DNA of 64,000 nucleotides, taken from the IMG/VR virus record IMGVR_UViG_3300028833_000071. The stretch is one strand, 5' to 3'. The number at the start of each line of letters is the position of its first letter. The first letter of the stretch is position 1. Shown in pieces: positions 1 through 64,000 of the stretch. The position numbers and the translations under genes are program-made. Origin of the DNA: a virus. Its lineage: Duplodnaviria > Caudoviricetes. The notes below the pieces were generated by a model. It had not been told where the DNA came from, searched no databases, and saw only the letters and a list, made by a program, of their open reading frames with translations.

Positions 1-1101
1 TGAATCACCGGCCCATGGTTTTTTTGTTCCTGTTGGAACACCTTTGTGCCAAGATTTACCGCTTTTAGAAGGTTCATCGTTAGAAAGTCCTGCTATCGGG
101 TCTTTATCTTGGTAATTGTCTGTATATCCAAGGTCTACCTCGAATAACACTTCTTTACTTTCTTTCATTGGCTTTCTTGTTTTTTTATTATTTCTTATTT
201 TGCCTTCCATTAATTCGTCTTCATCTTCAAAAGGTTGATAGGTGTCTTCTAAATCCTCGTCAGACAAGTCTTCATCAGGTCCACCTAATTCGTCAACAAA
301 GGCATCGTTTTCCCATCCGATATAATCACCATATTCGGTATCGTCAAGATAATCATTGTTATCAAATTCACCGAACTCGTTTTCATCTGAGTCTTCAGGG
401 AAACCCGCCATTTCGTCATCGTCTTCAACTTCAAAGATTGATTCATTTAAATCTTCGGGCATTTCCTCACCGTCCATTGGTTCAGATGCTACTTCAGGCT
501 CTTCACCTTCGTCACCTAAATCAATTACATATTCAGTGCCGGCATTATTGTCTTGAAGATTGATTGTGTTGCCTTCTTTTCTGATAACAACTTGGTCATC
601 ATCGTTCAAGAGTTTGTAAACCTTTACTACTGTGTCGTAGTCATTCTCACCCGTGAGGTCGTATGTATTACTGTTACCTACTTGATAATCTGAAAAATCT
701 TCCCAACCTTCTTCACCATTACCATCTTGAGCGTTCATTTCGCCATTATCTGGTACTTGCTCGGCTCCTTGTCCTTGTACTCCACCCATTTCAGGTTCTG
801 CTGTCTGTGGTTGATTCATTGCTTCATTACCACTTTCGTCATTACCATCCATATTGGGGTTTCCAACTTCATTTTCTGATTTCTTTGAGTTCTTTTTCTT
901 TTTACCTGAGGCTTTTTCATCTTCGTCTTGGATTTCGTAATCATCCTCATCTTCTTCATTGCAACTTTCTCTTAATGCATTCTTAACGGCTTCAGATAAA
1001 AGAGTTGATATGGAATTTTTACTTTCCTCTTTTAATGCAGCAGTTATTGCGTCCATTTCTAAAAGTGCTTGAGAAGCTATGTTTTTATTCTTAGTGCTCA
1101 T
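1..1101 (-). CDS. Acidic prohead core/scaffold-like protein (runs off window start; absent from ORF track)
   Basis: ATG at 1101; the parts translated by hand are in one frame (MSTKNKNIASQALLEMDAITAALKEESKN...EVDLGYTDNYQDKDPIAGL...); D/E-rich; directly downstream of the prohead protease; CTATTTAT motif at 1134-1141. Confidence 0.7.
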   Translation of the reverse strand, partial: MSTKNKNIASQALLEMDAITAALKEESKNSISTLLSEAVKNALRESCNEEDEDDYEIQDEDEKASGKKKKNSKKSENEVGNPNMDGNDESGNEAMNQPQTAEPEMGGVQGQGAEQVPDNGEMNAQDGNGEEGWEDFSDYQVGNSNTYDLTGENDYDTVVKVYKLLNDDDQVVIRKEGNTINLQDNNAGTEYVIDLGDEGEEPEVASEPMDGEEMPEDLNESIFEVEDDDEMAGFPEDSDENEFGEFDNNDYLDDTEYGDYIGWENDAFVDELGGPDEDLSDEDLEDTYQPFEDEDELMEGKIRNNKKTRKPMKESKEVLFEVDLGYTDNYQDKDPIAGLSNDEPSKSGKSWHKGVPTGTKKPWAGDS

Positions 1102-1193
1102 TTAATCAGCAATTTTAATTATTATTTTTAAAAATAAATAGTATATATTTTGAAAAAAGTTAAATAAAGATAATAATTTTATTGATTATTTCC

Positions 1194-1910
1194 TTATTTT
1201 ATTAGCCATTTATCAAAAATTTCGAGTTTTTCTATAATTTGGTTCTTATTTTCTTTTGAAGTGTTGTTTTCAACATATTGTTGCGGAATTTTATCTTCTG
1301 GTGTTATCCATGCATTGGGGGTCGATGGGTCTGATACTACATCCCAACAAACAATTTCATAGTCATCTGAAACATATAAAACACCCATTTTATTGGTTAC
1401 AGTTCCAAGACCTCTTGAAGAAACACCGACTTTAATACCTTGCAAAATGAGATTTGCCACTTGGTCGCCTTGACAAGTAATCATACCATATTTCCTAAAT
1501 CCTGGGCTTGTTATGATTTCAAGTTTTCCTACTAATGTATGACCTTCCCAATGTAATTCTATTATATTAATTGCAACTCTTGATAGGTCTATTACGGATT
1601 CGCTTGGGTGATTACATTCACCTATAGCTCTTTTTTCCACAATTTTTTCCATGTATTTTTGTACCTCACGTTTTAATACATCTTCAGGATATATTCTTCC
1701 GTTTGCGTTTTCTATACCGAATTTTTGGAATACGGCTGAAACAACTAACGGGTATGGGCAATGAAAATCATCATTAATTTTACCTGTACTTATATCTTCA
1801 AAAAGTTTTTTATTTTCTCCTATTTCAGGGGAAATATAGCCATCGTGTTCGATAAGTAAACCAGTACCTGTTTCACCTTTTTTAATTTCAACTAAAGTAT
1901 TTTTTTCCAT
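1194..1910 (-). CDS. Prohead core protein protease (T4 gp21-like)
   Basis: Motifs NANGRIYP, GECNHP, VSSRGLG, WDVVSDPSTPNA typical of gp21-like proteases. Confidence 0.92.
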   Translation of the reverse strand: MEKNTLVEIKKGETGTGLLIEHDGYISPEIGENKKLFEDISTGKINDDFHCPYPLVVSAVFQKFGIENANGRIYPEDVLKREVQKYMEKIVEKRAIGECNHPSESVIDLSRVAINIIELHWEGHTLVGKLEIITSPGFRKYGMITCQGDQVANLILQGIKVGVSSRGLGTVTNKMGVLYVSDDYEIVCWDVVSDPSTPNAWITPEDKIPQQYVENNTSKENKNQIIEKLEIFDKWLIK

Positions 1911-1925
1911 TTTAATATAAATTGG

Positions 1926-3704
1926 TTATAATTCGTCTTCATTAATGAATTCGTCAATTATTATTGATTTATCTAATTTCATTTTATTCATTTTATCTGT
2001 GAATTTGTCGTATTCAATATCTTTTTTGGACTTTGAACATATTTTTGCCATTATTTGTTTTCCTTTTTTAGTTTTTGCCAAAACTTCTTTCATCAAGAAA
2101 TTAAATTTATCAACATCGAGGCAAGATATTCTTTTTAATAAATAGGGCAAATCTGTTAAAGTTATGTCGTTAAATGATTTTGAAACAATTTCCCATAATA
2201 TCGGACCCAATCTCATATCCCATGGTTCGGCTTTAATGAAATCAGATTTACCTATTACAATTTCAGCCAATTTTCTGTTATCAGGTAATCCATGTGATAT
2301 AAACAATTGCATAAGTCCGTTTAATGTCTCACTAAGCAATACAGGGAATATTTCCCCTTGTGCCGTTATTCTTACTTGTCTATCAGGGCCTCCTAACTCA
2401 ACATTTACAGTACCTATTAATTTATTGTCTTTATCATTGATACCAATGTCTTCTTTTGTGAAAAGCAAATAATTGTTAAGGGCAATAATCTTTTTATATA
2501 AGTCGCATAATTCAGGCGACAATTTATAAATACTGTCAAAATAAGAGTCAATATCGGAAGATAATATAATAGATTCACCCATACATAAGGCATTTAACAA
2601 TCTTCGTTTATATACTTCACCATATATGTTTGAAGCCATTTCAATATCGTCAAATTGGAAATCATCGTCGCCGTCAATAGGGTCTATAATTATTGATTTT
2701 GCAGCTAAATCAATTTTATCGGCTAATGAAACATTTATTTGGACCGAATCTTCTGGAATGTTGAATGTGTCAATAACATAATTAAGGCATAAATTTTCAA
2801 GTTCATTTCTGAAAGGTCTTTCTATTTTTTTGCACTTGTTGATTAGTTTTGATAACATGGTATCAATTTTGGTGTCTTCAAAATCATCAATTTTGCCAAT
2901 TTCAGAAAGTGTTTCTTTAATGCTATTAAGCCTGTTATTTGTGATTTTCAATAAAAATGGCACATCAAATATGTCGGGTATTGCGGGATTGTTACCCAAA
3001 GAAGTTGTATGATTGAGCAATGACATTTTAATATCATCGGGCAAATCGTTTATAAGGATATTTTCGTTTAACATTTTTTTGCTTGTTTTTTTATTCTCGT
3101 CTGATTGATATCTTAATAATTTATATGGTAGGTAACCACCATATTCAGCATATTTATCAGAATCTATGGAAGCATTTTTCTTTTTTTCCTGTATTCTATA
3201 AGCATTAGCAACATCGTCAAGTGATGACATTCCTTTTGAAATATATTCCTGCACAGGGATTGAATAAATATAGAAACCGTCATTACTACCGAATGGTGAC
3301 CATTTTCTTAGTGTTTCATTCATAGTTCCTTCAAACAGTAATTTAATGCCGTTTATTTTCAATAGTTGAATCATTTTTTCAAATACTTGATTCGACATAT
3401 ATGTTCTTGGGGCATCTTCGGCCCATACTGTCATAAGTACATCTCCATCAGCGAACCAAATTCTGCCACATAATGTATCACTGCGTTTTGAAGGTATCTT
3501 AAAATCATAAAACATTTCGTTATGCGCTTGTCCACCTTTTCCTGTAATAACTTTTTCTTCTCCATATTCGTCAAAATAGCAAACAAAAGGATATGAATTG
3601 GGATTTTCATAATCCATTTCTATATTCCAAAACGGTAGTGACAAGTCATCACATACAGCGATAAATTTTCCGTTATAATCTTTCGAATAAAATCTTTCAA
3701 TCAT
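1926..3704 (-). CDS. Conserved jumbo-phage head-region protein, two-part
   Basis: Long ORF; likely start MIERF at 3704 just after the CTATTTAT motif; internal MLNE junction; C-terminal KRRLLNAL...EPWDMRLGP region. Confidence 0.6.
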   Translation of the reverse strand: MIERFYSKDYNGKFIAVCDDLSLPFWNIEMDYENPNSYPFVCYFDEYGEEKVITGKGGQAHNEMFYDFKIPSKRSDTLCGRIWFADGDVLMTVWAEDAPRTYMSNQVFEKMIQLLKINGIKLLFEGTMNETLRKWSPFGSNDGFYIYSIPVQEYISKGMSSLDDVANAYRIQEKKKNASIDSDKYAEYGGYLPYKLLRYQSDENKKTSKKMLNENILINDLPDDIKMSLLNHTTSLGNNPAIPDIFDVPFLLKITNNRLNSIKETLSEIGKIDDFEDTKIDTMLSKLINKCKKIERPFRNELENLCLNYVIDTFNIPEDSVQINVSLADKIDLAAKSIIIDPIDGDDDFQFDDIEMASNIYGEVYKRRLLNALCMGESIILSSDIDSYFDSIYKLSPELCDLYKKIIALNNYLLFTKEDIGINDKDNKLIGTVNVELGGPDRQVRITAQGEIFPVLLSETLNGLMQLFISHGLPDNRKLAEIVIGKSDFIKAEPWDMRLGPILWEIVSKSFNDITLTDLPYLLKRISCLDVDKFNFLMKEVLAKTKKGKQIMAKICSKSKKDIEYDKFTDKMNKMKLDKSIIIDEFINEDEL

Positions 3705-3814
3705 TTTAAATTGTATATCAATAATAAATAGTTTGATATTCAATAAAAAAAGCACATCTTTTAGATGTGCCTTGTGTTAAATGGTATATAATTGCCAAAA
3801 AAAACAATAGTTGG

Positions 3815-4426
3815 CTATTTTTCTAATGGTTTCCAATTTCTTTTTGCCATTTTTGCAAAATTTGCCCTTTTTCTTGTTAAAGGATTTTTTGAATGGGTTA
3901 ATTCTTCTGTTGATTTTCCTGTCCTTTTCTTTGTTGCATTGAATTTGCCTTTATTTTTGGGGTCAATTTCAATTTTGTTTTCTTCTTCATTGAAATTTTC
4001 TTGTAATTCCTTTTTTGTCATTTTATGACTTTCATGGATTTTTTTAAGACGGGCTTCTTCTATTTGGCGCTTTGAAAAACATTTATGTTCAGATATGCCA
4101 TCACCTGATACATCAATATCACCAGGAACATCAGGATTAACTTGTTGTTGTATGGCCTGTTGTATGTTCTCCCCTCTTCCAACATTTACATGTTGTGTCG
4201 GGGCTGAATCATTTGACCCGTTGGCATTTTGGTTTGAAATATGTAAATCAACATCACCGTATTTGCTTGCACTGTTAATTTCGGGTTGATTTTGTGTAAC
4301 AGCGTTTGTTATAGCAGGAATCGTGTTACCGGTTGTATTTATTTGGACGGTTGTGGTTGTTTCTTTTAAAACCTCATTCAACTGTTCTCTTGTCAATATA
4401 ATTCTTTTAATATTATTTTTTCCCAT
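3815..4426 (-). CDS. Putative virion/internal head protein with N-terminal IILTREQLNEVLKE peptide
   Basis: ORF in the head operon; several (I/L)xE sites; basic C-terminus (RKRANFAKMAKRNW). Confidence 0.6.
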   Translation of the reverse strand: MGKNNIKRIILTREQLNEVLKETTTTVQINTTGNTIPAITNAVTQNQPEINSASKYGDVDLHISNQNANGSNDSAPTQHVNVGRGENIQQAIQQQVNPDVPGDIDVSGDGISEHKCFSKRQIEEARLKKIHESHKMTKKELQENFNEEENKIEIDPKNKGKFNATKKRTGKSTEELTHSKNPLTRKRANFAKMAKRNWKPLEK

Positions 4427-4453
4427 ATCAAGTAGTTTTTCCAATATTCTTTA

Positions 4454-5002
4454 TTAATTCATAAATTTAGGGTTGCTAAATGGTGAATTATTTGTTTTTG
4501 ATTGTTTTTTTGGTAATTCTTTTCTGTTATTTTTATTCATTAATTCATCTTGTGTTGGCCCGAAATTTTCTTGAATTTTATTTATTTGTTTTTTTGTAAA
4601 GATAACTTGTTCCATCATGGGTTGCTCTTCTCCACCATTTTGTTGAGTTTCGTCTCTGCTTAACATACTTTCAGCATATGACCTTACAGCCTCTTTATCT
4701 TTGTCTGATAGTTTGTTAATTATTGATAATGTGTCGTCACCACCACCCATATTGGGGTCTTCATCACCCATAGGGCCACCTATATTGGGGTCTTCGCCGC
4801 CCATTGGCCCACCTGCATTTGGGTCATTACCCATATCACCCATAGGGCCACCCATATTAGGGTCTTCACCGCCCATTGGCCCGCCTGCATTTGGGTCATT
4901 ATCCGTTGGCATATTCATATTAGGGTCTTGAGACAAAGAAGCATCATCTACTGACGGTTCTTGCATATTATTTGCCGTAGATGATGCTTTATTTAATTTC
5001 AA
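4454..5002 (-). CDS. Gly/Pro/Met-rich head-region ORF; probable -1 frameshift extension of 5032..6714
   Basis: Only a TTG start near the 5' end; the frame stays open back to the A9 run at 5041-5049; DPNxGGPMG repeats. Confidence 0.6.
   Translation of the reverse strand: MKLNKASSTANNMQEPSVDDASLSQDPNMNMPTDNDPNAGGPMGGEDPNMGGPMGDMGNDPNAGGPMGGEDPNIGGPMGDEDPNMGGGDDTLSIINKLSDKDKEAVRSYAESMLSRDETQQNGGEEQPMMEQVIFTKKQINKIQENFGPTQDELMNKNNRKELPKKQSKTNNSPFSNPKFMN
4745..4900 (-). repeat. Imperfect tandem coding repeat (DPNAGGPMGGEDPNxGGPMGD), about 60-bp unit
   Basis: Repeated cccattggccc(a/g)cctgcatttgggtcatt blocks. Confidence 0.8.
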
Positions 5003-5031
5003 AAAGGTTTTTTCGCTTAATGAATTTTCAT

Positions 5032-6714
5032 TCAGTCCACTTTTTTTTTATTTGCACCTTCAATCGGTATACCTTTTTTTAATTGATACATAACATCTTT
5101 TGTGACATTATTAACCAATTCAGTAAATGGGTCACCATTGCCTATTTTGCTTCCAAAAGGCTCTTCGTTGTGGACACTTTCGTCATTCCAGTCTCTACCC
5201 CATTGATTTTGGTCTTCACCTGTTGTAGGTAATTCCATGGGTTTTTTTCTGTAACCGGGGTGTTTTCCGAAAACATGTAATTCATCCTCATTAAGAAATT
5301 GATTAACAACCGATTCAACAATACGATTCATTTTTGCCCTTTTTGATTCCATCATTTGTTGTGGTATTTCACCGCATTCTTCAATTTCGTCAAAGCCTTC
5401 TTCACCATCATTTTCGTCAAAATCATCCTCTTCAAAATCTTCTTCCTCGAAATTTTCATCTTCATTATTATCAAGTTGTGCTTTCAAAGTTTCTATTTCG
5501 GCTTTCAAAGAATCAATTTCACTTCTTAAATCTTCATCTTCTGTTTCATTATCCATTTCAAGGTCGAAATCAGCATTGATTGAATCTTCATCTTCGGTAT
5601 CGAAATCGTCATTATTTAAATCGAAATCTTCTTCAGTTTCATCTTCGTCATTAAAGGTTTCATCTTCGCCGTCAAATTCAGCATCGACAGTATCTTCTTC
5701 TGTTGAATCTAATTCATCAGTGTTGTCACCATCAATGGTTTCTTCCTCATCATCAATTGAGAAAGTATCTTCCTCTTCCTCGTTTATTGAATTGTTAAAT
5801 GGGTCATTGTTGTGGTCAGTATCGGCTTCACCAACGCCAGCTGCATTTGGTAAACCTTCGTCCCATTCATTTGTCTCTTCGTTTACTGTTTCTTGGTCAT
5901 CCATGTCCCAACCAATTTGCTCTGGGTTTCTACCTTTATTTATTCCCTCAGTTCCCCAGTTTCTTGTATTTGGCAATAGTGGAGCATCACCGATATCACC
6001 GGCTTCTTCATTGCAATTTCCTTGGCATTCACATGGATTTTTACCGCATTTTCCACAGCAAGCGCCTTCATTCATTCTTTCAGTAAATGGATTACCTGTT
6101 TTGTCAGCGTGTGGTTTGTTACCATTAAAGCCTTTAACTTTATCTTGGTCAACAACTTTTGCGTCAGTTCCATCATTGATTGTATTTCCGTTTTTCTTTG
6201 GCGTTTCGGGATTTTTGCCGTCATATTTAACAACATTATTTTTATTTGAAGCACCAATTTCGTTTGCTTCGTTCATAATCATTGATGCATTGGACATAAT
6301 TTGTCTTTGACGTGCAATTTCATCTTTCATATTTTTAGTACATTCAACCAAATACTCTTCTTTTCTAAATGGGTCTAAAGTTGAAATATTTACAGTGCCA
6401 TTGTGTGCTTCATTAATCGAGGCCATTTTAAGTTCGAAATTCTTCAAAGCATTGGCATAACTTGTATATTCATAGTCACGTTTATTGCAAAAACCACCAA
6501 GATAGTCATATGCTTCAGCAACCATTTCTTTGTCTTTTGGTGCTGATTTAATGTAATACTTGCTGCATTCTTTTATAATACCATAACTTTTACCATCGGC
6601 TGCAATTGCATGATGTTCCAAAGTGTGAGCTTTAATATCATTGCTTTCGTTTAACTCTTTACCATAAGTGTAAAGGCCTTTCATTCTAGCAATCGTCTCT
6701 TCAAAATTTGACAT
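5032..6714 (-). CDS. Large acidic head-region (core/internal) protein
   Basis: 560 aa; long D/E tract plus short coiled coil; many (L/I/M/V)NE sites; CTATTTAT motif at 6757-6764. Confidence 0.7.
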   Translation of the reverse strand: MSNFEETIARMKGLYTYGKELNESNDIKAHTLEHHAIAADGKSYGIIKECSKYYIKSAPKDKEMVAEAYDYLGGFCNKRDYEYTSYANALKNFELKMASINEAHNGTVNISTLDPFRKEEYLVECTKNMKDEIARQRQIMSNASMIMNEANEIGASNKNNVVKYDGKNPETPKKNGNTINDGTDAKVVDQDKVKGFNGNKPHADKTGNPFTERMNEGACCGKCGKNPCECQGNCNEEAGDIGDAPLLPNTRNWGTEGINKGRNPEQIGWDMDDQETVNEETNEWDEGLPNAAGVGEADTDHNNDPFNNSINEEEEDTFSIDDEEETIDGDNTDELDSTEEDTVDAEFDGEDETFNDEDETEEDFDLNNDDFDTEDEDSINADFDLEMDNETEDEDLRSEIDSLKAEIETLKAQLDNNEDENFEEEDFEEDDFDENDGEEGFDEIEECGEIPQQMMESKRAKMNRIVESVVNQFLNEDELHVFGKHPGYRKKPMELPTTGEDQNQWGRDWNDESVHNEEPFGSKIGNGDPFTELVNNVTKDVMYQLKKGIPIEGANKKKVD

Positions 6715-6781
6715 ATTATTTCTTCTTTTTACTTATTATTTTCTTTTTTTTTTCTTATAAATAGCATTAAAAATAAAAAAA

Positions 6782-8371
6782 TTAAGGTAAACTGTTTAAA
6801 TTATCATATGTTTTGGAATTTAATTGCCATAATTTATCCAAATATCCAAGTCTGCGCAATGATTTATAGATTATATTACCATTTGATATTTCAGATTTAC
6901 CTTTATTTAATCCGCTTTTTCTTTCATTTTTGATAACATCCCATAATTTATCTGCTTTATCGGCAATAATTTCAATTTTATGGTTATCGTTTTTATATCT
7001 ATTATATAAATCAATAAGTTCATCAATATTATCAATATATTTTGCAACTTTTGATTTAATTAAATGTTTGTTTACTTTTGATTTTGCTAATTTATCTCTT
7101 TTTGGCTCAGTAAGCCATTCGTTTTTATCCAACGAATAAACACCGCTTGAGGCATGTGCTTCATTTGTGTCTTGCACATAAACTTCAACTGGGAAACCAT
7201 ATATATTCAAATCTTTATGCTCTTCATTCCAAATATTTTTTAATGAATCAAAGTATTTTTTAACAAATTCCGTTTTTTCATCAACTTTGGAATAATCAAT
7301 CAAAACATGTAAATCAATGTCTGAATATTTTTTATGCCAATTATAATTAGCCAAAGAGCCTGTGATTATAACATCATCAGGTTCAACCCAGTCAACGCCC
7401 AAGAAATCAATAAAATCATCGGCAATATCCATGAGTTTCAATCTAATTCTTGAATCAAGCAAATTGTTTTTCCAAAATTTAGGATTAAGTTCATGTTTTA
7501 TATTAAATGAGGATAAATCAACATCCTCAGGGTCTGTTTCGTCTATTATATTTGTTTCTTTTATGGCCTGTTCATTTAGCGTAAATTTTACTGTGCCATA
7601 ATATTTACCACATTTTGAACATTTATAAACAGGCTCACCACAGATATAAGTTCCTATTTTTCCACCACAATCGCAATAATCGGGGACAATTTCACCTTCT
7701 TCATTTTCTATTTCTTTGTTTTTTGATTCTTGCAATACATCTTTGTCTTTTGAATTTTCGTATTCGGTCCATTTTCTGAAATAGATATTACCTTTAAGAT
7801 ATGCCTCTGCTTCAATTTTCTCAAGTTCTTTATTATCTTTAACATCATCTTCTGAAGTAAAATTAAGATTTATACCTTCCAAATTTTGCATGTGGTGAAT
7901 CATTTCATGGGCAAATGAGCGTAAAATATCTTTAATATGTCTGTCATTGCAGAATATGGTGACTGATTTTTCTTCGGGTGAATAAAAGCCTGTGCGTATA
8001 AATAATCCTTCTTGTTCAGACCAATCAAGATTTAAATCCGGATAAGGGAAAACATTAAGCCCATCTTCTTTCATAAAATTCTCAATTTCATGGCAGTATT
8101 TTCTAATATCTTTTTCACTGTCTTTGTTATTTTCATTAATATGATAATAGGGGTTTAAATCCATGGATTTTTCAGGACCAAGCATAAAAGTATCAGAATT
8201 ATCAGATTCAGTGTTTTCTTCCATAGCACCACAACCTGTTATAGCGTCCATTATTCCTGCATTCACTTTTTTATGAACTTGGTCTTGCGCTGCGGGTATT
8301 TTTTTTTCAGACAACCTTTCAAAATCTTTGATTTTACCTATTTGCTCTTCTGTTATATATATCGTTTTCAT
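6782..8371 (-). CDS. Multidomain protein: zincin-like metallopeptidase + Zn ribbon + Pol-beta-type nucleotidyltransferase
   Basis: FAHEMIHH...EAEAY; CDCGG...CSKCG; ITGSLANYNW...SDIDLH...VEVY; N-terminal IYITEEQ peptide. Confidence 0.75.
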   Translation of the reverse strand: MKTIYITEEQIGKIKDFERLSEKKIPAAQDQVHKKVNAGIMDAITGCGAMEENTESDNSDTFMLGPEKSMDLNPYYHINENNKDSEKDIRKYCHEIENFMKEDGLNVFPYPDLNLDWSEQEGLFIRTGFYSPEEKSVTIFCNDRHIKDILRSFAHEMIHHMQNLEGINLNFTSEDDVKDNKELEKIEAEAYLKGNIYFRKWTEYENSKDKDVLQESKNKEIENEEGEIVPDYCDCGGKIGTYICGEPVYKCSKCGKYYGTVKFTLNEQAIKETNIIDETDPEDVDLSSFNIKHELNPKFWKNNLLDSRIRLKLMDIADDFIDFLGVDWVEPDDVIITGSLANYNWHKKYSDIDLHVLIDYSKVDEKTEFVKKYFDSLKNIWNEEHKDLNIYGFPVEVYVQDTNEAHASSGVYSLDKNEWLTEPKRDKLAKSKVNKHLIKSKVAKYIDNIDELIDLYNRYKNDNHKIEIIADKADKLWDVIKNERKSGLNKGKSEISNGNIIYKSLRRLGYLDKLWQLNSKTYDNLNSLP

Positions 8372-8475
8372 TATTTAAAAAGAAATTATCATTTATAAAT
8401 AGAATGGTTCAAAAAAAAAGTCAGCCATTTCTGACTGACTTTATACTTTAACACTTACTTTATTTAACATTCGGT

Positions 8476-8700
8476 TTAGCCGTTATTTTCGACCTTTTCT
8501 TCTTGCAATGCAACAACATCAATAACTTCTAAAGCATCACTACCTTTAGCATTAAAACCGAAGCATTTGACATTGACATCACTTGTGCCAGTGGTTTTTA
8601 CACCTTCAATTTCCATCAATTTAGGCATAAGGCCGTCAAATTTAGTACCTTCAATAAAATCGTATTGATTTAATTCATGATTTATAGGATAATTTTCCAT
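8476..8700 (-). CDS. Small hypothetical protein (late motif upstream)
   Basis: 74-aa ORF with CTATTTAT at 8733-8740 and a hairpin downstream (about 8412-8442). Confidence 0.55.
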   Translation of the reverse strand: MENYPINHELNQYDFIEGTKFDGLMPKLMEIEGVKTTGTSDVNVKCFGFNAKGSDALEVIDVVALQEEKVENNG

Positions 8701-8810
8701 TTCTGATATTTTTTTATTGTTATTATTTAATAATAAATAGTTTGGAAAAACAAAAAAAAGTCAGTTTTTATTTAACTGACTTTGTGTTATTTACCTTAAA
8801 AACTTAAAAA

Positions 8811-9527
8811 TCATTTCAATAAATATCTTCTTAAAATATTAGACCCTGTTCCTGATATTTTGGTATTGTCTCTTACAAAAGCAATATCTTTAGAAGAAGC
8901 CATTGTCATTGCAGCATCACGTTCTTCATCGCTTGTAAAGCCACCTTTAGTTTTCGTTATTTTTTCATTTTTATTTCTTGGGGTTTCAAACATATGATAA
9001 ACGGTTATCCTATCAGGGTCAATCAATAAAGAATCAATTAAATAATTTTGGGTCATAATATCAACGCCATGGTAATCACCAATAACAAATTTTGCCTCAG
9101 GATTTTCATATAAAGCGTAATCAATGGCTAATTTATAGTTCATTTCAAATTCTTCTTCGGTTATATCTCTATGGCCAGATATAAAATAGGTGTTGGCTAT
9201 GTCACAATCGTCTTCAATAAATTTATCAAATTCGGCTTTTAATGCATTCATATCAGCTTCACCTATTTTTTCATAATCATATTTTCCCTTGATTACTTTA
9301 TTTAATGTTTTGCCGACAGAAGCCTCTGTGCCACCGTTTATTAAAATCAAATAATCTTCAAATCTAACACCTTTATATATATACTTTTGTCCATTTTTGA
9401 AAACAATGAACAAATTTCCGCTATTTTCATTTTCATTTTCAACCATTTCGCTGTAATAAATCATTGAAGAATCATACCAAATTTTTTGGGTTTTTGTTTT
9501 TTCGTCATAAATCTTTTTAAGTATCAT
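8811..9527 (-). CDS. KTSC-like domain fused to SLOG (YspA/DprA-like) domain
   Basis: DSSMI...LFIVFKNGQKYIYKGV (KTSC-like); FISGHRD...GDYHGVD...RDAAM...SGTGSN (SLOG-like). Confidence 0.6.
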   Translation of the reverse strand: MILKKIYDEKTKTQKIWYDSSMIYYSEMVENENENSGNLFIVFKNGQKYIYKGVRFEDYLILINGGTEASVGKTLNKVIKGKYDYEKIGEADMNALKAEFDKFIEDDCDIANTYFISGHRDITEEEFEMNYKLAIDYALYENPEAKFVIGDYHGVDIMTQNYLIDSLLIDPDRITVYHMFETPRNKNEKITKTKGGFTSDEERDAAMTMASSKDIAFVRDNTKISGTGSNILRRYLLK

Positions 9528-9649
9528 GTTCTAATTTTTAAATAAAAATAACTTTTTCTATAAAAAAGTCAAAAGATTTGTTTCATATTTTTTCTTTTTG
9601 TATGTTAGGGATAACGAATTTATAATTTAACATATATCAAATTTAGAAT

Positions 9650-12244
9650 ATGAACAATAACAATGACCAAACATTTGACATTATGAATGATATTAATATG
9701 TCAAATGAACTTGAAGGACTTTTTAATTTCATTGTTGAAGATTTGTCAAAAGAATTGCCGACTTTAACAATAGATTTGAATTATTTTATGCTTGGCGCAT
9801 TAATTGAAAAGAACAACAACTTATATAAACGTCTTGAAATGTGTATGATGACAAGCACATTGGGCGCAATTTACAATAGTTTTTATCAGGTTGTAAGTTC
9901 TAAAGCATTAAGTGCGGTAAAGGCCAATAGAAAGGTAAGTTTTGATACCAAGGTGATTGAAACGTTTAAAAAGGCTGAAGAGATTGCAAAAGAATTGGAA
10001 AGCGAGGAAACAACCTCGGAACATGTGTTTCTTGCAATTTTAAACGATACTGATGATACAAATAAAATAAGAAAAGTATTTAATAAAGCTGGCTTGACTT
10101 ATGGCGTTTTCAAAGATAAACTTCAAGACAATCTTATTTCATTCAATGGAGATGGTGAAATGGAAAGTTCTGTCTTGGATGGAATGAGTGTTAAATTTAT
10201 TACGGCGAGAACACCGGAAGAGGCAATAAAGAAAATGAAAGACATGAAAGAAAAGGAAGAAGGAGAAATAAATTTGAATTCAGATTTAAAATTAAATAAG
10301 TCAAAAAAATCCAATTCCAAAACACCATATATTGACACATATTGTGTTGATTTAAATGCACTTGCTGAAAATGGTAAAATGGAACCAATAATAGGCCGTG
10401 AAAAAGAAATAACTGAAATTATTAGAATTCTTGGGCGAAAGAATAAGAACAATACAATTTTGGTCGGTGGAGAGGGTGTTGGTAAAACTGCTATTGGTGA
10501 AAATATAGCATATAAAATAGTAAACGGTGACGTGCCTGAATTTTTACTTAATAAAAGGCTCGTTTCACTTGATATGACAGCTATGATGGCAGGTACAACG
10601 CTTAGAGGTATGTTTGAAGAACGTGTTAAGGGCGTGATGGATGAAATAAAGAAGAATAAAAACTTTATCCTTTTCATGGATAATATAGGGGCAATTTTGG
10701 CTGATAAGGGGCGTAATGATTTCGAGTTTTCTTCCATGTTGTCACGAGGTCTCGAAACAGGCGATATTCAAGTAATTGGTACTTCTGATTTTGCTTCCTA
10801 TAGAAAAACATTTGATAAAGACCCAAGTTTGGCGAGACGTTTTCAAAAGATAATTGTCGAAGCACCTAATGTTGAAGAAACTGTTAAGATATTGAATGGT
10901 ATTAAATCTTCATATGAAGAGTATCATAAAGTTGAATATAATGAGGAGGTAATCAAGACATGCGTTAAACTTGCCGACAAATATATTTCAGAAAGAAATT
11001 TGCCTGATTCGGCTATTGATGTTTTGGATGAAATTGGTTCTTTAATTAGTACTTCTAATGAGCCCGAAATATTAAAGGAATTAAAGAAAGACATTAATAC
11101 TCTTGAAAATAAGTTAGAAGTCGCAAAAAGAGAAAAAGACTACGAAAATGTAGACGAAATATCAAAACAAATCATTTCATTAAAGCAGCAATATAATGAT
11201 GAAAAAGATGGTTATGAAAAAAATAGGACCGAAAATCACATACCTGTGACTGTTGATGATATACTTAATCTAATATCTACAAAAACAGGCATTCCAGTAA
11301 GTAATTTGAATTCTGATGATAAGAAAAAATTGTCAGGAATTAATGATAGGCTTAAGGAAAGTGTTATTGGACAAGATGAAGCAATTGATACTGTCTGTAA
11401 GGCATTGAAACGTAATAGAATTGGACTTAGCAATAACGGTTGTATGTATAGTTATATGGCAATCGGTAAAACAGGTACAGGTAAGACTTTATTGGCGAAA
11501 AAACTTGCTAAAGAACTCTTTGGTGACGAAAAGGCCCTTGTGAGGTTTGATATGTCTGAATATTCAGATAAGGTGTCAGTAAATAAACTCATTGGTTCAA
11601 ATCCTGGCTATGTTGGCTATGAAGAGGGTGGACAATTGACTGAAACCATTAAGAACAAGAAACATTGTGTTCTTTTGCTTGATGAAATTGAAAAAGCAGA
11701 CCCTGAGGTTTACAATATTTTCTTACAGGTTCTTGATGAAGGTTTCTTAACTGATAATTCAGGACAACGTGTGGATTTCAAGAATGTTATAGTTGTTTTT
11801 ACTTCTAATGTGGGTGCAAAGGCAGCTAGTGAATTTGGAAAAGGAATCGGTTTTGCTAACGATGAGGAAGAAAATACAAAGAGAATTCTATTGAAGCAAC
11901 TTAAAAACAGATTTCCACCTGAATTTTTAAATCGTATCAATGATGTTATCTATTTTAACACGTTGAATGACAATGACCTTAATTCAATTATTAAGATTGA
12001 AATCAATAAACTTGAAAACAGATTAAATGGAATGGGATATTCCATGGAATATGACAATGATGTTGTCCAATATATACTTAAAGAAATACAAGAGGAAAAA
12101 GATTTTGGTGCAAGGCCAATCATAAGATGTATCCAAGAGAATATAGAAGACAAATTAACCGACAAATTGCTTGAAAACGATTATGAAAAGGGGTATGTGT
12201 TTAAGGTTTCATGTCCCGCATTAAGTGTGGTAACTGTTGCATAA
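9650..12244 (+). CDS. clpC: ClpC/ClpA-like Hsp100 ATPase
   Basis: Clp N domain; two NBDs (GVGKT; GTGKT, LLLDEIEKA); GYVGYEEGG; IGF loop (KGIGF); FGARP. Confidence 0.9.
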   Translation: MNNNNDQTFDIMNDINMSNELEGLFNFIVEDLSKELPTLTIDLNYFMLGALIEKNNNLYKRLEMCMMTSTLGAIYNSFYQVVSSKALSAVKANRKVSFDTKVIETFKKAEEIAKELESEETTSEHVFLAILNDTDDTNKIRKVFNKAGLTYGVFKDKLQDNLISFNGDGEMESSVLDGMSVKFITARTPEEAIKKMKDMKEKEEGEINLNSDLKLNKSKKSNSKTPYIDTYCVDLNALAENGKMEPIIGREKEITEIIRILGRKNKNNTILVGGEGVGKTAIGENIAYKIVNGDVPEFLLNKRLVSLDMTAMMAGTTLRGMFEERVKGVMDEIKKNKNFILFMDNIGAILADKGRNDFEFSSMLSRGLETGDIQVIGTSDFASYRKTFDKDPSLARRFQKIIVEAPNVEETVKILNGIKSSYEEYHKVEYNEEVIKTCVKLADKYISERNLPDSAIDVLDEIGSLISTSNEPEILKELKKDINTLENKLEVAKREKDYENVDEISKQIISLKQQYNDEKDGYEKNRTENHIPVTVDDILNLISTKTGIPVSNLNSDDKKKLSGINDRLKESVIGQDEAIDTVCKALKRNRIGLSNNGCMYSYMAIGKTGTGKTLLAKKLAKELFGDEKALVRFDMSEYSDKVSVNKLIGSNPGYVGYEEGGQLTETIKNKKHCVLLLDEIEKADPEVYNIFLQVLDEGFLTDNSGQRVDFKNVIVVFTSNVGAKAASEFGKGIGFANDEEENTKRILLKQLKNRFPPEFLNRINDVIYFNTLNDNDLNSIIKIEINKLENRLNGMGYSMEYDNDVVQYILKEIQEEKDFGARPIIRCIQENIEDKLTDKLLENDYEKGYVFKVSCPALSVVTVA

Positions 12245-12245
12245 T

Positions 12246-12276
12246 AAAAAAGCCCGATTTATTTCGGGCTTTTTTT
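12246..12276. terminator. Bidirectional intrinsic terminator
   Basis: A-run-gcccga-tttatt-tcgggc-T-run between convergent genes. Confidence 0.8.
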
Positions 12277-12544
12277 ATACATTTGTAAATCCATATTTTT
12301 CAAGAACATCTATCAATTCTAAACATAAGTCTTCTTGCATTTGTGAATTGGCATAGGCTTCTATTTTATATATTTTGTTTGTTATTCCTTGAATGTGTTT
12401 ATTAAAGGCTTCATTACTAAATGTCCCATTAACGCCAAAATCCGTTTTACGAAAGCCGCCTTCTTTCAAAACTCTTTTTACTGACTCAGATACAATTTTA
12501 TTTAATTGGTTTTCGTTGATTTTAATAACTTGTTTCTTGTTCAT
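12275..12544 (-). CDS. Small protein with the canonical N-terminal KKQVIKINENQLNKIVSESVKRVLKE peptide
   Basis: Same peptide recurs at 48847; CTATTTAT at 12574-12581. Confidence 0.7.
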   Translation of the reverse strand: MNKKQVIKINENQLNKIVSESVKRVLKEGGFRKTDFGVNGTFSNEAFNKHIQGITNKIYKIEAYANSQMQEDLCLELIDVLEKYGFTNV

Positions 12545-12619
12545 ATTTTAAACATTATTTATCTTATTTTTATATAAATAGTCAAAAAAGCAAAAAGGTC
12601 AGTCTTCATCGGACTAAAT

Positions 12620-13237
12620 TCATGCTATTGGGCACATAGTTTCCTTTATGTTTTTGCCTTCTTCTAATTTTTTCTTTTGAATTTCAATATATTCAGAAAA
12701 AGGCTTTCTTTGTTTATTTCCTCTATAAAGCCATTTTTTGAATAATCGTAATGAAACTCCTGTTATTGCTCTAAATCCTTTCCATCCTTTGCTATAGTTT
12801 GCAAGATATGCTTTTTTGGCTTCTTTTTTTGAGTTAAACCCAATCATGACCTTACTTTCATCGAATTCGTCTTCCTTGTTATTTTGGTCAATAACATATA
12901 CTTTATCGAAATCATCCGTATGTGGACCGATAAAAACATCAACGGCATCACCATCTTTGCCATTACCTGTCGTATTAGTGAAATAGCCATAATGGTTTTT
13001 CATAATTACAAAACCTTCTGTACCATCGTCATTTTTATATTTTCTTTTTGAGCCTTTTGGATTTTCGATTGAAATAGGCATACCTTTTACATAAAAATGG
13101 CCCATACGGTAATTTCCCGCTTTTTTTTGTGCTTCAGTGGGCGTAGTATTAACATTTTCACATTTCGCATTAATTTCTTTTGAGGAAATTTCGGAAATTA
13201 GATGTTTTATTTGATTTTCTGTTAATATGACTTTCAT
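12620..13237 (-). CDS. Polyvalent-protein-type inorganic pyrophosphatase (InPase) domain protein
   Basis: PTEAQKKAGNY, ISIENPKGS, YGY...DGDAVDVFIG, FDESKVMIGF; N-terminal VILTENQ peptide. Confidence 0.8.
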   Translation of the reverse strand: MKVILTENQIKHLISEISSKEINAKCENVNTTPTEAQKKAGNYRMGHFYVKGMPISIENPKGSKRKYKNDDGTEGFVIMKNHYGYFTNTTGNGKDGDAVDVFIGPHTDDFDKVYVIDQNNKEDEFDESKVMIGFNSKKEAKKAYLANYSKGWKGFRAITGVSLRLFKKWLYRGNKQRKPFSEYIEIQKKKLEEGKNIKETMCPIA

Positions 13238-13238
13238 G

Positions 13239-14249
13239 CTATTTCAAAAAGTTAATATCAAGTGTTCCATGTACACCTATTTTATTATTTAGCCAAGCGT
13301 TCATTACTTTTCCCAAGAATAAATCACGCTCGGTTTTATCCAGAAACATTTTTTGAAATGTATCAATAAGATAATCTTTTAAATCATCAGTATACATGTA
13401 TTTTAAAACATTATCACCGTCCATCATACTGACAATTTTAATCTTTTTCTTTTTGCCGCCTTCTAATGTGGTATAATCATATTTCCTAAAGTTATTGTCA
13501 AGATGTTTTTTAACTATCAAAACCTTTTCGGGGTCAATACAATATGGCTTGTTGACTTTTTTATCAACAGGCATTTGTGTTTTTTGAATATAATCTTCTC
13601 TTAAAAGTTTAATTAATTTTTGTTCTTGTTTTTCTGACAATATAATTTTTTTACTTTCGTTAACTTGTTGTTGTGGCGTTTGCCCTTGTTTTGCTTGTTG
13701 CAATTTTGTCAGCCTTTCTCTTAATTGTTGTAATTCAGCAAACATTTTTTGCGTTTTTTCTCCAAATTCTTTATCATTTAAAATATGTTCACCTTGATTG
13801 GTTTCATCATCTAAAATATCAGGTATTTCTTCACCATTTATTAAAACATCACTATCACTTTTATCATTCTTTTCCGATATTTTCCATCCGTCCTGATTTA
13901 TTCTAGCGGCTATTTGATTAAATTCTTTTCCATGTTCAGGTAATATATGTAATATCAAAACACAGTATTCATGTATCATTTCATGGAGTAAACTATTTTG
14001 GAATGACCATTCGGTCCTATAATAGCCTTTATTAAATGCTAATTCGCCTGAATCATTGGCCTTTATTATCTGTTTTCCTTTATATTGTGCAGTATTATTG
14101 CGATAAACGGCCCAATTTTCAGGTTGACAATTATAACTGAATTTTGGCGTTGGTAAACTTTCGTTAAAATATTTTTTGTTAAAATAATTGAAGTTATTTA
14201 CCATCCACTCTTTATCGGGCACCATTTTATTTTTATCGTATTCTTTCAT
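13239..14249 (-). CDS. SprT-like metallopeptidase domain protein
   Basis: FNYFNKKYF..LP, LLHEMIHEY, HGKEF; internal VNESKKIILSEKQ peptide. Confidence 0.75.
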   Translation of the reverse strand: MKEYDKNKMVPDKEWMVNNFNYFNKKYFNESLPTPKFSYNCQPENWAVYRNNTAQYKGKQIIKANDSGELAFNKGYYRTEWSFQNSLLHEMIHEYCVLILHILPEHGKEFNQIAARINQDGWKISEKNDKSDSDVLINGEEIPDILDDETNQGEHILNDKEFGEKTQKMFAELQQLRERLTKLQQAKQGQTPQQQVNESKKIILSEKQEQKLIKLLREDYIQKTQMPVDKKVNKPYCIDPEKVLIVKKHLDNNFRKYDYTTLEGGKKKKIKIVSMMDGDNVLKYMYTDDLKDYLIDTFQKMFLDKTERDLFLGKVMNAWLNNKIGVHGTLDINFLK

Positions 14250-14454
14250 TTTTAAAGTTTATATCATATAAATAGTTTATACTTATAAAAAAAGCGGGAA
14301 TGAACCCGCTTGAAAAAAAACGATTTGAATATACGGCGCTCGGTAACATTCTTAAGGTATACGCCCACTATATTAAATGTTTTTTCTCCAAATAAATATC
14401 ACACTTTTTTAAAAAAATATTTTTTTGTATATTTTTTTTATAAAAATGTAAAAA

Positions 14455-15186
14455 ATGAAATATCAAGGAAACAAGAATAGAATTGTTAATGACATTTTAC
14501 CAATTCTTTTAAAAAATCGAAAAGAAAATCAATGGTATGTTGAACCTTTTTGTGGCAGTTGTTCTGTCATACAGAATGTTGATGGAAATAGGCTTGCTTC
14601 TGATAAAAATAAGTATCTGATTGCGATGTGGAAATCATTGGTTGACGGAAAGAAAATGCCAACGAATATACCAAAGGAGTATTATGATGATGTTAGGGAT
14701 TGTTTTCATGGTAAAAATAATAATTATACTGATGATATAATTGGATGGGTTGGATATATGGCTTCTTTTAATGGTAGATTTTTTGATGGGGGATATTCAG
14801 GTCATAATGTTGTTGGTAAAAATGGTAAAACAAGGGATTATATTGCGGAGAATATTGCAAATACATTAAAACAACCTCAATATCTTAAAGATGTTGTATT
14901 TAATAGTGGTGATTATGATACAATTGAAATACCCGATAATTCGATAATATATTGTGACCCGCCGTATAAAAACACAAAACAATATCAATTTTCAAGAGAT
15001 TTTGACTATGATAAATTTTATTCATGGTTAATAGAAATGTTTAAAAAGGGCCATGAAGTATATATATCTGAGTATTCAATGCCGGATAATTTTGAGTGTA
15101 TTTGGTCAAAAGAAGTTACCAATGCTATGAATCCAACAATAACTAAGCAAACGGTTGAAAAATTATTTATACCTAAAGAGAAATAA
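14455..15186 (+). CDS. Dam-like (D12 class) DNA adenine methyltransferase
   Basis: KYQGNK, YVEPFCGS, IYCDPPY. Confidence 0.85.
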   Translation: MKYQGNKNRIVNDILPILLKNRKENQWYVEPFCGSCSVIQNVDGNRLASDKNKYLIAMWKSLVDGKKMPTNIPKEYYDDVRDCFHGKNNNYTDDIIGWVGYMASFNGRFFDGGYSGHNVVGKNGKTRDYIAENIANTLKQPQYLKDVVFNSGDYDTIEIPDNSIIYCDPPYKNTKQYQFSRDFDYDKFYSWLIEMFKKGHEVYISEYSMPDNFECIWSKEVTNAMNPTITKQTVEKLFIPKEK

Positions 15187-15188
15187 TT

Positions 15189-15803
15189 ATGGCACAAGAT
15201 TGGAATGGAAATAAAAACAGTATTTTTAAAACCTTAGGGGCTTCAAATCACACTGACAAAGAACGAGAAATTGATGATTTTTATGCAACGGACCCAATAG
15301 CAATAGATAAATTGTTGGCCGTTACCGAATTACCTAAAAACAAAATAATATGGGAGTGTAGCTGTGGGCAAGGGCATTTGTCCGAAAGGTTAATAGAGTA
15401 TGGTTATCAAGTAATGTCAAGTGATTTGATTGACAGAGGTTATGGCCAATCCGGAGTAGATTTTTTAAAGACATCATCAGGAAATTTTGAAAATATTTGC
15501 ATATTAACAAATCCACCATATAAATATCACAAGGAATTTATACGACATGCTTTGGATATATTGCCGGATAATACACCCGCAATATTTTTGTTAAAAACAA
15601 CTGCACTTGAAGGTAAGGGCCGTTATGAAGAATTTTATAAAAAAGGCTATCTTAAGTATATATATCAATTCTCAGAAAGACTTTTGTGTGCTAAAAACGC
15701 TAAGTTTGACGAGATGAAGGCGGGCGGTGGTTCAGCTGTCTCATATGCATGGTTTTGGTTTGAAAAAGGTAATAAAAATGATACCATAATAAAATGGATT
15801 TAA
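15189..15803 (+). CDS. DNA N6-adenine methyltransferase
   Basis: DFYAT, IWECSCGQGH, SSDL, LTNPPY. Confidence 0.85.
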   Translation: MAQDWNGNKNSIFKTLGASNHTDKEREIDDFYATDPIAIDKLLAVTELPKNKIIWECSCGQGHLSERLIEYGYQVMSSDLIDRGYGQSGVDFLKTSSGNFENICILTNPPYKYHKEFIRHALDILPDNTPAIFLLKTTALEGKGRYEEFYKKGYLKYIYQFSERLLCAKNAKFDEMKAGGGSAVSYAWFWFEKGNKNDTIIKWI

Positions 15804-17392
15804 TGGAAAAAGTTAACTTTAGTGAAGAGCAAAAGGCAATATTTGATTTTGCCGAACATGGTATTCCTAATATGATTGTTCAGGCGGTTGCAGGCGCAGG
15901 AAAAACGACAACCCTTGTTGAGTGTGCTAATAGGATAAAATCCTCCAAACGCATCATGTTATTGGCTCATAATAAGTCAACTAGGGATACATTGCGTCAA
16001 AAAATTGGTGATAAAAATAATATAAAAGTTTTTACAATCCATGGTTTGGCATACAGAATGTTTATGGAACATTTTGAATTTGAGCCCAATATAGACAATG
16101 ACAAGTACAGAAATTACATAAACAAGAATATTGATGTAATTGGAAGTGAAGACTATCATTCACTTTCGGGTAATGCCAAAATGATGTATAAGTCAAATGT
16201 TTTTGATTTGATAGACAAGGCTCGGCATAACTTGAAAAAATCGGAGCGTGAGTTAAAAAGACTTGCTGAAAAAAAGTATAATATGACTCTAATAGCAGAT
16301 GAATGCTCGTTTGTGAATAAGATACTTGAATGGGGTTATCAAACAACTGATATTGTCGATTTTCAAGATTTATTGTGGTATCCAAGCCAATATGCTTATT
16401 ATACTAAAAAGTACTTATCTGATATTATAATGCTTGATGAGGCACAAGATGCGTCATTGGCCCAACAAGATATTATAAGTCGATGTTTTAAAAGAGAAAC
16501 CAGAATGTTTTCGTTTGGTGATAAAAATCAGTCAATCAATTCTTGGTGTGGCTCGGATACAGAATCATTTGAGCATTTAAAGGATACAACTCAGTTTAGA
16601 CGAGAAGCTGTTGAATTTCCGTTAACAACCAATTATAGATGTGGTACTAAAATTATTGAATATGCTAAACAATATGTTAATAATAACATACAAGCAAGAG
16701 AGGGTGCGCCTGAAGGCGAGATAAATTTTGATGCGCATGTAAATGACATTAAAAATGGTGATATGGTTTTATGTCGAAATATATCTCCATTGATGGAATT
16801 TTATAGAATTGGTGTTTCACAGGGGAAAAAAATGCACTTTAAAGGAGAAGAACTTGGAAAATCTTTGATAACGGCAATTGATTGTTCTTATGGTAATACA
16901 CCAAAAGAAATAATTGACAGCCTTAAGCATAGACTTATTGCAACTTGGGATTTTCTTACGGAAGAGAGTGGACTTGATAAAAAAGAAACCATGACAAATT
17001 CTATGATAATTTCGTTACTTGATAATATAAAAACAATTGAGAATTTTCCTAAAACAGTTGAAACACGAAATGATATTGAAAAGTTTATAAAAGAGGTGTT
17101 TTCAAATGAAGAAGAAGACGGTGTTGAATTATCCACAATACATAGAGCAAAAGGTCTTGAATCTGATAATGTTTTTATTATTTGTCCTTCATTGATACCA
17201 AGTAGACTTGCAGAAACTGATTGGGAAATAGAGGAAGAAAGACATCTTCAATATGTTATGTGCACAAGAGCCAAAAATACGCTTAATTTTGTGAGTGAAA
17301 AAGAAATAAAGCCAAAAGAATATTTTTCTGAAAAGAATACACTATTTAAAGAATTAGAAAAAATACGAGAGGAAATAAATTATGTTGTATAG
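15794..17392 (+). CDS. UvrD/Rep superfamily 1 helicase
   Basis: AVAGAGKTT, LDEAQD, GDKNQSI, NYRC, STIHRAKGLE, YVMCTRAK. Confidence 0.9.
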   Translation: MDLMEKVNFSEEQKAIFDFAEHGIPNMIVQAVAGAGKTTTLVECANRIKSSKRIMLLAHNKSTRDTLRQKIGDKNNIKVFTIHGLAYRMFMEHFEFEPNIDNDKYRNYINKNIDVIGSEDYHSLSGNAKMMYKSNVFDLIDKARHNLKKSERELKRLAEKKYNMTLIADECSFVNKILEWGYQTTDIVDFQDLLWYPSQYAYYTKKYLSDIIMLDEAQDASLAQQDIISRCFKRETRMFSFGDKNQSINSWCGSDTESFEHLKDTTQFRREAVEFPLTTNYRCGTKIIEYAKQYVNNNIQAREGAPEGEINFDAHVNDIKNGDMVLCRNISPLMEFYRIGVSQGKKMHFKGEELGKSLITAIDCSYGNTPKEIIDSLKHRLIATWDFLTEESGLDKKETMTNSMIISLLDNIKTIENFPKTVETRNDIEKFIKEVFSNEEEDGVELSTIHRAKGLESDNVFIICPSLIPSRLAETDWEIEEERHLQYVMCTRAKNTLNFVSEKEIKPKEYFSEKNTLFKELEKIREEINYVV

Positions 17393-17612
17393 TAGAAGAG
17401 CTAGACGCCAAAAAAAGAGGGATTCTGATAACGATAGTCTCTTTTTTTATACGGATAATAGCGTGGCAAAAATCGGACCTGTTCCATATTGCAATGATTG
17501 GGACATGGGAAGAAATGGTGCTTCTTATTTAAATGAACAATTATACATTTATGATAATAACATTGTTAAACTTGAGACAGCAAGTAGTTTAATGTATCGT
17601 TATAAAATTTAA
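17382..17612 (+). CDS. Hypothetical protein
   Basis: ORF filling the operon gap. Confidence 0.45.
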   Translation: MLYSRRARRQKKRDSDNDSLFFYTDNSVAKIGPVPYCNDWDMGRNGASYLNEQLYIYDNNIVKLETASSLMYRYKI

Positions 17613-17625
17613 AAACTTAAAAAAA

Positions 17626-18339
17626 ATGAAAATATTAGCAACTTCAGATTTACATGGGTTTTTACCCGAAATAGGAGAACAATTTGATTTATTGTTAATT
17701 TGTGGCGATATATGCCCGGTTGAATGCCATAACAGAAAATTTCAAGACAAGTGGATACATGAGGATTTTATCCCATGGATAAATTCATTACCATACAAGG
17801 AAGAATGGTCAAAAGTTATTATGATACCAGGAAATCATGATTTTATTTTTGGAAAATATTCAAAAAAAGATTGTAATGAAATTGAAGAAAAATGTAATAA
17901 TAGCCTTAAAATTCTTAGGCATGAATTGTATGAATTTGAATTTTCTGTGAGTGACGGAATCGATTCTTTAAAGATATTTGGTACGCCTTATTGTACTATT
18001 TTCGGTAATTGGGCATTTATGTGTGAAAATGATGTTTTGGAGAAAAAATATTCTGAAATACCTGAAGATATTGATATTTTAATGTCCCATGATGCCCCTA
18101 ATGTTAATAAATTAGGGGCTATTACACAAGGAAACTATAAAAGTGATACAACAGGGAATCCATTATTATCTAAAGTAATTGAAAGAGTTAAGCCCAAAAT
18201 GTTTATTTGTGGCCATTTTCATAGCGGAAACCATGAATGGTCAAAGATAGGTGACACTTTATGCGCAAATGTTTCATATGTAAATGAAGAATATGAACCT
18301 TTTTGGGCAATTCAAACTATTTATCTTGATGAAGAATAA
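17626..18339 (+). CDS. Calcineurin-like metallophosphoesterase
   Basis: SDLHG, CGD, GNHD, SH, GHFH. Confidence 0.9.
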   Translation: MKILATSDLHGFLPEIGEQFDLLLICGDICPVECHNRKFQDKWIHEDFIPWINSLPYKEEWSKVIMIPGNHDFIFGKYSKKDCNEIEEKCNNSLKILRHELYEFEFSVSDGIDSLKIFGTPYCTIFGNWAFMCENDVLEKKYSEIPEDIDILMSHDAPNVNKLGAITQGNYKSDTTGNPLLSKVIERVKPKMFICGHFHSGNHEWSKIGDTLCANVSYVNEEYEPFWAIQTIYLDEE

Positions 18340-18357
18340 TAAATTAAAAATAAAAAT

Positions 18358-19266
18358 ATGTCAAAGAATTTTTTAAACGAAGTTAAGTCATTAATTAATA
18401 GAATGGAAAACCCTGAAACATTAAATGAGGCAAAGACAAATTTTAGATTTATTGAAAATCCGGAAAAACTTCCCGATATGCTTACGAGTCTTAAACCAGG
18501 TAAAATGTTTACATTTGGATATGTAACTGCTGCTTCGGTTGATTATCCAACAGTAAAGAAGAAAAACCCTGAAACAAACAGAATGAAAGCCTATAATGAT
18601 TATGAAACATTTGGGAAAAATCTTGGAGAAGAGGGTGAAATCGTAGGCGTTATTAAAGTCGCCATGTATAATTTTCCATGGCAAGAACAACAGGGTGTTA
18701 TTGATAGATATAATGATTGGAAAACTAAGAGAGACGAACTTGCTGCAAAATTTGGTGTTGAATATGGAAAAGCTAGATATGGTACTGAAATGAATGATTT
18801 TGGCAGTGGCCTTCAAAGTTATAAAGGTAATAATCAGGAACTTATGGGGAATACTTATTTGAATTTTATTTCACCAAATGAGATTAAGGCGTTTAAGAGT
18901 ACTTATTACTTATTATTTAAAGATGGTAGCATTAAAGAAGTCGATAAAAATAAATTAAAATTTAAAAATGCAAAACCTGCATATGATGCTCTTCAAAAAT
19001 TAAGAGACGCTGGCGCAACAGAAAAAGATTTGGAGGGCCTTGCCACAATGAATTATAAAAAATTTGAAAACTCACAAATTTTGTTTGTATCAGGAACTGA
19101 AATAGATGGCGTACCTACTCTTTTAATTAACGATAAATTATCGGATAAAATAAGTGGCATAACTGGCGCAAACCGTGAGGCTATCATTCAGATTGCAAAA
19201 GACAGGTATGCAGACGCTCTTAATGTACAAGAGGGTAAAGAAGCAGTTTTTGTTGAAGTTTTATAA
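18358..19266 (+). CDS. Putative virion protein (late motif; N-terminal FLNEVKSLINRME...LNE)
   Basis: CTATTTAT at 18317-18324, embedded in the upstream gene. Confidence 0.6.
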   Translation: MSKNFLNEVKSLINRMENPETLNEAKTNFRFIENPEKLPDMLTSLKPGKMFTFGYVTAASVDYPTVKKKNPETNRMKAYNDYETFGKNLGEEGEIVGVIKVAMYNFPWQEQQGVIDRYNDWKTKRDELAAKFGVEYGKARYGTEMNDFGSGLQSYKGNNQELMGNTYLNFISPNEIKAFKSTYYLLFKDGSIKEVDKNKLKFKNAKPAYDALQKLRDAGATEKDLEGLATMNYKKFENSQILFVSGTEIDGVPTLLINDKLSDKISGITGANREAIIQIAKDRYADALNVQEGKEAVFVEVL

Positions 19267-19318
19267 GAAAAAGTTTATTTTTAATTTTTTTTGTATATTA
19301 AAGAAAAACTTTATTTTT

Positions 19319-20137
19319 ATGATTAACAAAGAAGATAGATTAAAATTATTTGTCAATGAACTTAATGACATAACAGAAGAAAACATAAAAAAGTTTGCTG
19401 AGGAACTTATTTCAAATGCAGATGAGTATTTTTTTATTGTACCCGCTTCAACTAGTGGCAAATATCATCCGCAATTTGACCTTGGCGATGGTGGTCTTGT
19501 AAGGCATACAAGATGTGTTGTTTTCTTTGCCCAATGTGAGGCAATTTCAAGAATGTTTAGTGAACACGAAACTAATTTACTTATTGTGGCAGCAATTGCC
19601 CATGATATAAAGAAACTTGGCGACGGAAAAGGAAAACATACAGTTGATGACCACCCAATTCATGCTGCTAAATATGTTAAAACCATGAACGAAAAAACCA
19701 AATTATTAAATGCTGATGATGAAAAGACAATTTTGCATATGGTTTTGTCTCATATGGGAAAATGGGGCCATGAAAAGGTATCAGCATTGCCATTGCCATC
19801 TACTGATTTGGAAAAGGCTTTGCAGGCGGCTGATTATATTGCAAGCAGAAAGGAATTGCTTGGTTTTGACTTTAAACCGACAGAAAAAGTCGAAATTATT
19901 AAAGAAGAAGTGAAACCATCTGATTTTATTATTAATTTTGGAAAATTCTCAGGCAAGACAATTAAGGAGGCTTATGAAGCAGGTAAACCTGATGATACAT
20001 ATCTTCATTGGATGATGAGACAAACGGAGTTTAATAACCAAGAAACACGTTTAATGGGTATGAAATATCTCAATGAGATTGGCAAACTTCCAAAAGAATA
20101 TTTAAAAGAAATTGAAGGAAATAATTTTGTTATATAA
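19319..20137 (+). CDS. HD-domain phosphohydrolase
   Basis: PASTSGKYH, GGLVRHT, AHDIKK, SHMG, ADYIAS; C-terminal FGKFSGKTI motif. Confidence 0.8.
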   Translation: MINKEDRLKLFVNELNDITEENIKKFAEELISNADEYFFIVPASTSGKYHPQFDLGDGGLVRHTRCVVFFAQCEAISRMFSEHETNLLIVAAIAHDIKKLGDGKGKHTVDDHPIHAAKYVKTMNEKTKLLNADDEKTILHMVLSHMGKWGHEKVSALPLPSTDLEKALQAADYIASRKELLGFDFKPTEKVEIIKEEVKPSDFIINFGKFSGKTIKEAYEAGKPDDTYLHWMMRQTEFNNQETRLMGMKYLNEIGKLPKEYLKEIEGNNFVI

Positions 20138-20174
20138 ACTTTTTTCTGTATATTCTTGTTATAAAATCAAAAAA

Positions 20175-20714
20175 ATGAGAAATTTTCCTGTTAAAATAGA
20201 AGATAAAGAATATTGGATAAGTCGTTCTTGTGCTGTTGTCGGCATTGTGTATAAGACAGATGGGAATGGTGATGTTATTAGTTTATTGGCCAATAAAAGA
20301 GGTATTGGCTGTCCCGATTATATAGGAAAATGGAATTTACCGTGTGGCTATTTGGATTATTATGAAACATTGAGACAAGCTGTTTCAAGAGAAGTACATG
20401 AAGAAACTGGTCTTGATATTCCTTATTATGTATGGAAATTGTGGTATGTCAATAGCGACCCAAATGATGAAAAGCAAACAGTTTCTTTTAGATTTATCAC
20501 CAAATTTGAAGAAGACTATGGGTCTTTTAATACAGATTTTTCGGAGCCAAATGAGGTTGAAGAAGTTAAATGGATTCCCGTAGATGAAATCTATAATTAT
20601 GAATGGGCCTTTAATCAACAAGAAGTTATTGGTGATTTTTTATTTACAATGAATAATCTTAAAATTATGGGAAAAATGGGTGTTGAACCCAATCTTAATA
20701 CAGTAATTTACTAA
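20175..20714 (+). CDS. Nudix hydrolase
   Basis: Nudix box GYLDYYETLRQAVSREVHEETGL. Confidence 0.9.
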   Translation: MRNFPVKIEDKEYWISRSCAVVGIVYKTDGNGDVISLLANKRGIGCPDYIGKWNLPCGYLDYYETLRQAVSREVHEETGLDIPYYVWKLWYVNSDPNDEKQTVSFRFITKFEEDYGSFNTDFSEPNEVEEVKWIPVDEIYNYEWAFNQQEVIGDFLFTMNNLKIMGKMGVEPNLNTVIY

Positions 20715-20725
20715 AAATTGTTATC

Positions 20726-20938
20726 ATGGGAAAAACTTACACACTTGACGAATTTAGAAATTTTGTTAAAAAAGAGGACCCATTTAAAATGGACCGTTTT
20801 GATATGGAGCATGGTAAGGCCTCTATACATAGATGCAATCTTGACAAATATTTAGAGAAGTATGCTTGTCGAGATGAAGAAGACCTTGGTGATACATTAT
20901 GGTATTCATACGGATGTTTAATTAAAATAATTGATTAA
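20726..20938 (+). CDS. Hypothetical protein
   Basis: ORF in operon. Confidence 0.55.
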   Translation: MGKTYTLDEFRNFVKKEDPFKMDRFDMEHGKASIHRCNLDKYLEKYACRDEEDLGDTLWYSYGCLIKIID

Positions 20939-20963
20939 TTTAAAATTTAAAAAATTATAATTT

Positions 20964-22109
20964 ATGTCACAAGTATTTTTAAGAAGAGGTGATTTTTATT
21001 CACAGACTGAAGGTAATTTCGATGTAATGCCAAATCTTGATGATGGCATATATCAGATACATCAAAACCCAATGACAGGGGAAATATTCCTTGAAAGAAT
21101 TGCTGATGAGTTTTTCTTTGGTTTTAAACTTTATGGCGTTGATGAAGTTTTTGTTGACCATGTTCTTAACACATACAACAAACAATCTTCAAAGCATAAC
21201 ATTGGTGTACTTTTGAATGGTGCAAAGGGTACAGGAAAAACAGTTACAGCTAAATTGTTATGTAATAAACTTGGTTTACCTGTTATTATAATAGATAGGC
21301 CCCTTAATGGCCTTGCTAATTTTTTGGCTAGTATTCACCATGATTGTGTCTATTTGTTTGATGAGTTTGAAAAAAATTTCAGACTTATTGATAAAGACGG
21401 TGAAGAACAAGCGGGGGAAAATTTACTTTCTATAATGGATGGCGTGTATAATGGTGAAAATTGTCACATCTTCATTATGACTACAAATGAGTTAAGAGTT
21501 AACAGCAATCTTTTGAGTAGACCGTCAAGAATTAGATACCTAAAGACTTTTGAAGATGTAATTGATAGACGAGTTCTTGAAGAATTTATTGATGATAATT
21601 TGAAATATCCTGAGTATAAACAAGAAATAATTGATTTCTTTGAAACATTGACTATTGGTACAATTGATATTCTTCAAAGTATAGTTGATGAAGTCAATCT
21701 ACATAACTGTGGTATTGATGAATTTAAGAAATTTTTCAATGTCAAAGAAGCTAAATACATTTATCAATGTAAATTTTGGACTGAAGATAAAGATACACCT
21801 AAAACCAAAAAGACAACACTTGAAGAGTTTGTTAAAAGGGCAAAAGCCCCTTATGGCAAATTTTCATGGTCGCCAAGTTATAATACCCTTGTATTGGAAA
21901 AAAACATTAAAAAATATAAGGTTGGCGATGTAATTAATAATAGGTGGATTATTAAAGAATTGCATTTAGATAAAAATACTATTATAGTGGATGATACACG
22001 TTATCAAAGCATTGCGTTTTACTTTTTTGAAAATATAGACGAGAAACCAAGTCTTTATGATATAACACACAGAGAAACTTATGGTTATGAATATGATTAC
22101 TATAACTAA
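20964..22109 (+). CDS. AAA+ ATPase
   Basis: GAKGTGKT, LFDEFEK, MTTN, RPSRIRY. Confidence 0.85.
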   Translation: MSQVFLRRGDFYSQTEGNFDVMPNLDDGIYQIHQNPMTGEIFLERIADEFFFGFKLYGVDEVFVDHVLNTYNKQSSKHNIGVLLNGAKGTGKTVTAKLLCNKLGLPVIIIDRPLNGLANFLASIHHDCVYLFDEFEKNFRLIDKDGEEQAGENLLSIMDGVYNGENCHIFIMTTNELRVNSNLLSRPSRIRYLKTFEDVIDRRVLEEFIDDNLKYPEYKQEIIDFFETLTIGTIDILQSIVDEVNLHNCGIDEFKKFFNVKEAKYIYQCKFWTEDKDTPKTKKTTLEEFVKRAKAPYGKFSWSPSYNTLVLEKNIKKYKVGDVINNRWIIKELHLDKNTIIVDDTRYQSIAFYFFENIDEKPSLYDITHRETYGYEYDYYN

Positions 22110-22117
22110 AAGGAGAA

Positions 22118-23524
22118 GTGGAAATGGTTAATTTGTTAAATCAACTTAAAAACAATGGGCTTCTATGGCTTTACTTTGGAACTTTAATTAGTTCAGACAA
22201 TATTTTAACCGTGGAAGATTGTGATAGGTCAATAGAACTTTTAAAGCAGACTAAAAAAGCCATTCCAAATTCAGAAATTTCTGAAGAAGAAAAAAAAGAA
22301 TTGCTTCAATTTTGTGATAATGGAATTAAAATTTGCGAAGCGGATAAAAATAATTTTTTAAAGGAAAAAAGAAATATGAATAATATTGGCACTATTAGTA
22401 TGGGCGTAAAAGCTCCTTTAATTAAAGAAGGTGACGATATTGTCGAAATTGTGACAAATTCAATCCTTGATGCGACAAGAGTAAATGGTGAAGTGGGTGT
22501 ATATTATGATTTGGACCATAATGATATTATTGGAATTACTGAATCAGTTGTTGCCCGTTCTCAGGGAAATTATGTGACCATTGATGAAATTGCTGACGAG
22601 ATTAAAACTAAATATGGTAAATATGCAATAATTGATGTCATTGAGCCGATTTATTCAAGAAATAGATTTGCCATGATATTAAAAGGTATCGCAAGAGGGG
22701 CTAAAAAGGTTAGAATTTTAATGCCACTAGTCGACGAAGTTGGCAATGTGCTCCATAATCATCCATTTACAAAGATGAATTATGATGAATATTATAAGGA
22801 AATTTGTGAAAATGAAGATTGTGAAGTTGAGATTTATAATGATATAGACTATTTGCAAAATGAAGAAAACCTTAATATTTTATTCTGTTATTTACATGTT
22901 TCCAATGAAGAAGCATTAAAGACATTTAATATGAATATAAATGGTTCTGTATCACATTGTTATTCTTTAACTGATATATGCAGTGATAAATGTGAATATG
23001 GCCTTCTTGGTTCAAATAAAGCCACTGAAGAAAAACTTAAACTTTTCCCAAGAAAGAAAGATTTAATTATTAACGGTAAATTGAATAAAGGTTCTGACCG
23101 TATTGTTGAAGAAATCAAGGAAAAAATTTTGGAGAAAACAGGCGCTGATGTAATTGTGACTGTATATGGCGATGGATGTTATAGAGATGCAATTTTTGGT
23201 ATATGGGAATTTGCAGACCCTGTGTCATTGGTTTCATACACAGATGCTAATATTATTGAGTCAACACCAAATGAGACAAAGATTAAATATATTATAGATA
23301 ATAAGTTTTCAAATTTAAATGGTGCTGAACTTGAGGAAGCAGTTAAAAATGAATTAAATGAAAATCAAAAGAAAGATTTAAAAGGTAATATGATTAGTCA
23401 AGGCACAACACCAAGAATGTATCGTGATTTAATTGCTTCACTTATGGATTTAACTACTGGTTCAGGTGGAAAGGGTACTCCATTGACATTAATTAAAAAT
23501 TACTTTAATAATTATTCAAATTAA
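22118..23524 (+). CDS. CofE/F420-0:gamma-glutamyl ligase-like protein with N-terminal extension
   Basis: GVKAPLIKEGDDIVEIV, ITESVVARSQGN, GTTPR...SLMDLTTGSGGKGTP. Confidence 0.7.
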   Translation: MEMVNLLNQLKNNGLLWLYFGTLISSDNILTVEDCDRSIELLKQTKKAIPNSEISEEEKKELLQFCDNGIKICEADKNNFLKEKRNMNNIGTISMGVKAPLIKEGDDIVEIVTNSILDATRVNGEVGVYYDLDHNDIIGITESVVARSQGNYVTIDEIADEIKTKYGKYAIIDVIEPIYSRNRFAMILKGIARGAKKVRILMPLVDEVGNVLHNHPFTKMNYDEYYKEICENEDCEVEIYNDIDYLQNEENLNILFCYLHVSNEEALKTFNMNINGSVSHCYSLTDICSDKCEYGLLGSNKATEEKLKLFPRKKDLIINGKLNKGSDRIVEEIKEKILEKTGADVIVTVYGDGCYRDAIFGIWEFADPVSLVSYTDANIIESTPNETKIKYIIDNKFSNLNGAELEEAVKNELNENQKKDLKGNMISQGTTPRMYRDLIASLMDLTTGSGGKGTPLTLIKNYFNNYSN

Positions 23525-23525
23525 A

Positions 23526-23963
23526 ATGAGAGAAAATTATTTAAAACCCGATAAGGATTTAATTGAGGAAATATGCCAAAAATACGGAGAAAGCGTAAGA
23601 GAAGCAGTAACAAAGGCAGTTGCTTCAAAAAATATTGATTTTCAAAAGACGCATAAACCGATTTATGAAATTGAAGATTATAAAAAGTATTACAGGCATT
23701 TGATACAATTGAATCCGAATGTTGCAATGTTGATACATTTATTTCAAAAAGATAATGATGATTCATGGGAATCTGTATGGCTTAATGATAACGAACAACA
23801 TTCAGCAGTTGAATATGACTGTATGAGAGAATCAGCCCATCAGCTAATACTTCAATTAGAAGGACATTGGTGTGATTTGTTTATTGAGGCACTTAGGGAT
23901 GAATGTGATAAAATTCTTAAAGAATCCGCTATTCAACAAAATAAAATGAAAAATAAAAAATAA
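23526..23963 (+). CDS. Hypothetical protein
   Basis: ORF in operon. Confidence 0.6.
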   Translation: MRENYLKPDKDLIEEICQKYGESVREAVTKAVASKNIDFQKTHKPIYEIEDYKKYYRHLIQLNPNVAMLIHLFQKDNDDSWESVWLNDNEQHSAVEYDCMRESAHQLILQLEGHWCDLFIEALRDECDKILKESAIQQNKMKNKK

Positions 23964-23965
23964 CG

Positions 23966-24367
23966 ATGATAATAACTGAATACAATTTAAAAGACAACGA
24001 AAAACTTTCTTCAAAAGAAGAAATAGAAAAGGATTATCCTGTTGTACATGATTTTCTTGAGTTTTTTAGTCAACAATATGTAATAACCAAAAACGAGGAA
24101 AAAGGTATTTATAAAATCCATCTTTTCACTGACAATTATGAATATACAATAATTGTATTTGAAAACTATTGTGGCGGTTTTACAACAGTGAGAAAACATG
24201 GCATAATGGAAAATTGGGACCGTGGTAATGATTTAGTTGACGGTGTACCATCACAGCAACTATTCACCAAGATAGCATTGTATATGATTAAAAATGAATT
24301 AATTGGACTTGGCGAAATTGAGTTTAAAAATTCGAATGAAATCTTTGGCCCAGAAGTAACTAAATAG
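23966..24367 (+). CDS. Hypothetical protein
   Basis: ORF in operon. Confidence 0.6.
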   Translation: MIITEYNLKDNEKLSSKEEIEKDYPVVHDFLEFFSQQYVITKNEEKGIYKIHLFTDNYEYTIIVFENYCGGFTTVRKHGIMENWDRGNDLVDGVPSQQLFTKIALYMIKNELIGLGEIEFKNSNEIFGPEVTK

Positions 24368-24370
24368 AAA

Positions 24371-24703
24371 ATGGAAAATAACTTTTTAATGGAAAAGCCT
24401 AACAATGAAAGGCTTAAACACTGTATGGTAAAGATATTCAAAGGAGTATCAATGCACGATTATATAACGGATTCAACATATAATGATTGGTGCAGTTTCT
24501 ATTTTCCCGAAGGCATAAAAGAAAAACTTGTTGATGATGAATATTATAAGGTGTGGTTTCAATACCATGAAGCGTCAGACCCTATGGATTCTTCTTGCCA
24601 ATATACAATCAACTATATAGAAGTGTGCAGGGAAGATATTAAACAATATTTGATGGAAAAAGAAAAATTCGAACCATTAATAATTGATTATCTGAAAAAA
24701 TAA
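24371..24703 (+). CDS. Hypothetical protein
   Basis: ORF in operon. Confidence 0.6.
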   Translation: MENNFLMEKPNNERLKHCMVKIFKGVSMHDYITDSTYNDWCSFYFPEGIKEKLVDDEYYKVWFQYHEASDPMDSSCQYTINYIEVCREDIKQYLMEKEKFEPLIIDYLKK

Positions 24704-24732
24704 TTGTATATTTAATAAAAAACAAATAAGTT

Positions 24733-25125
24733 ATGGCATTTAAAAAAATTAATTTAACAGAAGAGCACTTGAAACTCATTGAAAACATCAAGTTCGAAAA
24801 GTTTATATTCGACATGGACACTAGAAATGGCCGCTTTGGTTGGGGAATCGACCAATATAGTCTTTTCGGTGGTAGTTATGCCATGGAAGATATTGCTTTG
24901 ATTCTTGGCCATTGGGGTGAGTACATAAAAGGCACCGAGGAAGACCCTATGGGAAGACGCTATCCCGAAGAAATGGAAAACCATATGTGGGACCTTTATA
25001 ACTATTTGTGGGATAATATGGAATATATAATCAAACTTGTGTTTTACTTCACTAATAAAGGCGGATTAACACCTGGTGAATACAAATTTAACACAAATGA
25101 CGAAACTTGGGAGAAAATAAACTAA
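24733..25125 (+). CDS. Hypothetical protein
   Basis: ORF preceded by TTGTATATTT motif. Confidence 0.6.
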   Translation: MAFKKINLTEEHLKLIENIKFEKFIFDMDTRNGRFGWGIDQYSLFGGSYAMEDIALILGHWGEYIKGTEEDPMGRRYPEEMENHMWDLYNYLWDNMEYIIKLVFYFTNKGGLTPGEYKFNTNDETWEKIN

Positions 25126-25138
25126 AATTTTATAAATT

Positions 25139-25459
25139 ATGGTAAAAGGATATGATATTTTAACAGGCCAAGAAATAGAGAAACTGGCTGATTGTAATTA
25201 CAAAAAAATGTGCCTTAATTGTACTTCTTGTCTTTCAGACACAGAAAAATACAGATGTAATAACGAAAAAGTAATGGCTGTTGGAAAGAAAAAGATTATG
25301 GACAGTCTTCCTGAAGGTTATGAAATTGAAAGTATATCATTAAAACCCATGGAATTGAAAGACCCAACTAAGAAATGTAAAAACTATGCCGCCAATATTG
25401 AGCAAATTACACAATTTGTTAGGTTTTTCTATGAAAACCAAACTGAAGAAAATAATTGA
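25139..25459 (+). CDS. Hypothetical Cys-containing protein
   Basis: CLNCTSC...C...C; hairpin terminator at about 25482-25513. Confidence 0.6.
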   Translation: MVKGYDILTGQEIEKLADCNYKKMCLNCTSCLSDTEKYRCNNEKVMAVGKKKIMDSLPEGYEIESISLKPMELKDPTKKCKNYAANIEQITQFVRFFYENQTEENN

Positions 25460-25544
25460 TTAATTGAAATTTATGAAAACTAAAAGAGCACCTTGTTTAA
25501 GATGCTCTTTTTTGGTTGTTTATATTACTTTATTTAGAATATTA

Positions 25545-26045
25545 TTATTCTTTACCTAATTTTAAAATTTTCTTAACTGATTCATTAACCATATAGCATA
25601 AATCAGACATGGTAATATCCATTTTTTTGCTTTCACTTAATGTATTTGAAAGTTCATTTTTAAGGTGAAGTGCTTCTTCAGGACTTAAGTATTGTGGATT
25701 TCCATTACTATCTGGTTTATGGTTTAATTTTTTATAGAGTTTACTCCTTGCATTCTTATGCTCATTATCATCACCTTCTTTACCATTGCTGTCACTAATC
25801 GAAAGGCCTTCCAATTTGTATGCATAAGGAGCAATGTTTATGCCTGGTTTTTTCAATTCTTTTTCAACTGAGATTCTAACTTTGCGTTCTTTTTCAGTTT
25901 CATCATCAGAAGATTCATTGCTATTATAATCATAATCTTCACTTTCTTCATTATACATGTTGGAAAGGTCTGTTACACTCTCTTTAACTAATTTGTCTAT
26001 GATTTTATTAAGGCGTTGTTGCTCATTCATTATTTTCTTTTTCAT
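25545..26045 (-). CDS. Putative virion protein with tag peptide at both termini
   Basis: MNEQQRLNKIIDKLVKESV...LSESKKMDITMSDLCYMVNESVKKIL; CTATTTAT at 26063-26070. Confidence 0.65.
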   Translation of the reverse strand: MKKKIMNEQQRLNKIIDKLVKESVTDLSNMYNEESEDYDYNSNESSDDETEKERKVRISVEKELKKPGINIAPYAYKLEGLSISDSNGKEGDDNEHKNARSKLYKKLNHKPDSNGNPQYLSPEEALHLKNELSNTLSESKKMDITMSDLCYMVNESVKKILKLGKE

Positions 26046-26097
26046 GTAAAATATATTTTTACATAAATAGTTTTATTTTTCAAATTATTTGAAATTG

Positions 26098-26113
26098 TGG
26101 CATAGTTTTTGTA
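26098..26113 (+). promoter_or_regulatory. sigma54-like -24/-12 promoter
   Basis: TGGCATA-GTTT-TTGTA upstream of the DUF2828-like gene. Confidence 0.55.
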
Positions 26114-26232
26114 TATTAGTATTTGTGTTATTGAAAAAAAAAAGAAAATATTTTTTAAAAATTATTTGTTTTTTTAAAATTTCGTTTGTATATTATTTTT
26201 GTTGTTTAATTATGAACTTAAAATTGAAACAT

Positions 26233-27885
26233 ATGGCAAACATGAACAATGGATTTATTAAGGCCAATACAATTGGCGCAGGTGCAAATGACGCACGTAC
26301 AGAGAATGGTGCAATTTCTTACGCAACAATAGGTACAGCATTGCTTGACCAATTTGGTAAGGCAGGTTCTTTCCGTGGAAGAGAACTCATGGATGTATGG
26401 GCTGACCAATCTAAGTTGTGGTCGGAGGACCCTGAAAACGCTTTGAAGTTCCCATTCTATCTTAGAATGATTACCCGCCAATCAAACATTTTGAACGGCA
26501 ATAAGACCGAAAAGGTCCAAAAGGGTCAAGGTAATCGTGATGAATCTTTCAAGAGATTGCTTTGGATTGCTAAGTACCATCCGGAAGAGTTCTATCTTAA
26601 CCTTTGGTTGCTTCCTATCGTAGGCTCATGGAAGGATTTGTGGACATTGCTTTCATTCGAAGGTGCTGATGAGTATCTGAAAGCCAATAAGTTCTTCGAG
26701 GTTATGGCTGAGGGTATTTCTGACCCTAACCACAAGGACCTTGTAAAGAAGTATTTGCCTCGTATCCGTTCAGACAAGAAATGTACCACTCCATGGGCTA
26801 AGTCTACTAATATGTTGGCTAAACTCTTTGCTAGAACAGCTGGTTGGTCTTATAAGGAATATCGTGAGTTTAAGGCTACTGGTATTGCACATAAGTTCCA
26901 AACCTATATTTGCAAGGGCCTTTATAGCAGCATTGATTGGAAGACTATTCCTGGTAAGGCTTTGCTTAACCTTGTTAGTGGAAACTTCTTGAAGGCACAT
27001 AACCTTGAAGATAGTTACATTGAATGGTTGAAGAAGCAACCTGTAGCTAAGTTTAATGGTTATGCTTATGAACTTGGCCGTAAACTTAAGGAGTGCAAAC
27101 TTAATCCTAGTTTGGCTACCAAGATTACAATTGACAAGCAATTTGATGGACTTATTCAGACTGCATCAAAGAATAATGGTGCAATACAAGGAAATGTCCT
27201 CTGTGCTCTTGATACATCAGGCTCCATGACCTCATTGGTTGATGCTAAAAACAACATTTCAGCATATGATGTGTGTGTTTCACTTGGTATCTACTTCTCA
27301 GAGTTGAATCAAGGTGCATTCCATAATGTAGTTGCAATGTTTGATAATACATCAAGATTGATGACTCTATCAGGTACATTTACTGATAAGTATACACAAA
27401 TTGCTCGTAGTTCTGTCGCTTGGGGGTCAACCGATTATATGTCATTAGTGAATTTAATTGTCAAAACAAGAAGAGAACATCCCGAAATTCCGGTTGAAGA
27501 CTACTGTAAGACCATTTGCGTAATCTCTGATATGCAATTCAATCCTTCAAATAGTTGGACTTACAGAAATAATAAACTTGCAGAGCAAACAAATTATGAG
27601 GCTACGATTAAAAAACTTCGTGAAGTATTCCCTGAAGAGTTTGTTAAAGATTTTAAAATTATTTGGTGGTATTGTTCCAATTCAAGAACAAGCGATTTTC
27701 CATCTACTATGGAAGACTCAGGCACTTACATGTTATCTGGCTTTGATGGTGCTATCGTAAGTTTTGTGCTCGGAGGGGATATACCAACAAAGGTAGATGA
27801 AAATGGTAATACAGTACAGCCTTCAATGGAAGATATTGTTAATGCAGCTCTCAATCAGGAAGTACTAAGTTTGGTTAAAAACTAA
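26233..27885 (+). CDS. DUF2828 / TROVE-like protein with C-terminal vWA domain
   Basis: TENGA, KGQGNRD, GSWKDL, LDTSGSM, ISDMQF, MLSGF; codon usage suggests high expression. Confidence 0.8.
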   Translation: MANMNNGFIKANTIGAGANDARTENGAISYATIGTALLDQFGKAGSFRGRELMDVWADQSKLWSEDPENALKFPFYLRMITRQSNILNGNKTEKVQKGQGNRDESFKRLLWIAKYHPEEFYLNLWLLPIVGSWKDLWTLLSFEGADEYLKANKFFEVMAEGISDPNHKDLVKKYLPRIRSDKKCTTPWAKSTNMLAKLFARTAGWSYKEYREFKATGIAHKFQTYICKGLYSSIDWKTIPGKALLNLVSGNFLKAHNLEDSYIEWLKKQPVAKFNGYAYELGRKLKECKLNPSLATKITIDKQFDGLIQTASKNNGAIQGNVLCALDTSGSMTSLVDAKNNISAYDVCVSLGIYFSELNQGAFHNVVAMFDNTSRLMTLSGTFTDKYTQIARSSVAWGSTDYMSLVNLIVKTRREHPEIPVEDYCKTICVISDMQFNPSNSWTYRNNKLAEQTNYEATIKKLREVFPEEFVKDFKIIWWYCSNSRTSDFPSTMEDSGTYMLSGFDGAIVSFVLGGDIPTKVDENGNTVQPSMEDIVNAALNQEVLSLVKN

Positions 27886-27921
27886 GTATTTTTAATTAAA
27901 AAATCATTAAAAAAGAGGACC

Positions 27922-28890
27922 TTAGTGGTTCTCTTTTTTTGTTTTTAAATACAATAATAATTTGTTTTTATTAGTAAAATACTTTTCATCATCCACTTTT
28001 TCTTTAGTAAAATAAATTAATTCAACATTATTGTTTTCGCATAATTTTAATTTTTGTTTATCTCTTTCAATTTGTTTTTCAAATTCTTTTTCGTCACCAA
28101 ATAGTTTAACCGGTTGAAAATGTTGTTTTCCTTGACATTCAATGGCGATGTTATAATCAGGTAGATAAAAATCTATAAATTGATGACATAAAGTCAAATT
28201 ATTAATTAACCATTCAAAAGTTTTTTGTCTTTCAAAATTTATATTATTTTCTTTTAAAAAATTGTTAATTTCAGATTCTAAATGTGATTCTTTACATTGA
28301 GGACAACCTGATTTTGAAGTTAAATGATGGTCAGGTCTAACCCAAAAGTTTCCATGTTTTGGGCAGATTACGCAAACTTTTGTGTCACAATTAATATACT
28401 TAACTTTTGAATAATCATATACATTACCATGAATATTAACTGCTTTTTTTATAAATTCTTCAGTATTACTTCTTTGTGAGTTTCCTCGTTTATTATCATA
28501 GCATTTAATACAGCCACCACCTCTTAAATGATTATTTGGTGTTTGCCAGAATTCACCATGTTTAGGACATATAATACAAACTTTTGTCTGTGCATTCACA
28601 TATTCTACCTTGGAATAATCATATTTATCTCTATGAACTCTTTTCGCTTTTTCTACAAAATCTTTAGTAGAAGATAATTTTTCTTTTGATAAATTTTGAT
28701 AATGGCACTTTTTACAGTTGCATCCCTCTAAATGAGAACCTGGTTCTTGCCAAAATTCACCGTGTTCAGGACAAATTATACAAACTTTTGTATGGTTATT
28801 AACATATTCCACCTTGGAATAATCATATTTATTACCATGGATTTTTCTTGCTTTTTCAATAAATTCTTCTGTTGTTAAATTTTTAGACAT
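27922..28890 (-). CDS. Putative homing endonuclease (three YDYSKVEY...CPxHG repeats + PD-(D/E)XK/Vsr-like nuclease)
   Basis: Repeats HGNKYDYSKVEYVN..TKVCIICPEHGEFWQ; IDFYLPDYNIAIECQGKQH; late motif at 28905-28912. Confidence 0.8.
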   Translation of the reverse strand: MSKNLTTEEFIEKARKIHGNKYDYSKVEYVNNHTKVCIICPEHGEFWQEPGSHLEGCNCKKCHYQNLSKEKLSSTKDFVEKAKRVHRDKYDYSKVEYVNAQTKVCIICPKHGEFWQTPNNHLRGGGCIKCYDNKRGNSQRSNTEEFIKKAVNIHGNVYDYSKVKYINCDTKVCVICPKHGNFWVRPDHHLTSKSGCPQCKESHLESEINNFLKENNINFERQKTFEWLINNLTLCHQFIDFYLPDYNIAIECQGKQHFQPVKLFGDEKEFEKQIERDKQKLKLCENNNVELIYFTKEKVDDEKYFTNKNKLLLYLKTKKENH

Positions 28891-28953
28891 ATTGTTATTT
28901 TTTTATAAATAGTACTAATTTTTAGAAAATATTTGTTATATAACAAAATAAAT

Positions 28954-29814
28954 TCAAATCCAAAATAATTGTCCTTGTTTCATATTGGAATTTGGATGAA
29001 TATGTGGCCTAACGCCTTCGTTGATAAATTTATCTTTTTTAAGTTTAAATACTGTACGGGCGAATTTTCGTTCAAAACTTTTTATAACTTTTATTATAAA
29101 GTTAATAAATGATTCTTTTGATTTTCCGTTAAGATATTTTTCATCAATTTCGTTGCTTTTAAAGAATTTATAATTATCATAAAGTTTTTTAATCCAAATT
29201 GCTGCTTCAGTATTTTTAAGTATTTCGGCCCAATCGTCACAATAATTAACATTTGAAAGGTTTCCGTATAATCCATTAATCATGGCATCTTGTTCATTTC
29301 TGTCGGCACAATAATATACTTCTGCAATCCTTCTTGATATTTCGTTTTCAGATTCTAAATTTGAGATTGCTTTAAGATATTTGGGCGTAGGATATTTAGG
29401 CGATTGTAAAAAAGTATCCTTGAAAAAATGGTCTAATTCATGGTATATGGTATCATAAAATTCCTCATAATCATTATTTTCACCAATTGTATATAAAGGT
29501 ATCATAATCATATTTGTTATTGGGTTATAAGATTGCAAAATTATATGATTTGCCTGAAAATCTTCTTTTTCTTCAATGGTTTCAAAATAATAATTTGTAA
29601 CATAGATTGATACCCTTTTATTATTTAATGTAACAGTTTCTTTGTAATTTTTAACTAAAGTACCGTCATTTCGTTTTGTGAAATTTAATGAAGTTAAACT
29701 TTTGGTAATTGAATTAGCCGTTGCCTTAGCCACTTCATCGAAATCATTATTAATCCCAAATTCTTCTGTTATCAATCTATTAATCCGTTGTCTAAATATT
29801 TCGTCTCTTTTCAT
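28954..29814 (-). CDS. Putative zincin metallopeptidase with N-terminal RINRLITEE peptide
   Basis: TIYHELDH...NEQDA; variant late motif GTATTTAT at 29830-29837. Confidence 0.55.
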   Translation of the reverse strand: MKRDEIFRQRINRLITEEFGINNDFDEVAKATANSITKSLTSLNFTKRNDGTLVKNYKETVTLNNKRVSIYVTNYYFETIEEKEDFQANHIILQSYNPITNMIMIPLYTIGENNDYEEFYDTIYHELDHFFKDTFLQSPKYPTPKYLKAISNLESENEISRRIAEVYYCADRNEQDAMINGLYGNLSNVNYCDDWAEILKNTEAAIWIKKLYDNYKFFKSNEIDEKYLNGKSKESFINFIIKVIKSFERKFARTVFKLKKDKFINEGVRPHIHPNSNMKQGQLFWI

Positions 29815-29902
29815 AATAAAGAATTTTCAATAAATACTATGATATTTTTGATTATTTTCAATAAAATTTGTAAATTTAAATTAAAATGTTATAAATTAAA
29901 AT

Positions 29903-30064
29903 ATGGCAAAGAAAACACAAACTTCATCATTTGGCGTTTCTGAAAAAGTAAATCATAATTCAGAAAGATTTTATAATTCAAAATTATATGAAGATATAAA
30001 GTTAAATAATATAGTAGAAATAGCAAATAATAGAATTTTAAACATAACAAATTATGAAAAATAA
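29903..30064 (+). pseudogene. Short ORF resembling the N-terminus of an N4/N6 DNA methyltransferase (remnant)
   Basis: MAKKTQTSSFGVSEKVNHNSERFYNSKLYE, stopping after 53 aa; recognised from memory only. Confidence 0.4.
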
Positions 30065-30833
30065 AACAAATAAGGAAAAAGAAACTGTTAATGTTAAATT
30101 AGGCCATGAATATGTTGACCTTGGATTGCCAAGTGGTACATTGTGGGCCAAATGCAATATTGGTGCCAATTCACCTGAAGATTTCGGTGATTATTTTGCT
30201 TGGGGAGAAGTTAATGGTTACAAGTACGAGAATGAGCAATTTGTACTTGATGTAACTGGTAACCAAGAAGATGCTGTCACTTATGACAAAACAGTAAACG
30301 GATTCAGTTGGGAAAGTGGAACCAACACATACAAATTCGGTTCTTATGATGGTAAAGCATCTCCAGACTATGGTATGACAAAATACAATAAAACCGATGG
30401 CAAGACAGTTCTTGACCTTGAGGATGATGCTGCTTATGTCAATTGGGGAGAAAATTGGAGGATGCCCACAGTTGAAGAGATAAGTGAATTGATAGATTCA
30501 AAGAATACCAGTCATGAATTTACTTCAATGAATAATGTACAGGGTATATTGTTTACATCATTGTCCAATGGTAATACGTTGTTTGTCCCTTCTGCTGGTA
30601 GCGCTTGCGGTACTTCAGTCAATTACATTGGTGACTACGGTTACTGTTGGTCTGGTTTGCTGTATAGTGAGAATGTCTACAATGCGCGGCATTTGAGTTT
30701 CATTAGGGACAGGGATGATGTCTACGTCGACAACTACTACCGGTACAACGGGTTCTCTGTGCGCCCTGTATATAAAGATAAAATTCAAATTGTTGATGGT
30801 TTTAATCAATATGTAATTAATTTTCCCGAATAA
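30054..30833 (+). CDS. CLec-fold (DUF1566/Fib_succ_major-like) protein; DGR-target paralogue
   Basis: HEYVDLGLPSGTLWA...WRMPT...GFSVRPV; 30408-30769 is near-identical to 43164-43522. Confidence 0.8.
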   Translation: MKNKTNKEKETVNVKLGHEYVDLGLPSGTLWAKCNIGANSPEDFGDYFAWGEVNGYKYENEQFVLDVTGNQEDAVTYDKTVNGFSWESGTNTYKFGSYDGKASPDYGMTKYNKTDGKTVLDLEDDAAYVNWGENWRMPTVEEISELIDSKNTSHEFTSMNNVQGILFTSLSNGNTLFVPSAGSACGTSVNYIGDYGYCWSGLLYSENVYNARHLSFIRDRDDVYVDNYYRYNGFSVRPVYKDKIQIVDGFNQYVINFPE

Positions 30834-30854
30834 AAAATTAAAATTTAAAATAAA

Positions 30855-31304
30855 ATGACATTAGAAGAAAAAATACAAAAGGATTTGATGGATGCGACAA
30901 AGAATAAAGATAATTGCCGCATGGAAACATTAAGACTTGTCAAAACTGAAATAAGCAAAGTTAAAACGGCACCGAATTCAAAGGGCGTGTTAACTGATGA
31001 CGATGTTTTGAAAATAATGCAGAAAATGCAGAAAGAAAGACAAGAAACATCTGAAATATATAAGGCAAATGGCCGAAATGATTTGGCTGAAAAAGAATTA
31101 TCAGAATTAAACATTATTTCAGAATATTTGCCACAAAAACTTAGTGAAGATGAAGTTGAAAAAATAGTTAAAGAGATAATTGTTAATTTGAATGCCTCAA
31201 CAATAAAAGACATGGGTAAAGTAATGAAAGAGGCTTCAACAATAATCGGCTGTCGTTCTGATGGCAAAACTATTAGTTCAATTGTAAAGAAATGTTTAAG
31301 TTAA
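30855..31304 (+). CDS. GatB/YqeY domain protein
   Basis: TLEEKIQKDL...GRNDLAEKE...YLPQKLSEDE...KDMGKVM. Confidence 0.9.
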   Translation: MTLEEKIQKDLMDATKNKDNCRMETLRLVKTEISKVKTAPNSKGVLTDDDVLKIMQKMQKERQETSEIYKANGRNDLAEKELSELNIISEYLPQKLSEDEVEKIVKEIIVNLNASTIKDMGKVMKEASTIIGCRSDGKTISSIVKKCLS

Positions 31305-31335
31305 TAAGAATAATATAGTTTAATAATTTATAAAT

Positions 31336-31710
31336 ATGTCAATATGTTTTAATGGACGTGGTAATATTCGTCTAAAAAAAGAAACCGCAAAAGAGTTTAC
31401 AGATAAAATTGAAGGCCTTTTGAAAAAATGCAATGAACATAGTTTTAAGTACGACAGTGATAAAAATGTGTTTTATTTTGATAATTATGCAAGATATACC
31501 TTTATGGAAGATTGCAAACAGATTATTGAAGATAATATTGATTTAATTGAAGAAGGAAAGATTTTCTTTGTTTGTGATGACGAAGACGGAAGTGTTGAAA
31601 ATCCTTTTCCTTTTATGATTATGTATGAAATTGTCGAAGGAAAATTTTATGAGGAAACGCTTAAAAGTCGCTTACCTTTTGATTGGGAATTGCATTATGC
31701 CATTAAATAA
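31336..31710 (+). CDS. Hypothetical protein
   Basis: ORF in operon. Confidence 0.55.
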   Translation: MSICFNGRGNIRLKKETAKEFTDKIEGLLKKCNEHSFKYDSDKNVFYFDNYARYTFMEDCKQIIEDNIDLIEEGKIFFVCDDEDGSVENPFPFMIMYEIVEGKFYEETLKSRLPFDWELHYAIK

Positions 31711-31718
31711 ACAAAACC

Positions 31719-31994
31719 ATGAATTTAATAAAACAGACACTTTTAGATAATGGTTATATTGAATTAATGACCGGTTTTAACCGTTTTTATAAACCATTTA
31801 TAAGTGGCGGTTGCATTTTTGTCTTTTTAGACGAAATCAATCATTATGTTAGATTTGAATATAGGTATAACGATAACACAGAACAATTTATAGCACTTGA
31901 GCAAACGGTATTAGATATACTTGATACTTTTATCGTAGATACGGAAGAAAGATTTAAATTATTTAAAGATAACATAAAATTTAAAAAATTATAA
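31719..31994 (+). CDS. Hypothetical protein
   Basis: ORF in operon. Confidence 0.5.
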   Translation: MNLIKQTLLDNGYIELMTGFNRFYKPFISGGCIFVFLDEINHYVRFEYRYNDNTEQFIALEQTVLDILDTFIVDTEERFKLFKDNIKFKKL

Positions 31995-31996
31995 TT

Positions 31997-32350
31997 ATGA
32001 AAATTTACACATATACAACAGAAGAAGGAGAACTAAGGTCCATTAGATTTTTTGACAAGTCTCTTGTAACAGATGAAGAAATTGCCGATAAAGTAAAATC
32101 TGCTAATGAAAAAGCAGGAAGAGAGGCTTATAAATTATTTGATGTTTCTGAAAACATGGAAGAAATTATTCTGTTCCTACTTGGGGAGAAACACTATAAA
32201 AGATATGCTGATATTGATGACCTTGAAGAAACCATGGAAACCCTTGATAACAATATTTATGGTCTATCTTGTGATATCAGTGATATAGCCGACCAAATGG
32301 AACGGATTAAAAGAACATTCAACGAAATTAAAGAAAATTTAAAATCATAA
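31997..32350 (+). CDS. Hypothetical protein
   Basis: ORF in operon. Confidence 0.55.
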   Translation: MKIYTYTTEEGELRSIRFFDKSLVTDEEIADKVKSANEKAGREAYKLFDVSENMEEIILFLLGEKHYKRYADIDDLEETMETLDNNIYGLSCDISDIADQMERIKRTFNEIKENLKS

Positions 32351-32353
32351 TTT

Positions 32354-32818
32354 ATGGAAGCAATTATAAAACAAATGACTGTTTACAAATCTAATGACGG
32401 TAAAGAATTCTTAAACAAAGAAGAATGTGAAAAATATGAAAAACTTTTAACCAACATTAAATATTTTGTCGTTAAAAGCAATCCTGACTTAACCGAAACT
32501 GGTCTTATGCAATATAGTAGTGTGGTTGCTGTTTATTCAGGACATTATTGTCATGAGGCTATTGTTGAAAATTGGTGTGTCAAAGAAAAAGGTTTTTCAA
32601 TTTTAATGCCATCTGTACAAGGTTATGATTTTCAAAGAGGATTTGAAATCTACGAAGATAAATTAAATCAATGGGGCCGTTTTAAAAAAGGGGAAAAAGT
32701 AAACCCTAATTCAGGTTATACAATACCAATATATGATGAAAAGATATTTTTGTCGCCAATTGAGATAGAAGGTTTTCCTAAACCTTTTAATTATATGGAA
32801 AAATGGGGCTTTAAATAA
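32354..32818 (+). CDS. Hypothetical phage protein
   Basis: N-terminal VYKSNDGKEFLNKEECEKYE motif common in phage hypotheticals. Confidence 0.6.
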   Translation: MEAIIKQMTVYKSNDGKEFLNKEECEKYEKLLTNIKYFVVKSNPDLTETGLMQYSSVVAVYSGHYCHEAIVENWCVKEKGFSILMPSVQGYDFQRGFEIYEDKLNQWGRFKKGEKVNPNSGYTIPIYDEKIFLSPIEIEGFPKPFNYMEKWGFK

Positions 32819-32822
32819 ACTT

Positions 32823-32838
32823 TGGCACGGTTTTTGTA
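32823..32838 (+). promoter_or_regulatory. sigma54-like -24/-12 promoter
   Basis: TGGCACG-GTTT-TTGTA, 34 nt before the ATG at 32873. Confidence 0.65.
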
Positions 32839-32872
32839 TGGTATTAGGATGAACTTAAAATAATAAAATAAA

Positions 32873-33349
32873 ATGTTAGAAAAAAGTCGTAATTATTATC
32901 TTAGTGCTTTTGCTTGTGCAATAGTAGGCATTGTTGCCGTTTTAATCGGGTGGTATTTTTGGTCCTTTGTTATCTTTTTCGGCGCTTTTTTATTGGCTTG
33001 TTGTGGTGGCGCAATAAAAGATATTGATAGAGAGCAAAAAGCGTTTAATGAATTTTTTGACATTTCTGTATTCAAACTTGGAATGTCAATAAGTGAAGTT
33101 GCACAATTAAATAAAAGGTATGGCCTTGTTGAAAGAAGTGATGAAAAAAACACGAATTCAGCTGAAATATGCCCATCATGTGGTGCTAATTTAATTAACG
33201 GCAAATGTGATTATTGTGGTTATGTACATACAAACACTACGAATATTACTCGTTTTATTTATGAATCCATTTATGGCTTGAGAATTTTTGAATTTAATGA
33301 ATATGGTAAACTAATTAATTTTAAAAGAATAGTTAAAAACAATAAATAA
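32873..33349 (+). CDS. Membrane protein with Zn ribbon
   Basis: Two N-terminal hydrophobic segments; CPSCG...CDYCG. Confidence 0.6.
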   Translation: MLEKSRNYYLSAFACAIVGIVAVLIGWYFWSFVIFFGAFLLACCGGAIKDIDREQKAFNEFFDISVFKLGMSISEVAQLNKRYGLVERSDEKNTNSAEICPSCGANLINGKCDYCGYVHTNTTNITRFIYESIYGLRIFEFNEYGKLINFKRIVKNNK

Positions 33350-33350
33350 A

Positions 33351-34574
33351 ATGACAATACAGGAACTTAATGACAATAAATTACTTGGCTACAAATATCT
33401 GCGAGGCAGTTGGAGTCATGGAATAGGTGTTGAAGGTAAATCAGATTATGATTATGGCGGTGTTTTTATTGCACCCATTGAAAATATAATCGGATTAAGG
33501 TCAAATTATATTGAACAGGTTTCAGATGAAAAAAATGATGAAACTTATTATGAATTTGGTAGATGGATTGAATTGTTATTGAAATCAAATCCAACGGCAC
33601 TTGAAAGTCTTTTTATTGATAAGAAGTTTATTATCGGCGATGTGCACCCTGCAATACAGCATATTATTGATAATAAAGAAATGTTTTTGTCTAAAGAATG
33701 CTTTAACCCATTACTAGGGTATTCGATTGCTCAAATACGCAAAGCTACGGGATATAATAAAAAGTGCCATATACCTGAAAATTTCCAAAGAAAAGGTGTA
33801 CTTGATTTTTGTTATACTTTTAAACATCAAGGTTCTCAACCTTTTAAAGATTGGCTTAAAGAAAATGGGCTTGACCAAAAATATTGTGGCCTTGTTAATG
33901 TACCTAACATGAAAGATGTGTATGGTGTCTATTATGATTTTGCCGCTTATTTTCATTTCGAAAATATAGAATGGGAAAAAGATTTTTGGCAAAGACGAAA
34001 TGATAGAACTTCAAAATATGCTAAATATTTCCTCACTATTGAGCAAATGCAAACAATAAAAGAAAGAATAAAGAATAAAGAATTTTTTGGTTATCCCGGT
34101 GTTGTTAACAGCAATAATGATACAGATTCAAATGATGTGAGACTTTGTTCAATACCCAAGGGGGAGACACCTATTTGTTATATGATGTTCAATAAAGACG
34201 GATATAGTGTTCATTGTCGTGAATATAAGGAATGGCGTGAATGGAAAGAAAAACGAAACCAAACTCGTTATTCTGACAATAAAGGTTATAACTTTGACGC
34301 TAAAAATATGTGTGAGACAATAAGATTAATACATACGGGAATTGAATTGGCTCGTGATGGAGAATTTAATGTTGAAAGAACATGGGATAGAAATTTCCTA
34401 TTAAGTGTCAAAAATCATGAGGTTAGTTATGACGAAATAACAAAATATGTAAATACCAAAAAAGAAGAATTTGATAAATTAGTATTGACTTCAACACTCC
34501 CTGATAAGCTTGATTATAACAAAATCAATCAAATTCTTATTGATTCAAGAAAAATGATTTATAATTTAAAATAA
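33351..34574 (+). CDS. Predicted nucleotidyltransferase (YcgL/RlaP-like)
   Basis: RGSWSHG...SDYDYGGVF, LLKSNPTALE, FDAKNMCETIRL. Confidence 0.8.
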   Translation: MTIQELNDNKLLGYKYLRGSWSHGIGVEGKSDYDYGGVFIAPIENIIGLRSNYIEQVSDEKNDETYYEFGRWIELLLKSNPTALESLFIDKKFIIGDVHPAIQHIIDNKEMFLSKECFNPLLGYSIAQIRKATGYNKKCHIPENFQRKGVLDFCYTFKHQGSQPFKDWLKENGLDQKYCGLVNVPNMKDVYGVYYDFAAYFHFENIEWEKDFWQRRNDRTSKYAKYFLTIEQMQTIKERIKNKEFFGYPGVVNSNNDTDSNDVRLCSIPKGETPICYMMFNKDGYSVHCREYKEWREWKEKRNQTRYSDNKGYNFDAKNMCETIRLIHTGIELARDGEFNVERTWDRNFLLSVKNHEVSYDEITKYVNTKKEEFDKLVLTSTLPDKLDYNKINQILIDSRKMIYNLK

Positions 34575-34608
34575 TTTTTGTATATTTTTAACAAAGAAAA
34601 TTTAAAAC

Positions 34609-35415
34609 ATGGAAAATATTGAACAAATTATTCCTGAAATTGAAGAGAAAAACACAGAAAATACTCTTAATAATGCCAACATAATCAAGAATTTTTCTTA
34701 TGACCAAACAGAAATTCTTCATAATATTGGATTGTTATATAATAACGGCTCGGACCAATTTGATTGTGATATAACTGCAAGTACGCTTGGTTTTTATAAT
34801 GGCAAACGCAATTGTATGTACAATATCCCTGAGCCTAAAATATTAATGGATGTATGCCCCACAAGAGAAGATATAATTAAAATTGAAAAATGGGGTGATT
34901 TGCCGTTGGAAGATGAGTCAATTAATTCAATTGTAATTGACTTGCCATTTGTTATTTCTCCACAAAATGCCCCATCAGCCGTATCAAATAAAGAGGGAGC
35001 AAGCCTCATATATAAAAGATTTTCAGCATATTACCCAGTTGATAACTTGTATTTATCATACTATCATTGGCTTGCTTCCGCATACAGAGTATTAAAAGAA
35101 AATGGTGTTTGTATCTTTAAATGCCAATCAATGATTTCAGGCGGCATTAGGCATAATGTTGAAGAGTTTAGTTTTATGGCGGCACAAAGACTTGGTTTTA
35201 AAATGGTTGATAAATTTACATTGCTTGCAAAGGCAAGGCTTATTTCCTCAGGTAGATATAAGTCAGGCCAAGTACATTCAAGAAGTTATACATCCATGTT
35301 CTTGGTATTTGTTAAATCTTCAAAACAAAAATCAAAAGATTTTAATTATGAAGAATTGCTTGACAGATGTGAGAGAGAGGAACAAGAACATTATATCAAT
35401 GTGGTGGAAAAATAA
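34609..35415 (+). CDS. SAM-dependent (probably DNA) methyltransferase
   Basis: DITASTLGFY, DLPLEDESINSIVIDLPF, AYRVLKENGVCIFKCQ. Confidence 0.7.
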   Translation: MENIEQIIPEIEEKNTENTLNNANIIKNFSYDQTEILHNIGLLYNNGSDQFDCDITASTLGFYNGKRNCMYNIPEPKILMDVCPTREDIIKIEKWGDLPLEDESINSIVIDLPFVISPQNAPSAVSNKEGASLIYKRFSAYYPVDNLYLSYYHWLASAYRVLKENGVCIFKCQSMISGGIRHNVEEFSFMAAQRLGFKMVDKFTLLAKARLISSGRYKSGQVHSRSYTSMFLVFVKSSKQKSKDFNYEELLDRCEREEQEHYINVVEK

Positions 35416-35441
35416 AAGGTGGCAAATAAGCCACCTTTTTT
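35414..35441. terminator. Bidirectional intrinsic terminator
   Basis: aaaaggtggc-aaataa-gccacctttt. Confidence 0.75.
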
Positions 35442-35448
35442 AATTAAT

Positions 35449-35487
35449 CAAGTAAGAAGCCCCTCACTTTAGGGAGGGGTAGTCCAC
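35449..35487 (+). mobile_element. Minimal IS200/IS605-type end element (REP-like scar)
   Basis: TTAAT|CAAGTAAGAAGCCCCTCACTTTAGGGAGGGGTAGTCCAC; near copy at 39218-39247. Confidence 0.65.
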
Positions 35488-35490
35488 TTG

Positions 35491-38103
35491 TTAAGGTACT
35501 AAATCTGCTGGTGTCCATTTCTTTATTATACCATTTCTATCTTTGCCAACATGTGTCTCGTATTCTTGGTTGGTGTTAGTAATTAATATATTGGTATAAT
35601 TATTGTAATCACCTTTAACACTTTCTTCGATTATACAATTCTTAATGACATTATTTGAAGAGGTAACTTGTGATGATGTTAACTTTACACATTCAACGCC
35701 ATTTTTAAATTCACAATAATGTACATGGCCTATAAGATGTTCTGTATCGGAACCGAATATAATGTTTTTGGAATTAATGCCAAATATATTAGAACAACAA
35801 TCTTCACCTAAATTTATATCAGATGCATTAGTATTAAATATATTATAATTACAATCATTTTTTAAATTAATACCGTTAGAACCAATTTTTAATGTATTAC
35901 TATAACAATTGTAGCCAAAAGTATTAAAATGGCAATTATTTTCTAAAATATTAGAAAAACAATATCCATCAAATGTATTATTAATACAATCACAACCTAA
36001 GCAATTACTGGTAAAAACATCCTGTGTATTATTATCATGACAATAATCTCTAAATTTATTAGACGCACAATAAGCACCAAATACATTCGTATTACAATTA
36101 TTGACAAATTCATTAGAATAAAATTCAATATTTGCAACAATATTATAACAATTAATACCAAATATATTTGAAATACATCCAGGTAAAAATGTCATTGAGT
36201 GGCAATTAGAATTAAACATATTGGAATAACAATAATGTGTAATACCTTCATTTTCATCATATGACAAAACGATGTTGTTAAGTATTTGTTCACGATAATA
36301 ACTACCTACCTGATTATTTTTTCTTAATGGCAATATTATATTATCATAACAATATTTAGTAAATTGTCCGTTTGAATTATTATCAATATTATTTAATGAG
36401 CCATCTATTATATCTGTTTTTTTAATATATGTAAATGTATAATAATAAGCAGAAGCACCATTATAATGATAAACCTCACCACCCAGACCCTCATGCGGAA
36501 AATGCGCATTATCAATATCCGGATTTAAGAAACCCGCATATGTATCTTTTAAACTCATTACACCTGTGGTTCCACTAATTACATTATCTATATAATAACG
36601 TTTAAACATTATATTTTTAAAATCATAAGGGGCTTTGTTACCAAATTCATCCTCCATTTCATATATAACACCTTTACCGTTAACTTCATCGGCCCATTTA
36701 AACCTATTGATGTTATTATCTAAGCAATATTTTAATTTCCATACATTAAGATTATTATAACCAAAATAAGGAGGTTTATTTTTACTTTCACTATCTTCAT
36801 GCATAATAGCACCTGCATTTTCAGATAATGTTTTCTCGTCAATTGCAAAAACAATCACATCAAAATCGTGCCCTGCTGATTGTGTATCAGTTTGTGTCGT
36901 AGTACATGTATAGTCTGTAATACGATAAAAATGGCCTGGGTTAAGATGTTCAGCATCTCGTAAATCTTTTAACTCTGAATAGGTTAATGGTATCATGGCC
37001 GAAGGTAAATCAATAATAATATTACCAGCTGTCGGTTTTAAAACAGTGCCACGATTTACATCATTAACAATCACATCACCTGTTGGTATGTTTATATTGT
37101 TTTGTGATGGGGAATAAAAAGGTGTAGAAAGGTTAATTGCTGTTGGACCACCCACAGTCAAAAAACTTGTTTCACCATCAAATGAACCTGTAGGGCCTTG
37201 TGGTCCTGTAGGCCCGACATTTCCATCTAATCCGTCTCGGCCATCTTTTCCTGTAGGACCTTGAGGACCTTGTTCACCTTGAGCACCGGTAGGACCTTGT
37301 GCACCTGTTTCGCCTGTTGGACCTTTAGGGCCCTGTATAGGACCGACATTTGTCCATAGATTATTGTTAAAAACATATAAATCACCATTTATAAGATAAC
37401 CATCACCTGGATGTGGGTCTACAATATCCTCCAAATCACTTTCATCTTCTAATGTTCCTTGTATTACAACACTTGTTCCATCATTGCCCTGTGGACCTGT
37501 GGGACCTTGTGGACCGACTGAACCTGTGGGACCTTGTGGACCTGTTAAACCCATACCTTGTGGACCTGTGGGACCTATTGGGCCATTTAAACCTGTTGGA
37601 CCGACGGCACCTGTAGGACCTTCAGGACCGATTTCACCTGTGGGGCCGATTTCGCCTGTTTTACCTGTAGGACCTTGTGGGCCAATTAAACCTGTAGGAC
37701 CGATGGCACCTGTAGGACCCATAGGGCCATCTTCTCCTTGTGCACCATCATCACCTTTTAACCCTTTAGGACCTGTAGGACCTATTGGACCAATTAAACC
37801 TGTAGGGCCAATTTCACCTGTTGGGCCTTGTGCACCTGTAGGACCTTGAGGGCCTTGTTCACCTTGAGCACCTGTAGGACCGACCATACTTGAACCATCG
37901 GCACCATCTTTACCCTTTGGACCTGTTGGACCTGTTGGACCCACCTCACCTTTAGGACCTGATTTACCCATACATCCCTTTGGACCTTGTAAACCTTGCT
38001 CTCCTTGTGGACCTGTAGGACCAGTAGAACCATTTTTACCTGGAGCACCTTGGCATCCTCTTGGACCTGTTGGACCTATCATATAAATTACTTCGTTTTC
38101 CAT
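35491..38103 (-). CDS. Collagen-like fibre protein with Asn/Cys-rich C-terminal beta-solenoid-like repeats
   Basis: Long G-P-T/G-x-y tracts; [12 protein letters not shown] spacer; NxFGxNCxxN repeats. Confidence 0.8.
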
Positions 38104-38125
38104 GTTCTAAAATTTTCAATAACAA

Positions 38126-38422
38126 TTATAATGCAATGCCTATAATACACCCAAATATTATACCAATTGCAGCACAAATCAAATCATGATATTCTTTTGT
38201 ATGACTGCTTTTTTTATCATAATAGCATTTTGCCAATGCAAATAAAAGTGAGATACAAACCGATAAAACTGTTGGTGCAAAAACCATGAAAACAATTGTA
38301 ATTAATGCAAAACTTTCCATGTTTAACAAACCGTCAAAACCAATCCATTTTTTGCCCGCTTCATCTAATTTATTAATTAGATTATTAACATAATTGAATA
38401 CTTTTTTAAAAAATTCTTTCAT
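38126..38422 (-). CDS. Small membrane protein (late motif)
   Basis: 2-3 hydrophobic segments; CTATTTAT at 38442-38449. Confidence 0.6.
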   Translation of the reverse strand: MKEFFKKVFNYVNNLINKLDEAGKKWIGFDGLLNMESFALITIVFMVFAPTVLSVCISLLFALAKCYYDKKSSHTKEYHDLICAAIGIIFGCIIGIAL

Positions 38423-38461
38423 AATATTTATACCTTTATTCATAAATAGAAACTTATTTGC

Positions 38462-39115
38462 TTAAAATTTGTATAACAATGATACGCCATAGAAATTGTT
38501 TTTGGTTTTAAATGATTTGGCATATTGTAAATTAAGGCCATATCGTTCCTTAATGAAAAATCCAATATTGGCTGTCGGCATTATATTTTTATAGTCTTTA
38601 AAATCATTGTCAATTAAAATTCCTGCACCAATATATGGGCTAAACATCTTTGTTTTATAATTTGTTATTGTCACGGTCTTTTGTATAGGTGTAAATTGAT
38701 ACGATAATAATGACATTCTATTATATTGTACCGTAGCGTCAACAATACAGGTTCCTGTTGTGTCATTATTAAATAAGGTGTCACTATACATCCGTTTTGT
38801 AGCCCAATCCATCATTATTGCAGTTGTATCCTCTTTTGTTATCTCAATGTATTCGGTTATGATTTTTTCAGGAAATAATTCGCTATATATACTGTCCTTG
38901 ACACATTGTTTTATTATACTGAGGGTATCAGCTGGCTTTTCTATATAATAAGGCAGAGGATAAGGAATGGAGTCTCTTATTGTTTCTCCTTTAATGTATT
39001 TAACTATAACTTTTGGCTCAGTATTAATCGTGCTTCTACCAATAAAAAAGCCTGCAACGCCAAATATTAGCGCAATTATTATACTTATTACGATTATAAA
39101 CTGTTTATTATCCAT
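38462..39115 (-). CDS. N-terminally anchored Bacteroidota-phage-type protein (possibly lysis/spanin-associated)
   Basis: N-terminal TM helix, DTL/DSI repeats, beta-strand C-terminus ending YKF; late motif at 39133-39140. Confidence 0.55.
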   Translation of the reverse strand: MDNKQFIIVISIIIALIFGVAGFFIGRSTINTEPKVIVKYIKGETIRDSIPYPLPYYIEKPADTLSIIKQCVKDSIYSELFPEKIITEYIEITKEDTTAIMMDWATKRMYSDTLFNNDTTGTCIVDATVQYNRMSLLSYQFTPIQKTVTITNYKTKMFSPYIGAGILIDNDFKDYKNIMPTANIGFFIKERYGLNLQYAKSFKTKNNFYGVSLLYKF

Positions 39116-39217
39116 AATTTTATTTATTTATAATAAATAGTTTTTTGTTAAAAACAAAAAAGCACGCCTTTTCAGATGTGCCTTACCTAACATTAGCTGA
39201 ATTTTTATTTAATTAAT

Positions 39218-39247
39218 CACTCCTCACTTTAGGGAGGGGTAGTTCAC
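39218..39247 (+). mobile_element. IS200/IS605-type right-end scar
   Basis: TTAAT|CACTCCTCACTTTAGGGAGGGGTAGTTCAC abutting the stop codon of the guaC-like gene. Confidence 0.65.
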
Positions 39248-40396
39248 TTAATTGTTGTATGCAATTTTACTAATTTTAATCCATTGTGAATCTTTATATT
39301 CTTCAAGTGTTCTTGAATTGGTATAACTCATGGCAGATTTAAGATAATCAGTTTCATTTTCAACCCATCCTTTAAGGTCATATTCCACTTTTTGATATTT
39401 AATAAGGCCTTCGGATGTTTTTAATTTTGAATTGGAATTATTACCTTGATTAATCAATGATTGAGCTATTTTGGTACTTTGACCAAAAAATTGTTTCCAA
39501 ACGGTCAATTTTCCTTGTTTTATTAATTTAAATACCTCTTTAAATTTATTTTGTGGTATTTCTTTACCATAGTAAAATAAAGTTGTCAAAGGCCTCAAAA
39601 TCTTATTGCCACGAATATTCCAATAAAAACTACCATATGTGGTTTTACCGTTACTTTCAATGGTTTTATTGAACATACTTCCTATCATAACATAATCGGC
39701 ATAAATCAATGCTTTTTGGATATCCCTATATCCATGTATACCGCCGTCAGCGATTATTTTACACTTACCGCCAATTTCTTTTTTAGTTTTATAAATCTCT
39801 GATAGCAAAGAAAATACACCATAATGTAGTCCAAGATTACTCGAAGTTAAACAGGCATTTCCTGAACCTATACTGCATCTGAGAAAGTCTAAACCCGCTT
39901 CTTCATAATCTCGATAAGTTTCAGGATTGGCAATATTACCAGTCATAATTAAAATTTTATCACCATAGGCTTTTTTAATTTCCTTAACCAAATCAACAAG
40001 ACATTTCATATGGCCATTAGCCAAATCAATGCAAATTCTTAATGATTTGATTATACTTTCAGTATTTAATATTTCGTCAAAAACGCCATCATTAAAAAGT
40101 GCTTTTGTTTCATTTAATGAAAATGCAATAAAATTATATTTTCCAACAGTCTTTGCCTCGTCAATCATAAATTCCAAACGTTCTTCCAATGAATAGTTTC
40201 TTGGAATAACTGTATAAATTTTATTTTCGTTAAAACATTTTGCGTTTTCCATGGAAACAACCGAGGTCATGCAGCTTGCAAATATCGGCAAATATCCATT
40301 CTCATCATAAGGATTACATTCACTTCGAGATTCAATTGTTGTAATTCTTTCAGGGATAATTGTTACATCATCATAACCAAGTTTAAAATCTTCCAT
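39248..40396 (-). CDS. guaC: GMP reductase / IMPDH family protein
   Basis: LGYDDV, IDLANGH, GNIA, SIGSGNACLT, IIADGGI, SAMSYTNS. Confidence 0.8.
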   Translation of the reverse strand: MEDFKLGYDDVTIIPERITTIESRSECNPYDENGYLPIFASCMTSVVSMENAKCFNENKIYTVIPRNYSLEERLEFMIDEAKTVGKYNFIAFSLNETKALFNDGVFDEILNTESIIKSLRICIDLANGHMKCLVDLVKEIKKAYGDKILIMTGNIANPETYRDYEEAGLDFLRCSIGSGNACLTSSNLGLHYGVFSLLSEIYKTKKEIGGKCKIIADGGIHGYRDIQKALIYADYVMIGSMFNKTIESNGKTTYGSFYWNIRGNKILRPLTTLFYYGKEIPQNKFKEVFKLIKQGKLTVWKQFFGQSTKIAQSLINQGNNSNSKLKTSEGLIKYQKVEYDLKGWVENETDYLKSAMSYTNSRTLEEYKDSQWIKISKIAYNN

Positions 40397-40405
40397 TTCT
40401 AATTT

Positions 40406-40903
40406 TTAATTTATTTCAACATATTCAATTTTATCAGTTGCTTTGCTATAGCCATATACAGAATAAAAAGTTTCCTCAGTATAATCACAATAATCAACTT
40501 CAACACCCTCTTGTATCCAACATTTATCAACTGCCTCTTTCCACAATTTATACATCTTCTTTACATCACGAATTTTCATATCATCTTCTTCATAAGGTGG
40601 AATATAATGAGTGCTTTTAAGCAATTCTTCGCTTATAAATTCTGTGAGATTGTCAAAACTTTTTGATTTTTTCAAATTGCTGTAATCATTATATTCATAC
40701 ACAAGTGGAATAAAATTACACTTTGGGCATAATTTAAAGATTTCATCAACAAATGGTTTAATGCATATAATACTATTTTCACTTGTTGAACACTCTTTAA
40801 TAATATCCTCCGTTAGAGATTTCATAACGCTTTCAACATTTTTTTTGGAAGTGTCTGTCCCGATAAAATCAATTAAATTCTTAATTATTTCTTCTCTATT
40901 CAT
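40406..40903 (-). CDS. Hypothetical protein
   Basis: ORF in operon. Confidence 0.55.
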   Translation of the reverse strand: MNREEIIKNLIDFIGTDTSKKNVESVMKSLTEDIIKECSTSENSIICIKPFVDEIFKLCPKCNFIPLVYEYNDYSNLKKSKSFDNLTEFISEELLKSTHYIPPYEEDDMKIRDVKKMYKLWKEAVDKCWIQEGVEVDYCDYTEETFYSVYGYSKATDKIEYVEIN

Positions 40904-40924
40904 TTTATTTAAAAATTTTAATTA

Positions 40925-41425
40925 TTATTTTCTATTTAAAATTTCAATCGCAAATTTCACGTCAATATCATCAATACCATGCATTGAATTAACATGGACA
41001 AAGTTTAATTTTTGTTCCTCTGTGAAGTCTGTTCTATCATCAATTATTACAAATCTTTCACATTCAGGGTGTTGTGATAACCAATCATCAATTTCAGAGC
41101 CTCTTGAAGTAAATCCTGAAAGTTCATCACAACAAGACATAATCCACATATGTTCAGGCGTTTTATCAATGATAAGGCCTTTATTAATACCACCTTTTTC
41201 AATCCTGTCAATACGATGTGGCCAATTTATTCTCCAATCACTTGAAAGAACTATTTTGGCCCCTGTTTCTTGGCATATCTTATTAATTCTTTCGGCACAT
41301 AATGGGTCAATATCACCTTCTTGGCCATTAAGATTACCTGGATTTCTGTCTGACATAAACCAATCCTCACTATTGATAACCCCATCAATATCAAGAAAGA
41401 TAATCTTAATTTTATTTGTTTCCAT
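40925..41425 (-). CDS. HAD phosphatase of the Swiss-army-knife RNA repair type
   Basis: IFLDIDGVIN, IVLSSDWR, RGSEIDDWL, FVIIDD. Confidence 0.85.
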   Translation of the reverse strand: METNKIKIIFLDIDGVINSEDWFMSDRNPGNLNGQEGDIDPLCAERINKICQETGAKIVLSSDWRINWPHRIDRIEKGGINKGLIIDKTPEHMWIMSCCDELSGFTSRGSEIDDWLSQHPECERFVIIDDRTDFTEEQKLNFVHVNSMHGIDDIDVKFAIEILNRK

Positions 41426-41439
41426 AATTAAAATTATAA

Positions 41440-42522
41440 TTATTTATTAAAATTTCTCAATAAATCTTTTTGTTCATCAGTTAAACTTTTTGGTAATTCA
41501 TAATTGATTACTACAGCGTAATCACCGATATTACCTCTGCCTGTTACATCAGGCATACCTTTACCTTTAAATATAAAGGCTTCACCTGGTTTGGTTAATT
41601 CATGGGCATTTAATGTAATATTAGTTCCATCAACACATTTTATCTCTTTTGTAAAGCCAAGTAATGCTTCGGTAAATGGAACACTTTCATAGTGTATGAC
41701 ATTAAATGGGTCGGGGCGTTCAAAATATCCATCGCCAACAACATTAACATGGATAATTAAGTCACCGTTAATTCCGCCACCTTCACAGGCATTTCCTTTA
41801 CCATCAATTCTAAATGCCATACCATCGACTATGCCTCTTGGTATTTTGATTTCTTCATTTATATATTCACTAATTAATCCCGTGCCACCGCATTCTTTAC
41901 AGGGTGCGACTGAATTATCTTTGCCACTACCATGGCATTTTCTACAAGGGTGTGTAGTGGTGAAAATCTGGTTAGGGCCAAATTGTTTTCTTTCAGTTTC
42001 CATGCCTGTTCCATGACAAACACTACATTTATGGTCTTTACCATCTTCGCTACCATGTCCATTACAATGTGGGCACTTTTTCTCTTTTTGGACCTGTATG
42101 GTCTTTTTGCCGCCCTTATATGCTTCTTCAATAGTTAAAGTAACTTCAGCGTGTGCATCACTTCCTTTTCTTACCTGTTGTTGTCTTCCCCTAAACATAC
42201 TTTTAAATGGATTTCCACCGCCCATACCATTCATTCGCATAAAAATATCCATTGGGTCAAAACCACCGAAATTAAAATCCATACCACCATTATCATATTG
42301 TGCTCTCTTTTGTGGGTCTGACAATACTTCATAAGCCTCTGCTACATCTTTAAATTGGTCCTCAGCCTTTTTTTGTTCACTTTCAGGTTCGTTTACCCAT
42401 CTATCTGGATGTAATTTCAAAGCAAGTGCATGATATTTTTTCTTGCACACGGCATTGAACTTTTCTTCATCAAGTTTCTTTTCCTCTTCGGTTATTCCGA
42501 GTATATTATAATAATCTTTCAT
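41440..42522 (-). CDS. dnaJ: DnaJ chaperone
   Basis: J domain with HPD, G/F region, four CxxCxGxG repeats. Confidence 0.92.
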
Positions 42523-42586
42523 GTTTTATTTTAAACCACATTTCTTGTTGAAGATACAAAAAAATTATAAAAAAAACAAAAAAAAG

Positions 42587-42611
42587 GACAATTATATACC
42601 AGTTAACACAA
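42587..42611 (+). repeat. 25-bp dispersed element (copies at 3772-3796 -, 43685-43709 -, 43737-43761 -, 47619-47643 +)
   Basis: Consensus GRSAAYTATATACYnnnTRRCACAA. Confidence 0.8.
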
Positions 42612-42676
42612 ATACACAATTAGTCCTTAAATGTAAAAGTAATTTTTAAAATTGGAATTTGTTTTCAAGTCTCTAA

Positions 42677-42684
42677 CTATTTAT
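42677..42684 (+). promoter_or_regulatory. Putative late promoter CTATTTAT (representative of about 17 sites)
   Basis: + strand: 18317, 42677, 48238, 49634, 58057; - strand: 1134, 3724, 6757, 8395, 8733, 12574, 14268, 26063, 28905, 38442, 39133 (variant at 29830); each about 15-45 nt before a start codon. Confidence 0.75.
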
Positions 42685-42707
42685 TAGAGAGCAAATAAAA
42701 AAGTATA

Positions 42708-43541
42708 ATGAATAAAAACATGGCAAGAAACAACCAAAAACTTATCAACTTCCACACAAGCGGCAATACAGAAGTGCCGTTGGAATCATTGTTCTACGGC
42801 GAAATCGCCGTAAGACACTGTTCAGGCGATTCAGCCGCTGAACTTATTATCAAAAACTCGGAAAACACAAGCGCTGTTTTCGTTGAAACGGCAAAAATGT
42901 GCATCGACTGCGGAACTTGGGACGGCGGAGATTCACACGAATATGTTGACCTTGGATTACCATCTGGCACTCTTTGGGCAACCTGCAATATAGGTGCTAA
43001 CTTACCTGAAGAGTTTGGCTTGTATTTCCAATGGGGTGACACTCAAGGATATACCTCTGCACAGGTAGGTACTGACAAGGTATTTAGTTGGGCTAATTAC
43101 AAATACAGCAGCGCTGGTAGTAGTTCTGTGATGACCAAATACAACTCAAGTGACGGCAAAACTGTTCTTGACCTTGAGGATGATGCTGCTTATGTCAATT
43201 GGGGAGAAAATTGGAGGATGCCCACAGTTGACCAGATAAGTGAATTGATAGATTCAGAGAATACCAGTCATGAATTTACTTCAATGAATAATGTAGAGGG
43301 TATATTGTTTACATCATTGTCCAATGGTAATACGTTGTTTGTCCCTTCTGCTGGTCTCGCTTACGGTACTTCAGTCGATGGCATTGGTGAGGTCGGTGGC
43401 TGTTGGTCTTTACTGAATAGTGAGTATGTCGGCTATGCGCAGGAATTGTATTTCAATTGGATGGAGGATGATGTCTACGTCTACAACTACGAACGGTACT
43501 ACGGGTTCTCTGTGCGTCCTGTGCGTGTTCAGAACCAATAA
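42708..43541 (+). CDS. DGR target protein, Mtd-like receptor-binding protein with CLec fold
   Basis: N-terminal LFYGEIAV...IDCGTW fibre-type motifs; YVDLGLPSGTLWA; variable C-terminus ending GFSVRPV; downstream hairpin. Confidence 0.8.
   Translation: MNKNMARNNQKLINFHTSGNTEVPLESLFYGEIAVRHCSGDSAAELIIKNSENTSAVFVETAKMCIDCGTWDGGDSHEYVDLGLPSGTLWATCNIGANLPEEFGLYFQWGDTQGYTSAQVGTDKVFSWANYKYSSAGSSSVMTKYNSSDGKTVLDLEDDAAYVNWGENWRMPTVDQISELIDSENTSHEFTSMNNVEGILFTSLSNGNTLFVPSAGLAYGTSVDGIGEVGGCWSLLNSEYVGYAQELYFNWMEDDVYVYNYERYYGFSVRPVRVQNQ
43356..43530 (+). repeat. Putative DGR variable region (VR); sister region at 30600-30769
   Basis: Mismatches to the sister copy concentrate at positions 1-2 of NNC/NNT codons. 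Confidence 0.75.
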
Positions 43542-43557
43542 AAACAAACAAAAGAAC

Positions 43558-43603
43558 AACACATCCTGTTCTGTTCCACAAGAACAGGCAAACAGGATGT
43601 GTT
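43558..43603 (+). other. Hairpin/cruciform downstream of the VR (DGR target-recognition element and/or terminator)
   Basis: aacacatcctgtt-ctgttc-cacaa-gaacag-gca-aacaggatgtgtt. Confidence 0.65.
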
Positions 43604-43788
43604 TTTCAAAAAGATAGAATGCTCAGTTTTTTTCACTAAAAATCAAAAAATTAGGCGATTTTCAGGGGAAAACCGCCAAAATTTTTGTGCTAACTAGTAT
43701 ATAATTGCCAAAAAAAGAACGCATTTTATGCGTTCCTTGTGCCATCAGGTATATAGTTCCCTTATTTTAACCATAGTAGCAGTTATGG

Positions 43789-44913
43789 TTAAGTTTTTAT
43801 AATTCTAAACCTATATGATTGACAATATTCATTTAAAGTCGGCCATTCGAGTTTGTCAATCATTTCGTTGAAGACATTTTCAGATATTTGCCCTTTTCTT
43901 CTTTCAATATTAACCAACAAACAGCTTGCCTCAACATAGTAATAAAACCATTCAACATTGTAATTTGAAAGTAATGTTTTATAACTATTACGATATTCCT
44001 TTTTAAGATTAAGATTATCAATGACAATTCTTTTACCTTGTTTAGCTGCTTGAAGAATTTTTTCCTCAAATACTTTTGTGACTTCGTTTTCTTTACCTTT
44101 ACTAAGAACAGTCTTTTCGTCTTTTTTACAATAGCCAAGTTCTTCACGAATTGTGTCACGACTAATAATTATATCAGCCTCATTATTATTGATTAGTTGT
44201 TGTGCTATTGTTGATTTACCTGAACCAGGAAGACCAATCATAACATAAACAGTAATTGTTTTTTTGTTTTGATAGTCAAGATAGTTTTTATAATCATGCA
44301 AATAATCATAAAATGGGAAATAACGACAACACATTTTATCAATAATATTTTCAAGACTTGTCATTTTAATTAAATCAGCATTTTTACCATTCTCATCTTC
44401 AGGCTTAGACCCTAATATATCACATCGCTTAAGAAGCATAAGAACATACATGGATGGTACTTCTCGTGAAATTTCAGCAATTTTCCCGAGCGGGTCTTTA
44501 GAATCAAAGAGTTGAAGGGCCATCATATGGTATTTTACAAGGGCACAAACACCTTCTCTGAAATCACAGTCCTCATCCCAAAGAAGTCGTCTTGTTATCT
44601 TTTCCCCCTCAAATTCATGACCATAAGAATGCCATCTACCATCTTTACCTTGATGTGTAGTTACCGATTTTCCAATATCATGGAAAAGTGCTGAAGTTAA
44701 AAAAAGTTTAGCAAAATAATCTTCCCATATCTGACAAGTACAGATTCGAATGGCTTCCTTACACACTAATTTTACATGTTCCCATGCATTACCTTCTCCG
44801 TGCCATTTAGGACTTTGTTCACACTTTTTTAACTTTTTGAATTCAGGGATTTTCTCGATTTCATCCCATTTATATTCTAAATTTTCAAAATCTATAAGTT
44901 TATCAATCTTCAT
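43789..44913 (-). CDS. HD domain + polynucleotide kinase-like (AAA_33) protein
   Basis: QSPKWHGEGNAWEHV, LFHDIGK, GLPGSGKST, SRDTIR, IDNLNL. Confidence 0.85.
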   Translation of the reverse strand: MKIDKLIDFENLEYKWDEIEKIPEFKKLKKCEQSPKWHGEGNAWEHVKLVCKEAIRICTCQIWEDYFAKLFLTSALFHDIGKSVTTHQGKDGRWHSYGHEFEGEKITRRLLWDEDCDFREGVCALVKYHMMALQLFDSKDPLGKIAEISREVPSMYVLMLLKRCDILGSKPEDENGKNADLIKMTSLENIIDKMCCRYFPFYDYLHDYKNYLDYQNKKTITVYVMIGLPGSGKSTIAQQLINNNEADIIISRDTIREELGYCKKDEKTVLSKGKENEVTKVFEEKILQAAKQGKRIVIDNLNLKKEYRNSYKTLLSNYNVEWFYYYVEASCLLVNIERRKGQISENVFNEMIDKLEWPTLNEYCQSYRFRIIKT

Positions 44914-45352
44914 CGTTATTTTCTATTATTTTCCAATCAAAATTAACATAATCATTTAAAAAATCATTCATTTCTTCATTGGTATTAAAGTGTTTAACAT
45001 ATTGACTCCCATCTAAAAAATGAAATTTACAAAGAGGCCTATTATACCATTTTTGCTCAACAGTATCAAACATTATCGTATTGTTCCAATCATCTATTGC
45101 TTCCTCAATTGAAGAATATACAATATCAGCACAACGCCACCTATCTTCTTTAGCAATAAGTTTATAACCGCTTCTAAAACATTCAAAAAACCGATAAATT
45201 CTATCTTCTTTTGGAAATATACAAAGCAATAAACTGATGCCTACGCTATAGTCTTCACCTTTTTTAATAAGACTTAGACTATTATTCTCTTTCTTGTTAT
45301 AAACATCAATATGTGATAAATTTTTAAAAACTATTTTATCCATTTCACTCAT
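44903..45352 (-). CDS. Hypothetical protein
   Basis: ORF coupled to its neighbours. Confidence 0.5.
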   Translation of the reverse strand: MSEMDKIVFKNLSHIDVYNKKENNSLSLIKKGEDYSVGISLLLCIFPKEDRIYRFFECFRSGYKLIAKEDRWRCADIVYSSIEEAIDDWNNTIMFDTVEQKWYNRPLCKFHFLDGSQYVKHFNTNEEMNDFLNDYVNFDWKIIENNDED

Positions 45353-45737
45353 TCCATTCAATTTTAATTGTATCAATATAGTCGTCATTTGGTACATGGC
45401 TATTAAAAGCCTCTTCATAACTATGAAAAGGTTGTTGGCATCCAATCATTATACCATTGTGATATTTATATAAATTAATCCATGCTTCTTTCTTAATAGG
45501 AGCCATAATCAATTTATAATTTAAATTACCATTCATTGGCTCACCGTCTTCAGTATATGATATTATTTGCTCGTTGTCATTATCTTTACCCTGTACAAAC
45601 ACGACTAACGGATAATTAATACCATTTTTTTCCATCTTTCTATTATGGCAGATAATACGAGCATTATATCCACCAATTGTTTGTATTGAAAAACCTTCAA
45701 GTGTTTTTTCTAAATTAAACATTTTTATCATCTTCAA
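45345..45737 (-). CDS. Hypothetical phage protein
   Basis: FNLEK...ARIIC...YPLV motif seen in Bacteroidales phage hypotheticals. Confidence 0.55.
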   Translation of the reverse strand: MKMIKMFNLEKTLEGFSIQTIGGYNARIICHNRKMEKNGINYPLVVFVQGKDNDNEQIISYTEDGEPMNGNLNYKLIMAPIKKEAWINLYKYHNGIMIGCQQPFHSYEEAFNSHVPNDDYIDTIKIEWNE

Positions 45738-46032
45738 ATATTTTTAATTCTTTTATCCAATATAAATCAACATAATCATAATATAACGCAGAATTCACTG
45801 CATCTTTGTGTTTTTTCTTTTGTAGTTTTTTTAACTCTTCATATGACATATCACCACGCCAATAAGATTGAACCTCTTTAACCAAATCGGAATTTCTTGC
45901 ATATTTGGGCGTTCCATATTTGTTCACAGCCCATTCATGGATGATTTCCTCACATTTTGAACGGTCTTTGAAACAATAATCGTCATAATCTCTATTTCCA
46001 TGCCTTGTTTCAATTACATAAACGGTTTCCAT
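45715..46032 (-). CDS. Hypothetical protein
   Basis: ORF in operon. Confidence 0.55.
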   Translation of the reverse strand: METVYVIETRHGNRDYDDYCFKDRSKCEEIIHEWAVNKYGTPKYARNSDLVKEVQSYWRGDMSYEELKKLQKKKHKDAVNSALYYDYVDLYWIKELKIFEDDKNV

Positions 46033-46220
46033 TACTCTTTAAATTTATAGTTTTTGATTCCCTCTCTTAATTGGTTTGCAGTAGTTTCAATAACACCACT
46101 GCCATAAATAAAACCTTCAAGCCAAATACTACCGAGTGAAATGGCCATTGCGTTTTTTTCCTTCATTGCATTAACGCCAAATTGTACTGCTCTTTCGATT
46201 AAATCTTCTATTGTTTTCAT
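46032..46220 (-). CDS. Hypothetical protein
   Basis: ORF directly behind a sigma54-like motif. Confidence 0.55.
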   Translation of the reverse strand: MKTIEDLIERAVQFGVNAMKEKNAMAISLGSIWLEGFIYGSGVIETTANQLREGIKNYKFKE

Positions 46221-46239
46221 TTTAATTTAAATTATTATC

Positions 46240-46255
46240 ATCAAAAACTATGCCA
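46240..46255 (-). promoter_or_regulatory. sigma54-like -24/-12 promoter
   Basis: TGGCATA-GTTT-TTGAT on the minus strand. Confidence 0.55.
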
Positions 46256-46307
46256 AACATGGTGACTGTAAGGAAAAAAATCACCATGTTCGTACTTTTA
46301 TGTTTGT

Positions 46308-47180
46308 TTAGACGTTTATTTCAGCCGGTATCAAACTAGTTGCAACAGTCCAAAGTTTCTGATTGAAATCAATATCCTTTTTGATTGAGGTTATTTTTCT
46401 TTGTTTACGAGGCTTGTTATTTGAACCAAGGTCTGAATATTCACCTTTAATCATTTTCTCTTGGCATATGTTAAACACAGTCCAAAGGTCATCACTCTTA
46501 TCCTCTTTTCTTTGAGGGTCAAGAATGTTCATAACAGTCTCTTCATCAATTTCAAACTTCTCGTTTTCTTCGACACCTTTTCTAATTTTAACTACCGATT
46601 TAGCAAGTTCAAACTTCTCTTCTTCCGTGAGGATAGTCTTTTTCATCGTGTTCATTTGACATACAATATTCGGTACTTGCTCGATTGCAGTTTTAACAAT
46701 ATCTCTAAGTGCTTCGAAGTCATAATTAATATGTTTAATTGACATATTAACCATTTCCAAATCACTGACAACCAAACCATTAGAACACACAAGTCTGAAA
46801 AGCCCAAGCATAAACTTAAATGAATTAAAACCATCATGGCTATTGGTAAGAATAATTCTTGGCCATGTATCAACGGTTTCATTACCCTCGGAATCTTCTT
46901 TAACAATCTTTACATCGGGGTTTTGAAAGGCAATCATATGGAATGAACGTATTCCTGAAGACTTTCTATTTGTACGGCATTGCTTTGCTTGAACAGGATA
47001 CCATCCAAGTTTTGCAAGGTCATCAACAACAGTTTCTGTATTTGCTTGTACATAACGGCCAGAAACCTTAGGATTAGTTGGCTCTGTCTTAAAAGCGGCA
47101 GGGCAAATTTGTTTGAGTTCTTCTTTCGTGAGGAAATGGTCAGCCAATTCATTGTTGGCAAATCTAAGCATTGTGTCCAT
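46308..47180 (-). CDS. DUF932/DUF945 family protein
   Basis: SGRYVQANT, ILTNSHDG, GLFRLVCSNGL, DLWTVFNICQE. Confidence 0.85.
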   Translation of the reverse strand: MDTMLRFANNELADHFLTKEELKQICPAAFKTEPTNPKVSGRYVQANTETVVDDLAKLGWYPVQAKQCRTNRKSSGIRSFHMIAFQNPDVKIVKEDSEGNETVDTWPRIILTNSHDGFNSFKFMLGLFRLVCSNGLVVSDLEMVNMSIKHINYDFEALRDIVKTAIEQVPNIVCQMNTMKKTILTEEEKFELAKSVVKIRKGVEENEKFEIDEETVMNILDPQRKEDKSDDLWTVFNICQEKMIKGEYSDLGSNNKPRKQRKITSIKKDIDFNQKLWTVATSLIPAEINV

Positions 47181-47228
47181 AATTTAAAGTTTTGAATTAA
47201 TATTAAAATTTAATTTGCATTTCTATTA

Positions 47229-47244
47229 TACAAAAACCGTGCCA
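47229..47244 (-). promoter_or_regulatory. sigma54-like -24/-12 promoter
   Basis: TGGCACG-GTTT-TTGTA on the minus strand, identical to the 32823 site. Confidence 0.65.
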
Positions 47245-47252
47245 AACTTTTA

Positions 47253-47510
47253 TTATTGTATAAAAATTTCTCCATCTTTTTCGATTAAATACCGTTTCAT
47301 GGGGTCTATTTCAAAATTTGGAAACAATTCAGCTATAATATCGTTAGATATTGTTGGTTCAGTTTCATTTATACATTCATACAGAATTAAATCTTCTTTT
47401 CTGTAAACTTCAATAAGACTAACATCAATGTCTTCATTGGCCTCATTGATATCAAGGTCAAGGTCTTCAATCTCTTTAGTGAGTGAATTTAAATTATATT
47501 TTTCTAACAT
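47253..47510 (-). CDS. Small acidic hypothetical protein
   Basis: 85-aa ORF. Confidence 0.5.
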   Translation of the reverse strand: MLEKYNLNSLTKEIEDLDLDINEANEDIDVSLIEVYRKEDLILYECINETEPTISNDIIAELFPNFEIDPMKRYLIEKDGEIFIQ

Positions 47511-47533
47511 ATTAATTTATTTTTACGATAAAC

Positions 47534-47575
47534 GAGCAAGAAAGCCCACCACTTTAGTCGTGGGATGAATTGCTC
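47534..47575 (+). mobile_element. IS200/IS605-type left-end hairpin
   Basis: GAGCAAGAAAGCCCACCACTTTAGTCGTGGGATGAATTGCTC. Confidence 0.65.
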
Positions 47576-47672
47576 TATCCTAAATATACAAATTTTTTAT
47601 TAAATAAATAAAATTTTTGGGAACTATATACCTGATGGCACAAAGTCAGTCTGAACAAGGCTGACTTTTTTA

Positions 47673-48185
47673 TTATTGATTCATAAAATCGTTTGTAAAA
47701 TATGATAAAGCGGATATGGCTCCGCCAACTACGCCTCTATATATCGGATAGAAGCATAATTCTCCCTGTTTATTGTCATACCATAGAATGTGTTTCCTGT
47801 TGTAAGGAAAAGAATGAACAATACAATTAAGAATCGTATTAAGGTGTGATTTGCTTCTTAAAGCATTGTCAAATACCCAAGCTCTTATATGTACACAATC
47901 GGTTTTCATAATACGATTTGTTTCGTCAATTCCTAAGAAATGCTTAGTAGCATTCCTTAATGATTCATAGCATTTGGATGTTACCATGTTAGCGTCATCC
48001 AACACATAATACCCAAGAACAACTATTCCTTCTTCTGATGGGGAATATACGATTATTGCATCATCAGGAATATTTCTGAATGTCTGAACGCATTTTTCGT
48101 AAGTGTTATCATTTAAACGCAGGTTTTCAAATGGAACACACATTATTTCGTTTATAATTGGATTTGGATGTAATTCTACATACAT
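47673..48185 (-). CDS. Hypothetical protein
   Basis: 170-aa ORF ending at a hairpin (about 47642-47671). Confidence 0.6.
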   Translation of the reverse strand: MYVELHPNPIINEIMCVPFENLRLNDNTYEKCVQTFRNIPDDAIIVYSPSEEGIVVLGYYVLDDANMVTSKCYESLRNATKHFLGIDETNRIMKTDCVHIRAWVFDNALRSKSHLNTILNCIVHSFPYNRKHILWYDNKQGELCFYPIYRGVVGGAISALSYFTNDFMNQ

Positions 48186-48261
48186 AATTGTGAGAGTTTA
48201 AATTGACTGCAAAGATATGATTTTTTAAGATATTCGACTATTTATAAAGAAAATATAGTCA

Positions 48262-49401
48262 ATGATTGCAGCGAACATAATAAGTGGCATACTACAACGA
48301 TACAAACAAATATGCGCCAAATACCCGCAATCCCCTTCGTTTATACCCAATACCAATGGTGACTCGTTTTATCTTGTAAGAGAAAGAGATGGGAATCGCC
48401 CTGTTCAAGTTCGTATTTCCAATCATGGCACATATCTTAGCAAATGGTGTGATAGGGAAGAATTGGGGAATAGTGTTGAAAGACTTGACCCTGCATTATG
48501 TGACAACATATCAATTGCTTTTATTGACGATGGTAATGATATAACCAAGGATTGCAAGGGAAGACAAGATTGTGAAGACTGCAATATTCAACCTTGCATA
48601 CCACAAACATTCGATGGACAGAATGAGTTGGGAAAACCGTTTAAAGTTATACAATACACCTATAAAAGCAGTCAAATTTCACCAAGGTATATCAACGGGC
48701 TTACCAAAGCTATTGCAGAAGCAAGTGTAAGCGGAAAGTATAACGACCCGTTGGCTAATCTTGTGAAAGCTGCAAAGAAAAAACCACTTTCATCATCAGA
48801 AAATAACCAAGAAATAAAAGAGAATAAGAATAATAAATACAAGAAAATGAATAAGAAACAAGTAATTAGAATTAATGAAAATCAACTCAAACAGATAATA
48901 ATGGAATCTGTGAAAAATGTTATAAAAGAAACCAAGTTCCAAAGAGGATATTATAACATTACGGATGACATGTCTTTTAGAGACATACAAGACAGAATGC
49001 GCTATTTTGGTATAGAAGGTGGAAGAATGGCAGAACCTAATTATCTACCGAAACAATGGATTAAGAAACGTCTACGCCCTAAGGATACAGAATATGTATA
49101 TAATGTTGAAAATCTAATTGATAAGCCAAATATTGTGTCAGTTCTTGACACTGGTACTGATACTTTTTTTGGTGTTGATAAAGACGGTAATATTTATGGT
49201 AATGGGAATCCTGATGAATGTATTGGTAATTTGAACACTGATAAGATATATGGAACAGGATGTTTTGGTGATTATTGTTGGTTGATAGTGTATAAAGATG
49301 AAAAACAAGCTTTGTTTGATTACAGAGGAATTATATGTTACGGTAAAGTGATTCAATTAGATAACGGAACGTATTTCTTTGCAACTAAGCAGCGCACTTA
49401 A
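48262..49401 (+). CDS. Two-module late protein with internal tag (MNKKQVIRINENQLKQIIMESVKNVIKE); C-terminus probably altered by the IS1595 remnant
   Basis: N-domain with VRISNH motif; tag at 48847; stop codon lies inside the GC-richer IS sequence. Confidence 0.65.
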   Translation: MIAANIISGILQRYKQICAKYPQSPSFIPNTNGDSFYLVRERDGNRPVQVRISNHGTYLSKWCDREELGNSVERLDPALCDNISIAFIDDGNDITKDCKGRQDCEDCNIQPCIPQTFDGQNELGKPFKVIQYTYKSSQISPRYINGLTKAIAEASVSGKYNDPLANLVKAAKKKPLSSSENNQEIKENKNNKYKKMNKKQVIRINENQLKQIIMESVKNVIKETKFQRGYYNITDDMSFRDIQDRMRYFGIEGGRMAEPNYLPKQWIKKRLRPKDTEYVYNVENLIDKPNIVSVLDTGTDTFFGVDKDGNIYGNGNPDECIGNLNTDKIYGTGCFGDYCWLIVYKDEKQALFDYRGIICYGKVIQLDNGTYFFATKQRT

Positions 49402-49606
49402 CGGTTTTCACGTCCTCAAACGTCACCACATTAAGGGCTCGTTCCATAAGGACGGCAAATCTTTCACCACCCTTTAATCCACGGTTGTTGTACCTGAAGA
49501 CGGCTTCGTCAACATAACGCTGCATGTACTTGCGTGAAACGTAGTGGTATGTCCCGTACACCATACGCTTGAACTGTCCCCAAAAGCCTTCAATCGTGGG
49601 AGTATG
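49385..49606 (-). pseudogene. IS1595-family (ISXO2-like) transposase C-terminal fragment
   Basis: Translates as HTPTIEGFWGQFKRMVYGTYHYVSRKYMQRYVDEAVFRYNNR...KCAA*; higher GC than flanks; no start codon. Confidence 0.85.
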
Positions 49607-49656
49607 TCAGAAAAAAAAAGTACAAAGAAACAACTATTTATAATAAAAATTAATAT

Positions 49657-51213
49657 ATGGGCAAATATAATTCATATTTAGATGTTGAGCCTCAAATAGA
49701 AAATACCAAGGACGGTACTAAGAAAAAGATTAATTTTTGGGGTATTAAAGATAGACAAGACGCAGAAAATATATTAGATGCAATTACTGAACCTGGCGAT
49801 AGTACATTTGCAAGAAAAGGTTTACCTGGTAAAAATATTTTAAGAGCATGGTATACGCCTTCAAGAACTAATATGGGCCTTTTTGTGGTTGTTGCAAATG
49901 AAGCAGTTGAAGATTTTATAAATACAGGCTTAAGAAGCATAATATTTTCATTGCTTAAAAGTAATAATTATGATAAAGAAAAAATAGCAAATCTTGAGCA
50001 TGAAGTTGCACATAAGTTGGAAACAAGTGATAGTTGGGCTGATAAAAGGAAAGCATTGGCAGACGCTGATGTTCATGTTGCTGACCTTTGGCAACGATAT
50101 TTAAATAACATAAATGACCCTGTTACAAGAGAAGCCCTTAAACTATATTCTCAAATTTATACAACAACATCATATGGCCATGCTTTAAGTTTGGCTAATG
50201 TTATGCGTATTAGGGCTATTAACCCCGATGCAACATTTGTACTTTCAGAAACAGTATGGAATTCGTGGGGCTATGGCATTAAAAGAGGTGCTAAAAAATA
50301 TCCTTTATGGGCTGTTCGTTTTACACAAGGAATATCAAAAAAGGATTTGGAAAATGCAAAAGCAAAACTTGGCCATGAACTTGAACAATTAGGTGATTTA
50401 GGCGTTGCTGTTCAAGAAGCAATCCGTATTGAAGCAGAAAAAGAGGCTAATAAAGGTTTGAAACCTATGTTTATACTATATTATGGTTATGATATTGCAG
50501 ATACATATCAATATAATTCCAAAGAGGTAAGTCCTTTGATGTCAAAACCGAATATTTCAAGTAATGTTGTATATAAGTTAAATGCTTTGGCACAAAAACT
50601 TGAAGATGAGAAGGAAAAAGGCTTAGGCGAAAAAGAAAAAGAAATAAGGGATACAACTGACATGAAATATAATGTTGCTTCTGAAACAATGATAAATTTA
50701 TGCGAAAAAAACGGTATTAAAACAGAAGATATAGTTAACAATAGTACCTCTAACCAAAAAAAATTAATAAATTTATTAGATGCCTATTATAATTATATAA
50801 TAAATGCATCTTCAAATAAAAAGAGCCCGAATAAAATCAATGTTTTAAAACCTGAAAATATTCAAAATTATATTCAAGATGCAATTCAATTAACATTATT
50901 AATGAATAGCATTCCATTTAACAAGAATGATTTTACACATTCGGAAATATATAATCAAAACGAAGCGGCAACACTCGGCCCAATTATTAGAACAGCAGCT
51001 GAAGCGATTGGTAAAGCATTGAACCCTAAACAAAAAGATAATGTTAATGAGGGTATTTTTGAAGAAGGTGCATTTGGTTTATCATTTGACGAAGCATTGA
51101 AAAAACTTGGTATTAAAGTAGTTTCCGACAATACGCCTGAAATGCAAATGGAGGCAATCAAAGAGAATTTCAATAAAATGTTAAATAGAATTAATAATCC
51201 TATAATTTATTGA
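49657..51213 (+). CDS. Late protein with ArdC-N-like ssDNA-binding domain
   Basis: SLANVMRIRAINPDATFV....WNSWGYGIKRGAK...YDIADT; C-terminal IKENFNKMLNRI peptide; CTATTTAT at 49634. Confidence 0.65.
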   Translation: MGKYNSYLDVEPQIENTKDGTKKKINFWGIKDRQDAENILDAITEPGDSTFARKGLPGKNILRAWYTPSRTNMGLFVVVANEAVEDFINTGLRSIIFSLLKSNNYDKEKIANLEHEVAHKLETSDSWADKRKALADADVHVADLWQRYLNNINDPVTREALKLYSQIYTTTSYGHALSLANVMRIRAINPDATFVLSETVWNSWGYGIKRGAKKYPLWAVRFTQGISKKDLENAKAKLGHELEQLGDLGVAVQEAIRIEAEKEANKGLKPMFILYYGYDIADTYQYNSKEVSPLMSKPNISSNVVYKLNALAQKLEDEKEKGLGEKEKEIRDTTDMKYNVASETMINLCEKNGIKTEDIVNNSTSNQKKLINLLDAYYNYIINASSNKKSPNKINVLKPENIQNYIQDAIQLTLLMNSIPFNKNDFTHSEIYNQNEAATLGPIIRTAAEAIGKALNPKQKDNVNEGIFEEGAFGLSFDEALKKLGIKVVSDNTPEMQMEAIKENFNKMLNRINNPIIY

Positions 51214-51220
51214 AGATATT

Positions 51221-52276
51221 ATGATAACTGAAGAACGCATAAAAAAGATTATAAATGAGGTGATTAGTGAATATTGTGTCGATGAGAGCGGTGAAGATTT
51301 TGGCGTTAATGTTAAAGGTGATTTAACAATTGATGACATTAAACAAGGTGAAAAACTTTATCATAGGCCTAATGATTCTTCGGACAGCAATCCGCTTTCA
51401 GTTATTAATAGTTTAATGAAATACGGTTTTAGTAGAGAGTATACAGGTAGTAACGGAGGAAATATGTATGGGCCCGGTGTTTATAATGTCTATTCTCTTC
51501 GCTCTTCAAATGACAGGGCGACAGGATATGGTAGATACATAGTGCAATCATATTTATTAGGCGGTTATAAAGATTTTCTGATTTTTAATATTGATATGGC
51601 AAAAAGAATTTATGGAGAAGAATGGCCGATAATCAATCAGATAAAAATGTTAATGCCTGAAAAATTGACACAAAGGGTTTTAAATAACATTAGAGGCTTG
51701 GGCAGTTGTATGAATACCAATAAAACAAGTTATGATATAAAAACATCAGTAACAGCTAAAAAAATTGTTGATTTATTGGGCCCTGATATTGCTAAAACAA
51801 AAATTAGGGGGATTATTTATTCAGGCGGTCATGACGGTGATTGCTGTTTCGTTAGAAATTTTTCAGATGTTGTTCCATATAGTTATTCAAAAGATAACGG
51901 TAGAACATGGACTGTTGGTATAACAGATGAACTTATTTGGAGGGCGGGTCATAATACCGATGTAGAGGCCATAATAAAAAATCGTGTTGATGATAAAGGT
52001 AGAAAAATGTTTTCAGATACTGCGGAAAGAAGTATCAATGGTTTTGTAAGAGTTTATAAGAACAACAAAATGAACTACTTTGAAGTTGCGACAAATAAAC
52101 TAATATCTGATGTATGGTTTGATTTTGGTGAAGAGTTTGAAGACGATGATACAACGAAAGTAGTTTATAATGGGGCTAAATATACTTTAATGAAAAATGA
52201 AGACGGCAGATTTATAGTTTATGATGAAGATGATTGTCCTCTTTGTTATTTGGAAGATTTGCCTGAAAATATTTAA
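51221..52276 (+). CDS. Putative ADP-ribosyltransferase-fold protein with C-terminal WG-repeat-like region
   Basis: KLYHR...SLMKYGF...MYGPGVY...GYGRYIV...RGIIY; N-terminal ITEERIKKIINEVISE peptide. Confidence 0.55.
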   Translation: MITEERIKKIINEVISEYCVDESGEDFGVNVKGDLTIDDIKQGEKLYHRPNDSSDSNPLSVINSLMKYGFSREYTGSNGGNMYGPGVYNVYSLRSSNDRATGYGRYIVQSYLLGGYKDFLIFNIDMAKRIYGEEWPIINQIKMLMPEKLTQRVLNNIRGLGSCMNTNKTSYDIKTSVTAKKIVDLLGPDIAKTKIRGIIYSGGHDGDCCFVRNFSDVVPYSYSKDNGRTWTVGITDELIWRAGHNTDVEAIIKNRVDDKGRKMFSDTAERSINGFVRVYKNNKMNYFEVATNKLISDVWFDFGEEFEDDDTTKVVYNGAKYTLMKNEDGRFIVYDEDDCPLCYLEDLPENI

Positions 52277-52299
52277 ATAAAATTTTAAATTATTTTAAG

Positions 52300-53064
52300 A
52301 TGCAACTAACATACGATGATATACAATATTTAGTATTAGAATCAGTAAATAAAATCCTTTGTGAGAAAAAAAGCCTTATAGATAATTTTGATTTTGTTTC
52401 CAATATTCTTGATATTAATTCGCCTGATGACTTTCATTTTGTACAAATTATAAAAAGGTTCAAAGATAATCAAGGCGATGATAGAAGCAAGGGAAATTAT
52501 CATGGTGGTGCTTGGTATTTAGGTGGTTTTAGAGTTCACAATGCACAAGAGTTAATGGCTTTAAAACCTAAAATAATATCAATATGTGATAAAAATAATG
52601 CAAGGGCTTATATTACAATAAACAATCGTTCAGATAAAGAAACTGATAGTTATATAAAGGTCTATAGAAGACAATTTAAACCAACAGACGCAAGATATAT
52701 CCATGCAGACGAAATAGTACCAGGACAGGCAAAAGACGGCCCTAATTGGGTAGGAAAAAGAAAACGTCTTATCATCGACATAGATGTTCCAAAAGGCACA
52801 AAAACAAAAGAAGGTGATAATCTTTGGGATGAAGTGAAAGATATGATTGAAATGACAGGGATTAAACCATTAGGTGAATATGTAACACCAAGTGGAGGTC
52901 TTCATATTCTTTTACCTGATAAAGAAGATAAAAGATTTGTTTATCTTAAACAATTGTTCAAAAAATTTGATAATTGGAAAGATAAAGGAAGACTTGCTAC
53001 AGTTCATCCAAATGTTGATGCAAAGATAATTTTATATTCAAATGTTCAAACGGCAGGATATTAA
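52300..53064 (+). CDS. AEP primase-polymerase-like protein with N-terminal tag
   Basis: LIIDID, TPSGGLHIL; LTYDDIQYLVLESVNKILCE. Confidence 0.6.
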   Translation: MQLTYDDIQYLVLESVNKILCEKKSLIDNFDFVSNILDINSPDDFHFVQIIKRFKDNQGDDRSKGNYHGGAWYLGGFRVHNAQELMALKPKIISICDKNNARAYITINNRSDKETDSYIKVYRRQFKPTDARYIHADEIVPGQAKDGPNWVGKRKRLIIDIDVPKGTKTKEGDNLWDEVKDMIEMTGIKPLGEYVTPSGGLHILLPDKEDKRFVYLKQLFKKFDNWKDKGRLATVHPNVDAKIILYSNVQTAGY

Positions 53065-53101
53065 ATAAGATAAGGGTGACTATTTTCGCCACCCCATTTT
53101 T

Positions 53102-53464
53102 TTAACAATATTCTCCGACAAGTTTTCTTACCTTAATACCGTTTTCATCATCTTGAAAACCATATACCTCAATAAATGAATCTGTTGCAGAAGACCATTT
53201 CCCATGTTTTTTTGAAACTTGCAACATATCGGCTGTAAATTGTACTTCTTCAACATCATCAAGATTATTTGCATTCAAGTAGTCAATACATAATTGGACC
53301 ATTTGTTCCTGAAGTTCTTTTACATTTTCTTTTGTCGTTGTCGGATTTTCATAATTTTCACATGTCCAATCTGGCCAATGTGTCCTAACTCTTTTTACAA
53401 ATTCTTGTTTTTCATCATTTGAAAGATTAATAAAATCTTCAGCCAATTGTTTTACTTTTTCCAT
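53102..53464 (-). CDS. Hypothetical protein
   Basis: ORF in operon. Confidence 0.55.
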   Translation of the reverse strand: MEKVKQLAEDFINLSNDEKQEFVKRVRTHWPDWTCENYENPTTTKENVKELQEQMVQLCIDYLNANNLDDVEEVQFTADMLQVSKKHGKWSSATDSFIEVYGFQDDENGIKVRKLVGEYC

Positions 53465-53467
53465 GAC

Positions 53468-54280
53468 TTATCGTTTTAAAATAGTTTCATTAAATTCGAT
53501 GATAGTTCTAAACATATCAGTTTCTTTTTGTGTCTTTAGTTTATTTTTGAATTGTTCCATAATAAAATGTGGTAATCCAAAATATGGTTCAGCAATACTA
53601 CAAGCCATTGCTGCTATCGTATCTGTATCTCCACCAATCCAAATTGATTTTCTGATACAATCAATAAAATCATTGCTATTTAAGAAACATATAATGGCCT
53701 CAGGTACAGTTATTTGACAAGTCGCATCAAATTTATGTACAAAAGTTCCAATTTCATTTAGAGGTAATGATAAATTATAATCAAAATCCTCTTCAATAAT
53801 GCGTTTTATGTCTGCTTTACCTGCGCCACTTCTTGCGAGGAATATTGCTTCAGCAATCGCTTGTGCACCTTTTATACCCTCTTCATGGTTATGTGTTACC
53901 TCGGCTGATTTTTTAGCCAAATCAAGACATTCTTCAAGTGTATTGGCAAAAAAAGCACAAGGTGATACTCTCATTCCTGACCCATTTCCGAAACTGTTTA
54001 TAGGCTCAGTGGAATCACTTAAAACCCATGTTTTAAATCTGCCACCATATCCAGCATCAGGATAGTTTGTTGCCCAATCTTTAAGAATGCCGGGCAATTC
54101 TTCAACTGATTTACCATTAGTCCTATTAAGCCACTCCATAATAGCAACGGTAAGCACAGAATCATCTGTGAACTTACCGTCTTTTAAAATTTCAATGCTG
54201 TCGGGACTATTTTCATGTGGATTACGCCACTCGTAAATTGAGCCGCAATAATCACCAATTAAAGCGCCTATATATTGCAT
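53468..54280 (-). CDS. ADP-ribosylglycohydrolase (DraG/ARH family)
   Basis: GALIGD, FTDDSVLT, SFGNGSGMRV, GGDTDTIAAM. Confidence 0.92.
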   Translation of the reverse strand: MQYIGALIGDYCGSIYEWRNPHENSPDSIEILKDGKFTDDSVLTVAIMEWLNRTNGKSVEELPGILKDWATNYPDAGYGGRFKTWVLSDSTEPINSFGNGSGMRVSPCAFFANTLEECLDLAKKSAEVTHNHEEGIKGAQAIAEAIFLARSGAGKADIKRIIEEDFDYNLSLPLNEIGTFVHKFDATCQITVPEAIICFLNSNDFIDCIRKSIWIGGDTDTIAAMACSIAEPYFGLPHFIMEQFKNKLKTQKETDMFRTIIEFNETILKR

Positions 54281-54837
54281 TAGATACGATTGATTTTAAT
54301 CTTTATTACTTTATCACCACTTAGGGTAGTAGTATCATTAGCACATTTATGTGTACAAGGTTTACTTTCATTAGTATTTGATGGCTTACTCTTATTAGTA
54401 TTTGAAGTAAAACGGCCTTTATTATCTCTTGGCTGTGTCTTTGCCTTATTGACTGAAATAAAATTCTTTTCAATATAGTCTTCATTATGCTTACACACAT
54501 TTTTTGCTTTATTAATGAATCTATTAGCGCCTGTTATAAACTTCAAAGCATCATTTTTAGCTGCTATAACTTCAGTTCTTACTTTCCAATAAAGTTTGCT
54601 TTCAGCTCGTGCCAGTGCAATTTTCTTACCAATTTCAACATCAAATATGTCGTTCTTGTCGCACTTTGCATAACCAGTGGCAAACATTCTGAAATTATCC
54701 ATGAAACGGTTACCGCTAAGTCCATTAGGTGTAACAACATCACCTTGCAAATAACATTTTACTGTCTTTGTCTCGTTATCAACAAAAAAATAAGGCTTTT
54801 TTGTGAATCTAATCTTGAAATCATCTCTATACTTCAT
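54280..54837 (-). CDS. Hypothetical phage protein
   Basis: GYAKCDKNDIFDVEIGKKIALARA motif; QPRDNKGRF. Confidence 0.65.
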   Translation of the reverse strand: MKYRDDFKIRFTKKPYFFVDNETKTVKCYLQGDVVTPNGLSGNRFMDNFRMFATGYAKCDKNDIFDVEIGKKIALARAESKLYWKVRTEVIAAKNDALKFITGANRFINKAKNVCKHNEDYIEKNFISVNKAKTQPRDNKGRFTSNTNKSKPSNTNESKPCTHKCANDTTTLSGDKVIKIKINRI

Positions 54838-54903
54838 AGTAATTAAATTTTTAAATTAAACAATTATTTTTCTTTTCTAAAAAATATACAAATAAATTTT
54901 TAT

Positions 54904-55740
54904 TTAATCAAAAAAATTAAGTTCTTCTATCAATTTTTTTCTGTTTTCTTCGTTTGTAAGGTCACAGCCGTCAAATGCCTCGTAAAAATGCCTTGTATAT
55001 GATTCATTATTATATTCAAGGATAAATGTCTTATTGGTTTTTTTGATAAATCTTCCGTATTTTTTGCCTTCATCAAAATCATGCCAATCAATATTTTTTT
55101 CTTGTTTAAGAAGTTTGATTTGTTCATCGGTATTTAATGACATAAGCTTTCCGTGTGGAAGATATGTCTGAGCGGTTTGTTGTTTGCTATTTCTAACACA
55201 GTCAATATTTCTGAATAAAATCCATGCCATAGCATCATTTGCACTATCCACATTCCATACTTTACAATCAAATTCATAAAGTGGACCATTTTTAATAGAG
55301 TCAATGCACATATCAAGCACATTTTCTGCACTGGTATAATAAGGTGTAATTGATTTAAGCCTTTCAATATTTATTATTTGTGAAAACTTTGAAGTTGCAA
55401 GAGAGGCAATAATACTTTGCATTTTGCACATTCTACCACCGAAGAACACATCACCCTCAGGATTATTTTTCTTTATTATAAGTGAGATTTCATCACTTTG
55501 GGTATATCCAAAAATGCATCCTTGTACTTCTTTGCAAAGATATTTTGCCGTTTCATTCATTGCATTGATAAAAATTTCGGAAAACGGTTTTTCAAATTTG
55601 TTTTTAATTTTCTTTGAGAAAGACCTTCCATCAATATGTGCTATTATATACTTATCAGGGTCAAGGAAATGATTTGCCGCTTTCTGATAAGCATAACATT
55701 TTTCTTTAAGCGTCTCCATTGTTATTTCTTTTTTCTTCAA
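54904..55740 (-). CDS. tRNA(His) guanylyltransferase Thg1-like 3'-5' polymerase
   Basis: HIDGRSFS, YTQSDEIS, FDCK, RNIDCVRNS. Confidence 0.9.
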   Translation of the reverse strand: MKKKEITMETLKEKCYAYQKAANHFLDPDKYIIAHIDGRSFSKKIKNKFEKPFSEIFINAMNETAKYLCKEVQGCIFGYTQSDEISLIIKKNNPEGDVFFGGRMCKMQSIIASLATSKFSQIINIERLKSITPYYTSAENVLDMCIDSIKNGPLYEFDCKVWNVDSANDAMAWILFRNIDCVRNSKQQTAQTYLPHGKLMSLNTDEQIKLLKQEKNIDWHDFDEGKKYGRFIKKTNKTFILEYNNESYTRHFYEAFDGCDLTNEENRKKLIEELNFFD

Positions 55741-56095
55741 TTAAACTTTTAACATGACTCATTTGGTCAAGAGTATTTTTTATAGTGTTGTACTTTTCCA
55801 AATATTTAAATGCTTTTCCGATTAATCCGCTATAAAAATCAAGGTATTTTTCCAAAAAATAATCTTCAGCTTTGTCTAAATCTAAAAAATATATATCAAA
55901 AGAATTCTTCCCAAGAAGGAAAGGCTCTATATGAAAAGATTTTCTTTCGTTATCAATAAAAAATAACATTGAGCCATCACTATAAATATGAATATTTGTA
56001 ATACTAATAGTTTCAATCCTAAGTCCATATTCTTTATGCTCCGTAACAGCATAAACTTTATCGCCAATTTTTAAATCTTTAAAACACATAATCAT
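55706..56095 (-). CDS. Hypothetical protein
   Basis: ORF behind a TTGTATATT motif. Confidence 0.55.
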   Translation of the reverse strand: MIMCFKDLKIGDKVYAVTEHKEYGLRIETISITNIHIYSDGSMLFFIDNERKSFHIEPFLLGKNSFDIYFLDLDKAEDYFLEKYLDFYSGLIGKAFKYLEKYNTIKNTLDQMSHVKSLIEEKRNNNGDA

Positions 56096-56325
56096 TTTTT
56101 TAAAAAAATATACAATTTTTATTTGTTAAAAACAAAAAACTTTTTTGAGTACTAGTGCACTAGATATACATTATTAAAAATAATATTTTAAATGATTTTT
56201 ATTTTAATTTTCTATTTAAATTAGATTCTAGTAGCACTAATACTCAAATTTTAATTTCACCTTTTTATATATAAATTTGTTTTTAAATTTTAATTTTTAT
56301 ATATTTTAACAAAAAAGTTTAGAAT

Positions 56326-56892
56326 ATGAAGAAAAAGAAAATTCTAGTCATCATAGACTGTCAAAATGATTTTATCACAGGCAGTTTAAGGAATGAGGAA
56401 GCAATTAAAGTGGTTCCTAACATTGTTGAAAAGATAAATAATTTCAATGGTGATTATATTTTAGTTACCATGGATACGCACGATGAGAACTATCTTGAAA
56501 CAAAAGAAGGAAAAATGTTACCCGTTAAACATTGTATTAAAGGTACGGACGGTTGGAAGATTAATAAAGACATACAAGATGCAATTTGTCTTGCAGAAGG
56601 TAAAAATGATGGAAATCGTGTGATTTATTTTGAAAAGCCCACCTTTGGTTCAACGGTAATGGCTGAATTTCTTGAAATGGACAAAGATTTTGAAGGAAAT
56701 CTTGAAATAGAGTTTTTAGGATTCTGTACAGATATTTGTGTGATTTCTAATGTTTTAGCAGAAAAGGCTATACTATATGATAGGGCCGAAATTACGGTTG
56801 ATGCTACTTGTTGTGCCGGTGTTACACCTGAAAAGCATAAGTCAGCGTTGGAAGTAATGAAATCTTGTCAAATTAAAATAATTAATGATTAA
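56326..56892 (+). CDS. pncA: Nicotinamidase/isochorismatase family cysteine hydrolase
   Basis: IDCQNDF, DTH, HC..GTDGW, EKPTFGS, GFCTDICV. Confidence 0.85.
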   Translation: MKKKKILVIIDCQNDFITGSLRNEEAIKVVPNIVEKINNFNGDYILVTMDTHDENYLETKEGKMLPVKHCIKGTDGWKINKDIQDAICLAEGKNDGNRVIYFEKPTFGSTVMAEFLEMDKDFEGNLEIEFLGFCTDICVISNVLAEKAILYDRAEITVDATCCAGVTPEKHKSALEVMKSCQIKIIND

Positions 56893-57517
56893 TAAAGTTT
56901 TAGATTTCTTTAACATTAAAGCCGATAAATCCCAAAAATTGGTGTTATTAAGTTTTTTTATTTCGGGTTTAATTTCATCATATACATATCCAATTATTCA
57001 AAAATCCATGATAACGGCATTACCGCCTGAATGGATTGCATTTGAAGCCTTATTTTCAGCAATAATGATTTTAATTTTTGGAATGGTATGGAAAGGCAAA
57101 TTCAGAGAGAAAATAATAAATAATTTTTTCTTTTTCTGTATTATTGAATCAATAGCGGGTTTTTTATGTGGAATGTATTTGTGCTTTATAGCCTATAATG
57201 CATGGATATTTGCCATTGCCACTTTGATATATGCCAGTTTTATAACCATCTTAGTTTCAAAATGTATTATGTATTTCAAATCAAAATTATGGCAGGAAAA
57301 AGAACGAGAACAATATGATAATAACATAAGCATTGTAGGTGGAATAACTTGTATAATCGGTTTTGGTATGGCATTATTAACTATGCCGTCATTAAAAGTG
57401 GCCTTGTTTTTGTGGGGAATTTCTTGTATAATAGATGATATAGGTTGGATAATAGTTTATTTGGATAATAATAATGTTTTAAAAAATAAAGAAGATGGAA
57501 ATAATTTGGAAATATGA
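56885..57517 (+). CDS. Polytopic membrane protein (about 6 TM; half-MFS-like)
   Basis: Six hydrophobic segments. Confidence 0.6.
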   Translation: MINKVLDFFNIKADKSQKLVLLSFFISGLISSYTYPIIQKSMITALPPEWIAFEALFSAIMILIFGMVWKGKFREKIINNFFFFCIIESIAGFLCGMYLCFIAYNAWIFAIATLIYASFITILVSKCIMYFKSKLWQEKEREQYDNNISIVGGITCIIGFGMALLTMPSLKVALFLWGISCIIDDIGWIIVYLDNNNVLKNKEDGNNLEI

Positions 57518-58031
57518 TGACGGTCCAGCTTTGATTTCTCCAAAAGTATTTGAAGACGAGCGTGGATATTTTTATGAATCTTTCAATGAAAAAGAGTTTA
57601 AGGAAAAGGTTGCTGATGTTGATTTTGTACAGGATAATCAATCAAAATCTTCTTATGGCGTTTTAAGAGGAATGCATAGTCAGACAGGGGAATATGCACA
57701 GGCCAAATTAGTTAGAGTGGTAAAAGGTGCTGTTGTTGATGTTATTGTTGACGCAAGAGAGGATTCACCTGAGTATGGTAAAGTCTATTATGCTTATTTG
57801 TCAGAAGAAAACCATAGACAATTGTATGTACCAAGAGGTTTTTTACATGGGTTCTTAACCCTTCGTGATGGAACAGTATTCCAATATAAATGTGACAATT
57901 ATTATAATAAAAAATCAGAATGTGCTTTTAATTATAAGTCCATAGATTTTGCTTGGAATGAATATATTGACCCGCAAATAATAAAAGTTTCCGATAAGGA
58001 TGCTAAAAATCCTGATTTTAATTACAATTAA
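57495..58031 (+). CDS. rmlC: dTDP-4-dehydrorhamnose 3,5-epimerase
   Basis: DERGYFYESF, QDNQSKS, GVLRGMH, QAKLVRV, GFLHGF, YKCDNYY. Confidence 0.92.
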   Translation: MEIIWKYDDGPALISPKVFEDERGYFYESFNEKEFKEKVADVDFVQDNQSKSSYGVLRGMHSQTGEYAQAKLVRVVKGAVVDVIVDAREDSPEYGKVYYAYLSEENHRQLYVPRGFLHGFLTLRDGTVFQYKCDNYYNKKSECAFNYKSIDFAWNEYIDPQIIKVSDKDAKNPDFNYN

Positions 58032-58081
58032 TACTACAACTATGAAGAAAAGTAAACTATTTATAAAAAAATAGTTTGGCA

Positions 58082-58249
58082 ATGAAATTAATAGTTGAAA
58101 AACAAGAAAACAAATGGATAATAATGCTCTATGATATGCTTGGAAGAAGAAGATATAATAATATAGATTTTAATTCCAAAAATGAAGCAATTGATTTTTT
58201 ACATAAAGAGTTTAAGGACGATAATGATATTTTAAAAAACATTGAATAA
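58082..58249 (+). CDS. Small hypothetical protein (55 aa; absent from ORF track)
   Basis: MKLIVEKQENKW... behind CTATTTAT at 58057. Confidence 0.45.
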   Translation: MKLIVEKQENKWIIMLYDMLGRRRYNNIDFNSKNEAIDFLHKEFKDDNDILKNIE

Positions 58250-58508
58250 AATGGAAATTAAACCTATAGAAGATTGGACAAAAAGCGAGAATTTTGATGG
58301 CTCAATTTTTATTGATGATGCCAATATTACTTATGCTCAAACGGGTGATTGCGTTAATAATGACCCTCAAGCAATAACAATAAGTGCCATAAATAATGGC
58401 GTTGCTAGATTTTTAAACATTAAAACTGAAGAAAATGGATGGTCTTTTAATGATATAGAAGATTTGGAAAAATTAATTGATGATTTTAAAAATAGAGTTA
58501 AACTATGA
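58242..58508 (+). CDS. Hypothetical protein
   Basis: ORF in operon. Confidence 0.55.
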   Translation: MNKMEIKPIEDWTKSENFDGSIFIDDANITYAQTGDCVNNDPQAITISAINNGVARFLNIKTEENGWSFNDIEDLEKLIDDFKNRVKL

Positions 58509-58864
58509 ATCTAAACATTTCTATCAAATTAGATACTCCAAATCAAAATGGAAGAATATATCCAAAAGACGAAATAATGAAATTTATAAAAAAAATTAAA
58601 ATGAACAAAAGAGATTTGTTAATTGAAATTGGTCATGAGGATTCTATTGTTTTTGAAAATCCTTCTTATGACAATGCCATTATTGGTACAGATGAAAGTG
58701 GCAGGGTTATTTATGATTATAATAAAATGGTTCAATGCTTGATTGACGAAGATGGCATGGAATATGAGGAAGCCTGTGAATTTATTGATTATAATACCAT
58801 TAGAGCATTGCCTTATGTCGAAAATGGCCCAATTGTTCTTATGAATAGTGACATTTTTAAATAA
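58505..58864 (+). CDS. Hypothetical phage protein with N-terminal NQNGRIYP segment
   Basis: YDNAIIG...VIYDY...EEACEFIDYN. Confidence 0.6.
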   Translation: MNLNISIKLDTPNQNGRIYPKDEIMKFIKKIKMNKRDLLIEIGHEDSIVFENPSYDNAIIGTDESGRVIYDYNKMVQCLIDEDGMEYEEACEFIDYNTIRALPYVENGPIVLMNSDIFK

Positions 58865-58886
58865 AAATTGATTTTGATTAATAGTT

Positions 58887-58902
58887 TGGCACGATTATTG
58901 TA
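58887..58902 (+). promoter_or_regulatory. sigma54-like -24/-12 promoter
   Basis: TGGCACG-ATTA-TTGTA. Confidence 0.6.
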
Positions 58903-58928
58903 TAACTAAAATTTAAATTTTCTTAATT

Positions 58929-64000: not shown

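Follow-up and report, generated by a model that had tools for sequence, protein, structure and literature searches.

The window of 64,000 nucleotides analysed here belongs to a 147-kb record from an uncultured phage related to T4, with a Gp23-type capsid protein and a prohead protease of the S77 (gp21) type. Near the start of the window, the protease gene is followed by the gene of an acidic scaffold-like protein (Table 1). The first-pass annotation had already named the product of 1194..1910 as a protease, and this assignment is upheld by the Pfam match, by similarity to the T4 gp21 structure 5JBL (1.3e-20) and by the conservation of His and Ser at the catalytic positions. Alignment with T4 places the mature N-terminus of the capsid protein near residue 45, with which V-K-E at 44, L-Y-E at 51 and L-S-E at 60 are all compatible. 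Scattered across the window are genes that share a peptide module, hereafter called the tag, and a short upstream motif, CTATTTAT.

Table 1. Head genes, tags, tag-like peptides and upstream motifs in the window, with the evidence for each
Feature	Position	Strand	Evidence or remark
Acidic scaffold-like protein, 573 residues	1..1101, extends beyond window start	-	between protease and capsid genes
Prohead protease, T4 gp21 family	1194..1910	-	Pfam Peptidase_S77 (PF03420), 1.2e-28
Weak tag-like N-terminus	4361..4426	-	4.4 bits
Weak internal tag-like helix, head-module gene 5032-6714	5287..5331	-	1-4.4 bits
Weak tag-like N-terminus, nucleotidyltransferase-domain protein 6782-8371	8342..8371	-	4.8 bits
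Full 28-residue tag, N-terminus of gene 12275-12544 (89 aa)	12461..12544	-	61-70 bits
CTATTTAT, tagged gene 12275-12544	12574..12581	-	30 nt upstream
Short tag (first half, ending I-S-E), N-terminus of InPase protein 12620-13237	13190..13237	-	5.9 bits, empirical E 0.05
Unsupported quoted peptide	13626..13661	-	no match ≥0 bits, three profiles
Unsupported quoted peptide	18370-18405	+	no match ≥0 bits, three profiles
Tag second half, C-terminal, gene 25545-26045	25563..25616	-	11-15 bits, empirical E <0.03
CTATTTAT of gene 25545-26045	26063-26070		
Unsupported quoted peptide	29761-29787	-	no match ≥0 bits, three profiles
CTATTTAT, gene 48262-49401	48238..48245	+	17 nt upstream
Full tag, internal, residues 196-223 of gene 48262-49401	48847..48930	+	profile, strong copy
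Unsupported quoted peptide	51157-51192	+	no match ≥0 bits, three profiles
Weak tag-like N-terminus, gene 51221-52276	51221..51271	+	2.3-2.7 bits; N-terminal position only
Divergent N-terminal tag, gene 52300-53064	52306..52365	+	6.1 bits, empirical E 0.05

The core of the tag comprises 28 residues with the consensus MNKKQxIRxNExQLxxIVxESVKxVLxE. Across 133 copies, the columns from the Met to the Glu carry 2.0-4.3 bits of information each, but the one behind them only about 1 bit, which means that conservation ends exactly behind the terminal L-x-E, where Leu is found in 127 of 132 copies and Glu in all 132. High conservation extends to the polar positions, and the module has no hydrophobic, signal-like stretch. 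In the AlphaFold2 model of the 89-residue protein 12275-12544, residues 1-10 are extended and residues 11-28 form a helix that reaches E28, followed by a low-confidence linker. A string search of the literature with fragments of the tag found no paper.

A profile built from four clear copies and searched across the 147-kb genome recovered eight strong copies (E 1e-17 to 1e-21), only two of them inside the window. With a broad profile, a shuffled-proteome null and an empirical E of ≤0.05 as the definition of a carrier, the genome holds 15 carriers (the eight strong ones and seven further), five of them in the window. Beyond the strong copies there were 17 weak matches compared to 2.6 expected from the shuffles, and nine of the weak matches fell within the first 25 residues, where 0.5 were expected. 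The first-pass annotation had counted at least 13 tagged proteins; all 13 peptides are present in the genes named, but the count was too generous, as five of these carriers in the window are statistically supported, about four are plausible short variants and four are unsupported. The four candidate variants (4361-4426, 5287-5331, 8342-8371 and 51221-51271) each score at chance level when taken alone. The peptide at 8342-8371 is kept in the syntenic ortholog of relative G001, that at 4361-4426 at the equivalent place in the orthologs of G001 and G005, and the helix at 5287-5331 in the G001 ortholog. The subtype of the tag in gene 52300-53064 is also present in related loci.

The proposal that the tag can sit at either terminus or internally was borne out by 135 copies in homologs, of which 87 are N-terminal, 44 internal and four C-terminal; many proteins carry two to four copies, and tag genes occur in arrays. 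In gene 48262-49401, the internal tag is preceded by an N-domain of about 190 residues and a conserved linker of the NNQEIKEN type. An apparent internal copy outside the window, with its Met at window coordinate 73257, turned out to be a separate gene with its own promoter. We rejected faulty ORF calling as a general explanation of internal tags, for it holds only for this copy.

The motif CTATTTAT occurs 17 times in the window, compared to seven expected. It mostly precedes a start codon by 12-45 nt, and the genes with this arrangement include the capsid, scaffold-like and portal genes. Its suggested association with the tag holds statistically: 8 of 21 tagged genes have the motif in the 80 nt upstream of them, compared to 16 of 185 untagged ones (Fisher P = 8e-4). 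In four paralogs, promoter, 5' leader and tag are conserved jointly as a DNA cassette. This conservation would also be expected if the promoter-leader-tag unit were a homology handle for swapping downstream modules by recombination, without a targeting role of its own, a scenario modelled on CdiA-CT or Rhs orphan cassettes and on the T-even internal-protein locus.

Modular exchange is indeed extensive. Proteins P0015 and P0103, the latter a homolog of gene 48262-49401, share 89% identity through the end of the tag and are unrelated beyond it, the likeness breaking exactly there. The sequences after the tag fall into 80 BLAST groups among 115 cargos, the same cargo is seen with and without the N-domain, and in one cargo family the tag ranges from 41 bits to none at the same position. 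Such exact breakpoints, together with the variable presence of the N-domain and the arrays, fit a recombination handle, yet the codons of the tag (pS 0.73, pN 0.165) reveal strong purifying selection on the peptide. The peptide has been preserved although its synonymous sites have nearly saturated, so selection acts at the protein level, and we reject a purely DNA-level repeat. Divergent tags with little DNA identity also retain the same residues, and recombination at the tag is equally compatible with, and even expected under, a targeting function. We therefore consider it improbable that the tag serves as an exchange boundary alone.

The tag is widespread, with at least 5,511 tag-bearing representative proteins (clusters) in metagenomes. 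Within one phage, otherwise unrelated proteins share this short peptide, usually at the N-terminus. Searches of phage isolates by tblastn with the portal and the 89-residue tagged protein gave no match, and the tag is absent from the isolates closest in capsid protein (Flavobacterium phage immuto, 40% identity). The carriers are 84-607 residues long and consist of one to a few modules.

Several cargos could be identified. The protein 12620-13237 contains an InPase domain (PF18823, 2e-47) from residue 35 onwards; the profiles that this domain matches carry annotations as minor head, virion structural and DarB-like proteins. Other cargos include a SprT-like domain (Pfam, 9e-9), an ArdA with a 40-residue N-terminal extension, a glucosaminidase and a Tpt1/KptA/DarT-like ADP-ribosyltransferase fold (Foldseek 1.6e-4), while a match to MPTase-PolyVal (E = 0.017) is weak and short of the cut-off. 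Among the domains claimed in the first-pass annotation, Pfam confirmed InPase, SprT-like and nucleotidyltransferase, but not ArdC-N and AEP. Pfam searches at E up to 0.1 found nothing for 48262-48846, 49657-51213, 51221-52276 and 52300-53064, and the N-domain of 48262-49401, for which the model was poor, had only low-TM matches in the ESM Atlas. ArdA, the ADP-ribosyltransferase-like fold, InPase and glucosaminidase are cargo types that would suit injection. The cargo is relatively poor in (L/I)xE, with an observed/expected ratio of 0.94 (0.84-1.04) compared to 1.27, 1.08 and 1.17 in three control sets, a small depletion whose interval touches that of one control; (L/I)xQ and (L/I)xK are enriched.

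The genomic neighbourhood of the tag points towards the head. Tag genes adjoin the protease, scaffold and capsid genes in the complete relatives G006, G007, G008 and G011, and in the phage studied here weak tags are found on conserved genes beside the portal gene. An S77 protease is encoded in 11 of 12 tag-bearing contigs of at least 25% completeness, and the sole contig without it also lacks an intact capsid gene. However, the tag-bearing genomes tested all come from a single broad lineage of phages, which deprives this co-occurrence of independent weight; a ClpB-like ATPase accompanies the tag just as consistently. Within 10 kb of the tags in eight contigs, no partner enzyme family recurs, only homing endonucleases, tail sheath and head genes. 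We consider it very improbable that the tag is a RiPP-like or secretion-like leader, read by a modifying enzyme or by an export pathway rather than by the prohead. Such systems typically place one leader on unrelated proteins, but here the module has no signal-like stretch and the cargos are folded enzymes of 60-500 residues.

A further link to the head is a modest similarity between the tag and the scaffold-like protein. Residues 31-46 of the latter (964-1011) are similar to the tag's second half and likewise end in L-R-E, the tag profile matches scaffold residues 30-47 in 104 of 120 homologs, and hhalign compared the N-terminal helix of the scaffold with the tag at P = 1.5e-4 and a probability of 52%. 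These observations also bear on the idea that the tag is a general docking or oligomerisation helix whose partner is not the capsid but the ClpB-like AAA+ ATPase (9650-12244), a host target or other tagged proteins, with L-x-E being incidental. The ATPase gene adjoins tagged genes here and was found in all five relatives examined, and a docking helix would account for the very high conservation including polar positions and for the two to four copies in many proteins. It leaves unexplained why conservation stops exactly at L-x-E, why tag genes cluster beside protease and scaffold genes, why the scaffold is similar, why (L/I)xE is relatively scarce in the cargo and why ArdA would be produced late. 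We regard a docking function of this kind as unlikely.

We lean modestly towards reading the tag as a T4-type capsid-targeting propeptide that is long, highly diversified and in much wider use, by analogy with that system. The first-pass annotation had proposed a portable loading tag, and the protease, the L-x-E end, the clustering with head genes, the enrichment of the motif and the cargo all agree with this, whereas the number of 13 carriers does not stand. We infer that tagged proteins bind the prohead core, are cleaved and are injected. Late in infection, proteins with the 28-residue module would be made from CTATTTAT-type promoters, and the module, an extended stretch of about ten residues and then an amphipathic helix of 18, would dock them into the scaffolding core, probably by mimicking or pairing with the similar N-terminal helix of the scaffold. 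The gp21-family protease would cut behind the terminal L-x-E, possibly with extra cuts at V-x-E within the module and at I-K-E in the linker before internal copies, and the released cargo would remain in the head until the next infection, when it would be injected along with the DNA. Some features of the tag argue against a capsid-targeting propeptide. Its length is nearly three times that of the T4 capsid-targeting sequence (CTS), to which it has no sequence similarity, and it is conserved far beyond the needs of a disposable leader; many proteins have two to four copies, and a copy at the C-terminus would stay attached after a cut at its own L-x-E.

If the tag were such a loading signal, at least 5,511 mostly uncharacterised clusters would become candidates for injection by jumbo phages of the rumen and gut, and functions in anti-defence and host takeover could be sought in this large catalogue. 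The portable capsid address of T4 would then have been expanded into a modular system that exists in N-terminal, internal, C-terminal and multi-copy versions. The similarity to the scaffold helix suggests a testable way in which the address could be read, a question unsettled even for T4. A tag of such length and definition, whose cut site is known, would help to pack foreign proteins into phage heads. A more far-reaching version, which we regard as possible though rather doubtful, takes the tag to be a copy of the N-terminal scaffold helix, with polyproteins of the order tag-cargo-tag-cargo being cut by the protease into injected effectors, and with tag and promoter forming an exchangeable cassette by which an entire lineage of Bacteroidota phages with genomes of 150-410 kb fills its heads. 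This scaffold mimicry, if true, would represent effector delivery on the scale of secretion systems, comprising thousands of different proteins.

Portable peptides and exchangeable modules are known from several other systems. As in CdiA-CT and Rhs proteins, a sharply bounded conserved motif is followed by exchangeable C-terminal modules; the context here, however, is a phage head module rather than a secretion locus. Cargo-loading peptides of encapsulins are likewise short, portable and attached to unrelated cargo destined for a shell of the HK97 fold, but they are usually C-terminal, remain uncleaved, function in a compartment of bacteria and show no relationship in sequence. Polyvalent proteins may share domains with the tagged set (InPase, SprT/zincin-like, ADP-ribosyltransferase-like and the weak MPTase-PolyVal match), and their presumed role is likewise delivery together with the DNA (Iyer, Burroughs, Anand, de Souza, Aravind 2017, PMC5512222). 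They combine many domains in one giant polypeptide (PMC5512222), whereas here the domains form separate small genes or strings of two to four modules with a tag copy each, and the size range of the carriers stays below that of very large polypeptides with many effector domains.

The propeptides of head and ejection proteins in the giant phages phiKZ, 201phi2-1 and SPN3US are likewise removed by S77 proteases that cut after Glu, and phages of the phiKZ type process many head-internal proteins, some of them paralogs with identical N-termini (PMC5694885, PMC10052503). These propeptides are mostly longer than 100 residues, family-specific and cut at A/S/G-x-E sites (PMC5694885, PMC10052503), in contrast to the one short L-x-E module found here across unrelated cargos. 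All characterised S77 proteases cut after Glu (PMC5694885). In T4, residues 8 and 10 of the CTS, which belong to I-A-E, govern processing, and Alt loses propeptides at both termini (PMC9026906), which provides a precedent for tags at both ends.

Compared to the T4 CTS, by which T4 loads internal proteins into its head, the putative loading tag is longer (28 residues instead of 10-19) and much more strongly conserved. It occurs on at least 15 proteins per genome fragment and in thousands of clusters overall, is commonly internal or C-terminal with two to four copies per protein, resembles the scaffold's own N-terminal helix and often moves with its promoter as one DNA cassette. By inspection, its consensus and the T4 CTS (MKTYQEFIAE) have no alignable stretch beyond the hydrophobic-x-Glu end. 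This end is the cutting motif of the phage-encoded gp21-family protease in both cases. The two further share the principle of a short peptide on otherwise unrelated proteins of a T4-type phage, a small and diverse cargo with anti-restriction and ADP-ribosyltransferase-type functions, the ADP-ribosyltransferase-like cargo here paralleling T4 Alt, and hypervariable loci in which the tag alone is retained.

The 28-residue peptide is a real and very large family. An alignment of 133 copies gives the consensus MNKKQxIRxNExQLxxIVxESVKxVLxE, from Met to Glu, with column information of 2.0-4.3 bits that drops to ~1 bit at the residue directly after the Glu, and the last three positions are Leu (127/132), any residue and Glu (132/132). 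An AlphaFold2 model shows an extended stretch (residues 1-10) and a confidently predicted helix (residues 11-28) that stops at the final Glu, followed by a low-confidence linker before the cargo (the sequence behind the tag), while short variants consist of the first half of the module and end at an internal V/I-x-E. Pfam holds no model for the tag, and its strings had no match in the literature searched. A word-indexed search found 302 carriers (Pfam domains in 0/302), and a profile run exhaustively against 1.84 billion representatives returned 5,511 proteins at E ≤1e-3 and 230 at E ≤1e-10. The 120 best proteins together contain 135 copies, of which 87 lie at the N-terminus, 44 internally and 4 at the C-terminus, bearing out the first-pass annotation that the tag can occupy either terminus or an internal position; the best representatives mostly carry two to four copies, 70-130 residues apart.

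What follows the tag is highly variable, with 80 BLAST groups of post-tag sequence among 115 proteins. One and the same cargo occurs as a small tag-plus-cargo gene and also behind an N-domain, and the 48262-49401 protein is 89% identical to its homolog P0103 through the tag end and unrelated beyond. Internal copies of this type are preceded by a conserved NNQEIKEN-type linker, mostly with its own I-K-E. The N-domain of this protein (48262-48846, plus strand; ~190 residues, V-R-I-S-N-H motif and Cys-rich stretch) has no Pfam or Atlas assignment and precedes linker, tag and variable cargo in ~20 metagenomic proteins. On the opposite strand, the remains of an IS1595-family transposase C-terminus (59 residues; 49385-49564, minus strand; PF12762, 1.3e-6) share 17 bases with the 3' end of the same gene. 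An apparent internal copy with Met at window coordinate 73257 was rejected: it belongs to a separate gene that has its own promoter and lies within a falsely called longer frame. The upstream motif CTATTTAT, a 30-nt leader and the tag are kept together as DNA in four paralogs, and the module might be a pure recombination handle; this we consider improbable, as it is weakened by the tag codons (pS 0.73 vs pN 0.165), which show that selection acts on the peptide and not on the DNA.

A first profile, built from four clear copies and scanned over the genome proteome, found eight strong copies (E 1e-17 to 1e-21), only two of them in the window. Beyond these there were 17 weak matches vs 2.6 in shuffled proteomes, 9 of the 17 in the first 25 residues vs 0.5 expected. 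With a broader profile of 381 distinct copies, 15 genome proteins passed a cut-off of E ≤0.05 against an empirical null, five of them in the window. At least 13 tagged proteins had been proposed, and all 13 quoted peptides are indeed present, but their quality is unequal and the count for the window was inflated: five carriers are supported, while the peptides at 13626-13661, 29761-29787, 18370-18405 and 51157-51192 have no profile support. Weak copies can nevertheless be real, because in the cargo family of 104486-105451 (window coordinates, outside the window; 118 homologs) tags at one position grade from 41 bits through 8 bits in this phage to unrelated N-termini. The N-terminus of 24733-25125 (plus strand) resembles a short tag at chance level (3.5 bits) in a plus-strand block without CTATTTAT, a possible exception to the link between tag and late expression. 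The 28954-29814 product (minus strand), whose quoted tag-like peptide is unsupported, has a weak, sub-threshold match (E = 0.017) to MPTase-PolyVal, a zincin-like polyvalent-protein domain.

Tag carriers, chance-level peptides and prohead protease in the window
Feature	Coordinates	Basis
Supported carrier	12275-12544	Broader profile; N-terminal strong copy
Supported carrier	48262-49401	Broader profile; internal strong copy 48847-48930
Supported carrier	25545-26045	Broader profile; C-terminal copy
Supported carrier	52300-53064	Broader profile
Supported carrier	12620-13237	Broader profile; InPase protein
Chance-level peptide	8342-8371	True N-terminus; same position kept in relatives' orthologs
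Chance-level peptide	4361-4426	True N-terminus; same position kept in relatives' orthologs
Chance-level peptide	51221-51271	True N-terminus; N-terminal position the sole support
Chance-level peptide	5287-5331	Internal; same position kept in relatives' orthologs
Prohead protease, T4 gp21 family	1194-1910	Peptidase_S77 1.2e-28; structure 5JBL match 1.3e-20

The virus record is a single contig of 147,462 bp (G+C ~31%), of which the window covers bases 18118-82117. By capsid protein, the nearest isolates are Flavobacterium phage immuto, Microcystis phage Mel-JY01 and Rhodothermus phage RM378 (36-43% identity). Close relatives come from IMG/VR as uncultured contigs 295-412 kb long, some of which have terminal repeats. 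The Gp23-family major capsid gene (PF07068, 8.5e-72) lies immediately outside the left edge of the window, and the proposed gp21-type protease was confirmed as to family, the alignment to 5JBL placing a His and a Ser at the catalytic positions. Between the two genes lies a very acidic 573-residue protein with L-x-E-rich ends, for which a family match was sought and none found, and which we take to be the scaffold. In some relatives (G001, L022:7517-9340; G006, L104:3807-5633) the S77 protease forms the N-terminal portion of a ~607-residue protein; the protease here, with 238 residues, has less than half that length. The head module also holds a low-complexity protein with Gly/Pro/Met/Asp-rich repeats (4454-5002, minus strand), adjoining the portal gene in a position kept in G001 and G005, and this protein could serve in the prohead core or as an internal protein. 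Elsewhere, an 870-residue product with long collagen triple-helix repeats (35491-38103, minus strand; PF01391, 6.7e-35) is probably a fibre. Homing-endonuclease-type genes (27922-28890, minus; 61613-63484, plus; L021:1144-2856, minus), of HNH/treble-clef type or with a LAGLIDADG domain within a 623-residue protein, include one directly adjoining the capsid gene, and relatives have members of these families close to their tag genes.

Several observations link the tag to head assembly. The motif CTATTTAT is over-represented (17 observed vs 7 expected), precedes capsid, scaffold-like, portal and fibre-like genes, and, in keeping with the association proposed initially, lies ≤80 nt upstream of 8/21 tagged vs 16/185 untagged genes (P = 8e-4); most remaining carriers sit downstream of a CTATTTAT-led gene on the same strand. 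Here the conserved genes immediately preceding the portal gene have weak N-terminal variants, and in four complete relatives (G006, G007, G008 and G011) small tag-bearing genes directly adjoin protease, scaffold and capsid genes. Complete relatives have 8-18 copies each (E ≤1e-3). In 104/120 homologs of the scaffold-like protein the tag profile matches residues 30-47, in register and ending L-R-E (profile-profile P = 1.5e-4), with a second, weaker match of the tag's first half near the scaffold C-terminus (P = 0.044). The S77 protease was found in 11/12 tag-bearing viral contigs at least 25% complete, the remaining one having no intact capsid gene and tags at its very end; this co-occurrence is weak evidence, because the carriers all come from a single phage lineage.

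The cargo would suit injection. InPase (2e-47), SprT-like (9e-9) and nucleotidyltransferase domains were found in the window as claimed, the InPase matching PHROG profiles whose annotations are minor head protein, virion structural protein and DarB-like anti-restriction protein. Elsewhere in the genome cargo includes a glucosaminidase, an ArdA whose domain begins at residue 41, after a tag-like extension, and a protein for which Foldseek, run on a model of pLDDT 81, matched Tpt1/KptA and DarT, which belong to the ADP-ribosyltransferase superfamily (E 1.6e-4). An anti-restriction protein such as ArdA, made late, would make best sense if carried into the next cell, and T4 likewise packages the ADP-ribosyltransferase Alt, trimming both ends (PMC9026906). 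Over 37.7 kb of cargo sequence, observed/expected (L/I)xE is 0.94 (0.84-1.04), vs 1.27 in untagged proteins of this genome, 1.08 in untagged proteins of related loci and 1.17 in untagged small proteins, a modest effect in phylogenetically non-independent sets; (L/I)xQ (1.33) and (L/I)xK (1.38) are raised in cargo and (L/I)xD is unchanged. This relative depletion is an independent hint that cargo is exposed to the protease.

The best reading is a T4-style capsid-targeting propeptide, which is well motivated and has a slightly better than even chance of being correct: the tag would bind the scaffolding core, possibly via the scaffold-like helix, would be cleaved at L-x-E by the gp21-family protease, and would leave its cargo in the head, ready for injection. 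Against this stand the unusual length and conservation of the module, the commonness of multiple and C-terminal copies, and the restriction of carriers to one lineage, in which a ClpB-like ATPase is also kept. This ClpB/ClpA-like double AAA+ ATPase (9650-12244, plus strand; Clp_N, AAA_lid_9, AAA_2 and ClpB_D2-small domains; 41-78% identity across 5/5 relatives tested) is a possible partner of the tag, and a docking or oligomerisation helix for a partner outside the head is unlikely without being far-fetched. That the tag serves a modifying or export system as its leader seems very improbable, as a linked enzyme was sought within 10 kb of tags in eight contigs and none was found.

The closest known system to the proposed capsid-targeting propeptide is the T4 capsid-targeting sequence (CTS), the only conserved part of the diverse, defence-countering internal proteins of T-even phages (PMC3012670). 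Both systems have a peptide common to many proteins, a hydrophobic-x-Glu ending and a gp21-family protease. However, the tag has, by inspection, no sequence homology to the T4 CTS, differs from it in length, conservation, scale, positional freedom and copy number, and, unlike it, resembles a scaffold helix and forms a promoter-tag cassette.

Follow-up and report, generated by a model that had tools for sequence, protein, structure and literature searches.

Two lectin-fold genes of a large phage carry C-terminal variable regions with a DGR-type signature

We analysed a window of 64,000 nucleotides from a large gut or rumen phage, bases 18118-82117 of a 147,462-bp IMG/VR record with a GC content of 31.7%. 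CheckV rates the record as about 41% complete, placing the genome near 360 kb and leaving about 59% of it unsampled. The only GenBank phages with a homologue of the gene described here, even a distant one, are the Prevotella Lak megaphages. No tRNA genes were found in the window. Gene B, its surroundings, and its paralogue A are laid out as follows, in window coordinates:

42589-42612, plus strand: left arm of an inverted pair, 24 nt, a dispersed element bracketing gene B
42676-42684, plus strand: promoter-like motif ACTATTTAT, 24 nt upstream of the start codon of B
42708-43541, plus strand: gene B, 277 aa, with an N-terminal module (residues 1-75) and a C-type-lectin-like domain (about 75-277), from the ORF list and AlphaFold2
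43164-43522, plus strand: shared block in B, 359 nt, recent, with its partner at 30408-30769
43353-43502, plus strand: variable region of B, residues 217-265 of 277, with 34 differences from A
43503-43536, plus strand: GC-richer 3' tail, conserved at the nucleotide level in B, C and D; candidate IMH
43558-43606, plus strand: stem-loop (hairpin proper 43558-43601) and then TTTTT, resembling an intrinsic terminator
43684-43707, minus strand: right arm of the inverted pair, 92% complementary to the left arm
30054-30833, plus strand: gene A, 259 aa, a paralogue with a short N-terminus and the same lectin-like domain
30408-30769, plus strand: shared block in A, 362 nt, recent
30597-30749, plus strand: variable region of A, carrying an extra GGT codon at 30654-30656

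The C-terminal extension of A is 21 codons long and differs from the end of B. Beyond the window, the contig has a third paralogue, C (contig 101552-102376), and an orthologue of B, which we call D, is found in another record (L006:10001-10835; G003 48954-49766). An HNH or homing endonuclease gene occupies 27922-28890 (minus strand), just upstream of the neighbourhood of A, and a collagen-like tail-fibre gene of 870 aa lies between A and B at 35491-38103 (minus strand).

The first-pass annotation noted that DGRs act on C-termini of the C-type-lectin kind, and the structural model of B has that fold. AlphaFold2 modelled B with a pLDDT of 83.7 overall and above 90 over residues 75-277, with low confidence for residues 1-75. 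VIA-align matched the model to CLec folds only: the Legionella Lcl C-terminal domain (8q4e, Z 7.1, 16% identity), Mtd (1yu0, 6.8), TvpA (2y3c, 6.5) and TaqVP (5vf4, 6.3); Z values of 6.3-7.2 are middling, and three solved DGR variable proteins stand among the top 11 structural matches. The variable codons of B fall in C-terminal strands and loops. Foldseek of the model against the PDB gave nothing useful, and a profile search of PDB sequences gave noise only. Scores for Lcl_C (PF07603) were 21.1 bits for A, 17.4 for B and 18.9 for C, below the gathering cut-off of 34.9, and the FISUMP score of A was likewise sub-cut-off at 15.4 bits; PF07603 is carried by many of the database homologues. These scores, together with the homologues and the structural match to Lcl, point to A and B as distant relatives of the Lcl_C/DUF1566 fold rather than scored members. 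Neither protein matches a tail or virion family in PHROG or Pfam, so a role in receptor binding would be one read from the fold.

We compared 30408-30769 with 43164-43522 using a MAFFT alignment and codon tables. The two blocks differ by 38 mismatches and one 3-nt indel, distributed exactly as the first-pass annotation had counted them: four mismatches in the first 192 nt (30476, 30477, 30501 and 30540), all amino-acid-changing, and then 34 mismatches plus the indel in the last ~170 nt, where GGT at 30654-30656 of A is missing from B. All 38 mismatches divide 20/11/7 over codon positions 1/2/3. The codon tables also reproduced the earlier counts for the last 170 nt, in which 28 mismatches lie at positions 1-2 and only TTG/TTA and CGC/CGT are synonymous. 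Between A and B, dN is 0.28 and dS 0.08 in the variable part, dN is 0.029 and dS 0 in the block's 5' part, and dS reaches 2.2 in the part of the domain that flanks the block (0.53 for the B versus C flank). A dS of 2.2 upstream of 30408/43164 marks the two genes as old paralogues, and the block accordingly stands out as a discrete module that came to be shared recently. The pattern is unique to A/B among pairs of A, B, C and D, all others having dS > dN in every segment.

The changes are also clustered within codons. Of 25 codons that vary between A and B, 11 are hit more than once, a number reached in 0.04-0.06% of 5000 simulations with the 34 changes placed randomly (P ~0.0005), and in about 0.05% even when changes were restricted to non-synonymous ones. 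Transversions (25) outnumber transitions (13). C-ending codons make up 43-57% of the variable regions against 24% genome-wide; we rejected this bias as a diagnostic because the upstream domain is likewise elevated.

We then inferred a template by setting every A/B differing site to A. The result holds 56 adenines, or about 61 when hidden double hits are allowed for, with 38% of them changed in A and 43% in B, and replacements of G 21, T 18 and C 6. For bRT-Avd, misincorporation is 51.6%, and among sense-strand replacements C is the rarest (PMC7826257); the Bordetella enzyme miscopies about half of template adenines and inserts bases in the order A > C > G (PMC6182149, PMC7826257). Invariant sites are poor in A within the variable region (22/136, against 54/185 in the adjoining block; P = 0.008). 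Among the 34 differing pairs, 23 include A, where about half would be expected if change were base-unbiased and about 80% for a DGR with ~40% mutation; 11 pairs have no A at all, where independence would predict 7.4. Real DGRs are documented to show indels in multiples of 3 nt and some changes at bases other than adenine (PMC5758913). The adenine-mutagenesis signature that the first-pass annotation named is borne out in its quantitative properties: the fraction changed, the rarity of C and the A-poor invariant sites are all consistent with it. Neither A nor B can have served as the other's template, with adenine at 15 of the 38 mismatches in A and 10 in B, and paralogue C was rejected as a template as well, being coding and diverged at all codon positions.

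One further protein, P0006, has the A/B scaffold, the only one among 5.8 billion proteins searched. It is encoded on a 1,733-bp JGI contig and differs from B at seven codons, six of which are also variable in the A/B comparison; changes at inferred template adenines would suffice to produce all seven differences. P0006 and B have 18 of the 25 variable codons in common and lie in different gene contexts; they are too alike for a full homing event to separate them.

The same signature recurs beyond this phage. The family has ~6,800 homologues; we compared 134 distinct homologue domains from the loci retrieved, and many close pairs repeated the A/B-type pattern. In a group of five sequences (L033, L034, L035, L044 and L047), variation at third positions touches 8 of 57 codons in the variable region (14%) against 68 of 133 in the scaffold (51%; P = 9e-7), while positions 1-2 show the inverse, at 45% variable against 15%. 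A is present in 49 of the 51 variable columns at positions 1-2, including 27/27 at position 2; C accounts for 4-5% of bases in those columns, the scaffold being C-rich; and of 59 columns without A in any sequence, two vary. A group of three IMG/VR sequences (L011, L013 and L024) has A in 36 of 43 variable columns and C at 2%, and between L013 and L024 third positions vary at 2/61 variable-region codons against 24/137 elsewhere (P = 0.005). Selection at the protein level cannot explain why synonymous sites are more conserved inside the hypervariable segment, and the inversion between third positions and positions 1-2 argues for repeated overwriting from a conserved template. Across many genomes, then, the C-terminus of the family behaves like a DGR-type variable region, and it does so at the position found in A and B. 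This signature, a new result here, is stronger in the other homologue groups than in A/B itself.

Four rumen metagenome contigs (L030, L040, L046 and L075) carry tandem arrays of 3-5 paralogues with variable-region-type C-termini on a similar scaffold; neither RT nor template was found in up to 20 kb around these arrays. An Asn-rich window in L035 was considered as a template and rejected, as it is an internal part of an ordinary conserved gene.

The two halves of the shared block have different histories. Its 5' half has 4 variable against 54 invariant A, and its 3' half 34 against 22 (Fisher P = 5e-10). The 54 adenines kept in the first 192 nt speak for ordinary gene conversion rather than mutagenic homing, and with only four changes there we rejected the whole 362-nt block as a single retrohomed unit. 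The first half of the domain in B and its last 30 nt track the C/D lineage and only the 359-nt block tracks A; B is therefore a chimera, with flanks like C and D and a block like A. The block edges coincide with the two most conserved motifs of the family. Chimerism of this kind is also seen between L044 and L045, which have 32 differences in the first 197 nt and then an identical last 394 nt. The N-terminal 82 codons of B (42708-42953) differ from those of D (L006:10001-10246) by no non-synonymous and three third-position changes, in a record (G003) that otherwise shares almost no DNA with the window's genome, which points to a recent horizontal transfer of this N-terminal module between distinct phages. 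D has TAG in place of CAG of B four codons before the shared stop, and a paralogue in G005 also has one in-frame TAG; these could be early stops or TAG-to-Gln recoding in those phages.

Downstream of the variable region, the GC-rich tail (43503-43536) and hairpin (43558-43601) described in the first-pass annotation are both present, and they fare differently as DGR elements. The first 14 nt of the tail (43503-43516) are common to A and B, and the remainder is identical in B and C and differs by one base in D, though synonymous sites among B, C and D are saturated elsewhere. On this conservation the tail could be an IMH for B. A and B have only 14-20 nt in common past the last variable site, which makes a common IMH doubtful for A; A may be a frozen copy, sharing just that first stretch of the tail. 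The hairpin after B folds as RNA at -28.3 kcal/mol (z = -4.5) with a U-run behind it; A and C have no comparable structure downstream. It is best read as an ordinary intrinsic terminator, and the suggestion that it is a DGR cruciform is not borne out. Inverted repeats occur in only 34% of DGRs (PMC5758913).

Upstream of B, the motif ACTATTTAT occurs 13 times in the window against 1.9 expected, a count reached in 0/100 shuffles. Copies usually lie just upstream of co-oriented genes; there is one before B and none before A. This distribution suggests a phage promoter motif. The late-expressed receptor-binding protein suggested by the first-pass annotation would draw its support from this enriched upstream motif, A and B matching no tail or virion family. 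The 24-nt element of the inverted pair has further copies at contig 11673, 21888 and 90740, and a perfect copy at G003 48864, which lies some 90 nt upstream of orthologue D. The element may serve as a regulatory site, or it may mark where a small mobile cassette ends.

We searched for the parts that define a DGR. The first-pass annotation had reported no RT or TR nearby, and this holds across the whole record: there is no RVT_1 match in 147,462 bp, by the same profile search that does detect the RT of another homologue-bearing record (L008), and four RT/Avd protein probes from BPP-1 and L008 had no match in the 147 kb. BLAST with the inferred template found no template-like third copy in the 147-kb record. 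Five exact template patterns with the adenine sites left free had no match in IMG/VR, metagenome contigs or GTDB genomes, shorter variable-region fragments gave none either, and a scan for AAY-rich windows matched only the template of L008. Across the ~120 homologue loci, an RT or Avd was found in L008 only, where the DGR is aimed at another gene.

G001 (401 kb, rated 100% complete) holds a member of the three-sequence group with a variable-region-type gene and has neither RT nor template. As evidence on an RT in this phage, the six records G001-G006 are mostly uninformative: the DNA that G003 and G005 have in common with the window's genome is this gene only, and the single terminase-level relative is 12% complete. 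Searches of the available sequence did not turn up the defining parts, so membership of a DGR cannot be claimed. Of the multi-target, trans-acting DGR that the first-pass annotation proposed, the signature and the fold are borne out, but RT, Avd and TR are missing from the 147 kb and from the collections searched. The same annotation held that a lack of TR and RT in phage or host would speak against its proposal; such a lack is found in the 147 kb, and with about 59% of the genome unsampled it is neither established nor excluded for the phage as a whole.

We suggest that the variable regions of A and B arose by DGR-type mutagenic retrohoming with RT, Avd and template outside the sampled 147 kb, a reading to which we give about an even chance. 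The mutational signature is real, and the fold and the recombination mosaic were likewise observed; template, enzyme, IMH, present-day activity and a part in binding would follow from the proposed reading. Reverse transcription of an RNA copy of an invariant template repeat would place random bases opposite its adenines, and the resulting cDNA would overwrite the 3' end of the lectin-fold gene (43353-43502 in B, 30597-30749 in A), re-randomising about 25 surface codons and resetting the other bases. The template would be ~170 nt long and contain roughly 56-61 adenines, the majority at codon positions 1-2. Ordinary homologous recombination would have copied the 362-nt C-terminal module between A and B ahead of the latest round of diversification, with crossovers at the two most conserved motifs of the family. 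RT, Avd and template would lie in the missing ~59% of the ~360-kb genome or be supplied from outside the phage; if resident, they would be separated from A by over 48 kb in one direction and from B by over 86 kb in the opposite one.

The variable regions could instead be relics or imports, made by a DGR in a related phage, a Bacteroidales host or an ancestor and brought into A and B by recombination of modules, with no DGR acting in this phage now. We consider this possible, if rather unlikely. Modules of the family clearly move by recombination: the 5' part of the shared block came without adenine mutagenesis, L044 and L045 are identical over their last 394 nt after 32 differences in the first 197 nt, the variable regions of B and P0006 are nearly identical in different gene contexts, and gene B is common to the otherwise unrelated G003. 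G001, rated complete, lacks an RT, and the exact proteins recur unchanged: A is identical on 6 contigs, B on 3 and C on 5 (JGI and ENA sources, the longest contig being 163,973 bp), with no sign of ongoing diversification. Weighing against import, both copies sit in one genome with a block dS of ~0-0.08, so that sister alleles would have had to be imported on two separate occasions; the collections searched yielded neither a donor template nor a close allele, P0006 being the only candidate among 5.8 billion proteins; and the unsampled 59% leaves ample room for a resident DGR.

A history with no retroelement at all seems improbable to us. It would require point mutation under very strong diversifying selection on a ligand-binding face, or an RT-free templated mechanism of a kind not yet known, acting after gene conversion between the paralogues. 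The searches that returned no RT or template anywhere, including in the relative rated complete, fit it, as does the resemblance of B versus P0006 to stepwise change; the rarity of C could stem from selection in favour of typical binding-site residues (Tyr, Gly, Asp, Asn and Ser), and the 23 of 34 differing pairs with A fall between the half expected of base-unbiased change and the ~80% expected of a DGR. It accounts poorly for 11 multi-hit codons on a background of ~3% divergence (P ~0.0005), for a transition:transversion ratio of 1:1.9, atypical for recent point mutation, for third positions that vary far less in the variable region than they do in the scaffold (P = 9e-7), and for columns without A that almost never vary (2/59 in the five-sequence group). 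That assembly created the shared block, by a chimeric join or by collapsing a repeat, has almost no chance of being right: the contig is metagenome-derived and ~360-nt repeats can mislead assemblers, but the recurrence of the exact A, B and C proteins on 6, 3 and 5 contigs from two sources means that the pattern is not an assembly artefact of one record, A and B are intact ORFs with different flanks, and the architecture recurs in unrelated contigs.

The consequences differ with where the machinery lies. If RT and template are in the unsampled part of the genome, this would be a phage DGR with at least two targets tens of kilobases away, a remote multi-target configuration that surveys report almost only for non-phage DGRs, and it would show that in jumbo phages the diversification of binding proteins can be dispersed and multi-target. 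The RT-less relative and the ~120 RT-less homologue loci hint at a true absence of both parts; in that case phages would exploit the retroelement of a host or neighbour, or diversified binding modules would circulate by recombination; either would bear on the evolution of phage host range in gut ecosystems. More speculatively, and with doubts of our own, we raise the idea that large phages of gut and rumen Bacteroidales have a widespread lectin-fold family, often in arrays, with templated, adenine-type C-terminal hypermutation and no RT or template in cis, not even in a ~400-kb genome rated complete, the machinery coming from the host, a co-resident element or an undescribed mechanism. Programs that detect DGRs by way of the RT will miss such RT-less variable regions. 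A test on the variable region alone can find them: compared with the remainder of the gene, third positions are more conserved there and positions 1-2 less so.

Among known systems, the DGR of BPP-1 (Mtd, Avd, TR, Brt) resembles A/B in that its target is a phage protein of lectin fold, Mtd (Z 6.8), which varies at the C-terminus, in changing about half of the template adenines and in having C as the rarest replacement. Its parts are packed into 3 kb, with a defined IMH of 34 bp and a GC-rich cruciform; for A/B the cassette parts are missing and the downstream hairpin is terminator-like. The Treponema denticola DGR offers a precedent for remote targets, since one template is thought to serve up to seven of them in trans, and the fold of its TvpA (2y3c) matches the B model (Z 6.5); there, RT and template are known and the variable regions match the template at non-adenine sites, in contrast to A/B, which have neither to show. 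Phage DGR targets are nearly always <50 kb from the RT, and distances >100 kb were seen only in non-phage DGRs (PMC5758913), and two jumbo-phage papers do not mention DGRs; compared with other remote-target DGRs, the nearest possible RT for A/B would be >48 kb off and is unobserved.

A complete and apparently unannotated DGR that we found in L008 (IMGVR_UViG_3300031992_000136) is a further comparison and serves as a positive control. Its parts span about 3 kb (L008:14503-17513), all on the minus strand:

14503-15735, minus strand: RT (RVT_1)
15806-15893, minus strand: TR
16093-16485, minus strand: bAvd
16557-17513, minus strand: target gene, with its VR at 16593-16680

All 16 TR/VR mismatches lie at template adenines, and 43% of the 37 adenines are changed (T 7, G 6, C 3). 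Unlike A/B, this system has every DGR part in place, and the A/B-type homologue of the same record (9902-10585) is not its target; like A/B, it comes from the same kind of environment, its target matches Lcl_C weakly, and its mutated fraction and spectrum are similar. A second variable-region-like stretch lies near 17668 of L008.

A further parallel is with DGR class 'd'/CLec2 (DUF1566, DUF823, Fib_succ_major; Legionella LdtA; Wu et al. 2017, PMC5758913), the C-termini of DUF1566/Fib_succ_major proteins being an established class of DGR target (PMC5758913). A/B differ from this class in having no adjacent RT, Avd or template, in Pfam and NCBIfam matches that stay sub-cut-off, and in being carried by a ~360-kb phage rather than a bacterial chromosome. 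In both, a C-terminal lectin-like domain is the variable part, matches to Lcl_C and FISUMP are weak and mixed, codon variation is of the NNC/NAT kind, and the variable region ends just before a conserved G-x-S-V-R-x-V type motif and a GC-richer tail.
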